DNA from: Paragordius varius | Lineage: Eukaryota > Animalia > Nematomorpha | Reading direction: 5' to 3' | Length of the DNA: 64,000 bases | Assembly (NCBI GenBank): GCA_964247055.1 | Contig: OZ176051.1 | Location: 1,488,001-1,552,000, forward strand | Shown: positions 1-64,000 of the stretch, piece after piece | How the letters are laid out: every line of letters begins with the position of its first letter | How positions within the stretch are numbered: position 1 is the first letter of the stretch | The notes under the pieces: generated by a model | The model's database searches: none | Told to the model about the DNA's origin: nothing | The model's input: the letters and a program-made list of their open reading frames with translations, nothing else | Program-made: the position numbers and the translations under genes

Positions 1-275
1 ATGGCATATTTTTAAATTCGGCTTAATACCTCAAATAATTTTTATGATATTCTATTTAAAATGCCTCTTAATATTTGATATACCCCAAAAGGTGATTAAG
101 TGTTTAATTAGTATTTAAAATTAATAACGACATTTTATTGCCTCTATTTTAAACTCTTAATAAATTACCATTTAACATGAATTTTTATAAAAATAATGTA
201 TGCTAGGGAAATGGCTAGTTTTGTAAACATTTATTCGATTTTTTACGAATAATAACAATTATTTATGCTCTATGG

Positions 276-2724
276 CAGTGATACTCAAACCGCGGCCCGC
301 GGGCCGCATGCGGCCCGCAGTGTGCTTTAAAAATGCACTATGACTGATATTTAATTATTTTTAAATAATATATATTTTTTACCCAATTTGAAATGTAGAA
401 AAATTTTCTACATTAAAATGATTTTAAAATTTATGATTTATGGGCACACGTTGTTTCTTCTTCTTTTCGAAATTTTTATTGCATTTCTTTTTTGTTTTCA
501 CCCATTGCACATACATTTCATTGCTATCCTGCATCATTTTTAAAACTCATTCTCATAAAATATTTTCAACTCAATATCATTAAATTTTGACCTGTTTTTT
601 ATAGCATAATTCAATTTATATTCCTATCTTTTTTACATAATATTTAAACATAAATTCAAAGGATGACATCTAATGCCAAAAAACGTAAATTATCCGATGA
701 AAATCGCTCCTTTAAAAAAGAATGGGAAACTAATTTTTTTGTCGTTTTAAATAACAATGTTGCTACCTGCCTTATATGCAAAGACAATATAATTATAAAA
801 AAATTCAATATTGAAAGACATTCTAAAATCCATCATTCTCATAAATTACCAGAAAATCTTGAGGAAAGAAATGAAAAATATAAAAATTTTAAGGAATTAT
901 ACGAGAAAGAAAAATCTATTATGGCCATAGCTTTTTCCCAGGAAAAAGCTGTAACATTAGCTTCGTATGAAATATGCTATATTTTAGGAAAAAATATGAA
1001 ACCGTTTACTGATTCCCAACTAATAAAAGAATGTTTAATAAATGGTTGCACTTTTTTATTTGATAAATTCCATAATAAAGATCAAATCATGAGGCAAATT
1101 AAAAAACTTCAACTTTCTGATTCAACATGTGCTCGACGCATTGAAGATATGTCTAAATATATTTTTAACAATACATTATTGGCTCTGAAAAATTGCAAAT
1201 ACTTCAGTATTGCAATCGATTCTAGCACTGATATAAGTTCAACACCTCAATGTGCGCTCTTCGTGAGATTTTGCAACGACAACAAAATCAACGAGGAATA
1301 TTTGAAATTTTTACCAATGAATAATACCACAAAAGGCAGTGATTTTCTTGAAGTAATTAGTACCTTTTTCGATAATAATGGTATATCTATGAAAAAATTG
1401 GTTTCGATCTGCACAGATGGCTGTCCCTCTATGATTGGAATAAACAAAGGGTTTATTTCTCTTTTAAAAAACAAATATAATTTGCAAAATCTATTATCCT
1501 TTCACTGCTTTATTCATCAGCAAAACTTGGTTTCGCGTGTAAAAGATGAATCACTAAATTTAGTAATTAAAACGGTTGTGGATATAGTTAACTACATCCG
1601 TGGCAGAGAATTCAATCACCGTAAATCCAAAAACCTTCTGAAAGATATCCACAGTGAGTTTGATGATATTCTTTTGTACACCGCTGTGAGATGGCTAAGC
1701 CTTAGCAAAGTATTGAATAGATTTTTTGATTTAAGACATGAAATTCTATTATTTATAAAAGATAACAGAAAGTTTGACGAGGAAATTAATAGTGACAAAT
1801 GGTGGGTTTTATTAGCCTACCTTTGCGACATTACTAATAAACTTAGTACTTTTAATACAAGTCTTCAAGGGAGCAAAATAATAACCCAATTTGCTAATCA
1901 TATATTTGCTTTTGAAGAAAAATTAATAATATATAAACAAGATTTTATAGATAAAACACTCCTACATTTTCCAACACTCAAAACGATTTATAAAGAAAAT
2001 ATGGAATTTACCGCGGATATTAATTTAATAATAGACAATCATTTAACATTTTTATCTAATGAGATGAAATTCAGATTTCAAGAATTAAAAAATATAAAAA
2101 ATTGCTTAAAGCTAGTGGAAAATCCATGGCATATGGATATATCCAACATTAGGCAACTTGAGCTTTTCGGTTTTGATCAGGCGGTTATCATTGAAGAATT
2201 CGTTGATTTTAAAAATGATTCCAATTTGGAAGCTATATTTAAGGAAAACCGTAGAGAAGAAAGATATGTAGAGTTTTGGCAAGTTGTGCCAAATAAATAT
2301 GAAAATATAAAAAAATGTGCTCAAGTTGTCTTAACTATTTTTCCATCAACTTACACATGTGAGACGGCATATTCAAAAATGAAGTATATTAAGAATACTT
2401 ACAGAAATCGCTTAACTAATGATCATATGGACGACGTATTAAGAATGGCCTGCCATGAGGCGAAACCAAATTTGTCAAAAATTATTGGTTAATATTAAAA
2501 TAAATGTTGTTATCAATATATTTTAAATTTTAAAACTAAATGGTACAAAACGAATTTTTAGCTGGATTTACATGCGACCCGCAAAAAATTTATTGTGCTG
2601 ATTTAGAGTATAAATATGTGCGTTGTCAAATAGCTATGGAATATTTGCCATTATAAGGTTCATGGCCCTCGAAAAAAAAATATGTTTTATTTGGCCCGTC
2701 AAATTTTTTTGGTGAGTACCACTG
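276..2724 (+). mobile_element. Autonomous hAT DNA transposon, Buster/SPIN-like, 2449 bp
   Basis: TIRs are CAGTGATACTCA (from 276) and TGAGTACCACTG (ending 2724), 11/12 match. The 8-bp TSD CTCTATGG is perfect (268-275, 2725-2732) and has the central TA typical of Buster targets. A GC-rich subterminal palindrome CGCGGCCCGCGGGCCGCATGCGGCCCGC follows the left TIR. One long transposase ORF is inside. Confidence 0.95.
663..2492 (+). CDS. hAT transposase (Buster/GTF2IRD2-like), 609 aa, uninterrupted
   Basis: N-terminal BED-like finger (CLIC...RH...H), catalytic D in IDSSTD, D in CTDG, CxxH (HCFIH), RW motif (VRWLS), catalytic E in TYTCET, and a C-terminal dimerisation region (RNRLT). Confidence 0.93.
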   Translation: MTSNAKKRKLSDENRSFKKEWETNFFVVLNNNVATCLICKDNIIIKKFNIERHSKIHHSHKLPENLEERNEKYKNFKELYEKEKSIMAIAFSQEKAVTLASYEICYILGKNMKPFTDSQLIKECLINGCTFLFDKFHNKDQIMRQIKKLQLSDSTCARRIEDMSKYIFNNTLLALKNCKYFSIAIDSSTDISSTPQCALFVRFCNDNKINEEYLKFLPMNNTTKGSDFLEVISTFFDNNGISMKKLVSICTDGCPSMIGINKGFISLLKNKYNLQNLLSFHCFIHQQNLVSRVKDESLNLVIKTVVDIVNYIRGREFNHRKSKNLLKDIHSEFDDILLYTAVRWLSLSKVLNRFFDLRHEILLFIKDNRKFDEEINSDKWWVLLAYLCDITNKLSTFNTSLQGSKIITQFANHIFAFEEKLIIYKQDFIDKTLLHFPTLKTIYKENMEFTADINLIIDNHLTFLSNEMKFRFQELKNIKNCLKLVENPWHMDISNIRQLELFGFDQAVIIEEFVDFKNDSNLEAIFKENRREERYVEFWQVVPNKYENIKKCAQVVLTIFPSTYTCETAYSKMKYIKNTYRNRLTNDHMDDVLRMACHEAKPNLSKIIG

Positions 2725-3193
2725 CTCTATGGTCAAAGGTGTATATTCGGGAAGAGGATTACCCCACATGCATAATATCAATATAAAATTTATTTATTAT
2801 AGAAAATTGACTTTTTCATGCGATGAAAATATCAAATTAATAAATTTATAGATTTTTATATTTAGCAGGGCTAATATAATCTATATAAAAGAATTAAATT
2901 ATAAAGACAAAAGAAAACTAGTGGACAATATTTTTTGAATACTATCACTCATTCTATACCCTGAGTTATAACCTATTGATTGGTAGTTCACTAACACACT
3001 TATAATCATTTCCGTTATACAAAAATACGAATATTCAAATTGTTGTCTTTTGTAAAATAATATCCGTCCTTTTTACATTTTGTCTGTATAATTATAATTA
3101 CTGTAAATGTATTTGAGTTTTTTGATAAATGTAATATCATAACTAAGCAAAATATATGAAAGTTTTTTTATTTTATACATAATTCTTTTTTAG

Positions 3194-6100
3194 AAAACTC
3201 CAAATAATACCATTTTGTCTCATGCACCGATCAATTTGGTTAAGAAAGAACCTTCGACTGTTTTGTTGGGTAAAACATGTACTACTGTTGGAACTCAAAA
3301 TTCTAGTCTCCTATTTGGTGGTTTAGATGACACAGCCCAGCGTATAATTTCTATGTTGGGACAAATTTCTTCTGTGAATAGCACTAAGGATTCAACTGAA
3401 AAGAACGTTATTAAGACTGAACCAATTATTAACAATAATAATCTACCACAAGAGGAAAGCTTTAAAGTATAAAACAGAGTTTTAAATTGAAATTATAAAA
3501 ATCTTAATCAAATATTTTGTAAAGGACCCTTATATGTTTTTAGATTCTTAATTTATGTTAAGGGTTTTTAAAATTGTTTAATATGGATATTGAATGGTTT
3601 TTAAAACTTATTTTATTTAAATAATCAATCCTTAACATAATGTAAATTTTTCAGCATCTTATAATATTTTTTTATCCATAATTTGTTTCATTTAACTATT
3701 AAAATTACAAACTCTACACTACTAATTGAAAATGTATTTTTGATCAATTTACATAAATTTTTTTTAGCATTCGAACTTATATAATTCCAAACCTTTGCTT
3801 AACTTTTAATCAATTCATATAAAAGTTTTGTAATTAAATTAATATTTGCCATATTATTATCCAAAACACCCCTTATTGAAATTTTAATAATCCTTCTTAA
3901 TTATTGCTTATATAAATTATATAAAATTTCCAGAGAGAATATAGCACGTTTGATATTGATGGTTCAATGCAACAAACATCAACCAAAACTAAAATGTTAA
4001 AAAATCACAGAGAAATGTTTAAAAGTTCTTACCATTCACCACTCTTTTTTAAGGTTTCTGTTTTATTGATTCTCCATATTAATTGAAAAAGAAAAATATT
4101 TAGTAGATTTTAGTAAAAAACTTATTTTGGCTCTTTTGTGCAATAACTACCCAAGAAGTTTGCTATGTTTTATTTATTTTATTACATCAATTAATACATG
4201 CCAAAATTAAAGTTATTAGGATTTATTTCTGTAGTTTTGTCGGATTGATTTTTTCCTATAATTATAAATATTTATTTAGGTTTATTAATTTTGTAAAATT
4301 AATTTTAAAGCAGTTTCATATTGTATTTTATTAAAATTTTTTTATGTTTTGACAGTATGCTAAACATTTCTGTGTATCCTAAAAAATTTTACTGTTTTCA
4401 AAACACGAATTATAGTTTGATGCACAAATTATTTCTTACTAAAAATTTTATTCATTTTGATTAGCCTTCACAAATCAGCTCAGAGTTGAAAAGATCACAA
4501 CCTGTTATTGGCAATCAGTCAGCCCTAAAACAGCCAAATACTAATTTACCGCAAGAAATTTCGGAAACTCAAATTGATAAACAATATATCCCTTCACCCC
4601 GGTTTTATAATGAAAATTTTAGATTAAAGGTATATTTTTTCAAGCAAAAATTGTTAATCTAACAAAAAAATATTTTATTTTGATTTTAAATAGTCCGAGT
4701 AAAAATTTAAATTGTTGAAAATTAATATCAGTCAAAGGATAACTATTTTTATTGAATTATAAAACCCGTATAGTTACTTAAATCTTTATTTAAAAAGTAA
4801 CTTAAAAATTATTCAATTTGCATTATTCCTTTTCGCAACCCACAACGATACGTTATTATTAAAAAAGGAATTATATTCAAAAGTATGGGTTTCTTTGTAA
4901 AAAAAAAGTATTTGAATTTTATGTTTTGTCTTTCTAATTTTATTTTTAAATTTGCAATATATTTTGTGTTTTATTAAAGTTCCATTTGCAACCGTTGGAA
5001 AGATCCCCATATATGCCCCCCCTAGCTAAAAATGTGTCTGTGTTGGCTCAAGGAATAACCTATCCAGTATAAATTTTTATTTTAAATATAGTTTTTAAAA
5101 TTATTAAATTTTAAAAGTTGAGAGAATTATTTCAAAAATAATATAAATTCTACGTTTTTTTTCGGTATTTTAGAACACGTCACAATCATTTAAATCCTTA
5201 CATAAAGAAATAGAAAAAGTGGTACCACACACATCTATAATTACATCCACGTAAAAAATATTTTTAAACAATTATCATCAAATATATATTATATTTTTAT
5301 TCAATTTTAATTTCCTAATATAGATGTACAACAAAGCCTGCATCAAGTCTAGAACAGACAAAAGTAATGTTAAATTAATGTTTTTTTTAAAAATATACTT
5401 TTAATTTTTTTGAATTTTTGTCCATAAAATTTGCTATATAATGCTTAATAGGATATATTCGAACAATTTGTTTAAAATGGTTAAGAATAACAAGGGTTAT
5501 CGTGAATTTAAAAAATGTTGGTTGGTTTTGTTTACAAATTATACTCGTAAAACAAATTTAGATTAATTATTACGACTAAAAAGTAAAAATATAGTAAATA
5601 TATATTTAATAATTATGTTTTTAAAGTGACTTTTTTTCAAATCTAGACTACTGTCCCTATACCAAACTTCACGTTTACGTTTCCCTCATCGGAATCTATT
5701 GTTATAAATCACGTCATTCCAAATTTCAATGATAGCTCTGCAACAAACCTAAGTGGTCCAGTTTCTTCTCAAACAAATTTGGTTTCTCAAGAAGTTATTT
5801 TGAATACGTCGTCAAAACCTAGTGTACCTGTTAGTAGTACTCAAGTAACGATTTAAATTTTTGGTTATTATCTAAATAAGCCTCTTTATTTTTATCATAA
5901 TATGATGGTGTAAAGTTTATCAGAAGTATGTTAAAATTGTAATGGTAATTAACGGATTGGTATGTTTTGTAATAACAGTTGTTAAAATCCGTAATATAAC
6001 GATAAAGGATAATTAAATAGAATTAAATGAAATTATGGATATATATACGAAATCGATATGTGAAAACCCCAAGTCAAATAGTTGTGTCGTACTGATGAGT

Positions 6101-9100
6101 GCTAACAAGCACGAAACTAGTCTATTACTATTGACGAAGGGTTTCACATATCGTTTATAATTTCATTTAATTCTATAATTATCCTTTATCGTTATATTAC
6201 GGATTTTAACAACTGTTATTATGTTAAAATTATTCGGTTAAATAAGAGATTTTTTATATTTTTCACCGAAGTGCAGCTTATTTATATAAATCTTTTGTTT
6301 AGAAAAGAGTGTCATTTGATTCTTCAGTCGTGTTCGAAAGAACAACCCCAAAAAGCCAACAAGAAAAAACAATTGATTTAACTAGCAAAACTTCAATATC
6401 TTCGATACCTACGTCCGGTGAAATATTCTCCTCATTTATAAATCCATCAGCCAGCATACTAGAGACTAAATCAAATCTTTCCACTGTTAAACCAAATACT
6501 ATTAAGTGTAAAATTTGTGGAAGTCCAAATGTAATGCAAGATACAACAATCACAAATAATCAACGTGTCCTATATTGTAAAGTTTGTCAAACACCGCTAA
6601 ATACTTTGGAAATCATATCTAAATCAAAAACTACTTCTGAGAAAACCATTGAAAAAAATCAGGCTATTTCAGTCCCTAAAAGCACAACCTTTTTGGATTC
6701 CATTGGTAATGAAGATGATTTCATGAAGTTTTTTTGGAAATTTTTTGGCCGACGTAATTTAAAACGAACATTTTTTTTGAGTTCCTTAAAGATATAATGT
6801 AATTGGTATAAGATATATAAGATATGTTTTTACGGAGAATGCACATAAAATAATTTAATATTTTTTTCGATTTCTAAAATTCTAAATAACGATGTTATTT
6901 TTAATTTATCCCACAATAATCTCATAATAAATGACAAATAGCACAAAATTAACACCTAAAATTATTAACTCTCTCTCAATTTAGATTCATCATCAGCTAA
7001 ACAATCATTGGTGACACCATTATCAACAACACTTAACACGGCTCTGAATAAAAGTGAATCTACAAGCGTGCCAGTGTTTAGTTTTACTCTTCCATCCTCG
7101 ATTTCGAAGAGGCCAATTAATACGAGTGTTGGGACTTTTCCTACTTTTACTTTTAAAAGTACTGCTCCGATAGAGACTTCCCTCTCCATAAGTACTGTTT
7201 CTCAGACCATTCCAATGATGGTAACTTCGATATCAAGTTCCTTTACATTTAAGGCTAAAAATTCAACATCAAACCATGAAACAAACAATGCCGTTGTTTC
7301 AGAAGAAGTTAAAACAAGTTCCAACACCAATAAATTCCCTCTTTTCTCTTTTTCGACAAATTTGGCTGCTAACACGACGTCAACCATCAATATTAGTTCG
7401 GCGGCGGTTCCTAGTTTTAGTTTCACTTCTAATACTACCTTATTGGACAACAACAGCAGCATTAAAACAAGTGTGCCAAGCAATGTATTGTTTTCTGGCA
7501 ATGGATTAACATCAACATCCACTTTAACCAATAATTTGTTTAAAGTGTCTACTACTTCACAACAAAGTACCTCCCTACCATTTACCGGTTTTCAATTTAA
7601 TAATAAGACGGTTTCATCATCATTCCTCTCGAATATGACATCCACAGTGACAACACAATATTTAGTAACAAGCTCTGAAATATCGAAAACTTTGCCAAAT
7701 TTTGTAACAAAGTTATCCGAGGAAAACAAACCACCACCAGTTTTCTCAATGAATAATAGTTTGTTTTCTTTTACACCATCTAGCGGTAACAACACTGGCG
7801 ACATATTTAAAGCAAATAACTCTTCTGTTTTAAGTAGCACAAATAATTCTACCATAACAACAACAACAACATTGTTGCAGTCGGGAGGATTCAGTTTTTC
7901 TGCTTTTTCCACCAAATCGGAAACTACAGCTTTTGGGACTTTTAGCAGCACGAACGCTACGAAACCCATTTTTTCTTTTGGAGCAGTTCAAACAACAGTT
8001 TCTATACCGACAAATATGCCATTGTTTGGATCATCTATTATCAGTATACATTATTGTTGTTTGAAGCTATGCAAAATATTTTTAACCGATAAACATTAAT
8101 ATCAATTAAAAAATTTGAATTTATTAATGGTTTTTGGTGTAACTTAAGTTTTAAGATATATTTAATTTAAATTTAATCTCTTTTTTAAACAACTGTTATT
8201 ATTTTTTGATTTTCCATTAAATAATATGACTGTAATTGATATGGCAAAGGCAGAGTCTTTGTTATGATATAAAAGAAAACAATCTATATGACCCAAAATA
8301 GGATATTTTTGGCTAATTGATGACCTTCGCTGTTAGCCATCAAATATTTAGCGAATTAATTATGGTAAATGTTAAAAATATATATTGTTAACAATAATTA
8401 TGGTAAATGTTAAAATATATATTGTTAGCACACCCTTAATATAGGGATGCCTCACCACATTAACATTGACTGTTTTGTTCCAAAGTTTATATAGATGTAT
8501 AAACAGCCATATATTTATGCATAAATTTTTAAATTGTAGGTTCAGCAAAAAGTGAAGTGACAACCAGTAGTACCAGTTTTTCAAACATCGCTTTCTATCA
8601 ATCCGCACCACCGCCTAAAACAACATCTTTTTCTGCCCTGATGAGTACCACCACAACAAATTCCACATTTAATTTTATGTCTCAGACGACGACTGGGTCT
8701 TTTGGAAACTCTACTGCTGCTATAACTTTGAATAATACCCCAATATTTTCTTTAAACACAACAAATGACAATAACACTATCACAGTAAGTAATCAATCGT
8801 CTATTTTTGGAAACTTTGGAGCTAATGCTAAACCAATGCCATTTGTGTTTGGGGGATCAACCATCAATAACAATAATACTAACATTAATACAGCTCAATC
8901 GACAACTGGTTTTGCTTCTCCCTTTAATATTCAGGTTTGTAAATGTGATTTTTTAGAAGTTTTATCATAGCTAAACATCAAAAACTAATTTCAATTATTT
9001 AAGGGCATTTTCGCTTCATAAGTTTTTACTGATCAAAAGGTTCAAAAAAAGAATTTATTTTTTAATAACTAAAGTCATTATATCACATATTTTATGAACC

Positions 9101-9853
9101 AAATATAACTCCTTTTTGTAAATTTCATTTTGTACCAAAGATTTTAAATTCGTTAACATACAAAAATTTGTATAATTTTTCAAAACTTTGTACTTTTTTT
9201 AGGCGCCGACTGCTCAGGTATCATCAACGGTTTCTTCTCTCTTTGGGTCATTTAACAATCCCACAATTCAATCTTCTGCATCTAACGCCTTCTCAATACC
9301 AAACAATAATAATGTTGGAACACCTCTTTTTAATTTTAGTAAACCAGGTATTATATGGATAATAAATAAAATTATTAATTATTGATATATTTCACGATAT
9401 TTATTTATAAAGTAAGAAAATACTGTAAATAATTAATTAAATAAAATTTATATTAATTATATTTAAACTTTTGTCGATTTAGAAGGAATTCAACCATTTT
9501 CATTTACAGCTCCTACATTACCTACAATAAGTAACAATAACAATAGTTCTCCATTTGTCTTTGGTGCAAATACGTCAAATAATTATGTGGGTGGCCAACA
9601 GGCCGCCGCTCCCTTTTCTTTCAGTAATGTGAGTGCGACTCCCTTTAAATTTGGATCCAACACGACGCCTATAGGTGATGCTACCAATAATACTTCAGAT
9701 GCATCTGGCGCTTTTGCTATTGGGTAAATTATTTTTTAAATTTTTTCATTTCTATAATTTTTGAACATAATAGCAATACATAACCCATCATATTTTAGGG
9801 CTGACCAAACTGCGGGTCGTCGTGTGAAAAGAGGATTACGGAGATTGCGATAG
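3194..9853 (+). CDS. NUP153: NUP153-like FG nucleoporin, 5'-partial; 12 exons in the window
   Basis: Exons 3194-3466, 3934-4053, 4465-4629, 5174-5250, 5324-5363, 5647-5844, 6303-6705, 6985-8043, 8540-8934, 9203-9347, 9483-9723, 9799-9853 join in frame through GT-AG introns of 73-544 nt. LDDTAQRIISMLGQISS resembles the Nup153 TARRILQSLEKMSSP motif. There is one RanBP2-like CxxC..N..CxxC finger, a long S/T-rich FxF/FG region, and a basic C-terminus FAIG-ADQTAGRRVKRGLRRLR*. The first visible exon starts at an acceptor, so upstream exons probably lie before the window. Confidence 0.8.
5970..6221. repeat. Inverted-repeat (hairpin) element in a NUP153-like intron
   Basis: Perfect 46-bp inverted arms (TAATAACAGTTGTTAAAATCCGTAATATAACGATAAAGGATAATTA) continue imperfectly to about 6070 and 6138, enclosing a ~65-nt core. 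Confidence 0.92.
6073..6135 (+). ncRNA. Minimal type I hammerhead ribozyme
   Basis: CTGATGA at 6092-6098, stem II GTGCT/AGCAC with loop AACA, GAAA at 6113-6116, palindromic mini helix III ACTAGT, and cleavage triplet GTC (cut after 6122). Stem I is formed by GTCAAATAGT..GTA and TAT..ACTATTGAC with an internal loop. Confidence 0.85.
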
Positions 9854-9959
9854 GGATCAATTAATTCATGATTTTTTAGAATAGGAATTATAAACGATTT
9901 TTGAATAAATTATCAATATAAAAATGATATTATATATGGTGTACAGCATTTTTTATATA

Positions 9960-10828
9960 CTAGTTGTAGCCTGTCACGCCTCCCTGTGACTTGTGGAAAT
10001 GAAACGATTAAGAGTTTAAACATAAATGCACATATTCTATATTTTTTCTCTGTGAAATTAATAGCATTCCCGAACTCGTCGTGGCTTCGTAACATTGATT
10101 GATAGGAAACGGGGTCAAAAATATATTTTCTAGAATGAAGCCAAACCGAAGGCAAAATTAAAAACATAGCCACCCTCGGCATATATAACGACTAATCTTT
10201 TAAATTTTGAATCTGGTCACATTCGACATATTAGTCTCAAAGTTGCCAGGGGTCAGGGCTGAACTGAGGGACAAATTTAAATCTCTTCATCGATGCAATC
10301 ATATAAATATAAAAAAATCCATTATTAAATTTATAGAGACTACGCGTTAAATTACTCAAGCCCGTATTTCTTCACCCCCATTTTTCAAGATGGTTTGGTT
10401 CAAATGAAGGAATAATCCAAAAACGTAAATAATTATCAATATAAAATAAGACTGCAGTTTTTCTTAATCAATTGCTTTTAACTAATATTTGGTCAAAACC
10501 ATGTTTAGGGGGAGGAAAATAGATTTAGGGCCTATGCTCATTATAAAAAATGGATCTCTTCTGCTTAAGAACCGAATAAATAATAGTATTTTTGAATTCA
10601 AACGAGTTACACGTTTAGGAAAATTTCTAAGTTTTTCCAAAATCTTCACATAGACTGAGCTGAACTAAGGGGCTTAGAAAATATTAAATTGAAATAGGCC
10701 TACACGTTTATTAGTTAAAAACTCCATCTTCAAGATTGAGTTGTTAACACTTCGATTCAAATGAAGGTATCTAAATACCCCAGACTATACTCATATCCTT
10801 GAAAACGGTTGAAAGTGTCTTAAGTAGA
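9960..10828 (-). mobile_element. Non-autonomous Helitron-like element
   Basis: The 3' CTAG (9960-9963) is followed by T on the minus strand, with hairpin GTCAC-GCCTCCCT-GTGAC (9973-9990) 9 nt inside. The candidate 5' A|TC end at 10828 is less certain. Confidence 0.55.
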
Positions 10829-10939
10829 TATACTGCCCACCTTTCTAGTATTTTCGTTATTTATTATTTATGTTAAAATCTTGTCATATTTAAGTTGATA
10901 TTTTAATAACTAATGAAAAAAACAGTCCCATTTTAAATT

Positions 10940-11480
10940 ATATACTAAAAAGATTATATAAAGAGCTGCAATATCCAAATAAAATTTTTTGAAAAAAAAG
11001 TTCCATAACGATGCCATTTTATTACAACATTTTTGCAAAATAGCGGGTTTATAATTTTTAAGGTAATATTTAACGCTAGTTTTTTATTCCAATATAGATA
11101 GAAACAGAAAAAGGGGTTTATTTTGTATTATTTTTAAATTTTGCTATTGCACACATCTCATGTGGACTTAACTTTTACTTTTGCGTTTTACCTTAACCAA
11201 GTAATATCTAGTACTTTTGATGGTTTATGAATGGTATATGAGTGCAAACTTTTGCCATGGTTCAATTTCTTTTATATGATTTGAGAATTTATTTTTAAAC
11301 ATGCCTGGGGTTTTTAACAACCCCAATTTGAATTAAAGGACTGATATGAATGTGTTTTATTCAAGTGTTAATAGGGCTTGTTTGAAATATTTGTTTATGT
11401 CACCCTTTGCACTCAATAAGAAAACGTTTCCCTACACATTTTCCGGAAAACTGCCTCAAAACCAATATTTGTCGAAACCC
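10940..11480. repeat. Diverged interspersed repeat, copy 1 (homologous to ~24240-24780)
   Basis: Colinear shared motifs: AAAAAGTTCCATA, CAACATTTT-GCAAAATA, GTGCAAACTTTTG-CATGGTT, CCTGGGGT..ACCCCA-TTTGAAT-AAGGACT. Confidence 0.7.
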
Positions 11481-13439
11481 CCTTTTCAGAGGCATAGGAA
11501 TTAGATATGGGGCTAATTAAAAAAATGGTTTTATTACCACAATTCTTCAAAAATAAAGAAAATTCTCTTCAAAATTGCTTTAAAACCAATATTTTTTCGA
11601 AAATTCGACACATGCGTGGAACGGAAACGATAACTTAAAAAAAGGCTGAGTCATACTCGGTTCATCTGGGGAACATTTTAAGGACTTCAATTTTTAAAAT
11701 CCGTATAAGGGGTGGATTTTCCCAAAAATTGTTTCAATACCAGCATTATTTAAATATATTCCCTGGGTAACGAAAATCAAATCAAATAGTTGCAAAAAAT
11801 ATACTTAAAGATCAACATATTTAATCATTCTGAGCTATGTTTAACATTATCTAATTATCAGAATATATGTTTATATATATCTAATTTTTTTACCGTTCTT
11901 ACCATTCTCCGAAAAGCCATAACACTAAGCGCAAAATCAAGGGTAAATAAGGCTGATGAAATATATATATTCTAATACTGAGAGTCTTAAATATTTGCCC
12001 CCCTCTAAAATGGGAAAATAAACGCTTGTGTTAAAAAAATTTAATATATGGCATCAAAAACAAATCTATTTTAAAAGTTGCATATTTTGTTAAAAAAAAA
12101 ATTTTCACAATTTTGTTAAGCGTACTTCACGCTATTTTAAAGCATGATGGAAGCGTTATAAAAATGCTTTATGAAATAATAAAAAATTTACAATATAATG
12201 ATGCGGAACACAGCAATGAACATGCCAAGGTGATAGAAATGTTTAGTAGCAGAGAAAAATAGTTATCTTAAAGCGTTTATACCGTTTCCATCATGCTTCA
12301 AAATAGCACAACTACGCTTCTTTTGCTATAAATAAATTTATAAGGGAAATATTTATTTTTTCGGAAAAAACTTTTTGTGATGTCAAAATTTAACATATAT
12401 TTAAAAATTTATCGCGCCATATCGGCCATTTTATAAAATATTGCCCAGCTGGATTCCAAAAATTTGAGATTTTTGGGGCCCACATCTTAAAATTAAAATT
12501 TTATAAATATGATTATCAAATTCACCAAAAAAAATTATTTAATAAAGTGTGCGAAAATTTTGTCATTTTCTGATATGAAGTTACCATAAAAGTGTAAATG
12601 ACTTTCTGTGGTGGATTAGAGAAACAATAAAACAATAAGATTTATTAAGGTAAATCACAAAAACTAACTATATTTGCGGTATTTATGTATACTGTGTATA
12701 TAAATTTGCATGTTTAACACAAAATAAAATAACGTGTGCCGGTTTAATACTAAAGTGATAAGTGCAATCCGAATACTAGATTTGGGTATAAAAGATGCAT
12801 TCAAAACAAAAACTTTCTTAAATCACTTATAAGGGCCTAAACCAAAAGCACCATGATTATCCTTATACATTTTTCCATCAGAATTTACATATTTAATCAA
12901 GATTTTATATGTGGACACTGTTTATACCATAAATTATGCATGCTCAGAAAGTTTTAATTAAGACCCGTCCAAAATGAGCAAAATAAATGCAAAAATGTCG
13001 ATATTAGACCATAAAATAAATATATGCTAAATTTTGCCATCGAAAAAAGGTTCCCGGAAGAATGTACATTTTCTTAAAAATTTAATTTTAGCAAAAATTT
13101 GATAAACCGAATTTTTGATATATTTACCAAGGTAAAAACGGAAAACTGTTTAAGAAACACCTTATCTAATATACGTAGATTTCAATTATATCATTTGTTC
13201 GTCTTAAAATTAGGACATTTTATATTAAACACATATTTGAAAACTAACAAATGTTTCCATCAAAAATTCAGCATCATCGAAATGTATGAAAAGGGTTTTT
13301 ATTTAACATAGTGTTTCCTAAAAATAACCTGATGAAATATATATATATATATATTCTGATAGGGAAATGTATCAGGGTTATCATGGCGCTTTTGTTTTGG
13401 GCCTTACAAGTGATTAAAGAATTTACACTTTTTTGTCAA

Positions 13440-14410
13440 GTGTCCCACATAACAAAATGGCAAAATTTGCGGACATTTTTTAAAATCAAATTTATGTAAG
13501 ATAGAGGCTGCATGCCAAAAATATCACTAAAGTTTATTAAACACTTCATATAAAAAGCAAAATATATACAAAAAATTTTAATTTTTAAATATGAGCTTCG
13601 AAAGTCCCAAATTTTTTTCCTCCTCTAAAATGAGCGTGTCTTCTTACTATCGCAAAAATTTCGGGTTTGGTTAATTTTTGATATTAACTAAAAAATCATT
13701 TTTATAAAACGCATACTTTTTTCTAAAAATTTAAGTTTTAGAAAAATTTTGCTGAAGCGTAGTCCATTTTATTTTAACATGATGAACTGTTTAAAAACGC
13801 TTTAAAATATTACCAAAATACTTTTCCTATATAATTCTCTGATGCTGAAAATTCTATCGCTTCAAAAAGGTTCGTTTGATTACATATTTAAGTAAATTTT
13901 TGTAAAAAACACAATATTTATTTAACATAATTTTGAAGACAAAAAAATAGTTTCATCAGATTTTGAGGTAATAGAAATGTTCAGCATCAACGAATTTTAT
14001 GAAAAAAGTGCTTTGATGATAATATAAAGCGTTTAACGTTTCCATTATGACTTACAATAGTATGAAGGAGGATTCAACAAAATTTTTCTGAAAATTAAAT
14101 TTTCGAAAAGGGTATGCTTTTTAAAAAAAATTTTTGGTTGATATTAAAATCTTATCACAAAATTAATATTTTATCGCAATCTTGTTTATTTAAGAGGACT
14201 AGCTTTTTAGAAGAGCGAAAAAATTTGGGACTTTCGGTTTTTATATCTAAAAGTTAAAATTTTTTGAAAATATTGTTTTCTTTTTATATGTAGTGTTCAA
14301 TATATTTTAGTAATATTTTTGGAATGCAACCTTTATCTTCCCCAAATTGATTTAAAAAAATATCCACAAATTTTGCCATAATGTGTTTACTACAACAAAT
14401 TTTGCCATGA
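13440..14410. repeat. Degenerate ~1 kb foldback (head-to-head copies of an abundant repeat module)
   Basis: The left arm (~13440-13870) is the reverse complement of the right arm (~13960-14400), e.g. GAAAGTCCCAAATTTTTT vs AAAAATTTGGGACTTTC and ATGGCAAAATTTGCGGA vs TCCACAAATTTTGCCAT. Related modules occur at ~12000-13400, 14600-15010, 28670-28900 and 53600-55200. Confidence 0.7.
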
Positions 14411-15702
14411 TCTGTTTACCACAAAATGTAATCAGGTTATTTTTACCCCAAATTGGCAGTGTTATCTTCCTTCTTTAATTCAATATACTATAAAACTCGC
14501 CTATATTTTCCATAGGCAAAATATTTTTTTGTCATAATTTGGCATTAAACTTTTTATTGCGCAATACAGACATTTTTACGTTTATTTCAAGCCAATTAGG
14601 TTTTAAAATTTAAGACTTTCGAACCCCACATCTAAAATACATACTTTATATACAGTTTAAGATGCACCCAAATTTTGCCATTCTTTGATATATAGCACTT
14701 ACCACAAAAGTGTTAAAGACTTTCTCAAATCACTGCTAAAGTCCAAAAAACATTATGATATCCTGAAACATTTTCCTATCAGAAAATATATATTTCATCA
14801 GGTGTGCGAACTGTGTAATTATAATTTTTTGTTTATTTAGCGGCCAAAAACAAGCAAAATATCCGCAAATTTTGCCATTTTCTGATCCACGAAAGTGGTA
14901 ACATTCCTATATCAAGCGTAAAAGCTCAAAACTAATAAAACCTTGAAAATCCTGATATATATTTTATTTATCACAATATATATATTTCATCAGGATATTT
15001 TTTGGACCCCTAATTTTGTGCGCAGTGAGAAGCACAATAGCAAAGCACCGTGAGAATCCTGATGACGTTGATATGAATTGATACTACTTATTGGAAACCT
15101 GATATTAGACAGCAGGACATCAGTGCATGGTTAAATTTTGCAAATTTAACCGATTTTTGTGGTATTTCCAAATGTAAGTTTAATTAAAATTAGCTTTAAT
15201 TTTAATTGAAGTACTTTGATATGGAACTTTTCTATTAAAATTAATTTAAAATTGGCCTGTGGTCCACAGTTGTGCCAATTTGAATTGAAGTGTCTGATAA
15301 AAAACCTTTTAATTTAAATAAAAAATTTCTTTCGATTATGATCATAGTAAAACTTGTTTAATTCATCTAAATTCAAAGTTGGTTTGAATATTTAATTGAT
15401 ATCCAATTTATACTCTAGTCTATTTTTATATAGGTTTAATGTTTTAGCATATTTAACAACAAAATTGCATTGAACTTTAATATATTCAATATAAATTAAA
15501 GGTTAATAAAGTAATATATGGAATAATAATTTTTTTTTCATCCTTTTAAATATATCCACCATATAAAATTGAAATTTCGAAGTTTAATCGCTACTCGTAA
15601 AAACTATTTACAAATGAATGTCACATGGAATTTATTCATTCACTTTTTGAAAAAGTTTGTTGCTGCTAAGCCTCTTTTCAAATTAGATGCATTTAAAATA
15701 GC

Positions 15703-17620
15703 ATGGAAAAGTATGAAGATTGGGATTCTTTTTTCGAAAGAAATACATTTGATGGTAAACATTTTTTAAATTTTAGAAAAATTAATTGGTGATTTTGAAA
15801 CAAAACTCCCAAAAAATGGTTTTTTGTTTATAATTGTTAGAAATTTATCATTACGGATTATATTCTTTTGATTGGAAGCAAGGATTATCATTAGTTAAAT
15901 GTAATATATGTTGTAAGAAAATTTTACCACAAGCATTTTATTGGCATTTAGGTTAAATATTTTATTAATTATCAGAATGCGATCACCCAAATATTGTGAA
16001 TTTAAATACTCCCAATAATGAAGTAAAATTGTTTTTTATTAGCAGGATTTTAATTTTCCTCCTTTAATTTATACCAAACCCTCCATCAAACTTGTTCTGA
16101 AAAGAATCGATGAATCGCATGTTAATACTTTTGTGGAAAAAACTTTTAAAACGACTTCTTTTCAAATTTCTTCAACAGCAAACCATACTAAACCACTTGT
16201 AAACTTATTTGATGAATCTCTTTCCAAAACACATGAACCCAAAATTAGCGATTCCGTTTTACGCAATCCCTATAATGAATGGTTTAAATATCATTTTAAC
16301 CGTTTAAATAAACGAAGGTTAAAATTAGAACGAAAGATACAGAAACTTCAATGCCTTATTGCGAAAGATGAACAAAATTTAATGAGTATTCACGATTTTA
16401 TACCCACACAAATATTAAATAACGAGACTCAAATTCAATCAACATTGGCTTATACCACAAACCCCACCTCTCAGCAAATGATAAATCAATATTCAGCTCC
16501 TATCTATACCTTAACTTTGGATAAAGAATATAAAAATCATAAAAGAAAGAAAAAAGATTCCGACACAAACAGTTTTGAGAATAATCTCCATGTAAATATC
16601 CTACTACCAGATTTAGATGTTTGCAATAATAATCCTAATTTTTTGGGAAAAAATGTATCCGTCCAATCAACCAAAGGAGTGCCTAATAGCCTTCTTTCAA
16701 CCTTAAGCAATAATGCCAATCTTTGCATTAAAGATGATTTTTATTCGAGCATTTATGGTGATATTAAGGATCGCACGCCAATTGATATTGCAGGTAAATG
16801 TGTCATCACAAAAGAGTTTATGTCCCCCCATAATAGGAATACTTTGCATTCTTTTACTCTTAACACTTATGCGGATAATCTACCTAAAAGTAGTATCATT
16901 GAAATATCACCAAATCATAGTCCCAAATTACAAGATACGAAAGAACATTTCGTATGCAGCACTGCTTTAAAGTTGGAAACACATAAAGCATTTTTTCCAC
17001 ATTTTCCCGAACGAAATGGGAACCATGCTGAATTAAATAGCCCACCTTCACCTAAAAATAATTTTTCACAAAAAATCGGTGATAAACCCGTAAATCACAC
17101 CGAGACAATACTGCGTTCCTTATCCGCTTTAGATAACGCCGTAGGCCACCAGAGTAGTAGAGAATTAAACGACGCTGCTTTTACTGACGATTATTTCGCT
17201 TGTGGAATCACAAAAGAACCAATCACATTGCCTTACATTTTGCAACAAAGCAATAATAATTACATTAATAGGTTTGACTTTGTAAACAACACTTTCTCCG
17301 ACAAAATCAATAATCACAAGGACCATAATTTCTTTTCAAATGCACCGACGTCTACAAAAACAACAGCTGGTCATTTCAACACTTCTAATAAAAGCATTAT
17401 CCCAAATAATATGCAAAAATTAGAGTCTTCCTCCCTGCGTCAACATAATGAAGTGTCGATTCCCCCTACTATTTCATTCAAAAATGTGGTAACTGGCAAT
17501 GATTTAAGCTATAAACGCAAAAATGTCATTAAATTAAACACTTCCACATCATTGATAAATCCAAATTTGAAAAAGGATAACAAAAATAAGATCCATATCT
17601 TACCCAATGGAATGCATTAA
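15703..17620 (+). CDS. Uncharacterised ~601-aa protein with a partial PHD-like motif (CNIC-SFYW-H-LE-C) and a long low-complexity N/S/K tail
   Basis: Exons 15703-15754, 15777-15818, 15841-15912, 15934-15951, 15976-16022, 16046-17620 join in frame through five introns of 22, 22, 21, 24 and 23 nt into the ORF-track frame starting 16133. The N-terminus reads MEKYEDWDSFFERNTFDEKLIGDFETKLPKNEIYHYGLYSFDWKQGLSLVKCNICSFYWHLECDHPNI. The start at ATG 15703 is inferred because an in-frame stop lies just upstream. Confidence 0.7.
15755..15776 (+). other. Tiny intron, 22 nt (GTAAACATTTTTTAAATTTTAG)
   Basis: Phase 1, needed to keep the frame open, A at -8. Confidence 0.75.
15819..15840 (+). other. Tiny intron, 22 nt (GTTTTTTGTTTATAATTGTTAG)
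   Basis: Phase 1, needed to keep the frame open, A at -8. Confidence 0.75.
15913..15933 (+). other. Tiny intron, 21 nt (GTAAGAAAATTTTACCACAAG); 3n and stop-free, so optional
   Basis: Strong GTAAG donor and A at -8. Removal gives PHD-type C-x2-C-x4-H-x2-C spacing. It is not required by the frame. Confidence 0.5.
15952..15975 (+). other. Tiny intron, 24 nt (GTTAAATATTTTATTAATTATCAG)
   Basis: Contains an in-frame TAA, so it must be removed; A at -8. Confidence 0.75.
16023..16045 (+). other. Tiny intron, 23 nt (GTAAAATTGTTTTTTATTAGCAG) with a TAGCAG tandem acceptor
   Basis: Phase 0; joins to the 1575-nt terminal exon. A at -8 holds only if the distal CAG is used. Confidence 0.72.
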
Positions 17621-19321
17621 AAAATCGTCATAATATTATTTATTATATATGTTTTTCTTCAGCTCTTTTAGTGATTTCTGTAATGCGGATTGTATTTCAA
17701 CATACTCAATACAGTATCAATCTTCAGGGAGCTTTTTCTGTTTCGAGTAAAATATTTGTTAGTACAATAAAAATCAAAAAGTAATTATCTAAGTTTTTCA
17801 TCAAAGAACTACAATTCAAATAGAAAATTTGTCGATTTTATAACGCGATCAAATTTTTAAATTAATCTTATATAGCATACTTTATTAAAATTAATTTTAA
17901 TTTATTCACAATCTTTTAACAATTCTTATCTCATTGGTTATAAACAAAAAATTAATGAATGAAAATAATTAAATTTATAAAAATGCATAAAGTTCGGGCC
18001 GAAATATAATGTTAAAGTGCACAATGTTTTATTCTGTTTAACTTTATATATATCGTGTTTGACACTCCATTACATTTTGGGGTTATTTTATATCCCAGAG
18101 TCAATTGAAATTTGACTATATTAAAAAGTTAAGGTATAAAGCCGATAAATATGCTTTCTTTAGCCTTTTAGGCGCATTATACAATTTTTTTTAAAAAATA
18201 TAAAATTGTAAAAAATGTCATCTCACACTTTTTATAAATTTTAAATTGCTAATGTAACAGACAATTGAATGCATATTATGGCTAAAAAATAAATCAACTT
18301 TAAGGAACAGGCTATATATCAGCAAAAAGATATATTTTGATTTCAATATCAGCTGTTCGTTTTGATGGTGTTTTGGAGTTTTTCGACTCTAAAAGTCACA
18401 AAACTACAAAAAATATAAGCTTTTTTACCTAATATATCAGAACAATTTTTGATATTAAATTTTAACCAAAACAACTTTTAAAACTTTAGTTTATTTACAA
18501 ATTTGAGCTCTAGGATATAAAACTACCCCAAAAGGTAAACTAGGGCAAATTCATAAGGTAATGAAGTTTTACAGCGTCATATTACGTTATATAAATAGTA
18601 CCAAAATATATAACTGCATATATTCATTTGTTGGTTTTGAGTTTTCCTAATCAAATTTTTGAATTTAGTTTAGTCAAAACCACTAAGAATATCAAATTAA
18701 AACCAAAAATGCATTTAATTATCCTGACACAATTTCGATTTGTTAAGTTTTTACGCATATTCTTTAACTCTTTTGTTATATATTTTATAATATAGGAAGG
18801 TTATTATTCAATACAATCCTGCCTTTCCTTAACCAACGGTGCCGAAAAACTCAACAAAATTCTTGTTGCATTTATGTGATACATTTATTTTTTTATATGT
18901 AAGTTGGTCTACACTATATACTTAATCATTAAAATATTCGCTGTTTGTTTCGAAATTTTATCACGAATCATAACTCAATTCTCTTAATGGTTATTTTGTT
19001 TGTTTGTGAATGAAGATTATTACTAGTCTTAAAATTTGGATTTTGTGTCAGCCTTTATAAAACTTCAACAAAATATGTATGCTACTATGTAGTATCAGGC
19101 GTCAAATTATTAAAAGACATATATTAAAATTTTATGCATGTATGTATACTCAATGATAATATAATGTTTCTCTTGGATATTTAATGTATTACATAGTGAA
19201 TGAATAAAATTATTTATTTAATATGATTTATTTTATTAAAGCTTTTAAATGTTATATACATATATCAGCGATGGCTTATATTATCCTTTTTTAAATTTCT
19301 GAGTTCCAACTGCTTTGTATA

Positions 19322-19572
19322 CCATTTTTCAGTCAATAGCAACATTTTTCGACCAAACCCAAAATTTTTAAGCAAACTCAGCATTTTTTTACCAAAAGAA
19401 ACATTTATAAGCAAAAACAATTGAAAATTTTTACGGTTGCTTAAAAAATTGCCGTTTGGTTGAAAATTGTACCTTTGATTGAAAAAAATGTTGCGTTTGG
19501 ATTAAAAATGTTGCGATTACTTAAAAAATTGTTGCGTTTGGTTGAAAAAGTGTTACTTTTGACTGAAAATGG
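19322..19572. mobile_element. MITE with CCATTT-CAG ends, TATA flanks and ~21-bp internal subrepeats
   Basis: TATA|CCATTTTTCAGTCA ... TGACTGAAAATGG|TATA, with internal AAAAATGTTGCGTTTGG-like units in inverted arrays. Confidence 0.7.
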
Positions 19573-20327
19573 TATATCATTTTTTCGATTTAAGGCGAAG
19601 ATCCCACGGGTCTCTACCTCTTTATTCAGATACATTCAAACATTCTTTTGATGTATTATTCTTTTTTTCACCAAAGCTTTCGAATTCCCAAATAAGGTTA
19701 ATGTTAAATAAATAATAATTTGCCAAGAAAACAGCACTATAGAAATCTTTTCCCTGCCATACCTAAAACAATATTAAATTGAAATTATTTGAAAAATACC
19801 GATTATATTGCACCCAATTTAATAATGTGCTTTAGTTATGAAGTTTATCAAAAATCCCCGTTTCATGCCGCCAAATGTTTTTTGCTATATTTTGTTACAA
19901 AAACTGGCAAGTAAAAATATACGATACTAAAATAAATTTCCATTAATTTTAATATAATTTGGCAGCAATTTTTATCAATATCGATTTTCGCAATTATTCG
20001 AATAGTATAATTAAGGTTTTGGTAAAATTTAATCAAATGATATGTATATTTAAATATGATAGTATAAAAGCCCATATTCTTAAATAAAATATAATATGTG
20101 ATGAATTGTGAAATCGATCGTGTAAGAAAATACGGTGCCAGGTACAAAGCTATAATATTTTTATGAATTTTAGGACCTTTATTACTGATTTGATTTCGGT
20201 AGAATTGAGATATTAATAATCTAAGACGAAAATGAAGTTGCGCTAAAAACTTATAAATACTATTTCGGACATCAATGCTGAATCTTAATTTAGAGTTCAA
20301 CGGTGAACCCAATACTTTTATAATAAA

Positions 20328-20918
20328 CTAGCGTAAATATCGTGCTTCTACGCTGCCCGAGGAAATCTTTCGGACTTATGGGGGGGGGGGGGGGGGCTAT
20401 TTGAAAAAAGGGAAATAAAATGACTCACATATGTGAATTATTTTGAAACATTATTCAATAGCTATGATCTCATGGGAATTTCAAAACGGTGCATTCATAC
20501 TAATATATTCTTGGGCAATAAATAGATTCAAAAATTATTTTTGTGGACTTTGTTTTTTGAAAAAAATGACATTTTACGGGTGGAGCGGGTAAAAAGAGGG
20601 CCTACATTAAAAAAGCGAGACGACTATGTTCGGCGCAATTGTAAATAACAAAACAAACATTTAAATTTGAATAATCCAACACGTTCTTCGGAAAATTGTC
20701 TCAAAGACACGATTTTTGTGGACTTCTGTTTTCCAAAAAACCCGTTTTTTACACGGGGTGGGCTCGAACTAGGGGCCTAATTCCAAAAAAAGGGCGCAGC
20801 TATTGTCGGGTCATTCATTAATGATTATATTTTTTTGATATTTGGATTTGAATGGGTATACCGCTTTTCCGGTACCAGATCACAAAGCCAGCATTTTCCA
20901 TTTTTATAAATATATAGA
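20328..20918 (-). mobile_element. Non-autonomous Helitron, 591 bp
   Basis: On the minus strand it starts A|TCTATATATTTATAAAAATG and ends CTAG|T, i.e. inserted between A and T with no TSD. A degenerate hairpin lies near the 3' end and a G17 run is at 20380-20396. A homologous copy is at 63527 onward. Confidence 0.72.
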
Positions 20919-21522
20919 TTAGGCATCTATTGCAATAAGGCTACCTTGGAATAGCTATAGGCTGATTATTTGTTACAAAAAATATTGAATTTTATATAGC
21001 AGGAAAACAAAAATTTTAAATAATTACTATTAAAATAATAATAATTGGGGTGTTCGCAACATTTTAATACCCATATACTCCGTATGCCAAATTTAAAGCA
21101 AACGCTGCAAATATTTGATATCTAAATACATAAATAAATGGTCAAAACTTCAACACTATGTGATATATTTGTTATAAAAGTTTTAATTAGATATCATATA
21201 GGCTATATTAAGATGGCGTATATTTCCAAATATAAAACATTATTTAAATGACTGTTAAATTTTTAAATTGGGATATTTAGCTCAAAAATATTTTATTATT
21301 GAATTCTTTTGTAAATATCTTGATTTTCAAATATAATACTCCTCTTAAAATAGTGATAAATACAGGTAACTCGCATCGATTATGTAGAAAAAGTGTTTTT
21401 ATAATATTGAAATTTTTAATTTTAATTCCTCAAAGATACTTGTATAATTTTTAACAAATTTACTCCCTAAGATATTATATCCAATTAAATATCATTCCAA
21501 TAAATTGTGCCATACCATAACA

Positions 21523-21806
21523 CAGGCGTGGCCAACCTTTTTTTTCCGCGGGCTACTTTTTTGGAAGAAATTTTCACGCGGGTATGTATAAATATTAAGT
21601 ATTAAAATATCGCTATATATCTCTATTTACGGTATGGGGTGATTAGCTTAGGTCCTAAATTATTACAAAAAATAATTATTTTTGTGTAGTTATTTTTATA
21701 TGAGAAAAAATTTTTTATATAAAAATATTTTTTAAAAAATTTTAGGCTGTCACGTTTTAAAATGCGGGCACGAAGTCGACTGCGGTCGACCGTTCGGCCA
21801 CCCCTG
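21523..21806. mobile_element. hAT (Buster-type) MITE, 284 bp
   Basis: TIRs CAGGCGTGGCC / GGCCACCCCTG (10/11). The 8-bp TSD is CCATAACA / CCATAAAA (7/8) with central TA. Confidence 0.8.
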
Positions 21807-21859
21807 CCATAAAATATAAGAATTTTATTTTCTTCCCATATTGTTAAAAAACGAGAGCT

Positions 21860-22550
21860 TAAGATTCTAGCAAAAACAGGTTCTGATTCTAACCGTCTAG
21901 AAACCAGTCCGGTTCTTGTTTTACCTTCAAAATAACTGGTCCCACAGGTTTTTATTTTTAAATAATATTTATTGTTTCAATTATTATTTAAATCGATTGT
22001 ATGATAACATTTATTCTGGGTTTCCATCAAAATCAAATGACCACCATAATTTTAAAATTTGATGTTTAACTATCTTTTTTCATAAAAATTGATCATATGA
22101 TAACACTTTTTTCTCGAATCCGATTGAAAGGTATCACCATGTTGACAACTTTTTTAAATATCGATATACCCTATACAGGCATAATTTCTGAGAAGTAGTT
22201 TCCAAATTACTTGGTGCAATCATTTATAAAGTTGTATAAAGATTTCCTCCATAGATGCGATAGTATGCAACTTATCACTTATACATTTAGCTATATATTT
22301 TTCTAACAAATTATGATTTGATTTACAGTTGTTGATATTTTGGTTTATATTAAAATTGTGAAGAAACTGTTGTGTGATCTGATCTTTTTAATGAAGAATC
22401 AGTATCCAAAATGGAGCCGGTTCTAAATATAAACCGGTTTTGATTATATAATTTTTGTGGTAAATAGGGTGGCTTAAAACCGGATCGAAAAAAATGGAGT
22501 TGGAACCGAGGTGGTTTATGGACAGTTGGAACCAGAACCGGATTGGATCT
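21860..22550. mobile_element. Old element with degenerate terminal inverted repeats rich in GAACCGG/CCGGTTC
   Basis: GGTTCTGATTCTAACCGTCTAGAAACCA near 21880 matches the reverse complement of TGGTTTATGGACAGTTGGAACCAGAACC near 22515-22540. No clear TSD. Confidence 0.4.
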
Positions 22551-24239
22551 TATACTTTAAGTCAGACCTGTCTACCACAAAGGTTGCAACCCTTGAAAAA
22601 ATTCCCTCCGGTTCTATAGTCCAAAACAACTAATTAACATTATTTTTCTATAGGGATATTGTTATTCATAAAAATATTAAAGTCAACGCTATTTTTAGCA
22701 AAAAAACACTAAACAAAATTTTTATTTGGTTTTGCACGTGTTGATCCCTAATAGAATTTAAATAAATTTAAACTCTTTCAATATAAAAGCAAAAACGGTG
22801 GTAAGCAATGATTATGGTTTTTCGTGGTGTGGTTTTTAAGTAATTAAAACTCCGATAAAAAGATTTTTCAAGTAGAAATGGAACCAAGTTAATATCAACT
22901 CATCGAATACTGATCAAATCTTTTGGGAGAAATATTTATGTTTTGCCTTCAAAATTTGTTTTTAATTCAAGAAAAAATAAAATTTATTTTAAATTTATCG
23001 ATAAACATGGAACAAGTTAAATTTTGCATATTTTAATTAAACGCAATGGATAAGACGTGCCTAATTTTTTTATAATCATACCGTGTTGTTGTTTTATATG
23101 TTTTTTTGAATCTATTTTTACCTTTTTTCATAGTTGGGGACAAACATAACAGGTCATTGCTAAAATTAATAAAAAAATGTTTTTATTTTTATTAACTGCT
23201 TTTCTATCCACGCTGTACGTTGGACACACATTCGAAAACAATCAAAGTAACTTTTTTTAATTAAAATATTTATCATTAGCCTAAAATTTCTCGGTTCCAA
23301 AACAGAAAAAATGATTAATAAAACTGTTTAATTTATTAACGGTAATAAATGTAATTATTTGTCATAACTCGTATGAAGTATCATAAATGTTTGACAATTT
23401 TATATTATTGAAATTTTTTATTGTTTAAATTTTCGTTAAATATTTACCAAACCTCTATTTTAAAACTAGGCTAAATATTAATCTCTATTAAAATCAATGT
23501 GATCTCTCTCCATAAAACAAGTATTGGTATTGATAAAAAATACACATTTTATACTATTTTTATGATTAAATTAAAAGGTAGTTTATTGGAATATATAATT
23601 ATGATATAGGGAAATGAAAATTATCTTAATATTAAATTTAAAACGGTAGAAAAACCAAAGCTATTTGGGTTGAGTTACTCACCCTTAGTTTTAATGAGAT
23701 CAGTAAAAATGAGTTTATATTAACCTAATTTTGGTTCCACTGTGTTAAAAAGCCATTTTTCTGGTTTCACCTAAAACATAATCGAACTTTTCCATATTGA
23801 TTCCTATTTTGCGAAAAAATAAGTAAAAAATTTTTTCCTCTATTTTAGAAAATTTAAAACAGATACCAAAGATTATTTTTCTTGGACTTTTTTCAAATAG
23901 TCAAACTTTGTAAAAAAACTTGCGTAAGATAATTCATCAAATAAAGGTTAATTATAAATAATATATTTCAAAATAGAAATTATTATTTAGATTATTTTTT
24001 GGATATTTATTAAGCTGGACTGTTTTTATGCATGCTTAAGTTTATGCAATTCAAAATTTGAACTATAAATCATATTTATTAACTTATATATAGTCTGAGG
24101 TTTTCAGATGCCCCAATTTAAATCGAAGTGTTAATATATATTTACCATGTTTTAATGTACTGAAAGAAACGGTCCCAATTTAAGTTTTTGCTTCTATCCT
24201 AATAAATTATATAAATAAGTAAAAATGTCCAAATAAAAT

Positions 24240-24780
24240 TAATTTTTAAAAAGTTCCATATCAAACTACTTAGACACCATTTTTAACAACATTTTGGCAA
24301 AATATCGTGTTTATTTGATTCTAACGCTAAAGTTAAAACAAATATAATAAATTAATTCACATCCAAAATTGATAAAAACAGAAAAAATGTTTATTTTGTA
24401 TAATTTCTAAATTGCACACATGTCATATTGACTAAATTTTTACCTTTTAGTTTTAACTTAAAATAAGTAAATGAATTTTTTTTGTGTCGCGGTACATTAA
24501 TGTTATACAAGTGCAAACTTTTGTCATGGTTAAAATTCATTCCATCTTTTTCGAATTATTTAAATTTAAACAGGCCTGGGGTATCCAACGACCCCACTTT
24601 GAATCGAAGGACTAAAATGAATGTATTGTATCCATGTGTAAATAATTTTACACGGTTTTTTGAAAACGGCAATAATTTAATTATCGCTATTTTTCGCCTC
24701 TACCGAACGAATGTAAAAAACCAGGGCTTGGGTAAAAACCATTTTTGTAAACCGAAACCATAAGCTATTTTTCCTTTCTG
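24240..24780. repeat. Diverged interspersed repeat, copy 2 (homologous to ~10940-11480)
   Basis: Same colinear motifs as copy 1. Confidence 0.7.
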
Positions 24781-25736
24781 TTACCTAAATTTTTTCAAAC
24801 GGATCTAAAAAATATTTTTTAATATTATAAATAGCTTTTCTTTTGTAGATATTCATAAGTTTTTTTTCAAGTATAGCAGAAAAGTTGCATATTCTTGTAC
24901 GTATGTTTATATATTTGTAAAAATTGATATTATACGGACCTGTAAAAATATAAAGACAAAAATTTTTTTTCAAAAGATAACCATACTTTTTTACACCTTA
25001 ATATATCCTATGAAAACATTTAATTACAATCGTAAAATACATAATTGAATATACCAATTTACAATTTAATATTATACTTTGTAGTTTGAAACAATGAATT
25101 ATATTTAAAAAAAACAAGATTAAAAGAGTATGGTTGTATTTTAGAAAAAAATATTTGCCTTTATATTTTCACGTTTGTCCGTATAATTATTTTTACTGTA
25201 ATACGCCGGTGAATTTAAAAAAAAACTGATATCCGCATTTTAATAAAAAATAATGGAACCAAAAGCCTTCACTTCTGAACCGCCTTTTTCCAAAAATATT
25301 ATTTTGTGAACAAAACGGAATTCAAAAAATTAACTTAGAGCCCAAATTAAAAACTGTTTTGGTAACGATCCCTAAAAACTATTTATCCAACATAAATTTA
25401 CAAACATTGTAATAAGCGTTAACATTTAATCTTTATAAGTTAATAAGGTTTCTGTCAAACTTACAAGTATTTTGCAGTGTTAGTTACATTTTGAAACACA
25501 AGTAATATATCTAAGACTTTGAACATAACCAATGGTCAGTTATCCTGTTCCTAATGTCAAGTTATTGGAAATACCTGGTTCGTTTTCCATTTTTTTTAAA
25601 TTGCCTCGATATTTCGATTGATATAAAGCATCTTATTACCAAAACTTATTAAAATTCACCATTTCTTGTATTTTGAAAATTAGTTTTTAATTGATATTTC
25701 GAAACCCTATAATAACTACACACTTTTAGTAGTTGG

Positions 25737-26011
25737 CAGAGGCATAGCTAGAGGGGGGAGGGAAGGAGGGCTGATGACCGGGCTCTTTAGTTAAAGGGGC
25801 GCCGGATTTCAAGTAATTTTAAATTTATTTCAAAAATAGCTATTTAAAAATTATTATTTTGAATAATAAGTAAAAAATCACCCACTTATGAGTGGTCATG
25901 ACCACGGTTTAAATTTGATAATATTTTAAGATGCAAGGGGTCGCATGGAGGGCGAGGGGACGTCATTACGGATGAATTCCTCAGGCGCGAGAAATGCATG
26001 CTACACTTTTG
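25737..26011. mobile_element. Possible old hAT-like MITE upstream of the phosphatase
   Basis: GC-rich island starting CAGAGGCATAGCTAG and ending GCTACACTTTTG. The 8-bp flanks match only 5/8. Confidence 0.3.
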
Positions 26012-26287
26012 GCAATCGGTTTAATATTTTATGTACTAATCCCTAAAAACGTAACTAACACCAATTCCGAAATATCCTGAAGTATTTTACTAAGAAAAAA
26101 TAATTCATATCCATAAAGTTATTTATTAGCGAAAATCATTTTAAAAAAAATTCAAATATATATCTAATCATATCAATAATTATCCCATAATTAATATACC
26201 AATAAAAAATTAGTAAATTTGGTAGAATATAGTACTTGAATAAGTTTGACATATAATTTTACCATAGTTTTTTCCCTTACGTCTTAG

Positions 26288-27603
26288 ATGAATTGATAGG
26301 TGTGTATGCTATGATAAGACATGGAGCTCGGGCCCCTACCAAGGGTTATAATTATCCAAAGTATAAATGGATTCCAGAACGATATCCTTTTGGTTTTGGA
26401 CAATTAACGCGAAATGGTATAAAACAAATGTGCGATGTCGGAACCGATTTGCAAAACCGCTATTTTAACAATGCCACTAATGTACATGGTTTTTTTAAGG
26501 GAGTAAATGGTGCAAAGGCAGGGAAAACAAATTTAATCAAATTATGGTCGACAAATATTTCGAGAACCATAAGCAGTGCTAAAGCTTTTCACTTAGGATT
26601 TTTCTTAGGATCCAATAATTCATGTGCCAATATTTTGGATGAATCTGAGATCAGCTCAATCATAGAAGAAGGGAACATGCGTGATAAATCGAAATGGGCA
26701 GCGGATAAATTAATCATATTTCCGGACAAAAATCATGTTTTTAACAAGGTTTCTACCGCTATTCCGACCTTTTATCTATATACTATATATAATTATTATA
26801 TGTGTGATGCTTTGCTCCTTAGACTACACGCTTCTATTAAACATTCTAATTCCAGTGCGTGGAAATTTTACAATGAACATCAGGATATAATGCATTACAT
26901 ATCAAAACATACTGGCCTCTCCGTCTCATACTTAGCGACACAGGGTCCCCGGGTGGATGATGTTATCTCCAGTGAGTTTACACAAAATCCTGAATATATT
27001 CCGATTTGGGCGCGGGGTTATTGGTCAAACGGAATGCAAAAAGCAACTGTTAGCTCAAGGGGTGATGATGACTCAAGTGAAAGTATATATCACATAATTC
27101 AAACATATTCCGAATTAACAACTATGAACGCCCTGACCTTTGATAGCGATGTGCGGATATATGCTGTTGGATGTTACATTCATCACCTTATCAAAGATAT
27201 GAAGGATAAAATTGATCAGCATAATTTTCATCGAAATGTGGAAAACATTGACAGTGTAGGCAAAAATCATACTTGTGAAAATATACGCGTAAACACAGAT
27301 TCAAAGTGTGGACCAGCTTTTTTCAATTTTTACATGGGGCATGATGTTACAATCCATGCCTTGTTAGCCTATTTAAACATTACCTATAAACGAAAGGCCA
27401 ATTTTGCTAGTGTGATATTGTTTGAATTAAATTATGCAAAGAAAACCAATTCGTATATTATAAATATATTTTTCAGAGGCTCTGTTCGGGAATCACTTAA
27501 GCACGTTAAAATATTTTCTTTCGATGATTTTGTTGAAAAATATTGGATAACAAATTTTACAGTTTTTACCACAAGCCTAAAAAATTTATGTCCATTGAAA
27601 TAA
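26288..27603 (+). CDS. Histidine acid phosphatase (branch 2, ACP2/ACP3-like); single 1.3-kb exon, 5' end unresolved
   Basis: RHGARAP matches RHGxRxP, and YMGHDVTI carries the HD motif. An acceptor (CTTAG, ending 26287) opens ..DELIGVYAMIRHG. No convincing upstream exon was found. Confidence 0.88.
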
Positions 27604-30600
27604 ATTTTTATTACTGTTTACTATGATAAGGATACAATGGTTTCTTGATTATCAATTCACAAGAGCTTAGAAAAGCTGCTACACTTTGTTTAAGTCACAA
27701 AAAAGGTTGTAAACGATTTCAAATTTAAATTATATGAAAATATATCTAATACTTGACATTTTAAAACTTGCTTCTTTTAATGCAAAATCCTTAACTGACT
27801 ATGTCTACTCGTGTTAATAATATTTCCAATATGCAAATAGACCAGCTCCTCTCAACATATTTTAAAAATATGTTCAATAATTTTAATGTAATCTTAAATC
27901 TTTTGCCACCAATTATTTTTCAATATATTTGCTAGATCGTTTATTAATGCAAATATACTTAAAAGATAAAATAATTTAGTATGAAAACAAATATCTTACA
28001 CTCATCTAAAAAGCTGATTAATTGTTTTTGTGTCTTATGATATATCAAAAAGAATATTTCCACTTTTATCGTGAGTGCTCCATCTTAAAACATAAAATTA
28101 ACCCATATCAACTAAATACGTTTTAAAAAATAAATTTAAAACTTCCATCCTAACTGGCCAGATGTGAAATTTAAAATTTATTAAAAATAGAGGTCCAAAT
28201 ATAAATTTGTGTTTTATAAATATATCAATAGCTAAAATACTTAATATTAGTTAGGCATTGACATTTTATTTAAAAACCTTTGGCATATTCCCGTGCTTTT
28301 TAGAATCTCGGGCGATTTAAGTTAATTTCTATTAAATACCATAAGCAATACTCACAATAAATATAATGATTAACACGGTGCACAAAGGGGTGTATGAAAA
28401 ATATCCTAATATCGATTCTGATATGAAAATGTATCATTATTACTATGGCACTTTTGGTTTTCTTACGAGTTATTTAAGATTATTTATACTTTATTGGCAG
28501 TACTTTATATGAGAAAATGGAAAAATTTCCGCATATTAAAATATTTTTGGGTGAAAGCTAAATGCTTTATTTCAAAAAATCTCAATAAAAGATATATCAC
28601 TACATATAAAAAGAAAAAATTTTGATAATTATATGTGGGCTCTAAAATTCCTAAATTTTTTCGCTCTTCTAAAATGGGTTAATTTCCTTTAAATAGCAAA
28701 AATGCCGAGATTGAGCGATAAAAAGGTTAAAAGGAAGCCAAATTTTGGTATCAGTTAAAAATATATTTTAATGCCTACTTTTTTAAATTATTAATTTTTA
28801 CTTAAATTTTGCTGAAGCCTACCTCATACTATCTCGAGACATCATGTTAACAGTTGAAAAACGCTCTAGTAGAAAAAACATTTTATGCTTAACATCTTTA
28901 TCTTTGAATTTTAATTTAAAGGTCGTTTGCTTGCAAATTTAAGTGATTTATGTAAAAATACACAATTTATAATTAATATGCATTTTAATATAGAAAAATA
29001 TTTTAATCAAAATTATGATTAATAAATTGTTAAACATAATCGAATAGTGCAGAAAAGTGAATTTATACAATCTTAAAACTTTTTTAAAACAATTCCATCA
29101 TGGCTTTAACTAGAACGAAGTACTAATAAAATTTTGCTAAAAAATAAATTTTTGAAAAATGTTTGCATTTTTTTAAAAATATTATTAATTCAAAATTTAG
29201 CATCAATTTTTTATCGGGCAATCTCGGTATTTTTGGGTTTATGTAGCACTTTATTTACTTTTCATTGCCTTAGTTTACATATTGGGAAAGTATATAAGAG
29301 CTCAATTTTGTAAATAAACTACTGTTTTAAAATATAGTTGAAATTTAATTATTAAATAGGTCTGATGAATCAACACTTGGATACAACGCATTCAATTGGT
29401 TCAAATTGGGGTCGTTGGATACCACAGGCCTGTTTATAATTAAATACTTCAAATAAGAAAGGAATCTAAACCATGACAAAAAGCACTTATATAACATTAA
29501 TTAACCGAAATGCAAAACAAATTCATTCTAAATAATTTATATTACTTATTTTAAGGTAAAACCCAAGAGTAAAAATTTAGTCCACATGACATGTGATTAT
29601 CTAAATCTATAAATAATATGAAATAAACCACTTCTGTTTCTATCAATGTTAGATGTGATTAAAAAATTAGCCTTAATTACTTTCAAATTAAGTAATCACG
29701 ATATTTTGCAAATATTTTGTAAAAAAATGGCGTCGAAGTAGTTGGATATGAGATTTTTTATAAGACTAAATTTAATGTAGATATTTCGGCTTGGGGACCG
29801 TTTCTTTTAGTTTTTTTAATAATAGTAACTTAAAAATATGGGATATTTAAATATCTTAATTTGGATCGAAGTGTAAAATAAAAAACTAATATTTTGAATC
29901 TTGTCATTTCTGAACACTAATATTGGGTCAGGTGCAATAACACGATTGAAATGAGCAGTTGATATGAGAATCAAATTATATAATGTTAAAATGTAGCCTG
30001 AAAGTTAATTATTACATTTTCTAACGATAACATACATTGTTGCATTAGCGATTTAACAAAATAAAATGGCGGCAAACGGTTTCGGATGGGATTTCCAAAT
30101 TTACATCAAAAAAGCTTTGTATAATGCAGATAAAAGGCTAAAGAAAGCATATAAAATCGGCTTACTTATATTTTTAAATAATAAAATTTCAAATCACATC
30201 TCTGTTGCATTCTAGTATGAAGAATTTCCCAGATAAACATAAATCTGATGATAATTATACGTTAATCTATCTTTTTCGCCGCCAATTATTTTTTTAATTT
30301 GGTCAACAGATAAATTGTATTATAATATAATTTCTAGCAGCATTTTTTTGCTTATTTAATTTAGCTGTTTATTATCGGATTTAGAGTTATCCCGTTATCT
30401 ATATTATAAAACTTTACAACTAAAATTTATTTTTAACAGATAAATGTTTGATAATCATATTTCAGATATAAATTTTAAAAGTACTTTTAGTAAAAGTTTA
30501 AGTTGGGATACAAAACCACGCCAAATTGTGATCGTCTACAAAAAAAGGTAAGGAACTGTTTAATTTTTTGTTGGATTATAATGGAAATATTTAATCCATT

Positions 30601-30698
30601 TTGATGGCTATAAAATTGAACCATTTAGATTCTAAACTTTTTAAAAAAAATTTTAAATACTCAGTTGTTCCATCTCTTTTACGTTAAGTTGCAATCAA

Positions 30699-33600
30699 AT
30701 GGGTGTCCCGGCGTTTTTTCGTTGGCTTAGCCGCAAATATCCTTCAATTATAGTGTCTTGCATTGAAAATAAGGTATTTTTTATTGTAATCTCAGGATGC
30801 TAAACCAGAAGATATTCTTGGACCTAATCCAAATCAAATTGAATTTGATAACGTTTATTTGGATATGAATGGTATAATACATCCTTGTTGTCATCCCGAA
30901 TTCAAAGCAGCCCCTGAAAATGAAGATGAAATGATGGTAGAAATATTCAATTATATTGATCGGTTAATGGGAATTTTGCGTCCTAGGAAACTTCTTTACA
31001 TGGCCGTAGATGGTGTGGTAAGTTTAAATTATATACTATTTCATTCAAACTCAACAATTATTTTTATTTAATTTCATTATAAAAAATGTATTTTTACTTA
31101 GGCCTATAGAGCCCTTAAATGTTTACCAATAATTTTTAGTTTATTTACTTTGGGGATAATATTTAATTAAAACAAATTTTTTTAAACCTAAATTTTAATA
31201 TTATTCATTAAATCATATAAAAAATTCAATTTTGAGTCATTTTTACTGGTTAATAAGATAACATTAAATAACTCATAAAAACGGTTATAAATTATTTTTT
31301 AATAAAGTTTTAGTAATACAACATAATGAGTTTGAATGAGTTTGTACGGTAAAAATTAGGCATTTGTAAATTATAAATATATTAATGTATAAATATCTTA
31401 AGGCCCCTAGAGCCAAAATGAATCAACAAAGGTCCCGACGCTTTCGTGCCTCACAAGAAAGCGTCGAACACAAAGCTTGTCTTGCAAGAGTCAAACAAGA
31501 AATCCGGGCCCGCGGAATCGATGTTCCAGAAAGCAAAAAGAAAGGTTTCGATAGCAATTGCATTACACCAGTATGTCTTATTCTTTTAATATATGTGATA
31601 AATTAATTTTATGTAAGTATATAATAGAATTTTTCTTTCAAAAATGGTGAATTTTTTGTTTATTATAGTAATATATCTTTTATATTGGTTTTACTCATTA
31701 TAATGGGTAAAAAATGCCCACAAATTATCAAGTTTGTTTAAGATTTATATGAATTATAAATTATTATAACAAAACTAGGAAATCAGGAAAGTGATCATCA
31801 TGAGCCGATTAGTTTATAGGTACGTTCTTTTTCAAAAAAAATTCAAAAATTAGAAATGAAACACAAAAATTAAAAGACTGGTGTTATTTATCAAGAAAAC
31901 AATGTTATTTTGATTTTTGGTAATTATAGAAATATATATTCCTGTTTCATATAACAAAGCTATTAATTATATTTAAAAAATTTAGTTTTCCAAAATTATT
32001 TTTTTTTCACAAATGTTAATCTATAATTTCGATTATGTCAATAACATACTTTTAGGGAACACCATTTATGCACAAATTATCTCTGAGCCTTCGTTACTAT
32101 ATTCAAGATCGGCTCTCAAACCATCCCGCTTGGAAAAATGTTAAGGTTATTCTTTCAGACGCCAATGTTCCTGGCGAAGGGGAACACAAGATTATGGATT
32201 TTATACGCAAACAAAGAGGTTAGCGTTTTAGTTTTTTGAACGTAATTAAATTTTGTTATATACGCTTTTGATTAACACAAAACATTATTGTTGATTTGTT
32301 AAATTATTTAAATTTTTTTAAATTGGATTACTGCTATATAAGAATAGTCATTGTAAATATACATTTCTTTTTTTCTTTATTTTCCTGTATCTTTTGATTT
32401 CTTAAAATATGATAACTTAAATAGAGTAATGACACATGCCGTATTTTATCTATACATTCGTTAATATTTGGCGTGAAATTGATCTCAGCTTTGATTAAAT
32501 ATAAATATGCGAATTTTTTATTCTTAGCTCGACTTTTAATTATCAACGTGTTAAATGTTTTTTACTTACATAATTTAACTAAAGATAAATGCGTATAAAT
32601 ATTTATTCGCGCATGAAAATATGTAATGTATCATTTTTATTATCAAGGCCTAATTTGTTGATATAACTATACTAGAGACTTATGCGCTTGTTAATAATTT
32701 TTAGCATAAAAAAATATTTTTTTTTTGTGATTTTTAGCAAATCCAAACCATGATCCAAATACGCGACATTGTCTTTGTGGAGCAGATGCCGATCTTATAA
32801 TGTTGGGCTTAGCTACTCATGAACCCCATTTCACCATTATAAGGGAAGAGTTTAGACCTCAAAATAAACCTTGCGATTTGTGCGGAGATAAGGGTTAGGG
32901 TCATTTTTTTAAATCACAGTAAACTATTGAAAATAAGCAGTTAAATTATTTAAAACTTATTTTTTCTGTGCTTATAGGGTTGTAAAATTAAATTAAAAAT
33001 GTTACCCTTTATATTATAAACTCCAATCATTTAGATAAAAGCCAATAATAAAAAGCAGTCTTTTTAGTTGTTTTGTGTAATAGACCTTTTTAACGAAAAT
33101 TGAAGCTTTTCACATGTTATACCATATAATATTAATTTAATAACCAACACATATTTCATTTCATGCTATAATTTTTAGGGCACGAATTGAAAGATTGTAA
33201 GGGTGAAGCATTATTGTTGGCTAATTCACAGAATGTGGAGTCTTCATCATTCGATGAAAGCGATAATGATATTTTCAGTCCTGCTTCCCATGAAGGTTAA
33301 ATTTTATTTCCATTTTTTCAAGGATTTCTGTAAAACTAAAAATGTTTTTTTGATATATATGTTTCCATCTTAAAATATTTAGACGCTCTGTAAATTACAT
33401 ATTTGTTTTATTTTAATTCCAGTCGAAAATAATTTTTATGCCACCGATTTTTTGCAAAAAAATGGTTTAAATTTATTGTTCTTGGTTTTTAAATTTTTTT
33501 TCTATAAATAAGCTTATATACATAAACCTATTAGTTAATATTTATGCTGTGCAATCTTTCTCTGGATTATATAAAAAATTTTAATTTTCATGATTAAATA

Positions 33601-36600
33601 CAATAATCAATATTAACAATAGTATTAAAAAAATGGTATAATTAGTAAAAAATTTTACTTGCTTTTCGTTTTAAAAAACGAGTCTGAACCTTTATTTCTA
33701 AATATTTCTGGCTTCATTGCCCGGTTTTTATCTTAATTTTTTATGATTTTGATATTATCATCTTTTTGTTTTGAAGGTGGAACCACATTCCTTTTTATTC
33801 GACTTGATGTTTTGCGACAATACCTGGAAAGAGAATTGCTTTATGAAAGTTTGTCACCGGCCAATAACAATAATAGTAATAATTCTTATAACTCATATAA
33901 TAATAAATTTCAAAATGGTCGAAATAACAATCAATTCGATAATTTTGTACCGGCATATCCACAAGAGGTAGAGGTCTCTCCTCAAAACAGAAAACTAAAT
34001 TATGATTTAGAAAGGTTTTCGTTTTCAAATTAAAAATTATCTTTTTTTATAAAAACATTTTTAGCATTTAATTTTTATGTGTGTTTAGATTGATTGATGA
34101 TTGGATATTCCTGTGTTTTTTCGTTGGTAACGATTTTTTACCTCACCTGCCTTCGTTGGAAATCCGGTTTTTTTATAAAAAAAAATTTTGTTTAAACCTT
34201 ATGAATATAATATATTTATAATATATTTTTCTTTATTACTTAGAGAGAATGCTATAGATCGATTAGTTAAAATATACAGAGCCATTCTTCCTTCCTTGGT
34301 AAAATTCAATTTTTCGCTTTATTTTTATTAAACTGCCTTAATCTCCCTTTAGTACAATTAAAATTTCCAAATCAAATGATGCAATTTAAATCAATCTAAT
34401 TATAGTTAAATTTTAGAAAAACATAATATTCCACAAAATTATTCAAAACACCTATAACCTGTTCGCATTAAATTTGCTACTAAAATGATTAATTTAACGG
34501 TAAATTTATAGGATGATTATCTAACCCATAATGGGTTAGTTAATCTTAAAGCAACTCAAAGTATCCTGGTTAAACTTGGCCTAATGGAAGATAACATCTT
34601 TAAACAGAGGCAGGCTAATGAGTTGCGTTTCAAAAGACGTGAGGCCGAAAGAGCTCAACGCGAATCTGAAAATGAACAAAAGTACAATGCCATGTATGGG
34701 TAAGGATTGCGTTTTTTAACACTAAACTTTGAAAAAATATTGAATTTGAAATATAAAAGCTAGAGTTTTTTATTTTAGTTATGAATTTAAAATTTGAAGA
34801 AATAAGGCATGTTGAATATGGAAAAAATATCCCTTGTAAGGCAGTTTTTAATCAACTTGTCTCTTATATTAGGTCAATTAACGTAAAATATGTTAAAGTT
34901 TTTTGTATAACGAAGTTATTAACCAAAAGAATGTTTAAAGTATATATGTTTTATTAGTTTGTTCAAATATGGGACTTTCAATCTCATATTAACTCCATCC
35001 TTAACCTAATTGTATTGGTAAATAGATTCGGCTATTTGAAAATATGAGTGACTCTATAAAAATAATTGACAATCTTAAACTTTATAAAACGTACTACTTT
35101 TTTAATATTTACTCCCTTTATAATTCCAAGTTTAATTATTTTTTTTTTGTTTATTGAAAACATAAAATTCAAAAGGGCAAAATATGAATCTACTAAAGAT
35201 AAATTAGATTAGGAATCGTAACGAAACCGCGCATTAAAAAATATTCTAATTTAATAAACAAGATATGAACATAGATTAATTAACCATGTACTCATTTTAT
35301 CATATTTTCCCGAACAAATAATTTTTTATTTTGGTTTAGAAATAATTTGAATTCAAGAAATAATATGAATTCCTTTCAAACCCAACAAGTTAAAATAGAC
35401 AACATGTTTTATCCCCTGGGACATCAATCTTTCAAAATGAACACGAACGAACCGGTTAAATTTATCCCTAATAATAAAAAGACACTTGAAAAGGTATGAA
35501 AACTTAAATATTTAATAATTATATATTGTAAAAATCGAAATTATAAGATTAAACCTAAAACCTTGAACATATATAGTTTTTTTATGAAAACAATTTTGAT
35601 TTTTAAAATATGATATATACTAAAACGATATTATCAATTTTTTATTTTCATAAGTCTAATTATTATAAAGGCATCCTTTCAACATTTTATAGTTTTAACA
35701 TTTTATAAAATTCTTTATACATTGGGGTTGTTAACACATAATATATGTAAGGAACATTATTAGTAGTTTAGATAATTTAATTGAAGTTGTTATTAAAGTG
35801 ACGATGTGAGGTTCTTAATCATAATTTTTTTTTCGTTTTTAAATAGAAAATGGAATTGAAATATAGTAATTTTCTCAGCAAATCCAACAATCAAAAAACT
35901 TCAACTAAAAAGACTGATCAGGATAGCGATGAAGATGAAAATACAGATGATGTTAGGTTTTTATCAGTAATATGTATAGCTGTATTTAACAAATCGATTG
36001 TTCTCACAAACATTTTTTCTTTAAGTCAAAAATAATAATTTGATTATCGTAAAATTTATTTAAAACTGAATTATATCCAATTTTTTTGATACATATCCGT
36101 ATCTATTTGAATAAAAATAAAAAATGCGATGGAAAGGTAACAAATTTAATCATTTTTATGTATGTGTTAAATAGAGACTAATATATGTACTAAATTACTG
36201 ATTAGTTTTAATAAGCCTGAATAATTATTATTATTCAAAATATTTATTTTATGTTTTGATTCATTTTGCAATAGATTGTGGGAGGCTGGTTTCAAAGATC
36301 GTTATTACACAAGCAAATTCAATGTGGATGTTGATGATATGGAGTTTCGTAACAAAGTTGTAAGTATTTTTACATTTCTTTATGATATATTTTAATAATA
36401 TCTTTTTTTCAAAAGTTTAAAATATTAACTTGTATGTCAGATAAATTTAATTCTTTTAGTTTTCACTACTTAACACAAATTTAACATTTGTCAAATAAAG
36501 TTACATCAATTTTAGACTACTATGTGGAGCTTACAAAAGTGTTAAAATTAAAAAATATATTTTTTAACAACGACAACTAATTTTTATTAAACCTTTTCAC

Positions 36601-39600
36601 CCACATAAATTATTTAATTTCAATGTTAATTCATATAAAGTATGTTGCCAATTTACATCTAGATGTGTTATTTCAACAATAATAGGCTTTATATAACACT
36701 GCTCAACAAGGTTTTGCACCACCCCATTATTTTTGCATTTTCTGATACCTAATGGCATGGAAAGGCCAAAACAAAAAAGAAAATTGAGGCCACCAATAGG
36801 ATTTTTCCGAAATTTAATTTTTAAATTTGTATTTAATTTAAAAATAACAATCATTCCTCGTGTATATATATTTAAATATTCAAACGAACAAGTCGATACA
36901 AGTAAGATTCCATGCATGAATAACAAAATTCTAGGCATTAAATAAGATACTAAACAAGCTAAGAGCCAAAGTATTAAAAATCTAAAAGGGGCTTATGTAT
37001 AGTGTGATAGATCCGGGCGGATGCAGAAGCTCTGCATATCCCCCAAGCGATCCAATTATGCCAGATATGACAAAGATAACAATAAGTAATCGTAAAGCCC
37101 GATACGAGAGACTCGCAAGCAAAATCCAGACAAATTGACATGTCAAATTAACCAATTCACAGAATAAAGTCAGATAAATTCTACAATTAAATTGAATAAA
37201 AAGATTAGGTAAATACAAATGGTCCAATCCCATAATAGTAAATTCTACTAAAAGTGGCTACACAACATCCATCTGAAATTAAAAATATAAAACAACCAAT
37301 AATTTTAAAAAATAAAGTATATCCACTAGGTATAAATAAAGGATTTTTTGTAAGAACCAACTCTAGAAAAAAAGCCTAATAAGTACTCGAAGGAACGAAA
37401 ACTAACAAAAAAATATAGCCTATCTAAAAGCCGAAGGTTTAAACTATAGAATGCCTTTTTTAGTATCTTTTTAAAATTTTTTTATACGTATTAAAAATTC
37501 ACTTGAAAGAAAAAAACTAAATTTTGACGTTTAAGTCCGTATTATTTTTCTCTCTCTGATATTTAAATGACATATTTATATTCAAAAGATAGAGTTAAAC
37601 TCTTTATTAAATGATATTAAGTTTATAATATAATAACATTTTATTATAAAGTTATATGTAATTTTCTCTCGATTTTCTCTTGTTTTTGAAAAATTGAAAA
37701 ACCTATAATATTTCAAAATTCTGATTGGCGGGATCAAAAATTTTTTCACATTCGGTTTTAAAACACTGAAATTAGTCATAATTTAAAAGTTTGGGTGGTG
37801 GTGCTCAAAAATGTCTAAATTTGTCGACTAGTGTAATTAAATAAGATTAATAAATATACTTGTCTTTTTATATTTTTATCTTTACAATCTAATTTTTTAC
37901 TGCATATGTTGATGTATTAGGCTATGGCGTATGCAAAAGGTCTGTGTTGGGTCTTACTTTATTACTATCAAGGTTGTCCCTCGTGGGATTGGTATTTTCC
38001 TTTCCATTATGCTCCTTTCGCCTCAGATTTTCATGACATTGAAGGAAAAATTACAAATACGTTTGATACAATCACTAAACCGGTATATATGACATTATAT
38101 TATTACTCACCCAAAAGTCTGTGTTTAAATGTTGAATTAAACTAAATTGTAAATTATTATGAGCTAAATTTAATTTGAAATCGATAATATAAAGCTAAAA
38201 ATGATGTAAGTGGTTCAAATATTAAGCGACAAGAGAATAAACAAAATTTTATGAAATTTAATTGAAAATATAATACGATGTAAGAAACTACCCTTATTCA
38301 AATGTATTATTTTAGAATTAACCTAACATAAAGTTTTTCATAAATAAAAACTAGTCCGTAAAATTATTTTGATATAAATGCATTCAGTCAAAACTTAATA
38401 AGATTACGAATAACTGTTGTTTAAAAAAATTTATTTAGTTTTCTCCCTTGGAACAACTTATGGCTGTATTTCCAGCTTCCAGTGGGGTTCATGTTCCCCC
38501 TACTTGGGCTCAACTCATGACTGCTCAAGATTCACCAATCTTAGATTTCTATCCATCCGCTTTCAAAGTCGATCTCAATGGGAAAAAATTTGCTTGGCAA
38601 GGTGAAAATTATATTCAAACTTTGTTTTAGTTTTCTAGAATTTTTTTTTATAAATACTTAAGATGGGAAACCAAATTCTTTTATATATCACAAAAGTGAT
38701 TTTTCAGAACCGTTTGGAATTAAAAATATTAAAACACAGTTTTCATCCGTATTTGAACCTGCGATCTGCATCAAATATATTTTTTTATTATTTCTTAGTG
38801 TGTATACAATGTTAATGTTATTTTTTTCTGTTGTAAATGTTTTTATAATTATTTATGGCATCTTAACGAAAAATAGCATAATCATAAATTTAAATAAAAG
38901 AAATTGTGCGAAAATATTTTTCGAAAACCTGTATCATTCTGTCTGGAACCGATTTTCAAAAATATAACACCGGAATCTAAAACTAATCTGGTTTTTTTAC
39001 AATCCCATCCCTAGAAAATATTTTTTGAAAATTAAACTTTAGGTGTGGCTCTGTTACCGTTTGTGGATGAAAAACGATTGTTAGACACTTTGCAGGAACG
39101 CGTGTACGATTCTTTGACGCCCTTTGAACGCGAACTCAACAAATGCAGTTTTGATCGATTGTATGTCAGCAATGGTCATCCAGCTTTTCCAATTATCCGT
39201 TACCTATTGGACCAGAATAAAGCTAAGAAAAAAGTTTACAAATATTGCTAACTCTTTTTTAAAGTGTGTTGAAACTAAGAAATATAAAGTAAAGTTTAAG
39301 GAATTAAATTTGAAAAAGATATCCAGAAAATGCTTTATTTTTTAGATACAACCTATGATATATTATATATAACCCTTAATTTTATAACCCCACATTTAAC
39401 ATTTATTACTCGTTTTGGAAATATATAGAAAAACTTAAGGATACAAAAATATGATTTACATTAAATGACGTTTTTTATAGAAAAAACCTCCAAACTAAAT
39501 TTATATAATATGCCACCTCTCTTTAAAAAGTTTTACTGTATTTTCTTGGTAATGAGCTAAGACATAACATATTGTGGAATGAACAAACATTAAAATTATA

Positions 39601-39987
39601 ATGACAAAACAATAAAAAAGACAATTTTTTTTAAAACAGCCACATTTTTATAATTAATATAATTCAAATAACCTATTATAGAGATTAAGATTTTCTTTAA
39701 TTAAAATATTAGATTTTGTCTTTATAAATAATTTTAACCGTTTTTTTCGCTTATATTAGGGTTTCACAACACTCAATGCTTCATTTTGCCAAGGAATGGC
39801 CGGTTCAGTAACTCAGGATTCTGAGGCTGTGGGAGAAGATAATTTTTTGCAATCGCCTTTACCAAAACTTCCTAACCTTACTGTTAAATCTATTGGGTAT
39901 ACATACGTTTCTTTTCATTTCTTATATATCTTGAAATGTTTCATGGGTTATTTTAATTTAAAGTCGAAAATTCTCGATGTTGGAGTC

Positions 39988-40041
<54 letters not shown>

Positions 40042-41594
40042 CGTATTAATACTAAATTAATTTTTAAATTTATAAAAAATATTTTTGTGTAAGAAATTAA
40101 TTTGGCTGTAATTTGGATATGTTTATTTTTTGTTGATTCTTATTTGATTAGGTACTACTATTGAAACATAAATTATTCAAATACAAAAATTAGGATTTTT
40201 ATTATTCAATTATGTATTTCATTTTTTGATGACTTATAGAGTTTTCTACAAAGCTCCTTCATATGCCGATGGATTTATATTTCAAGCCACATTATTGCCC
40301 AACTTAGAGTAAGCAATATTACTTATATAAAATTTTATCATTTTTTCTTAATTTTAAGATATACACTTAAATTTTAATACAAAATATTAAAACTAAATGA
40401 CTATTAATTACTTTTATAACAAAAACCATATTTCGTTGATCAATTTTATATGAAACCTTTAAAATACGATTGTAAAATATCATATAATCAAGTCATAAAA
40501 AAATTTTTGCCCCTAAAAATACGAGTCTTTGTTATGTTTCATTTATAATTTTATAGACATGGTTAAATAATTTTTTTATATTTGATCCAGAATGCCGGTT
40601 GACTGTTTGAAACCCTTGAATTGGGATGAAAAATCACAAGGGAGATATCGACCACCTCTGGGTTTCGGAAACAATATTACAGTTTTAACTGCTCCTCGAA
40701 GAGATATACATCCAGCTGGAAAACGATTAATGAAGTTATTATTTGTTTTTCTAAATTAGAAAACTACCATTTTTTTAAATCTAATGAATTTTTAATTTTT
40801 ATAATACAATATAATTGAAATTCACTATATTCTAATATAACCTAATGAATAATTTTTTTCAGTTCTTTTTTGATATTTTAACCAAATCTTTTATTCCCAC
40901 TTTTAATATTATTGCGATGGTTTTATATTAAATTAAAGATACATTTTAATATTCATATTATCTTAGCAAAGCATTGCAAGGTGCTATCAATCACAATACA
41001 AATTTATCACGTATGGGTGATGTGAACGAAACTCTTAGGAAACAAAATACGGCAGAAAGAAAAAATAATAATAATTATGCTTGGAATTATTCGGATGATA
41101 CATCATCCAACCATAATCGCAATCGTTATCAAAATGAACAACAACTGCCATACAACAATAATAATAATAATAGAACTATTTACGGTGTTGGTAAAAACTT
41201 AATGGATGATTTTACTGATTCATTTAGCAGAAAAATGCCAAGAAATGATCCATCAAACTTGAGAAATCGAACACAAACCCAACAACAATATTACACGGGT
41301 GGAGGAAATTTGAATAATATAACTCCTCCAATTTTACCAATCGCTAGAGCCATTCTTCATCAAGAACAACAACAAAGACCTTTCATTGCTAATCAATTGA
41401 ATAATCAACATTCCTTGTTAATTAATAATCTTATGATGTTGCAACAAGCGCCACCTATAAATAGATTTAATGTTCCACCACCACCTTATCAGCAGGCCAA
41501 TTATTTGAGTGATCGAAGGAGAGATTTTATTGGCACTAGTCGGCCACCACGTTCTAATACGTATTATGATGGAGCAAGGAATAGACCTTATTAA
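30699..41594 (+). CDS. XRN2: 5'-3' exoribonuclease 2, 20 exons
   Basis: [75 protein letters not shown], a zinc knuckle [65 protein letters not shown]. Intron lengths in order: 22, 385, 485, 519, 285, 481, 74, 77, 213, 640, 353, 318, 1561, 356, 441, 526, 343, 282, 232. Confidence 0.96.
30774..30795 (+). other. Tiny intron, 22 nt (GTATTTTTTATTGTAATCTCAG), XRN2 intron 1
   Basis: Unspliced reading hits TAA. This is the only in-frame acceptor linking ..CIENK to [19 protein letters not shown] at -8. Confidence 0.85.
39991..40036. repeat. (TA)23 microsatellite in an XRN2 intron
   Basis: Read directly from the sequence. Confidence 0.97.
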
Positions 41595-41664
41595 TTAATG
41601 TTTTCATTTTTCCCTTATATAAATCATTCTCAATCGACCGAATTATGTATGTATGTATGATAAA

Positions 41665-41714
41665 ATAAATCGAAAGGCGTTTAATGATTAACTTATTAAA
41701 ATGTTCAATTTATT
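41665..41714. terminator. Opposed candidate poly(A) signals of XRN2 (+, AATAAA 41665-41670) and PSMD1 (-, AATAAA 41709-41714)
   Basis: Both hexamers lie in the 169-bp gap between the convergent stop codons. Confidence 0.5.
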
Positions 41715-41763
41715 TAACAAAGCTGACAAATTAGTTATAAACAGATAAAATGAAAAAAAGATT

Positions 41764-44700
41764 TTATTCGCTTTCAATGTATTTAAAGGGTTCAGGTGGG
41801 GCGGGTTCTTCCCCTTCGTCTTCCTCCGTAGTTTTTGCAGTTGATGCTAAAAAGACATAAACTTTTCAATAATTATTTATGGATTGTTGATTTTAGAATT
41901 GTGATTGCATTTAAATACCAAGTAAACGGATAATAAGACCTTATATTTAATCTCTAAAATTGTAATAAAATCATATTTTTTCATTAAATTTCAATAATAT
42001 TGTTATAATAGTATAATACCAAAACAAATACTCGATGGGTTAACTTTATTTAGTGTAGTGCACTTTAATAATTTTTTCGAGTATTCATAAAAATAAATTA
42101 TTAACAAACTTGATATGATGGGTACAAATTCTTCAGGTACATTTTCCGTTTTATCATACAGCATGATAAAACCACCTTCCTTAATCTAAATAAGCAAAAG
42201 TTAAAATTTAGTAAAATAAAACGATTAATAATTATCAAGTAACACATACCGATTTCAAAGGTGCATATCTACAATCTGCGGGTAAATTGACAGTTTTCAA
42301 CTATAAAAAAATATTTATAATGTATAACAGTAAGATTTAAATTATAAAGACAAGACGTTAAAACATAGACAATAATTTTTTGCCATATTATTTAAAACCT
42401 CGATTATTCCCATATAAATTGGTTACAATTGTAAAATATATAATTAACATATCTGTTTCATACTTTGCAGTTAAAATCATTTATTTTTAATAAGTTCGAA
42501 TAAGTATAAAAGTCTTTTGAAAAAAATACTATATGTCTTTGTATATTTACATTTTGTATGTAAAATTTTAATTTTAATTCATATAATATATATACCTGTT
42601 CAGGCATAACTCTAGCAGGATTATGTAATATCGTGTGATGATTTGAATGTTTTAAAACATTTTCATTATTCGCGTTTTCTTTCACGGTTGGTAAGGCGGT
42701 CGTAGAGTCCTTTTTATCATCTTTTTCCTGTTATATACAATCAAAATTTGAAATATAATGACAAAACAGATATTATAAACGGTTTTGTTTTATAAAGAAA
42801 AGCATTAATATATTTCCTATTTCGCACCAATCGATAATTATAAAGAAGATCAAGGTTTAAAAATATGGCTTTCTCAATTTTACTTTTTAAGTTTTTTTTA
42901 TTATAAATTTCAATTGTTAGTGTAAAAGAATTAACAACCTTTTTTGTAGCCGCGGGAGAATCGGATAGTTTTTTCTTTTTCGCTTCATTTGCTGGAACAG
43001 GGCTCAAAATACCAACATTTTCCTTAAAATAAATTTTACAACACACAATTAATAATCTTTAATTGACATTTAAAATTCTTGATGTAAATATAAATCTTGG
43101 GTAATTTTGGTGGTTTTAAGTTGATAAAAATATATTAAGTCCTTTTGTTAAAATATAATTAGACAAGTCTTACTTTTTTATTTGAAAGCTAGATAATCAT
43201 TTACATTAATAGTTGCTAAAATGACAAAAATTTAATGTCAAATACTAATTAATTGCATTTTAGGATAATTTACTTTTTAATTAAATCTTTTCAGCAAATC
43301 AACAATAAAGAAATTATTGGTGGCAAAAGATTAAAGATGAGGATTATTCAAATTAACTATTAATTATGCAACTTAAAAACCAGATATCATCTGATATATA
43401 AATATTACGGAATTTTAGGGTTAAATGACACATTTTTTAAAATATGGTATTGGAGAAAAAATATTTTACATAAAAATAATTATTCTTTTGAACCTTCTTA
43501 GAGCTCTCGATATTCTTAGCTGGCTGGACCATTTGAGAAGTTTGAGGAACAACCTCCATAATGTGATCTTCGACAGGTTGAATCGCAGTTTGTGCGCGGG
43601 GGGGAACTTCTTTTTCGCTTGAGGTTTTGCCTTCTTTTTTATCGGACTAACAAAAAGATTTACGGAGATAAATGTACATTTTAATTAATTTAGTAATGTA
43701 AAATCACTATATATTTAAATCTCCTCTCCTATACATAATATATGGCTAATGATCTGTATGCTCCTTTAAAAAATTTTTAAATTTTAATTGATTAGGTTTT
43801 ACCCAATAATATAATCCACAAATGTATCTATAGGATTGATTAAATTATATTGTTCATTAATTTAAGCACACAATTACGGTAAAAATTAACTATAAAATGA
43901 TAACTTAAAAACTAGGATCTAATTTAAAAATCGGAAAACCACATGATGATCAGAATAAACTCATTATTTTATTAATTCTCCTTTATAAAAAATTTTTATG
44001 AAACCACTAAAAATATGCGCATACTGTTTTTTCGTCTTTACCAGTCAAACTACCATGATGACCAGTTTTCCCCTTTGCATAACTCAAAACTACGGTCGTA
44101 AGTCGCGTTTTTTCCTTAGTTTTGGGAGCTTCTAACATTGGTGGATACGCATAAGTCGTTGGTTTAGCGTTTGAAACGAAATCAATTTTAGGCATCTAAA
44201 AAACATAAATGTACAGTATAAATCAGCAATTAAAATACCATTTTAGACCTTTTTAGAAAATTTTTCTTATGATAATTTACTTTTCTTCATTACATATATT
44301 TCAAGAACTAACCTTTAAGTCCGCGTTAAGTCCTACCAAATGTGTCGGTTTGAAAGAAAGCGAAAGGAAATGTGAAAAAGGATACCAAAACCAAAATTGA
44401 GTGAATATCATTGTCCCGACCACAGCCAAAACATCCACATGTTGAGAATCAACGCCAGTTTTGTAATTTATGGTTGCGTTACGACCACCTAAAATATTTA
44501 ATGCGTAAGAATTATAAAATAAATTCATAAATACAACTAAACTTCGCTTAAAACTTTAATTAGTTAATGTTGTCTTTTTTATCATACTAAAAGCCAATAC
44601 TACAGAAATGAAAAAATGAATAAAAACAAAACATAAAAACTGAGAGACATATATTTTTACATAAAAAGCTAGCGATAACTTTGAATACCTAAAAATGATA

Positions 44701-47700
44701 TTACAATAATGTATTATTGTACCAATTTACATCTATATTCCCTATTTGCAACCAAACCAATGATTAACTTTTAAACATCAATATAAAATTATGGCTCTTT
44801 TTTAAAATTTGTTTATGTTTCTACGTATTTTTACCACAATTTCTAGTGTATGTTGAGGACGGAAAACCTATAAATGAATGGTTATTAATGCGATAAAAAT
44901 TAATAAGTTAGGAAAATTTCCAAAATAATTATGCATTTACATAATTAACCCGAATTTTTCACATCTTTTGTATTCAAAAAAAATCAGTAAATCCGTTAAT
45001 GCATTTTAAAAGTTTTCTCAATTAATTGTACCTGCATCGATGATACCCTGGGCAAATATTGCACCAAACTTTGCCATAATTTCTTCGTGTTTATCGCTGA
45101 CAATTTTGGCATACTTTTCACGGAACATAGTTGACTGAAAACATGTTAAATATAATTTAATAAAAAGATAAATTTTTGAACATGACAAGTTTTAAATGTT
45201 TGATTAGCTCGCTAAAAGAAAAATCGGTCTGAGCGCTTAAAAATGAGTCTTGTAAGGACATAACTAATTTCTATAAAAATTATGTTTTAAAGGATTAATA
45301 ATCAGGTTAAACCAATAATATTACAATGTTTTGAACATAATTTAAAGGCCATTAACACTTAATAAAATATTTGAATTTTCACATTTGTAAATATATTTAA
45401 ACACTAATTTTTAATTAAAAGCGTGATTACCTTGGGTTGCGTCACTTCATTTTGTTGAATGAGAATCATTGCAGATGCTATGAGAGCGCCCTGTCTTACA
45501 TAATTGGTTCCATCATCAACTAAAGGTTCCAACATACTAATTGCCTCCTAATATAAGGATTTACAACGGATATGTTAAACAAAACCCCATTAGATATGCA
45601 GTAAAACTAACTCTTAAAGAAAAAAAACAGTTTCACGAAAGATTTTCTATAACTTTTGCCCTTAATTTAATTTCTTCAATAATATTTTTTTCTGTTTTGG
45701 CATGTATAACTGCTGTATAAATTACCATGCATTATTGTTATTTTAAAACATTTGTATTTTTTAATTTAAATTATTTTTTTGGAATTTATATTTGTAAATT
45801 TATATTTTTCAATGAAATGTGGATTGTGTCAAACGCAAACTTCAATTATTGCATTTTAGTTAAAAAGTTATAAGGACCACCTTTAGAATTGAAAAGTGTC
45901 ATTAACCCCGTAAGAAAAATACTAATTTACAAATGTTTACTACATTGAAATATTTCAAGTTTAAGAATAATTTTTTTATTTTAACGCAATATATCTCACA
46001 TTTTTTTATCTTAAAAATCAAAGAGAAGTATTTATATACTTTCAATCCAGTTCCTGCACATGATATCCCTAAGGCTAAAGCAGCGCCATATCTTACATGG
46101 GGATTATAACTTTCAGACAAAAGACTCACAATACTCGGGCATTGTTCGGGTGTTCTTAAATACAAAAATACATTAAAAATAATTCTATAGACAAAGTAAG
46201 ACTGTAATTTAAAAAAGACACCCATATATTTTTAAATTTTCGTTTTTTAAAAAAAAGGGTCGCTGCGAAAAGAGGATTAAAGATAAAAATTGGTAATTCA
46301 CTCAATTATATATATAATTATATAATTATGTAGGATTAGTCATTTTGGAAAGTAATGTTGTCTTTTATAAAATTAAATGTAGTTTTTAGCTTTTATGTTA
46401 CTAGAACATTTTAATTTTTATTGTATATTTGTTTTAAAATAACTGGTTAAATGCATCTGAATATTTTCAAGAAATTATAACCAGATCATTTGGCAAATAC
46501 GATGTTAAAATCGGTTAAAAAGTTTTAAAATTATATGGTATTGACAACATAAAAACCTGATTATAAATTTAAAATCTAACAATTCTTTTTTGCAATATAA
46601 TTACATTTTATAATAATATTGATTTAACCATGGAAAAAACATAGTGAAATTTTTGAAAGGTTATTTTTATAAGGGGTAACACTCATCCCTATTTACAAAA
46701 ATTTATACTGTATAATAATAATAATAATAATATAAAGAGAGTTAATTTTTTTAATTTTTTTTAAAATAAATAAAAAAATATTATACTGGAACAATAGAAA
46801 TCCAATGCAAGTGACAGCAGAACGCTTGACATCATCATTAACGTCGGAAACCTGCATTAAAAAATAATTAAATATATTTCAGACCAAAAAAGAGCATTTT
46901 TCACAGTAATATTAATATAAATTAATTTTATAAAGTGCAACTCTCGTTTAATTAAAATATATGACAGACTCAAACTAGTTTTACAAGTATAATCAGATAG
47001 GTCTATACTCTAAACAAAGATTTAAAATATGGTTTAATGTCAAAATAATTATTCTTTCCCTTTTTACAGGTATAAAAATTACACAAAACAGAAAAAATAA
47101 AAATATCGAATTTTTCAAAATAAAATATCATTCCAATAATAGGAATAAAGTTAACAGTAAAACATATCATTTTTCACAATTATCATATAGATTAAATAGA
47201 AAAATCAAGGATTACAAATTGCTTATGGTATATTAATAGAATCGGTAATATTTATGTAGAAATAGTTGTTGAATTCTGTAAGATTTTTAGTTTAAGTTTT
47301 GTTTATTACAATTATAAATCAATGAATATGGTTTGCTCTGAATATTTTTTTCTAACTTTCTTAAATTTTTAGAGTCTCGTCATGGATTTCAAAATAAGGA
47401 AATTAATATTTTATATTTCACAATTATTTACACAATATATCATATCCAAATATAAAAACTCTTCAATTTTTTATCTATCAAATTTAAAAAAAAAGGGGGG
47501 GGGTGGGGGTAAAAAATTACAGCGATATGAAGGAGTCGTTTTAGGGCAGAATTATTGGCAGTTCCACAATAAGCCGTGGCAATGACATAAACTGCACATC
47601 GTCTCAGTAAGGCATCCTTCTCACCCAACAAAGTTTCAATCAGCGTTTCAGCTTGTTCCATCCTACCAAATTCAAGCAAAGCTATCCCCAGAATAAGACC

Positions 47701-50700
47701 ACGCGTTATTTTCTCGTGTCGCGTTTCTTTAGCATACTAACATAATATTTCATTTAAACAAAAAAATAAAAAATGTGTAAAAATTGTCAAATTAAAAAAT
47801 TGATTATATATTAAATTCACTTATGTTTTATTTATTTGTCAATATGCAACTGTTTAAAAAAAACATATTTTTAATTCTATATGGTTTGAAAAACTATAAT
47901 AATAAAATTGTATTATTTTCAAACGATCATTAGAGGTTGTATATATATATATATATTTATTCTAAAAAAGACATAAAAATTTATAATTATGTGTTTAAAA
48001 AAAATATTCTTCAGAATGAATATAGTTTAAAAAAATAAAAAGCTGGCTATCAAATGATATATTTTAGTAATAATATTATACTGTAATCATGTCATCTAAA
48101 ACCATTGAATGATCGGAACCGAGCATAACAAGACCCATCGCTAAGCCAGCAGCTTCGCCTTTAAATATTATTCACATTTATAAAAAATTAAATTTTGAGC
48201 TTTGGAAAAATAAAAATATTCCGATAATAATCGATAATAAATTTGTGTTATCGAAATATCATATTTTAGATTATATAATTATGTATTTGTTAAATAATTT
48301 TGGTATCTATTTAGTGGTGGCATCGATATTAAAGATAAACCTTAAAATTCTAATTTATGTTCGATTTGTAGGATGAATATCAATTTTACTGAAATAATAT
48401 ATTATTTAATTATTTTTAAAATGAAATCAATGCCAAAATATAATAAAAAATACGTTTCTCAATTTAGAAAAAAACCATAAATTCTAAGTTTCCATGTCTA
48501 TAAAAGCCAAAATATAATTTTTTTTAATTTTTCCAAAATTACCAATAACGGCATCATCTTGATATAATTGAGCTTTTAAAACTTCATAAACATCCATTCG
48601 ACAAGTCGAGATGGCAGCTAATCCAAGACCCAAACAGGCCCCATGTTTTATAATCTGAAATTTAAAAATTGCAAAAATGCAGAATTTTAATAATATGTTA
48701 AAAAAGATAGTTTTCTTATAAAAACAGCCATGCTTTTTTAAAGCCCAATTGTAATATTATATATGACAAATTTCTTTCAACAATTCCATATTTCAAAACG
48801 CAGTTATTGGAGATATAAATATTTAAAAGCTTCATTAAATGTTTCTTTTCTTTATGTAATTGTATATATAATTAGTCATAAAATTATTAATGTTAAAAAT
48901 TATGCATATACTTCAGATGTTGCGTTATTCAATTGTTGAATAAGGTATGCAATCACATTAGATCCGTGATTTACATTGATCAAACCTAAATAATGTAAAA
49001 ATTTGAGAATAAATTATTTTTATAAAATATTATGAAATACCAAATTTACAAAAATACTCTATTTATTCCCATATTTTTGGTAATTTTTGAATTTATAATA
49101 TAGTTTGATAAATAAATCTTTATAAAAATTTTATATTTAAGATGATTTTAATTTAGCTTACTTTAAAATTCTGAAGATTAGTTTTACAGATTTTGTTATA
49201 TCAAATGAATCTTTTTCCAAAAATTCAATGCTAAAGTTACCAAATCTTACTACTAAAAACTGATTTTCTTAAATGACTTTAAAAAAATGTTTTAAGAAAA
49301 AAAAAAGACCAATGGCATAAAGACTTCCGCCCTCAGAATATGGACTGCTGCTGGAATTCGAACTGGGTCCACTAGAAGAAGTCCCACTTTTAGGCAAATA
49401 CGTTGACATAATGTTCAAGGCTTCTTTAATATGTCCCTGGTAGAAAAAAAATATTTATAAAAAATATATTTAAACCCTATATAAAATAATTATGGACCCA
49501 CTATTTTATAAAAAATTCATCATTTCATAAGGTATAATTTTTTAAGTGATAATTGTTTATGTTAAATATACCATCACCACAAACTTTAATTTGTGCGTTT
49601 TATGCAACCTCAAAAAATTAATTAAATTATTTTATTTTTATCAAATATCTATGATTAATTACTTATATAATTCCATTTTTAACAGAAAAAATAATTTTAA
49701 ACCAGTTTAAAAAAAAACAGTAATTCATATTATACTTTGTGGACCACACCCAAACTGGCTGTTGCAGTAAATTTGGCCCAATTAGTAGCTTTTGCTAACC
49801 AATCCAAATTATTTCTAAAATGTATATATAGATAGAAAACAAATTATCACTATTGAAAAAGTATATTAAGTAATTAAAATTAAATTATCCATTCCTCTAA
49901 TTTGGAAAAAATAACTCCCTTTTAAAACTTATGTAAGCCTATATATTTAGTTAATAAATAACCATATGGCATAAAATTAATCAAAATCTTTTCTTCAATG
50001 AAAAAACCTTCAAAAAATTTGAAAAAAATTTCTCAAATAACCTCAAAAATTTATCATTAGTGGTTCCACAATTAGCAAAACCATGAGCTATGATAACTGC
50101 ATTGTGACAAATGCTATTTCTAACACTATCTTTGCTATTCTTAAGGATTTGTTGGTCAGTTCGATTGTTTTGAATCAAGAATTGAAGCTCCAATTGAACA
50201 GGCAAATCACCTGTTAGCAAGGTATCCAAGTGTGTTGCGTGTTCTCGATTCAATTTACAACTCGATAAACTATCCTGCGCAAAGACCAAGGCGATAAATA
50301 AAATTGATACTTAAAAGGCCGTTTTTTTGTTCAAAAACAGTACAGCAAATTTTCACTAGTAAAAACTCAAAAAACAGTTATATTAATTTAAAAACAAAGT
50401 TATTTTCGTACAAAACACACTACTTTATTTTAATGGAATAAGGCGATAAATAAAATTGATACTTAAAAGGCCGTTTTTTTGTTCAAAAACAGTACAGCAA
50501 ATTTTCACTAGTAAAAACTCAAAAAACAGTTATATTAATTTAAAAACAAAGTTATTTTCGTACAAAACACACTACTTTATTTTAATGGAATAAGGCGATA
50601 AATAAAATTGATACTTAAAAGGCCGTTTTTTTGTTCAAAAACAGTACAGCAAATTTTCACTAGTAAAAACTCAAAAAACAGTTATATTAATTTAAAAAAA

Positions 50701-53459
50701 GAATTATTTCCGTACAAAACACAATACTTTATATTAATGCAATAAGGCGATAAATAAAATTGATACTTAAAAGGCCGTTTTTTTGTTCAAAAACAGTACA
50801 GCAAATTTTCATTAGTAAAAACTCGAAAAACAGTTATATTAATTTAAAAATAGAGTTATTTCCGGACAAAACACACTACTTTATTTAAATGGAATATTTT
50901 TTTAAAAAAGATATAGATTAACCAATGTTGCTTTTAACAAAAATGTTATTGGTTTTCTTAAAAAAAGATGTTATCTATGATTGAAAAATATAGTTTATAA
51001 TGAATAGTTACCAATATTATTAATATATGTAGAATTTTTACAATAAATACAGAGAAGCTAAAAAATAAAAAAAGAAATAATTTTAATATGAAATTCGTAA
51101 AAATTATTGCTAATTTAATTTATTAATTACCCTAATTGCTTGGGTGGGTGATTTTGTTCCATTACAGATTTCTTCCTTTATTGTTAAGGAATCGTGAGGT
51201 TGTTGCACCCTAAAACAATATAATCAGATATTATTTTTATATACAATCTACAATTCAAATTCACCTTTGAACAATTTATTTCACTCTCGAACAATTCAAA
51301 TTCACCCTAAAATAAATTATATATTTTTAAAATTAAACTATTTTTAAATATTTTTGAAAAATAAATTTATAATGTAAATCAAAATATATTGAAAAAATAT
51401 AAACTATGCCATAAAGATATATATATTAATAATGAGTTATATTGGTTCGAAAACACATAATTATATTTAGGGTAAATTTGAACTGTAAATGGTATATAAA
51501 ATATAATATTATCATAATATTCATTATTTTGAAGCAAGATATTGATACCAACGGTTTATTATTAATTAAAAGTTGAATAAATCCATATAAAAATTATAAA
51601 TTAAACATATTATCGATTCTTATAGTAAGATTACTCCATATTTTTAATATGAAAACAAAACGATTAATGTCAATTTGACTTTCTTTAATTTCTTTGTTTT
51701 GTTTCTATTCAATTGCACTCTAAAATACCATTTTTTATCAGTGTTTAAGGAATAAAATTAATATGGATAATAAATGAAATAAATATATACATTGTAGCAT
51801 TTGGTGATTCCTGTTCAGTTGTTAAAACGATATTAGGGTCGTGTTCGTCTTTGGACAAAGTTTTTACGATAACTGGCGATGTTTCAGATTCCATAATTTC
51901 TGTATTTCCAGTTCCCCCCTCTAACTCCATAGAATCATCTAGAAAGATTTTATTATAATATATTTTTACCACACTTATTATTAAAAGTTTATAAAAATTA
52001 AACAAAAAATGTAAATGGAGGATAAAATGAAAACTCTATTTTATAGACCTTGACTTACTTAAGTAGGATATTGTTTTGAGTTGCGAAACAAGAACAGATA
52101 TAAATTTACGACTAAATTTTATTTCAAAATAGAAATCAGAAATTTCAAAATCAAAAAAATTACCCTCATGAGACAAAAGAGTAGAAGACGGTTGTGATTT
52201 ATCGATTGGCAAAAGTCCTAAATGCGATCTGACGCGTTTCAAGAAACCTTGCGTCCCACTGGCATAAACATCCAATGCTAATTGATATGCCATTAAAACA
52301 TCCTTCTAAACATTGATTTTACATGGAAATTTTAATTAATATTGTATAAAAATTTGTGATTTTCGTGCTTGAAAACATTTATAAGCATATTTTTTACATT
52401 GAAAATATTAGGATTTATGAAGTTATAAACTTTAAAAAAGAATAAATACCTTATTTTTAGATTTGACAAGTTTCAATATGATATTGGCCAAAGATTGGGG
52501 ATCATCCAAATATATTAAGCACTGTTAGTTATATATATTTACATATAATGAAATGAAAAATTTTGCATATATTTATTAAAAGGTATGGTATTTTAAAAAG
52601 TTACCTGGCAAATATTAATGTAATCGGGTATATTTTGACTCAAATAAATATTAACAAGTTCCCTCAAAACAATTTTTCGAAATTGGAGATTTTGAGAGAA
52701 GGCAATAGCAAGTTCAAAAGTGTGATTTAACATTTCTTGAACATTGTCCTGAAATGATAAAAAATTTAAATTTTAAGCATATAATAATATTTAATATCTA
52801 AATAAATTAAAATAACCGATTCTATCAGAGCTTTTTGAATAATATCCAAACGCCTGGCTTCGAGTGCAATGCCTATGGCCTAATATACATAAAAAATTAT
52901 AAAGAATGATACGATGAAAAAATATTTATAATTAAATTTTCTTACCTGCTTATATTTTCCATCATCAATACACCTTTGAAACATCCCATCAACCAAATTT
53001 ATAGTGCGTGGATCAATCGTATCATCATTATCATGAGTTTGACGAGAAATTATATAACAATCAAGACATTTGGCTAAAATTAAAATAAAATTTACAAATC
53101 ATAGTTGTGACATATTCACTTGACTCATTTATATTAAATAATTTTCCGGCTTCAAGAGCATAATTAAGAGCTTCACCATATTCTCCCAAATTATAATAGA
53201 CTTTGGAAACAACTAAAGCAGCCAACTCCCTGTATTTAAAGTTTGTATCTTCCTGCAATATTTCACTAAAAATTAAATCTAATAAAACATTTTTGAAATA
53301 TATTCAGATATCTCGGCCCAAAATTCATCCACTAAACTATTCAATTTTAAGAGAGCATAATGACGAAGTTGAATATCTGGCTCGTCTAGCATGGATATAA
53401 TCCCAGCTTTAAATAATTATAAAATCTAAACCTGACGTAGAAAGCAAAAGCGATGCCAT
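41764..53459 (-). CDS. PSMD1: 26S proteasome regulatory subunit RPN2, 29 exons
   Basis: [65 protein letters not shown] repeats, [50 protein letters not shown]-terminal [14 protein letters not shown]. Intron lengths 5' to 3': 25, 23, 22, 66, 68, 83, 144, 225, 581, 856, 227, 299, 324, 257, 384, 345, 669, 632, 492, 296, 543, 117, 378, 471, 211, 295, 64, 263. Confidence 0.97.
50288..50895. repeat. Tandem array, 4 x 152 bp, in PSMD1 intron 10
   Basis: Units start AAGGCGATAAATAAAATTGATAC at 50288, 50440, 50592 and 50744. Copies nearest the exon are near-identical and distal ones diverge. Confidence 0.95.
51244..51492. mobile_element. Degraded copy of the 59507 MITE in PSMD1 intron 9
   Basis: Right end GAACTGTAAATGG|TATA, AACAATTCAAATTCACC subrepeats, and a shared core AATAATGAGTTATATT-GTTCGAAAACACATAATT. 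Confidence 0.75.
53074..53095 (-). other. Tiny intron, 22 nt (GTAAATTTTATTTTAATTTTAG), PSMD1 intron 3
   Basis: Joins ..TMI-S-KCLD, aligning with conserved IIAKCID; A at -8. Confidence 0.9.
53266..53288 (-). other. Tiny intron, 23 nt (GTTTTATTAGATTTAATTTTTAG), PSMD1 intron 2
   Basis: Joins ..EYISK-I-EILQED, aligning with conserved VDKIEVLYED; A at -8. Confidence 0.9.
53407..53431 (-). other. Tiny intron, 25 nt (GTTTAGATTTTATAATTATTTAAAG), PSMD1 intron 1
   Basis: Joins ..STS-A-GIISML, aligning with conserved TSAAGIISLL; A at -8. Confidence 0.88.
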
Positions 53460-56400
53460 TGTGTTATAAATGGTGTTGGACAGATGCAAATATTTATAGT
53501 GAAAAAGGGGCATAAAAATAAAACATTTTTTATATTGTGATAGCATCTCACAGCAAACTTATATTAATAATTAGTTGATTACAAATTAAGTCATGCCATG
53601 GATTTTATGTCAAAAACAATATTTTGTGAAGTGTCAAATAGGCCTAATCCATATTAACATTTTTATTTTTGTGCAAACTATGACATATTATTGTAATATA
53701 TCCCAGAGTATCTTAAAGATATATTTACATATTTATATATATATATATATATATAAAGAAAATGTATCAGGATAAATGGTGCTTTTTGTTGGTCCTTACG
53801 AATTTAAAGTATTTTACACTTTGTCTAAATTGCGTTTAATTGATTAATTTGTGCATTGTTGATGCTGAACCATTCTGTTGCTTTAGAATTTTAATTTAAA
53901 GGTTTGTTTACTTTCAATTTTTAGTAATTTTTATTTATAAAAACCAAATTTATGTTTGACATAAACTTGAGACAAATGAACTTAATCGAAATTCTTAGGT
54001 GATAAAGATGTTAGGCCTCATCTAATACTATGAAAATTGTTATTAATATTTAAAGGTGTTTTTTTACCAATCATGCCTAAGTAGTAAGAAGTACGCTTTA
54101 ACAAAACTTCTCTAAAAATATATTTTTTCTAAAATTAACATTTTTCACAAAATATATTTTTTTATCCAAACTTAGCATATTTACTAAATGCGTTCCGGCA
54201 TTTTCCCGTTTTAAGAGAATCAGCGCGTTTAAAAAAGCAAAAAATTTCGAAAAATTGGGGGCCCACATCTGAAAATTAATTATAAAAATATTTTTCTGCT
54301 TTTTATAGATAGATTATTATATATTTTAGTGATATTTTTTGGAATGATACATTTAGTTTTCATCATAAAAATTTCATTACGAAAGATGTGCTCGAATTTC
54401 GCTATCTTCTGATGTACTTACCACAAAAGTATAAATAACTTTCTTATAACACTCGTAAGTCCCAAAAGCACCATGAGACCCCTGATACAATTTTCTATCG
54501 GAATATATATAATTTCATTATAATATTTTTGTGTACATTTCGTTAGTTCATTAAGCCTATATTTACAGTTTTGTGACTTCTAGATAACATTCAGCCTTAG
54601 ACGATTGAAACAAACAGCTGGTATTGAAGTCAATTTATATCAAGTTTGTGCTGGAAAATGTAGACTGAACGCTTCTTAAGCTTAAAGTGTTTTTATACCG
54701 TTCCACCATGCCTAAAAATACCATAAAACTTGCTTCACAAAATTTTGTTATAAATTAAATTATTAAGGAAAATATACAGTTTTTCGGAAATTTTTTTTTC
54801 GCTATCAATCAGCTAGTATTAAATTTTTATCCAATTTAAACCGTTTCGCCTTTATTTTGAGAGAACCAGCTCATTTTAATGGGTGCAAAAATATGATATT
54901 TTTAGAACCTTTATTTAAATTTTTTTATAAAAATGGTTTTGCTTTTTTATGTCGTTTATGATATATTTTAGAAATATTTATAAAATGGTACCTTTAGCTT
55001 TTACCAAAAATAATTTTGACCAAATATGCGCAATTTTGCCATTTTCTATTATGGAGCAGTACCAACAAAAGTGTAAATAACAATCACTCATAAGGGCCAA
55101 ACCAAAAACACCGTATCAAAAAATATATTTTATTAGTAATTTTTGTGGACACTGTGTTATGTAGTAGCTGTCTAAACCCGAGCTTAATCTTATAAAACTA
55201 TTGTTTCTCTTAAGGTTCAATTATATTTTTTCCTTACTTATTTTTGTTGGTTTTTAACTTTGAAAGTCTCAAATTTTGAATAACTCTAGCACTTGAATAA
55301 AACAAACATCTGATTATAAAAATCGTAAGTATTAAATTTCTGCTAGGCTTAAATTTATATACCTGTTGGTTTGACTTTGAACACTTCCTGACCTTTTGTT
55401 TTATATCCCAGAGCGATTATATAATAAAATTCCTAAAGAGTATATAAGGTATTAGGCTGAAATATTATTTTTGGCCTTTCAAGCTCATAATACAAAAATA
55501 TTTTATTGAAAAATATATTGTAAAAATATCTTCATGTGATACTCTTTCGCATTTTTTATATTTTTCAAATCAATATAGAGAAACAATGTTTCATAGCAAA
55601 AATGTAAATAATTAACCTTAGTAAGCCTCTAAGTTGCATTTTACCAATTAAAACTTGATATTTTTATTTTAAAATCAGCTTTGTCCTAATTTTAGTCTCT
55701 AGAAGTTCCAAAACTAAAAAAATATAGGTCTTTTTAATACAGGACAACAATGTTTAATAATTAAATTTTAACTCAAATAACTTAAAAACAGTATTTTATA
55801 TAAAAGATTGAGCTCTGTTATATAACTATCCCAATATGTCATCGCGGACAAGAAATTGAAAAGGTAGTTAAAAAGAGAAAAAATGGCGGTGAAAATGTTT
55901 GAGATGAGAGTTTTTTTGCATTTTCACACTTTTTTAAAAGTTGATTTCATGCGCCTGAAATTTAACTACACATATTATATATTTCTTATATAATTATTGA
56001 GAATTAAAATCACTCTAGGATAAAAAAACTCTCTTAAAAGGTAATAAAGTGTTTAAGAATAATTTGGTTAACATCTGTGCCAGTTTTATTAATATTCTAA
56101 TATCGAGAAAAAAAAGATTTTACAGTTTAATAATTTAAAGAGTCTAAAGTTGGAAAAGATCTTAAACCCTAGTTAAACCAACATCTTAAAGCATTTAATT
56201 AATTTTGATCATAATTTGGTATTTGTATGCCACTATCTTAAGCAATTCATTAAAAAAAGAAATGGCGGCTTTCTAATTTTCAAATTAAAATGTTTTGAAT
56301 TTAAAGGCCAGAGAATGTATAATTCAAAATCTGGCCTTATATTATTGATATTATTTAAGTATTTTGATATAAAATGGCTCTGGGCCAGGTCTTAATGAAG

Positions 56401-58540
56401 TATATGTTTGAGTAATATGGCTATTATAAGGCGTTTGTTTTAGTCCCAAGCTCTCAAATGTATCTTAAGCATTTATTTATACGTTTTTCAGCACATTCTT
56501 ATACATGCAGACAACATATTCTGTAATATTATAAAATTCAAAATTTTTATCATGCTTTTGGTTTTAAACGAGTGATTTTACAAAGATACGACTTTGCGGT
56601 TATTGCTCCATATCGAAAATTGTAAAAGTAACGTTGTGTAAATTAATTCTTTTACGAAAGCGTAATACTTTATTACAAAATATAATATTGAAATGTTTAA
56701 ATATGATGATCATATTCGGCAAACTGATACAACATCGATGCATCCAATTAAAGATATATTTTAACCATTTTAAGTTACTTGTAAACAAAGCAGGGCTACA
56801 TATTTTTTGCGCCTACTCCCGCGCACTTATATTATTCTCATGTTTTAAAATTAATATATCGATAATTAATTTTTCAAGTGTAATAGATTGCCCGCGAAAG
56901 TTATGGCTGTTAATGCAATCTTAAGATTTCTCTTTCTTTTTAAAATTTGTCTATAATATAAGATTGCCTAACCATGTATTATATAATAACTGAAATCAAT
57001 ACTTATGTGACACCTCGAAAACGCTAACTCAATGGCCTAATCCATATCTGTGCGGACTTTATAAATATCAAAACGTAACAAATTCTAATTTTCATATTAT
57101 ACCAACATAAGATATTTAGTGGGTAAAAGTATTTGTTTATCTAGACGGTTTCCTAGTGGCTTTAGAGATAAATACTGAATAAATGAACGGTTAGAATAAT
57201 TTAAACGATGATCAACGAATGGAATATTATAGTTCTATTAATGGGTTACGCTTAATCAATAGTAAAATCTAACCACTAATAGGACAGAATTTGGCTCTTT
57301 GGGACTTTTAAACTTCCTAAAACGATTTGCTTGATTTTTGTCAAGTATTTAAATACAAAAACTCCAAATCTACACGACAATGGCACTGGATATCTAAATA
57401 AAAATCCTGACAAAGAATTTTGATAAAACACCGTTCCACACAGAATATATTAAAACATGCATCCCATAAGCGTTTTAAAGCAATATTAACTTTTTCCACG
57501 ATAAATCAGGAGAACCCAATTAGTAAAAAGCGTAATTAAATGGCCTATTGACGTAAAAGCACTATAAATATATAACTTAGCAATCGAAAACCACCAAAAA
57601 AAGATTTCCTAGGAACCAATATGTATCGGAATATCAAAACATTTCCTTAAAGATACCTCATTATTGATATCGAAAAATGCCTAAAATTATGCGATAATTA
57701 TCGCACAACCTTTTTAAAAGTCTAACTCCCGGTTTCTGTGAATGTCAAAATATTCAATTAAATATAATAACAATACTCTATATTAAAAAGGGAACTAGTT
57801 TAAATTAAAAAATTATCTTTCATTTAAAACAAAAGCCTTTTTTTCCCTAATTTAAAATAATTGTGGTAATGTCATTTAAATGGACTTTAGAGCTTTGCTA
57901 AATAAACCGATCATTTAGACTAAAACCAACTATGGACCTTTGAATGAATTTTATCAGCTATAATTATTCAATTATAAATCCTTTTAAACCAATAATATAA
58001 AAGAATTGTTACAAAAGTTTCAATCAATTATATATATATTTTTATAAATACGCAACATTGATAAGTTTTAAAAAGGGAAACAGAAAAATAAAAAACACAC
58101 AAGTCCTATGTTGCAAGCTTATCGATTTGTTTGTCAATAACATATAACCTCGTGGATTATTTTGAATTCGTTGATTTACATCAAAAAGCTTTTCAAGAAT
58201 TTGCACAATTATTTGAATTTAACTTGAAATCCAAGCCAGGTAAATTATTAAAAAGTATTTTATTTTGTTATATTTACGTTAATTTTTGTAAATTTAATTT
58301 ATTTACACGTCTACTTTTGGCAGCAAGGAAAATTTTACAATTTTTCTCAGAATTTTCGCCAAAGATATTTTTTGCCAATTTTTATAGACTTGATCCAATA
58401 TACTTTATAATAAGTGGAATATATATTAAAAGTTATTTATTTAATTAAATTTCATCAGATATAACTCTATTTTTACAGGTATATTACAAAAGTTTTTTAT
58501 TCCAAACGTTGATGTTTTTACAAAATTTTTTAGGTCCAAG

Positions 58541-61500
58541 ATGTCAAACACTAATCAAAAGTCTGCAAATAAAATAAGCAGCGATATTGATTATGCTTCA
58601 ATTACAAAACCATTTACTAAAACTACCAATGGTGGACCTGCTGGTATAAAATCCAATATGAGAATGATTTTGGATTGCCTTACGGCCTCGAACCCGCCTG
58701 AAGAATTCATAAATCTTATTGTAAATGAATGTGACATTATCTTTGAATGTAAAATGTGCAGATCTTTGCATCGAGCTTTGCCAAATTTTTTGGCACACAA
58801 AAGGTAAAAATATATTTAACCATCTTGAAACATATTTATACACGTTAATTTTTATTGTTAAACTGGTCCTTTTATAATTTGCTTTCTAATATGCATTTAC
58901 AGGGTTGATATTCTAATTGTTTAATAGATTAAAGGTATGAATTTATATCTTAATGCCTTTAAATTCTTAAGAAATTCATTTCTTTTGGCATTAAATAAGA
59001 CTTTAGCATCGAACTTATACATATCTTTAAGCATTTTAAAAACTTTTTAGATTAACTATTAACACTCCATTGCATTTTTATTTTTTTTGCGCTTGATGAC
59101 ATTTTTGGGAAGTTTATATCCTCATAATCTTATAACTAAACTATTGTTTATAAAGTAATTATCAAATGGTTCGCCGGTATTAGATAAAAAGCTTAAAATT
59201 ATTTGGTTTTTTTTAAAATCTAGAATCTAAAATTGGGAAGCCAAAACTTGATTTAAATAAACAGTTAATTTTATCGATTGTTATCAAGTGTTTGCTGATA
59301 AATTGTTACCTGAAAGCTTTATAAAATTTATGATTTGCATTTTCAAGCATAATATGCATTTATAGATTTCAAAAACCGCTGCGAAAAAGTTTGAGATGAG
59401 ACTTTTTTTACAATTTGACATTTTTTTAAAAAATATTTTTTGAAGCATGCGCCTAAAAAGCTAAAGACAGCATATTTTTAATTAGGCTTAATACCTTTTA
59501 AATATACCATTTACAGTTCAAATTCACCCTTGAACAATTCAAATTCACCCTCAAACAATTCAAATTCACCCTCAAATAAACATGTTTTTTAAGATTAAAA
59601 ATTACCTATATTTTAATATATTTTTAAAAAATAAAATTTTGTTTTAAATTAAAATAATACTGAAAAAAATAATTAATTATGCCATAAAAATATATTTTAT
59701 ATTAATAATGAGTTATATTAGTTCGAAAACACATAATTTATTTTTAGGGTGAATTCGAATTGTTCGGTGAATTTGAATTGTTCGAGGGCGAATTTGAATT
59801 GTTTAAGGTTGAATTTGAACTGTAAATGGTATACTTTATCAAAAATTCAAATTCTAAATCACTCTGTGATATAAGACTGCTTTAAAAGGTAATGAAGTGT
59901 TAATGTACAAGTTTTAATTTAAAATAATTGTATACCTACATAAATAGACCTCAAATTTTATTTTAATGCATTAGATTTTACTGTCAAGATTTGTACCAAG
60001 ACCACGGTAAACGATCCATAGACGTGGCTTGTGAAACGAAAGTTAATCAAACCAATTGGGCTTCTTTCGTCCGAACTCATTATCAATCGGCCATGAATAA
60101 ACGAAAACGTGAAGCCAAACAGAATGAAGAAGATACATCTAATAATACGACACATCCATCTTCTAATAAAGCAGAAATAATTCAAAGTAATTGTATCTTA
60201 CAGACAAATACTCCTGCTACCACATTAGAAAACTTATTAACTTTAAATAAAACAACAACAAATACGACTTTAAACCATGTAAATTGGTCAAAAACTAATG
60301 GTAAAATGCCCTTTTTGGATGGTACACACAACATTCAATCAAACACGCTGCCACATGAAATGAAACAAGACTTGACAAAATGTACAGTAGATATATTATT
60401 ACCAAAGGTCAGTCGTCATCAATCTGATGTTAATCAAATTGTTACACGTAATAAACGGAAATCTAGTGTCCCACAAAATATATCAAGCATAAAAACATCC
60501 ATAACATTTGAAAGTCCTCCCCCTTCTAAAACAAACAACAATACACTTGTAAAATCTTTCCCTGACCACAAAAAACAAAATATTTCGCCACCATCTCCTC
60601 CTCCCAACAGAACTAGAAATCATCGTTCATCATTCGATTCTTTGTCTCCTGTAACAACGGATACAAGCAATTCCTTACCGTTTGTTAATATGCCCAAATT
60701 AATTATAACGACTGAGGAGGGTGGGATCTCCTCTGATAATCCAAAAAGTTTTATTACATGTGTAGCGTGTGGAGACACTTTTGAAACCGATGAATCTGCC
60801 ATAAAACATATAAGCTCCATACATTTAACAAATAATCCCGTAATAAATTATAAACTAAAGTGTCCCCTCTGCGCAAATCACATGGCTAATTTGAGCCTAA
60901 TGAATTCACACGTCAAAGCTTTCCATCGACGTAAAGGCGGATTTTCCGAACTATATAACATTATTGAACAAACGAACTCTGGAAAACTGTATACCAGGTT
61001 GGTGCCTTCTAGATCAGCTTCTGCCACTCGCAGAGAAAGAAAACAGCAATTTACAAATTTGACGAGAGTAGAAAATAACAAATTAATGCCATTAACTCAA
61101 AACGCTCTTCAACTACAAGATCAAATAGGTCTCACTCTATCGGAGGAATCGAGCCAATCATCATCCCAAAATGCAGATAACACCAATCATATTCGCACTT
61201 ATACCTGCCCTCACTGTCGAAAAGTGTTTAAAATTAAACGGTTACATACACAACACAAAACGATATGTGCCAAAAATAATTGTTACAAACTAGATTTCAT
61301 TCGCAATAACAACTCTACAAATAATGGTGATAGCCTTGTCTTATCTCCCACCACGCCATCCTCTATTCTAAACAAATTATCTGGCATAGATACCATTCGC
61401 AAATTACAAGCGGATCCCGTGTTTGCTAAAAAAAAATTTAACGAAATTTTTGATCCCTTATCTGTAGCGTTAGAAAGCACATCCATTCCATCCACTACGG

Positions 61501-62612
61501 GTCGTAACAATAAAAACTCACCGAGCAATAATAATATTTACAATCTATTTGATATAAACCAATTGCTTTGTCGGCTGTGTGGTAAACGATTACGGAATAA
61601 TTACACATTATTTAAGCACGTTTCCAGGCATTTTGGTCTTTTTAGGTTTCGTTGCGACATTTGTCTGTTTGGCACATATGATAAAGCTGATCTTTACGGC
61701 CACATGTACCATCATGACGGTTATAATAAAAATCCGGATAAGGCTCTGTCAGATCTTAGAAATATACCCATTTCCCAGCAAAATTGTTCAAATTCTCTAA
61801 TCGATTTTGATGAGGTACAAAGAGAATTAAACAGTAAGACATCTGATAAAATGATATCTGAAAAGAAAAATAAAAAAATATCTCCGAAAAAGATTGCAAA
61901 AATACAACCACCCCGTACTAAGGCCCCAATTGTCCAGAGTAATCAACAATCAAACCTTACAAATAACCCTAAAGCCAAACCTGTCGTATATAACCACAAT
62001 AAATCTTATTTAAAAAATAAATCATTAAGAAATCGAAAAAAACTTAAAAGTTTTACAGCTTTCAAGCTACCGCCCAATGCTAATATAACAACATCGAATG
62101 CAAATATTAATTGCCAAGTACCGATATCATTTTCCCTTTCAAAAATACCTTTGATCGAATTAACTAAAGCGAGTGTTGATAATTCCTCTTCCATATTGAA
62201 CACAAAAGTAAAAGAATCACCATTATTAAACACACTTTCTCATAATTCTCCAACAACTTTAACGGCAGATATGGGGGATTATTCGCAAAAAACTTCCCTG
62301 GTTGATTCTCAGAATGAAATATTTTTGGGAATTACAGATTCAATAATTTCCCTTTCCAGTTTACAGCAAGCACAGACCCAAGAAGCTATTAAAGAAGAGA
62401 CAGAATTAGTTTCATCAACTGTTATTACTTCTGCCAAAACGAGCCTTGTCTCAACGTTTCCCCATCCCTCCTCAAAAATTAAGGTCGAGTCCGAAACTCT
62501 GTCTTCGCCCCCAGAGAAGCGACAAGGCGTCCTTGCAGCTCGTAAAAAGTTTGAAAGAGCTCTTGCAGGTCTAACCTCTGGCAAAAGTGCTGGAAATGAA
62601 ATTACATCATAA
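58541..62612 (+). CDS. ZNF800: ZNF800-like C2H2 zinc-finger protein, 2 coding exons (58541-58803, 59975-62612)
   Basis: ECDIIFECKMCRSLHRALPNFLAHKR|FYC matches the ZNF800 N-terminal finger ([29 protein letters not shown]). Further fingers: CVACGDTF, CPLCANHM, CPHCRKVF, CRLCGKRL, CDICLF. The intron is 1171 nt. Confidence 0.75.
59507..59829. mobile_element. MITE with CCATTTACAGTTCAAATTCA TIRs, TATA flanks and 21-bp subterminal repeats
   Basis: TATA|CCATTTACAGTTCAAATTCA ... TGAATTTGAACTGTAAATGG|TATA, with AACAATTCAAATTCACCCTCA units repeated in both arms. It lies in the ZNF800-like intron. Confidence 0.85.
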
Positions 62613-63526
62613 TTTTGCGAGTATACAAATGTCCACTTTTCAAAAATCCCGGTTTTTATAACTTTGTATTAATGTCATGCCCATCTAGCTTATGCACAAT
62701 AAACCAGGGCTGGCTTTGACACACATGTGATATTTATATTTTTTTGTTATAAGTTATTATTAAATTATTTAGACCTTTTACAATGGATTGAAATTAAATT
62801 CATATGCATTAATTCATATTATTTTCTATTTATTGCCAATGCATTTAATTTAATTAAATTTAAATTATATATTTGATTGAACTTTGTATATTGTTTTATA
62901 ATTTGCAAGACGGATCCATAATTTTATAACCACAGAAAAGTTATAACTTTCGAAAATCTATATGAAAATAATTTATAATTTAAAAGGAAAACATATTAAT
63001 GGTAAATTTATTGTCAATAACTAATTAGTCACCTGTGGCACATATCAACGCCACAGCTTTTTAGTATGGAGTGCTCCTGTATAGATTTTAGTCAACAACA
63101 AATGTATATGCTATCTGGCAATTAATAAAAATCTAGCAATGTAAAGTTACTCACAGTTGTAATATATCATGATATAAAAACATTCATTATTGGTGATTAT
63201 TAATACAAAGCGAAAAATAACCTTCAAGCCAATAATATTTTTCTTTGTTGTATATGCTATCTGGCAACATTTAATGAACAACTAGCAAAGTATATTATCT
63301 ATACTGTATATTATAATGAAAAAATTGGATTTTCATGTTGCTTTTGGTTCTTCTGACGAGTCATTTAAGATAGTTCGAAAGTCCCATTTTTGCATCTCTT
63401 AAATATAGGATATATTAAAATAAACAAAAAAGTTTTATTTTTATCATATGCTCCATTAACCCATTAAAATTAAATTTTTTTTAAAAAGCATAGGCAAAAT
63501 TTTAATTAAGCTTATTTTATGGTATA

Positions 63527-64000
63527 CTAACGTAAAAGGAAGTCCTTCGGACATCATGAAAAAGGGATCAACAAAAGTGTGCATATATGTAGAATTTCGA
63601 AACATTAATTAATAGTTGTTTTCAAAACGGTGCATTAGTACTTATATATTGTTTACTGGTGTGAAGGCCCCATTGAACCGAAATACCCGCTATACTATAA
63701 TTTTTACCTTTTTATAGGTATTTTTTAAAGCCTTTATTTAAATCGTATGGCTTCCTAAGTTTTTTGAAAATTTCCAAAACCCGCCATTTTTGTATGGCCT
63801 CTCAATCTTAAACCGGTAGACCCCTGCCCATAGACCTATATGGAAAAAGCGCTGAGTTAAATTCTTTGCCTTTTTACGGGTTACATTTCAAGCCCTTATT
63901 TAACTCATATGGCCTGGTTTTCTAGAATTTTCTCCAAAGCATCTGTATCGATATGGTGGCCCAGTTGTAGACGGGTAGCCCCCTACCCAGAAGTCAATAT
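63527..64000 (-). mobile_element. Second, diverged copy of the 20328 Helitron (3' end)
   Basis: CTAACGTAAA..GGAAGTCCTTCGGAC..GAAACATTA..TTTCAAAACGGTGCATTAGTACT is colinear with 20328-20510. How far the homology extends toward the window end is uncertain. Confidence 0.55.

Follow-up and report, generated by a model that had tools for sequence, protein, structure and literature searches.

Genuine introns of 20-25 nt very probably open three genes in a contig of the nematomorph Paragordius varius

The window, by which we mean the whole 64,000-nt stretch of contig OZ176051.1 that was analyzed, is AT-rich and carries three genes, XRN2, PSMD1 and an orphan zinc-finger gene, whose open frame demands the removal of eight GT-AG segments of 20-25 nt. 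In all three genes these tiny segments come first and ordinary long introns come after, with the tiny ones lying back to back within the first ~320 nt of coding sequence. A ZNF800-like gene supplies a further intron for comparison. The features are as follows.

Orphan zinc-finger gene (G15):
15703-15754, + strand, exon 1, ATG at 15703
15755-15776, + strand, intron 1, 22 nt, obligatory in all 8 open paths, A at -8
15819-15840, + strand, intron 2, 22 nt, obligatory in all open paths
15913-15933, + strand, optional 21-nt in-frame GT..AG segment, free of stops and frame-neutral
15952-15975, + strand, intron 3, 24 nt, obligatory, in-frame stop if retained
16023-16045, + strand, intron 4, 23 nt (20 nt via the acceptor at 16042), obligatory
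16046-17620, + strand, long last exon, a 495-codon reading frame in the list of open reading frames

XRN2:
30699-30773, + strand, exon 1, 25 codons, phase 0, matching residues 1-24 of solved XRN2 chains
30774-30795, + strand, intron 1, 22 nt, GTATTT...TAATCTCAG, A at -8
30796-31017, + strand, exon 2, matching C. elegans XRN-2 residues 35-105 (E = 1e-28)
31018-31402, + strand, intron 2, 385 nt, ordinary, near the ATG
31403-31570, + strand, exon 3, picking up at residue 106 of C. elegans XRN-2, where the exon 2 match leaves off

PSMD1:
53432-53459, - strand, exon 1, 28 nt, ATG at 53459, from the translation
53407-53431, - strand, intron 1, 25 nt, phase 1, from the frame requirement and conserved position
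53289-53406, - strand, exon 2, matching human PSMD1 residues 7-44
53266-53288, - strand, intron 2, 23 nt, phase 2, best junction in the spliced alignment
53096-53265, - strand, exon 3, matching human PSMD1 residues 46-101 (E = 7e-16)
53074-53095, - strand, intron 3, 22 nt, phase 1, best junction in the spliced alignment
52946-53073, - strand, exon 4, human PSMD1 match reaching residue 149
52880-52945, - strand, intron 4, 66 nt, opening a middle class of lengths, position common with Nematostella
52749-52816 (68 nt) and 52522-52604 (83 nt), - strand, other middle-class introns, positions common with Nematostella
44196-52449, - strand, remaining modelled gene, from tblastn and a junction search against Nematostella PSMD1

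ZNF800-like gene:
58804-59974, + strand, first intron, 1171 nt, 263 nt past the ATG (58541), no other GT-AG pair keeping the frame open

The sample comprises three genes, with frame and homology as the basis in XRN2 and frame as the basis in the orphan gene; conserved intron position was checked in PSMD1 alone.

XRN2 presents the simplest case. Exons 1 and 2 lie in different frames, reading through from one to the other encounters a stop, and removal of the 22-nt segment joins them. Exon 2 also matches approximately residues 32-105 of the solved XRN2 chains.

In PSMD1, where the case is strong, homology to the human protein crosses each tiny junction with no residue lost. The human matches of exons 2 and 3 meet at residue 45: they end at 44 and resume at 46, so that only a split codon separates the two exons. 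The tiny junctions also head the spliced alignment to the Nematostella protein, scoring 297 and 270 against 235 and 228 for the next alternatives. The same alignment gives intron lengths, from 5' to 3', of 25, 23, 22, 66, 68, 83 and 144 nt, followed by values of 117-669 nt. The 144-nt intron 7 begins the 44196-52449 section and is followed by a variable region (52225-50244) in which introns, one of them ~1.5 kb, were placed approximately. Beyond it the introns measure 227, 299, 324, 257, 384, 345, 669, 632, 492, 296, 543 and 117 nt.

For the orphan gene, every open path leading from the ATG into the 495-codon exon was enumerated, which gave one backbone with four obligatory introns and three optional in-frame ones. 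The ATG at 15703 is the only one at least 300 nt upstream with an open path into the long exon. None of 400 dinucleotide shuffles contained a path of this type, compared with 12 of 400 random real windows. Intron 4 has two alternative acceptors 3 nt apart, and removal of intron 3 joins WHL to ECDHP, which completes the His pair of a zinc finger. No Pfam family was matched and no recognizable relatives of this gene were found.

A preliminary description of this DNA had counted nine introns of 21-25 nt, eight of them required by the frame. The eight stand, with a range of 20-25 nt, while the ninth is optional. We identify this ninth intron as 15913-15933 because its removal yields the 72- and 18-nt exons of that description. 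If kept, the segment forms part of a C-x2-C-x11-H-x4-H motif, and from this zinc-finger reading it is probably exonic. Retention of any of the eight tiny introns in the window, on the other hand, gives a stop or a frameshift. A pattern of this kind, ascribed to selection, is known from Paramecium, and the eight cases here, few as they are, would be in line with it.

It could be supposed that the segments are not introns but assembly artefacts, small pseudogene insertions, sites where the ribosome bypasses sequence or shifts frame, or DNA that is excised somatically. The ninth segment, being in frame, could indeed simply be coding. For the eight, however, we regard this explanation as highly improbable. 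DNA contigs of three runs (X1, X2 and X3) span the PSMD1 tiny segments at even, full depth; no contig skips one of them, and none is removed among the best-supported deletions and joints listed. Each of the eight begins with GT, ends with AG and contains the same box, and those of PSMD1 stand at the intron sites of other animals in the same phase. PSMD1 and XRN2 are, moreover, essential, and exon variants are synonymous only: 4 of 4 exon SNPs in PSMD1 are silent in the spliced frame, three of them in exon 2. The sole indel within the first 450 nt of PSMD1 falls inside tiny intron 1, where a 1-nt insertion after 53420, seen in the DNA contigs of all three runs, gives a second haplotype with an intron of 26 nt. 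Taken from the sequence, the tiny GT-AG segments that open the three genes are very probably genuine introns.

The positions of the PSMD1 introns were compared with gene structures of Nematostella, Opisthorchis and Seison, each taken from its own locus and then aligned. Each of introns 1-7 has a counterpart among the Nematostella intron columns. For six, column and phase are identical; the seventh has the same phase and lies two columns off, an offset that we put down to slop in the alignment. Intron 1 shares column and phase with intron 1 of Nematostella and with the 47-nt intron 1 of Seison. Intron 2 shares column and phase 2 with introns of 132 nt in Nematostella and 53 nt in Seison, and intron 3 shares column and phase 1 with a 343-nt intron in Nematostella and a 40-nt microintron in Opisthorchis. 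By this alignment the tiny introns of PSMD1 demonstrably occupy ancient intron positions.

The tiny introns share a layout of GT(A/T), ~10-13 very AT-rich bases, a W-A-W-T box and N3-AG, in which the A of the box sits 8 nt before the 3' end. This A at -8 and a T at -6 are present in 8/8 tiny introns, and A at -8 is found in 4/16 long ones. The tiny introns start with GTT in four of eight cases versus three of 16 for the long introns, and their GC content is 15% versus 33% in exons. The motif is weak and arises frequently by chance in DNA of 27% GC.

Within the window, the earlier claim that tiny introns are confined to the 5' ends of genes holds. The probability that PSMD1's three shortest introns would be its first three and XRN2's shortest its first is ~4e-5 by chance, and in PSMD1 length rises with order (Spearman rho 0.78, p = 9e-5). 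The rule runs one way, as the preliminary description had also noted: an intron near the ATG need not be tiny, because XRN2 intron 2 and the ZNF800-like intron are long, and the latter is a counter-example to a simple distance rule. The reported absence of introns of 26-63 nt, verified in PSMD1 and in the first introns of XRN2 only, is borne out there except for the 26-nt PSMD1 haplotype. With so few genes, the sharpness of the 21-25 nt class and the lack of lengths just above it may both be sampling effects.

One possibility for the 5' bias is a distinct regime near the cap, in which tiny introns can be removed only while the transcript is close to the cap or promoter, by a ruler-like mechanism unlike that for long introns and with help from, for example, the cap-binding complex or an early form of RNA polymerase II. 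All eight tiny introns do lie within ~320 nt of mRNA from the ATG, the A at -8 and T at -6 are fixed in them and not in the long introns, and their more frequent GTT start would suit assisted recognition. However, there is no sharp distance threshold: long introns occur at mRNA positions +297 (XRN2) and +263 (ZNF800-like gene), yet a 22-nt intron occurs at +316 in PSMD1. The PSMD1 lengths are graded (22-25, 66-83, 144 and >200 nt) rather than two-state, which leaves the earlier proposal of two splicing regimes with a cap-proximal ruler unsupported. Myxobolids, Dicyema and ciliates, furthermore, splice introns of this kind throughout their genes with conventional U2-type machinery (PMC13644364). 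We consider a cap-proximal regime unlikely.

It could also be speculated that the pattern is a passive by-product with no special recognition. Deletion bias would shrink every intron to the smallest workable size. Transposon or satellite insertions would repeatedly re-inflate the downstream introns, but close to the promoter they would be purged, for instance where an AT-rich insert leads to premature termination. The age of the tiny PSMD1 introns, the length polymorphism inside one of them and the gradual rise of length with ordinal position in this one gene are consistent with such a process. So is the ~1.5-kb intron, the longest downstream in PSMD1, which contains a four-copy 152-nt tandem repeat and an extreme-copy-number repeat at ~2000-fold excess depth. 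On the other hand, neither the narrow 22-25 nt peak with its fixed A at -8 nor the jump to 66-83 nt in PSMD1, with nothing between, would be explained. Purging near the promoter would also be peculiar to this lineage, given that the first intron is usually the longest one in animals. This account is a possible one to which we give less than even weight.

The explanation that we consider likely, from the sequence features above, is that these segments are spliceosomal introns of the ordinary GT-AG kind, reduced to 20-25 nt in a fixed layout that is close to minimal. Each would be recognized as one unit (intron definition), and the distance from the branch adenosine would set the 3' site. A 5' bias would follow if promoter-proximal introns are kept minimal and downstream ones tolerate repeat insertions. 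In PSMD1 a second short class (66-83 nt) succeeds the tiny introns, and after it come introns hundreds of bases long that repeats have enlarged. The alternative offered in the preliminary description, that ancestral small introns were retained near the start and enlarged elsewhere, gains support from the placement of PSMD1 introns 1-7 on Nematostella positions and, for re-expansion away from the start, from the tandem and extreme-copy repeats.

Tiny introns are well known from unicellular lineages: they measure ~25 nt in Paramecium, 15-16 nt in Stentor and 18-21 nt in chlorarachniophyte nucleomorphs. The introns described here resemble these in size range, AT-richness and, by analogy, intron definition; they differ in that essentially all introns of those lineages are tiny, without dependence on position.

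The lineages named in the preliminary description were an incomplete list, as flatworms, which have 5' microintrons beside long introns, were missing. Introns of Gyrodactylus salaris show two length modes, ~32 and ~58 bp, the shorter of which occurs at ordinal positions 1 and 2 (Hahn et al. 2014, PMC4040987). A study of Opisthorchis felineus that also takes in other flukes and tapeworms gives peaks at 37 and 90 bp for Opisthorchis and finds its microintrons grouped close to the transcription start; the authors suggested intron definition (Ershov et al. 2019, PMC6530080). Common to flatworms and the present genes are a sharp short mode beside a second short mode and kilobase introns, short introns that dominate ordinal positions 1-2, adjacent to one another and near the transcription start, and reduced polypyrimidine tracts. 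PSMD1 of O. felineus opens with introns of 47 and 40 nt and then has one of 5826 nt, the 40-nt intron being at the position of the 22-nt intron 3 here. In contrast, the short mode here is ~10-15 nt smaller (22-25 nt versus 32-37 nt) and the second one lies at 66-83 nt rather than 58-90 nt. Nor does the gene itself resemble that of a flatworm: PSMD1 here has at least ~21 introns and is 63% identical to the Nematostella protein versus 55% to that of Clonorchis. As a separate observation, the hAT transposase of this genome is closest to arthropod copies.

Animal introns of <30 nt have otherwise been reported only in myxobolids and Dicyema, where they are dominant (PMC13644364, PMC6736024). Length is similar, with medians of 22-27 bp in myxobolid Myxozoa and Dicyema japonicum (Hadjez et al. 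2026, PMC13644364; Lu et al. 2019, PMC6736024). Also shared are a weak "GTa"-type 5' site and, a few bases upstream of the AG, a conserved A patch presumed to be the branch point (PMC13644364, PMC6736024), and there too tiny introns occupy positions of longer introns in other animals. The A patch, however, shifts away from the AG with length in those animals, whereas here it is fixed at -8 in 8/8. The tiny class is dominant throughout genes in those reduced parasite genomes (in Dicyema the mean intron is 38 bp and GC 36.7%, PMC6736024), while here it is a minority found at the starts of genes, and the genome has genes of 10 kb and introns filled with repeats.

On the sequences compared, then, the architecture of tiny 5' introns followed by long ones is already known, because the flatworm papers (PMC4040987, PMC6530080) describe micro and long introns together, and the present one is a shorter version of it. 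The only unprecedented part is the size of 22-25 nt outside myxozoans and dicyemids. Ultra-short introns are also known in humans (43-65 nt), as is SPF45-dependent splicing of short introns (PMC4463651, PMC8363638). Such introns are rare, have no less than double the length and lack a 5' bias. They do indicate that a metazoan spliceosome can cope below its usual minimum by swapping 3'-site factors, and this may be a lead to the mechanism in Paragordius varius.

The window is AT-rich (23-36% GC per 2-kb bin, mostly about 26%) and contains no gaps. Three of its genes, XRN2, PSMD1 and an orphan gene with a zinc-finger-like 5' part, have coding sequences that can be read only after very short GT..AG segments are removed. 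The preliminary description proposed tiny GT-AG introns at gene 5' ends; the reading frame bears this out in all three genes, and homology does so in XRN2 and PSMD1. It had listed nine such introns and held eight to be needed for an open frame. Eight (one in XRN2, three in PSMD1 and four in the orphan gene) were also required in our analysis, and keeping any one of them would introduce a stop or a frameshift; the ninth, 15913-15933 (21 nt) in the orphan gene, is in frame, stop-free and dispensable for the open path. All eight tiny introns have GT-AG ends and measure 20-25 nt (26 nt in one allele). Every other intron modelled in the window is at least 66 nt. The sharp class of 21-25 nt and the empty range of 26-63 nt given in the preliminary description may nevertheless reflect a small sample.

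For XRN2, the two exons that flank the tiny intron could be placed on solved and annotated proteins:

30699-30773, + strand, XRN2 exon 1, matching residues 1-24 of solved XRN2 chains
30796-31017, + strand, XRN2 exon 2, matching approximately residues 32-105 (E = 1e-28 to C. elegans XRN-2)

These exons lie in different frames with 22 nt between them, and reading through the gap leads to a stop. The predicted tiny intron of XRN2 is thus backed by both frame and homology; it is the only one in the gene and the first of about 19 introns. Since exon 3 starts at residue 106, the 385-nt length given for intron 2 is confirmed. XRN2 (+ strand, stop at 41594) and PSMD1 (- strand) converge at 41594-42250, with their 3' ends a few hundred bases apart. 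The last recognisable PSMD1 exon lies at about 42250-42300, and there is possibly another near 42100-42185.

At the 5' end of PSMD1, the following features were identified:

53459, - strand, PSMD1 start codon (ATG)
53431-53407, - strand, PSMD1 tiny intron 1, 25 nt, removal required
53288-53266, - strand, PSMD1 tiny intron 2, 23 nt, removal required
53095-53074, - strand, PSMD1 tiny intron 3, 22 nt, removal required

Exon 2 corresponds to residues 7-44 of human PSMD1 and exon 3 to residues 46-101, with only a split codon between them. The exon 4 match extends to human residue 149, and the exons abut at 44/46 and 101/103. Spliced alignment to the Nematostella protein gave intron lengths, from 5' to 3', of 25, 23, 22, 66, 68, 83 and 144 nt. 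These are followed by a variable region, in which intron boundaries are approximate only, and then by introns of 227, 299, 324, 257, 384, 345, 669, 632, 492, 296, 543 and 117 nt. The gene has about 21 introns or more, compared to 16 in Opisthorchis felineus. Over the conserved C-terminal 515 residues, its product is 63% identical to that of Nematostella, 55% to that of Clonorchis and 53% to that of Seison.

The variable region includes an intron of about 1.5 kb with a tandem repeat and a high-copy repeat. The former consists of four tandem copies of a 152-nt unit at 50288-50896 (96% identity). The latter, at 51198-51585, was covered at a depth of approximately 700,000-1,400,000 compared to about 400 elsewhere (an excess of about 2000-fold) in X1 and X2, two of the three sequencing runs whose contigs contain the PSMD1 locus. 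It is a very high-copy repeat. Many internal joints were found in it, with opposite-strand joints at 51290/51467, and it is possibly a foldback or MITE-like element.

To compare intron positions, we derived exon structures from the species' own proteins at the PSMD1 loci of Nematostella vectensis, O. felineus and Seison nebaliae. In the four-way alignment, PSMD1 introns 1-6 coincide with Nematostella introns in both column and phase, and intron 7 has the same phase as a Nematostella intron two columns away. The Nematostella counterparts of tiny introns 1-3 are 339, 132 and 343 nt long. Introns of 47 and 53 nt in Seison match tiny introns 1 and 2, and a 40-nt intron in Opisthorchis matches tiny intron 3. 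In PSMD1, the tiny introns are thus old ones, packed into a compact and fixed layout where the gene begins.

One alternative is that the short gaps are assembly deletions, a possibility raised in the preliminary description and checked here for PSMD1; another is that the segments are excised at the DNA level. The PSMD1 tiny segments are present at full depth in contigs of all three runs (X1, X2 and X3), and no contig lacks them; the runs represent DNA because exons and introns are covered evenly. The reads thus exclude assembly deletions at PSMD1, and they exclude DNA-level excision there in the sequenced tissue. Polymorphism gave a similar picture. All four SNPs in PSMD1 exons 2-3, a small sample, are synonymous in the spliced frame, and the first 450 nt of the gene contain a single indel, a 1-nt insertion within tiny intron 1, which makes that intron 25 or 26 nt. 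In this small sample, the tiny introns evolve as non-coding sequence and their flanks as coding sequence. Orthologous positions, DNA reads and polymorphism are three indirect lines that together form a strong case for real introns in PSMD1. The surrounding region (47900-53700) is highly heterozygous, with dozens of SNPs and about 12 small indels in 5.8 kb. Its alleles recur at low depth in X3, a run labelled as another organism; this run may come from a host or from a mixed sample, or its label may be a synonym.

The orphan gene (ATG at 15703, + strand) ends in a 495-codon last exon, and we found no Pfam family and no recognisable relatives for it. We carried out an exhaustive path search from the ATG, allowing GT..AG hops of 20-26 nt. 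This gave one open backbone, in which four introns (22, 22, 24 and 20/23 nt) are obligatory and further in-frame ones are optional. A comparable open path occurred in 0 of 400 dinucleotide shuffles of the region and in 12 of 400 random real windows. With the dispensable 21-nt segment kept, the product reads a C-x2-C-x11-H-x4-H finger, and the two histidines of this finger are joined only once the 24-nt intron is removed. A Pfam search with the spliced zinc-finger peptide returned nothing but a sub-threshold RING hit, and the feature-based Atlas matches of the gene were a mixture of arthropod and chordate clusters. The predicted introns of the orphan gene are thus backed by the uniqueness of the path and by the motif that they share with the other tiny introns. 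Judging from the DNA, the tiny segments predicted in PSMD1 and XRN2 are very probably real introns; those of the orphan gene probably are as well, although our confidence in them is somewhat lower.

The shared motif is compact. All eight tiny introns start with GT(A/T) and share an A at -8 and a T at -6; T at -10 is present in seven. Their 3' layout is accordingly a W-A-W-T box followed by N3-AG. In contrast, A at -8 was found in only 4 of the 16 longer PSMD1 introns. The fixed A at -8 is a putative branch adenosine, 8 nt ahead of the 3' end and 14-17 nt downstream of the 5' end, and we infer that it would act as the branch point. The tiny introns are also very poor in GC (9-23%, pooled 15%); the flanking PSMD1 exons reach 33% and the long introns 20%.

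This motif carries little information in DNA of 27% GC. A scan for additional tiny introns with stop-free flanks yielded as many matches on the reversed sequence as on the real one, and with codon log-odds scores, no useful threshold told the two apart. Further candidates, among them 6271-6302 (32 nt), 4280-4313 and 42767-42728 (40 nt), were dropped as their flanks looked non-coding.

Several other elements were observed in the window. An intact 609-codon ORF at 663-2492 (+ strand) encodes a hAT-family transposase with a dimerisation domain, a SPIN-DOC-like zinc finger and DUF4371. The named sequences most similar to it (49-57% identity) all come from arthropods: scorpion, spider, moths, aphid and beetle (Centruroides, Stegodyphus, Pieris, Maniola, Ostrinia, Uroleucon and Psylliodes). 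As an indication of affinity to arthropods this is weak, since transposons can pass from one lineage to another. An intron of a NUP153-like gene contains a putative hammerhead core at 6081-6120 (+ strand; CTGATGAG...CGAAAC); at gathering thresholds, Rfam reported no family anywhere in the window, this site included. A 448-codon open frame at 26257-27600 (+ strand) encodes a histidine-phosphatase (branch 2) domain that starts almost at its RHG motif, with no in-frame ATG upstream of the motif and no clear start exon within 300 nt upstream. A word-based homologue search with this ORF and with one PSMD1 exon gave no matches; exon-sized queries cannot reach full-length proteins in such a search.

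The tiny introns occupy positions 1-3 in PSMD1, position 1 in XRN2 and positions 1-4 in the orphan gene, and they are clustered, with three consecutive in PSMD1 and four consecutive in the orphan gene. Intron length in PSMD1 is correlated with ordinal position (rank correlation 0.78, p = 9e-5). Within this window, the joint chance that the three shortest introns of PSMD1 are its first three and that the tiny intron of XRN2 is its first is about 4e-5. The preliminary description had stated the rule as one-way, and it holds in that form: long introns close to the ATG also exist, namely XRN2 intron 2, which starts at mRNA +297, and the first intron of the ZNF800-like gene:

58804-59974, + strand, first intron of the ZNF800-like gene, 1171 nt, starting at +263

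In PSMD1, an intron as far in as mRNA +316 is only 22 nt long. It could be speculated that these genes are subject to a second, cap-proximal splicing regime; however, the PSMD1 lengths look graded (22-25, 66-83, 144 and >200 nt) rather than divided by a clean two-state switch, and from the sequence we consider such a regime improbable.

A 5' polarity of small introns is not new, as flatworms provide a precedent. In O. felineus, intron lengths peak at 37 bp, 90 bp and about 3 kb, a similar pattern occurs in other flukes, a tapeworm and Macrostomum, and the authors proposed that introns near the 5' end are recognised by intron definition (PMC6530080). The O. felineus PSMD1 locus is a single-gene example of this published 5' microintron pattern: its first two introns are 47 and 40 nt long, and the next ones 5826 nt, 1074 nt and so on. 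In the Schistosoma mansoni genome, too, 5' introns are reportedly smaller. As in flatworms, the short introns in our window are enriched at the first ordinal positions and adjoin each other. PSMD1 also has introns of 66, 68 and 83 nt, longer ones of 117-669 nt and one of about 1.5 kb; these may correspond to a second short mode and a broad long mode, but one gene is too few to define modes. The short introns differ in size: the flatworm short mode is about 32-37 nt, whereas here it is 20-25 nt (26 nt in the one allele). The window therefore has a flatworm-type architecture in a more extreme form, with a short mode 10-15 nt smaller.

Introns of this size have otherwise been described in myxobolids and Dicyema. 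According to a 2026 survey of 51 animal genomes, introns <30 bp are restricted among animals to myxobolid myxozoans and Dicyema, where they form the median class (22-27 bp) and have reduced splice signals with a patch of A residues ahead of the AG (PMC13644364). One survey of insects put the shortest validated intron at 35 bp (PMC4675715). Introns of <30 nt are dominant in myxobolids and Dicyema; here, in contrast, there are eight tiny ones among the modelled introns and the rest are at least 66 nt. Dicyema also differs in GC content (36.7% compared to 27% here).

We suggest that each tiny intron would be recognised as one unit in which the distance from the -8 adenosine would define the 3' site; recognition may be aided by the strong difference in GC content between intron and exon. 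The 5' bias could arise from assisted recognition of promoter-proximal introns, from stronger purging of insertions there, or from both, as the two are not exclusive. A bolder reading is that introns of 20-26 nt with a -8 branch adenosine occur throughout the genome and are possible only in the first few hundred nucleotides of the transcript, in an animal outside the flatworms, myxozoans and dicyemids, possibly an arthropod. We hold this to be unlikely. If it were true, introns that cannot accommodate the usual U1/U2 cross-intron complex would be recognised by a cap- or promoter-coupled mode, operating beside conventional splicing within the same genes.

Annotation and read-mapping programs have default minimum intron lengths of approximately 20-40 nt, so many gene 5' ends in this genome would be truncated or frameshifted. 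The simpler reading, of old introns compacted at gene starts, would add one more animal lineage to those with introns below 30 nt; here, these introns belong to an intron-rich genome that also carries repeats, and they keep ancestral positions and are restricted to the starts of genes. The same reading would show that the flatworm 5' microintron architecture is confined neither to flatworms nor to introns of about 32-37 nt. One spliceosome would handle introns of 22 nt and 1.5 kb in one transcript, a natural test system in which the minimal distance between 5' site and branch point, and intron versus exon definition, become testable.

Follow-up and report, generated by a model that had tools for sequence, protein, structure and literature searches.

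An adenosine at position -8 in nine probable introns of 21–25 nt in Paragordius varius, a putative branch point close to the 3′ splice site

According to the literature that could be searched, of which Hadjez et al. (September 2026, PMC13644364) is the latest, introns shorter than 30 nt are known in only two animal lineages, and how they are recognised is unexplained. In the AT-rich genome of Paragordius varius, a window of 64,000 nucleotides (the whole stretch of DNA that was analysed) contains nine segments of 21–25 nt, spread over three genes, all of which start with GT and end with AG (9/9). Their lengths form a narrow class far below 30 nt, the next shortest introns in the same genes measuring 66 and 77 nt, and every one of them carries an adenosine at the eighth position from its 3′ end, A(-8), as follows:

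XRN2 intron 1, 30774-30795, plus strand: 22 nt, GTATTTTTTATTGTAATCTCAG, with A(-8) at 30788
PSMD1 intron 1, 53407-53431, minus strand: 25 nt, GTTTAGATTTTATAATTATTTAAAG, with A(-8) at 53414
PSMD1 intron 2, 53266-53288, minus strand: 23 nt, GTTTTATTAGATTTAATTTTTAG, with A(-8) at 53273, in TAAT
PSMD1 intron 3, 53074-53095, minus strand: 22 nt, GTAAATTTTATTTTAATTTTAG, with A(-8) at 53081
Orphan gene intron 1, 15755-15776, plus strand: 22 nt, GTAAACATTTTTTAAATTTTAG, with A(-8) at 15769
Orphan gene intron 2, 15819-15840, plus strand: 22 nt, GTTTTTTGTTTATAATTGTTAG, with A(-8) at 15833, in TAAT
Orphan gene candidate intron 3, 15913-15933, plus strand: 21 nt, GTAAGAAAATTTTACCACAAG, with A(-8) at 15926, in TTAC
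Orphan gene intron 4, 15952-15975, plus strand: 24 nt, GTTAAATATTTTATTAATTATCAG, with A(-8) at 15968, in TAAT
Orphan gene intron 5, 16023-16045, plus strand: 23 nt, GTAAAATTGTTTTTTATTAGCAG, with A(-8) at 16038

The eight-base intron tails quoted in an earlier note on this DNA match the sequence exactly at all nine located segments, and its observation of A at -8 throughout (9/9, each A placed above by its window coordinate), in a TTTA/TAAT context, is correct. Judged from the sequence, the nine are probably U2-type GT-AG introns at the lower size limit in which A(-8) is the putative branch adenosine, with the branch possibly at -7 in two of them, a reading to which we assign a probability of about 0.6.

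The nine segments are very probably real introns. Exons were searched singly and junctions were scored in scripts, and homology supports four of the introns, namely XRN2 intron 1 and PSMD1 introns 1-3. On either side of XRN2 intron 1, tblastn places amino acids 1-25 of the XRN2 homologue P0109 at 30699-30773 and amino acids 35-106 at 30805-31020, the boundaries 30774-30795 being the pick of junction scoring, and the XRN2 gene of another eukaryote (L003) has a 50-nt intron at the same codon. The searches with XRN2 exon 2, which supplied the references for XRN2 exon mapping, returned no match above 79% identity. In PSMD1, removal of intron 1 fuses the ATG exon (53459-53432) in frame with exon 2, which matches residues 7-44 of human PSMD1 and lacks an in-frame ATG 5′ of the conserved GIIS; the placement of this intron is based on frame and start codon. 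The position of PSMD1 intron 2 is exact against the human protein, with exon 2 corresponding to residues 7-44, exon 3 to residues 46-101, and residue 45 to the split codon. Exon 3 ends at human residue 101, and beyond intron 3, exon 4 goes on with AKCLDCY (read by eye), where the human protein has AKCIDHY; the PDB alignment of exon 4 spans only its distal part, pairing exon residues 17-42 with human 124-149. An ORF at 44.2 kb, first taken for a separate minus-strand gene, is an internal PSMD1 exon.

The other five segments lie in an orphan gene spanning 15703-17620, whose 525-codon exon starts at 16046. Introns 1, 2, 4, and 5 are present in all eight (8/8) ATG-initiated spliced reading paths into this exon, which needs an upstream exon because it is open for more than 100 codons ahead of its first Met. 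Decoy trials produced any such ATG path at a rate of 8.5%, and one with at least four introns at about 1%. Candidate intron 15913-15933 is the least certain of the nine, as its 21 nt are divisible by 3 and contain no in-frame stop, and the frame is open whether spliced or unspliced. Two acceptors in tandem, TAG-CAG (16040-16045), close intron 16023-16045, and use of the first AG would put a T at -8. In a second DNA sample, about 4% diverged, the stretch 15725-16362 carries 28 substitutions and no indel, whereas nearby non-coding stretches have 9-24 gapped bases, a pattern that fits constraint on length. A homologue search with the 525-aa exon found none, and the "PHD-like" label of the gene refers to one C-x2-C-x4-H-x2-C stretch, with the other zinc ligands absent.

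Further members were sought throughout the window. Segments of 17-40 nt with GT..AG ends that join open frames gave 372-424 matches, mostly spurious; a reading-frame continuity scan of the window found no excess of GT-AG over the other 255 boundary-dinucleotide pairs, and a codon-usage score found no excess over decoys. A motif-guided scan of the window recovered seven of the nine known introns and no convincing new member. The first introns of a ZnF gene and a His_Phos_2 gene are long, not tiny; the homologue search for His_Phos_2 found none, Rfam gave no match in the window, and an exact look-up of a hAT transposase was without match.

The invariant adenosine stands out against the composition of the window. 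In AT-rich GT..AG decoys (230-275 in number, 21-25 nt long, taken from the window itself), A is the base at -8 with a frequency of 0.44-0.48, and at that rate the chance of 9/9 at a single position named beforehand is about 1e-3. When nine length-matched decoys were drawn 200,000 times, an invariant-A column anywhere in -14 to -3 occurred in 1.1% of draws (2.0% with either anchor) and an invariant column of any base in 2.9%, which gives a corrected p of about 0.01-0.03 for an invariant-A column with all positions considered. The control set consisted of the 18 non-tiny introns mapped in XRN2 (11) and PSMD1 (7), which measure 66-1593 nt and have A at -8 in 5/11 and 1/7 cases, respectively; the total of 6/18 is at background level and differs from the 9/9 of the tiny introns (Fisher p = 0.0011, for a sample of nine introns in three genes, five of them from one orphan gene). 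The earlier note had counted A at this position in 7 of 18 long XRN2 introns; the background level holds, but only 11 such introns were mapped, with A in five. Along XRN2, introns 1-5 all have A at -8, and the later ones are mostly without it. Among the tiny introns, A(-8) is found in 4/4 that are supported by homology and in 5/5 that were chosen by reading frame. The first AG downstream of A(-8) is the splice-site AG in eight of nine, and the distance from A(-8) to the 5′ splice site is 13-17 nt, as had been claimed.

The position of the branch might instead be counted from the 5′ end, as in myxobolids and Dicyema, in which case the -8 column would be an accident of the mostly 22-23-nt lengths. 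Outside this genome, introns below 30 nt are on record in those animals alone, with this arrangement described for them (PMC13644364). Counted from the 5′ end, A occupies position 15 in 6/9 introns and position 16 in 6/9, and the 25-nt PSMD1 intron 1 contains a good TAAT that puts an A at position 15. However, 6/9 is the best that any 5′-anchored column attains, while A at -8 persists across lengths of 21, 22, 23, 24, and 25 nt, and among the five introns of lengths other than 22 nt, A is at -8 in 5/5 and at position 15 in 2/5; although these numbers are small, they make a 5′ anchor an unlikely explanation.

The bases around A(-8) follow a pattern of their own, with T(-11) in 7/9, T(-10) in 8/9, W at -9, Y(-7) in 6/9, and T(-6) in 8/9, and with A absent from -10 and -6 throughout. 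T(-10), A(-8), and T(-6) are found jointly in 7/9 tiny introns, compared with a rate of 8-11% in AT-rich decoys (post hoc binomial p of about 1e-6), while the y and U positions are not significant singly in introns that are about 60% T (8/9 T, p about 0.07). The animal branch-point consensus is yUnAy. Against it, the A(-8) context has U two bases upstream of the A in 8/9 and a pyrimidine at +1 in 6/9, in flanks that are T-rich anyway. In XRN2 intron 1 and PSMD1 intron 3, TAAT suits a branch at -7 equally well or better, and in PSMD1 intron 1, the second good TAAT puts its A at -11. The proposal that the branch is set by distance and not by a U2 consensus is therefore supported in its first half, as the A is 3′-anchored, but not in its second, as the flanks fit yUnAy; because the introns are about 60% T, sequence alone cannot split a "ruler" from a weak consensus without room to move. 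The site is most likely an ordinary U2-type branch site with a degenerate context, predicted to lie as near to the 3′ splice site as is workable.

The invariant column could also be a product of chance in a small AT-rich sample, picked post hoc and drawn in part from five introns of one gene, which are not fully independent. Adenosine makes up about 33-48% of interior positions, with 0.48 A at -8 in the AT-rich decoys, an invariant column of any base does arise in 2.9% of decoy draws, and doubt attaches to one or two of the nine, either as introns or in the position of the 3′ end. Chance nevertheless appears quite unlikely, given the corrected p of at most 0.03, the existence of the T(-10)/T(-6) flank pattern, the difference between tiny and longer introns of the same genes (p = 0.001), and the agreement between the four homology-verified introns and the five chosen by reading frame.

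An improbable alternative is that A(-8) is part of an extended 3′ splice-site or protein-binding signal, with the branch at another A or at a non-A nucleotide. The A might form the upstream edge of a short U-tract for U2AF-like factors, as a T-rich run follows it in most of the introns, and the long XRN2 introns 2-5 also end in A-(Y/T)5-AG, where the branch could equally lie further upstream. A U2-type branch, however, requires a bulged purine upstream of the AG, the other adenosines of most of the tiny introns stand no more than 6 nt from the 5′ end or 5 nt from the AG, and the yUnAy register suits -8. It is very improbable that the nine include false introns (coding sequence modelled wrongly, a pseudogene, or an alternative start), a doubt that concerns the orphan gene above all, for although that gene has a lone zinc-ligand stretch and no homologue found, a segment that can be read through, and an 8.5% rate of chance tiny-intron paths into a given acceptor, decoys give paths with at least four introns at a rate of only about 1%, an upstream start is required for the large exon, the region is indel-free in the diverged sample, and the five segments share their 3′ motif with the four homology-verified introns.

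With A(-8) as the putative branch adenosine, the branch motif would be of the animal type but degenerate, y(-11) U(-10) n(-9) A(-8) y(-7), followed by a mostly-T run of five bases (-7 to -3) that may represent a vestigial pyrimidine tract, and then by the first usable AG. The branch of human introns is set further back, with a pyrimidine tract between it and the 3′ splice site; here it would be 8 nt from the end, with 5 nt between. The branch-to-3′ splice site distance would thus be at its minimal value of 8, and the A would be fixed in position because a length of 21-25 nt gives no free space, with any difference in length falling wholly within the 13-17 nt that separate the branch from the 5′ splice site. 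The branch site would thereby be fused with the 3′ splice site into one element of about 10 nt, T-W-A-Y-T-N3-AG; the 5′ splice site is cut down to GTW. A(-8) would act as the nucleophile while U2 pairs with the T-rich flank, and pairing with U6 and U2 would have to be shortened to suit a lariat loop of 14-18 nt.

The idea that tiny introns have a branch A fixed in position is already familiar from Stentor and Trichomonas. The validated Type B introns of Trichomonas vaginalis are 25 nt long and follow GTWYWD{7}TCTAACAAACAG, with the A of the CTAAC branch at -8 and T at -10, while Type A introns have the 3′ motif ACTAACACAYAG (PMC13548475, with reference to Vanacova 2005 and Deng et al.). A branch-to-end distance of 8 is therefore feasible at 25 nt, as these validated introns have the same geometry. 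The likeness extends to the total length of 25 nt, the weak GTW 5′ site, the fusion of branch and 3′ splice site with T(-10), A(-9), branch A(-8), and Y(-7), and the enrichment of several of the introns near transcript 5′ ends. In contrast, the Trichomonas element is a nearly invariant 12-mer with CTAAC, and here only the A is invariant in T/A-rich flanks (CTAAC in 0/9, C(-11) in 0/9, and C(-7) in 1/9); moreover, Trichomonas is an intron-poor protist, whereas in this animal, tiny introns coexist with many long ones. The A(-8) element would thus work like the fused motif of Trichomonas and Giardia but, by its sequence, is not a member of it.

Introns of Stentor coeruleus measure 15-16 nt with a putative branch A at position 10 of 15 or 11 of 16, and the steric problem of a sharply looped lariat has already been raised for them (PMC9505925). 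The severe steric problem that the earlier note predicts for a standard spliceosome at the present introns would be of this kind. The earlier note's appeal to a fixed-position branch A in Stentor was thus right in kind, although the A lies at -6 and not at -8 (PMC9505925). Both systems keep a putative branch A at a constant 3′ distance whatever the intron length, and share a weak U-rich branch consensus, conserved snRNA recognition sequences, and the tight lariat, which has a loop of 10 nt in Stentor and would have one of 14-18 nt here. Essentially all introns are tiny in Stentor, while here they are a subclass in genes whose other introns run from 66 nt to 1.6 kb. Among animals, myxobolid Myxozoa and Dicyema japonicum have GT-AG introns of 20-27 nt, for which U2-dependent splicing has been inferred (Hadjez et al., 2026, PMC13644364); as here, the 5′ signal is only GTa, there is almost no pyrimidine tract, and the proposed branch site consists of adenosines 5′ of the AG. 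Their geometry nevertheless appears to differ, since these lineages are reported to have two to three weakly conserved adenosines that move further from the AG with length and here a single A stays at -8 (n = 9). In addition, tiny introns represent the genomic median in myxobolids and Dicyema, and here they are found at gene 5′ ends beside long introns.

A tentative and broader possibility, toward which we lean less than toward a branch at A(-8) itself, is that a bilaterian with normal long introns has evolved a 5′-end class of 21-25 nt with a fused, 3′-anchored T-W-A-Y-T-N3-AG and the branch exactly 8 nt from the end, convergent with Trichomonas and Giardia and unlike the two other animal lineages with tiny introns, so that one spliceosome would use two recognition modes per transcript. 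Longer 5′-proximal introns may share the proximal branch, because A(-8) runs through the first five XRN2 introns and is mostly missing from the later ones. If A(-8) is the branch point, these genes would provide a natural experiment in which the same spliceosome removes 22-nt and kilobase introns from one pre-mRNA, handling a 14-18-nt lariat loop and a 5-nt tract beside introns of kilobase length. A fixed 3′-anchored branch would also offer a simple rule for finding introns that standard gene finders miss, and a probe of the minimal distances from 5′ splice site to branch and from branch to 3′ splice site that the animal spliceosome accepts.

Nine tiny GT-AG segments of 21–25 nt, very probably introns and comprising XRN2 intron 1, PSMD1 introns 1–3 and introns 1–5 of an orphan gene, were found with the exact tails quoted in the earlier note, and, as claimed there, all nine (9/9) have an A at −8, the eighth base counted back from the intron 3′ end. 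The window has a G+C content of 27%, matching the published 26.93% of the Gordionus montsenyensis assembly (the paper on which nowhere mentions introns), uses the standard genetic code and contains the following genes and ORFs.

663–2492, forward strand: intact hAT-family transposase ORF of 609 codons with a Dimer_Tnp_hAT domain, directly 5′ of the FG-rich gene
3′ of the hAT transposase ORF: long FG-rich, nucleoporin-like gene
15.7–17.6 kb, forward strand: orphan gene
Within the window: histidine-phosphatase ORF
30.7–40 kb, from 30699, forward strand: XRN2
53459 down to ~41767, reverse strand: PSMD1/RPN2, spanning ~11.7 kb
44010–44195, 44304–44555, 45407–45547 and 41767–41865, reverse strand: PSMD1 C-terminal exons (ORFs including FTQFWFW...)
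After PSMD1/RPN2: C2H2 zinc-finger gene

The reverse-strand ORFs at 41767–45547 were ruled out as a separate gene, being the C-terminal exons of PSMD1. The convergent pair of XRN2 (forward, 30.7–40 kb) and PSMD1 (reverse, 41.8–53.5 kb) is also present in L002:10001-15644 (Logan SRR31089926), a compact and apparently intron-less eukaryotic contig in which XRN2 (forward) is directly followed by RPN2/PSMD1 (reverse); its RPN2 is only 40–68% identical to that of the window, in aligned blocks only, and its source is therefore no close relative. The segments 14600–15000, 18146–18539, 19328–19721 and 20313–20500 show a summed contig depth exceeding that of flanking single-copy DNA by a factor of tens to several hundred in 4/4 DNA runs, and contigs with inverted joints at 18147/18507 were also seen; these segments are high-copy short repeats and are probably MITE-like.

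Exons 2 and 3 of PSMD1 align to residues 7–44 and 46–101 of human PSMD1, and the codon for residue 45 is divided between them, which fixes intron 2 to a single base. The match of exon 3 stops at human residue 101, and exon 4, read by eye, resumes with AKCLDCY, which matches human AKCIDHY; of exon 4, a PDB search aligned just a distal portion (residues 17–42 to human 124–149), which makes the boundary of intron 3 slightly less firm than that of intron 2. Intron 1 of PSMD1 is required to connect the sole in-frame ATG with the conserved GIIS motif. In XRN2, exon 1 (25 residues) and exon 2 correspond to residues 1–25 and 35–106 of the best full-length homologue, and intron 1 was placed at 30774–30795 by junction scoring. 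The 22-nt intron of the window shares its codon position, after residue 25 and in phase 0, with an intron of 50 nt in the XRN2 gene of another eukaryote, L003:9861-10168 (a contig of ENA ERZ25069711, 38% G+C, unrelated assembly), so the intron position is old; the tail of the 50-nt intron, GTATTTAG, has no A at −8. The similarity of PSMD1 and XRN2 marks the source of the window as an animal.

For the orphan gene, all ATG-initiated paths via 18–30-nt GT-AG introns into the 525-codon exon at 16046 were enumerated, and 15755–15776, 15819–15840, 15952–15975 and 16023–16045 were common to 8/8 such paths; with random or genomic decoys, ~8.5% of trials yielded any path and ~1% one of at least four introns. 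The weakest of the nine, 15913–15933, is optional because it is 21 nt long, in frame and stop-free, and its retention would add the 7 residues CKKILPQ. The 3′ end of 16023–16045 is ambiguous, with a tandem TAG-CAG acceptor (16040–16045), and it is possible that 15913–15933 and this acceptor are alternative-splicing sites that would alter the protein, the former by 7 residues and the latter by one. The stretch 15725–16362 is present whole and indel-free in independent DNA contigs from two samples, which shows that the orphan-gene segments are real DNA and not assembly errors; judged from these sequences, the segment lengths appear constrained. The second sample (X4/X5, same species label) differs from the window at 28/638 positions of this stretch (4.4%) with 0 indels, and X1, the sample closest to the assembly, shows heterozygosity at many positions; diversity at the nucleotide level is very high here.

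Columns of the nine tiny introns (three genes), aligned at the 3′ end
−11: T 7/9
−10: T 8/9
−9: T 5, A 4
−8: A 9/9
−7: T 5, A 3, C 1
−6: T 8/9
−5 to −3: mostly T/C
−2, −1: AG

As sequence, these columns fit the yUnAy consensus of animal branch sites, the putative branch A falling at −8, although TAAT in XRN2 intron 1 and PSMD1 intron 3 is better matched with the branch at −7. The post hoc combination T(−10)/A(−8)/T(−6) occurs in 7/9 tiny introns versus 8–11% of decoys (AT-rich GT..AG segments from the window). In 8/9, no other AG lies between A(−8) and the AG used, and the 5′ splice sites have GTW only in common. Among the five introns with a length other than 22 nt, A is present at −8 in 5/5 and at the 5′-anchored position 15 in only 2/5, which, on small numbers, points to the 3′ end as the anchor.

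The interior of the nine introns is rich in both T (0.57) and A (0.33), and A stands at −8 in 44–48% of AT-rich 21–25-nt GT..AG decoys taken from the window. When nine length-matched decoys were drawn 200,000 times, an invariant-A column anywhere in −14 to −3 arose in 1.1% of draws, or in 2.0% with either anchor. In a control set of 18 non-tiny introns obtained by spliced alignment (11 XRN2 and 7 PSMD1), A(−8) was found in 6/18, the background level, versus 9/9 in the tiny introns (Fisher p = 0.0011); this rate agrees with the 7 of 18 long XRN2 introns counted previously, but only 11 non-tiny XRN2 introns were mapped here. The first five introns of XRN2 (30774–33178, forward strand; 22, 385, 485, 519, and 285 nt), with tails AATCTCAG, ATCTTAAG, ACTTTTAG, ATTTTTAG, and ATTTTTAG, have A(−8) in 5/5 and the later mapped introns in only 1/7, and a proximal branch may be tied to 5′ position, beyond size alone.

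The proposal in the earlier note that distance replaces a U2 consensus in setting the branch point is unsupported, as the consensus register is found in the tiny introns; the sequence of 60%-T introns, however, cannot tell a distance rule from a U2 consensus. The simplest reading would be a normal U2-type branch site at minimal distance to the 3′ splice site, the two forming a fused element of ~10 nt (T-W-A-Y-T-N3-AG) with a pyrimidine tract of 5 nt. All length slack would then lie 5′ of the branch, with 13–17 nt from G+1 to A. U6 on +1 to +6 and U2 on the six bases 5′ of A would leave a linker of only 1–5 nt between the helices, for which reason we infer that U6/U2 pairing must be shortened or recognition sequential. 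This echoes the steric-clash argument already made for Stentor introns, whose putative branch A is base 10 of 15-nt introns or base 11 of 16-nt introns and so falls at −6 (PMC9505925).

In Trichomonas vaginalis, validated 25-nt Type B introns have the form GTWYWD{7}TCTAACAAACAG and Type A introns end in ACTAACACAYAG (PMC13548475). The CTAAC branch A of Trichomonas at −8, with T at −10, has the register of the nine tiny introns but sits within an invariant 12-mer that they lack. According to Hadjez et al. (2026, PMC13644364), animal introns <30 nt are known only from myxobolids and Dicyema, where two to three weakly conserved A's lie further from the AG as introns lengthen, whereas the A of the nine introns does not shift away from the AG with length. 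A position-constrained branch A in ultra-short introns is therefore of an already known kind, and what is new here is the lineage and the 3′-anchored behavior of the putative branch A, as read from nine introns in three genes.
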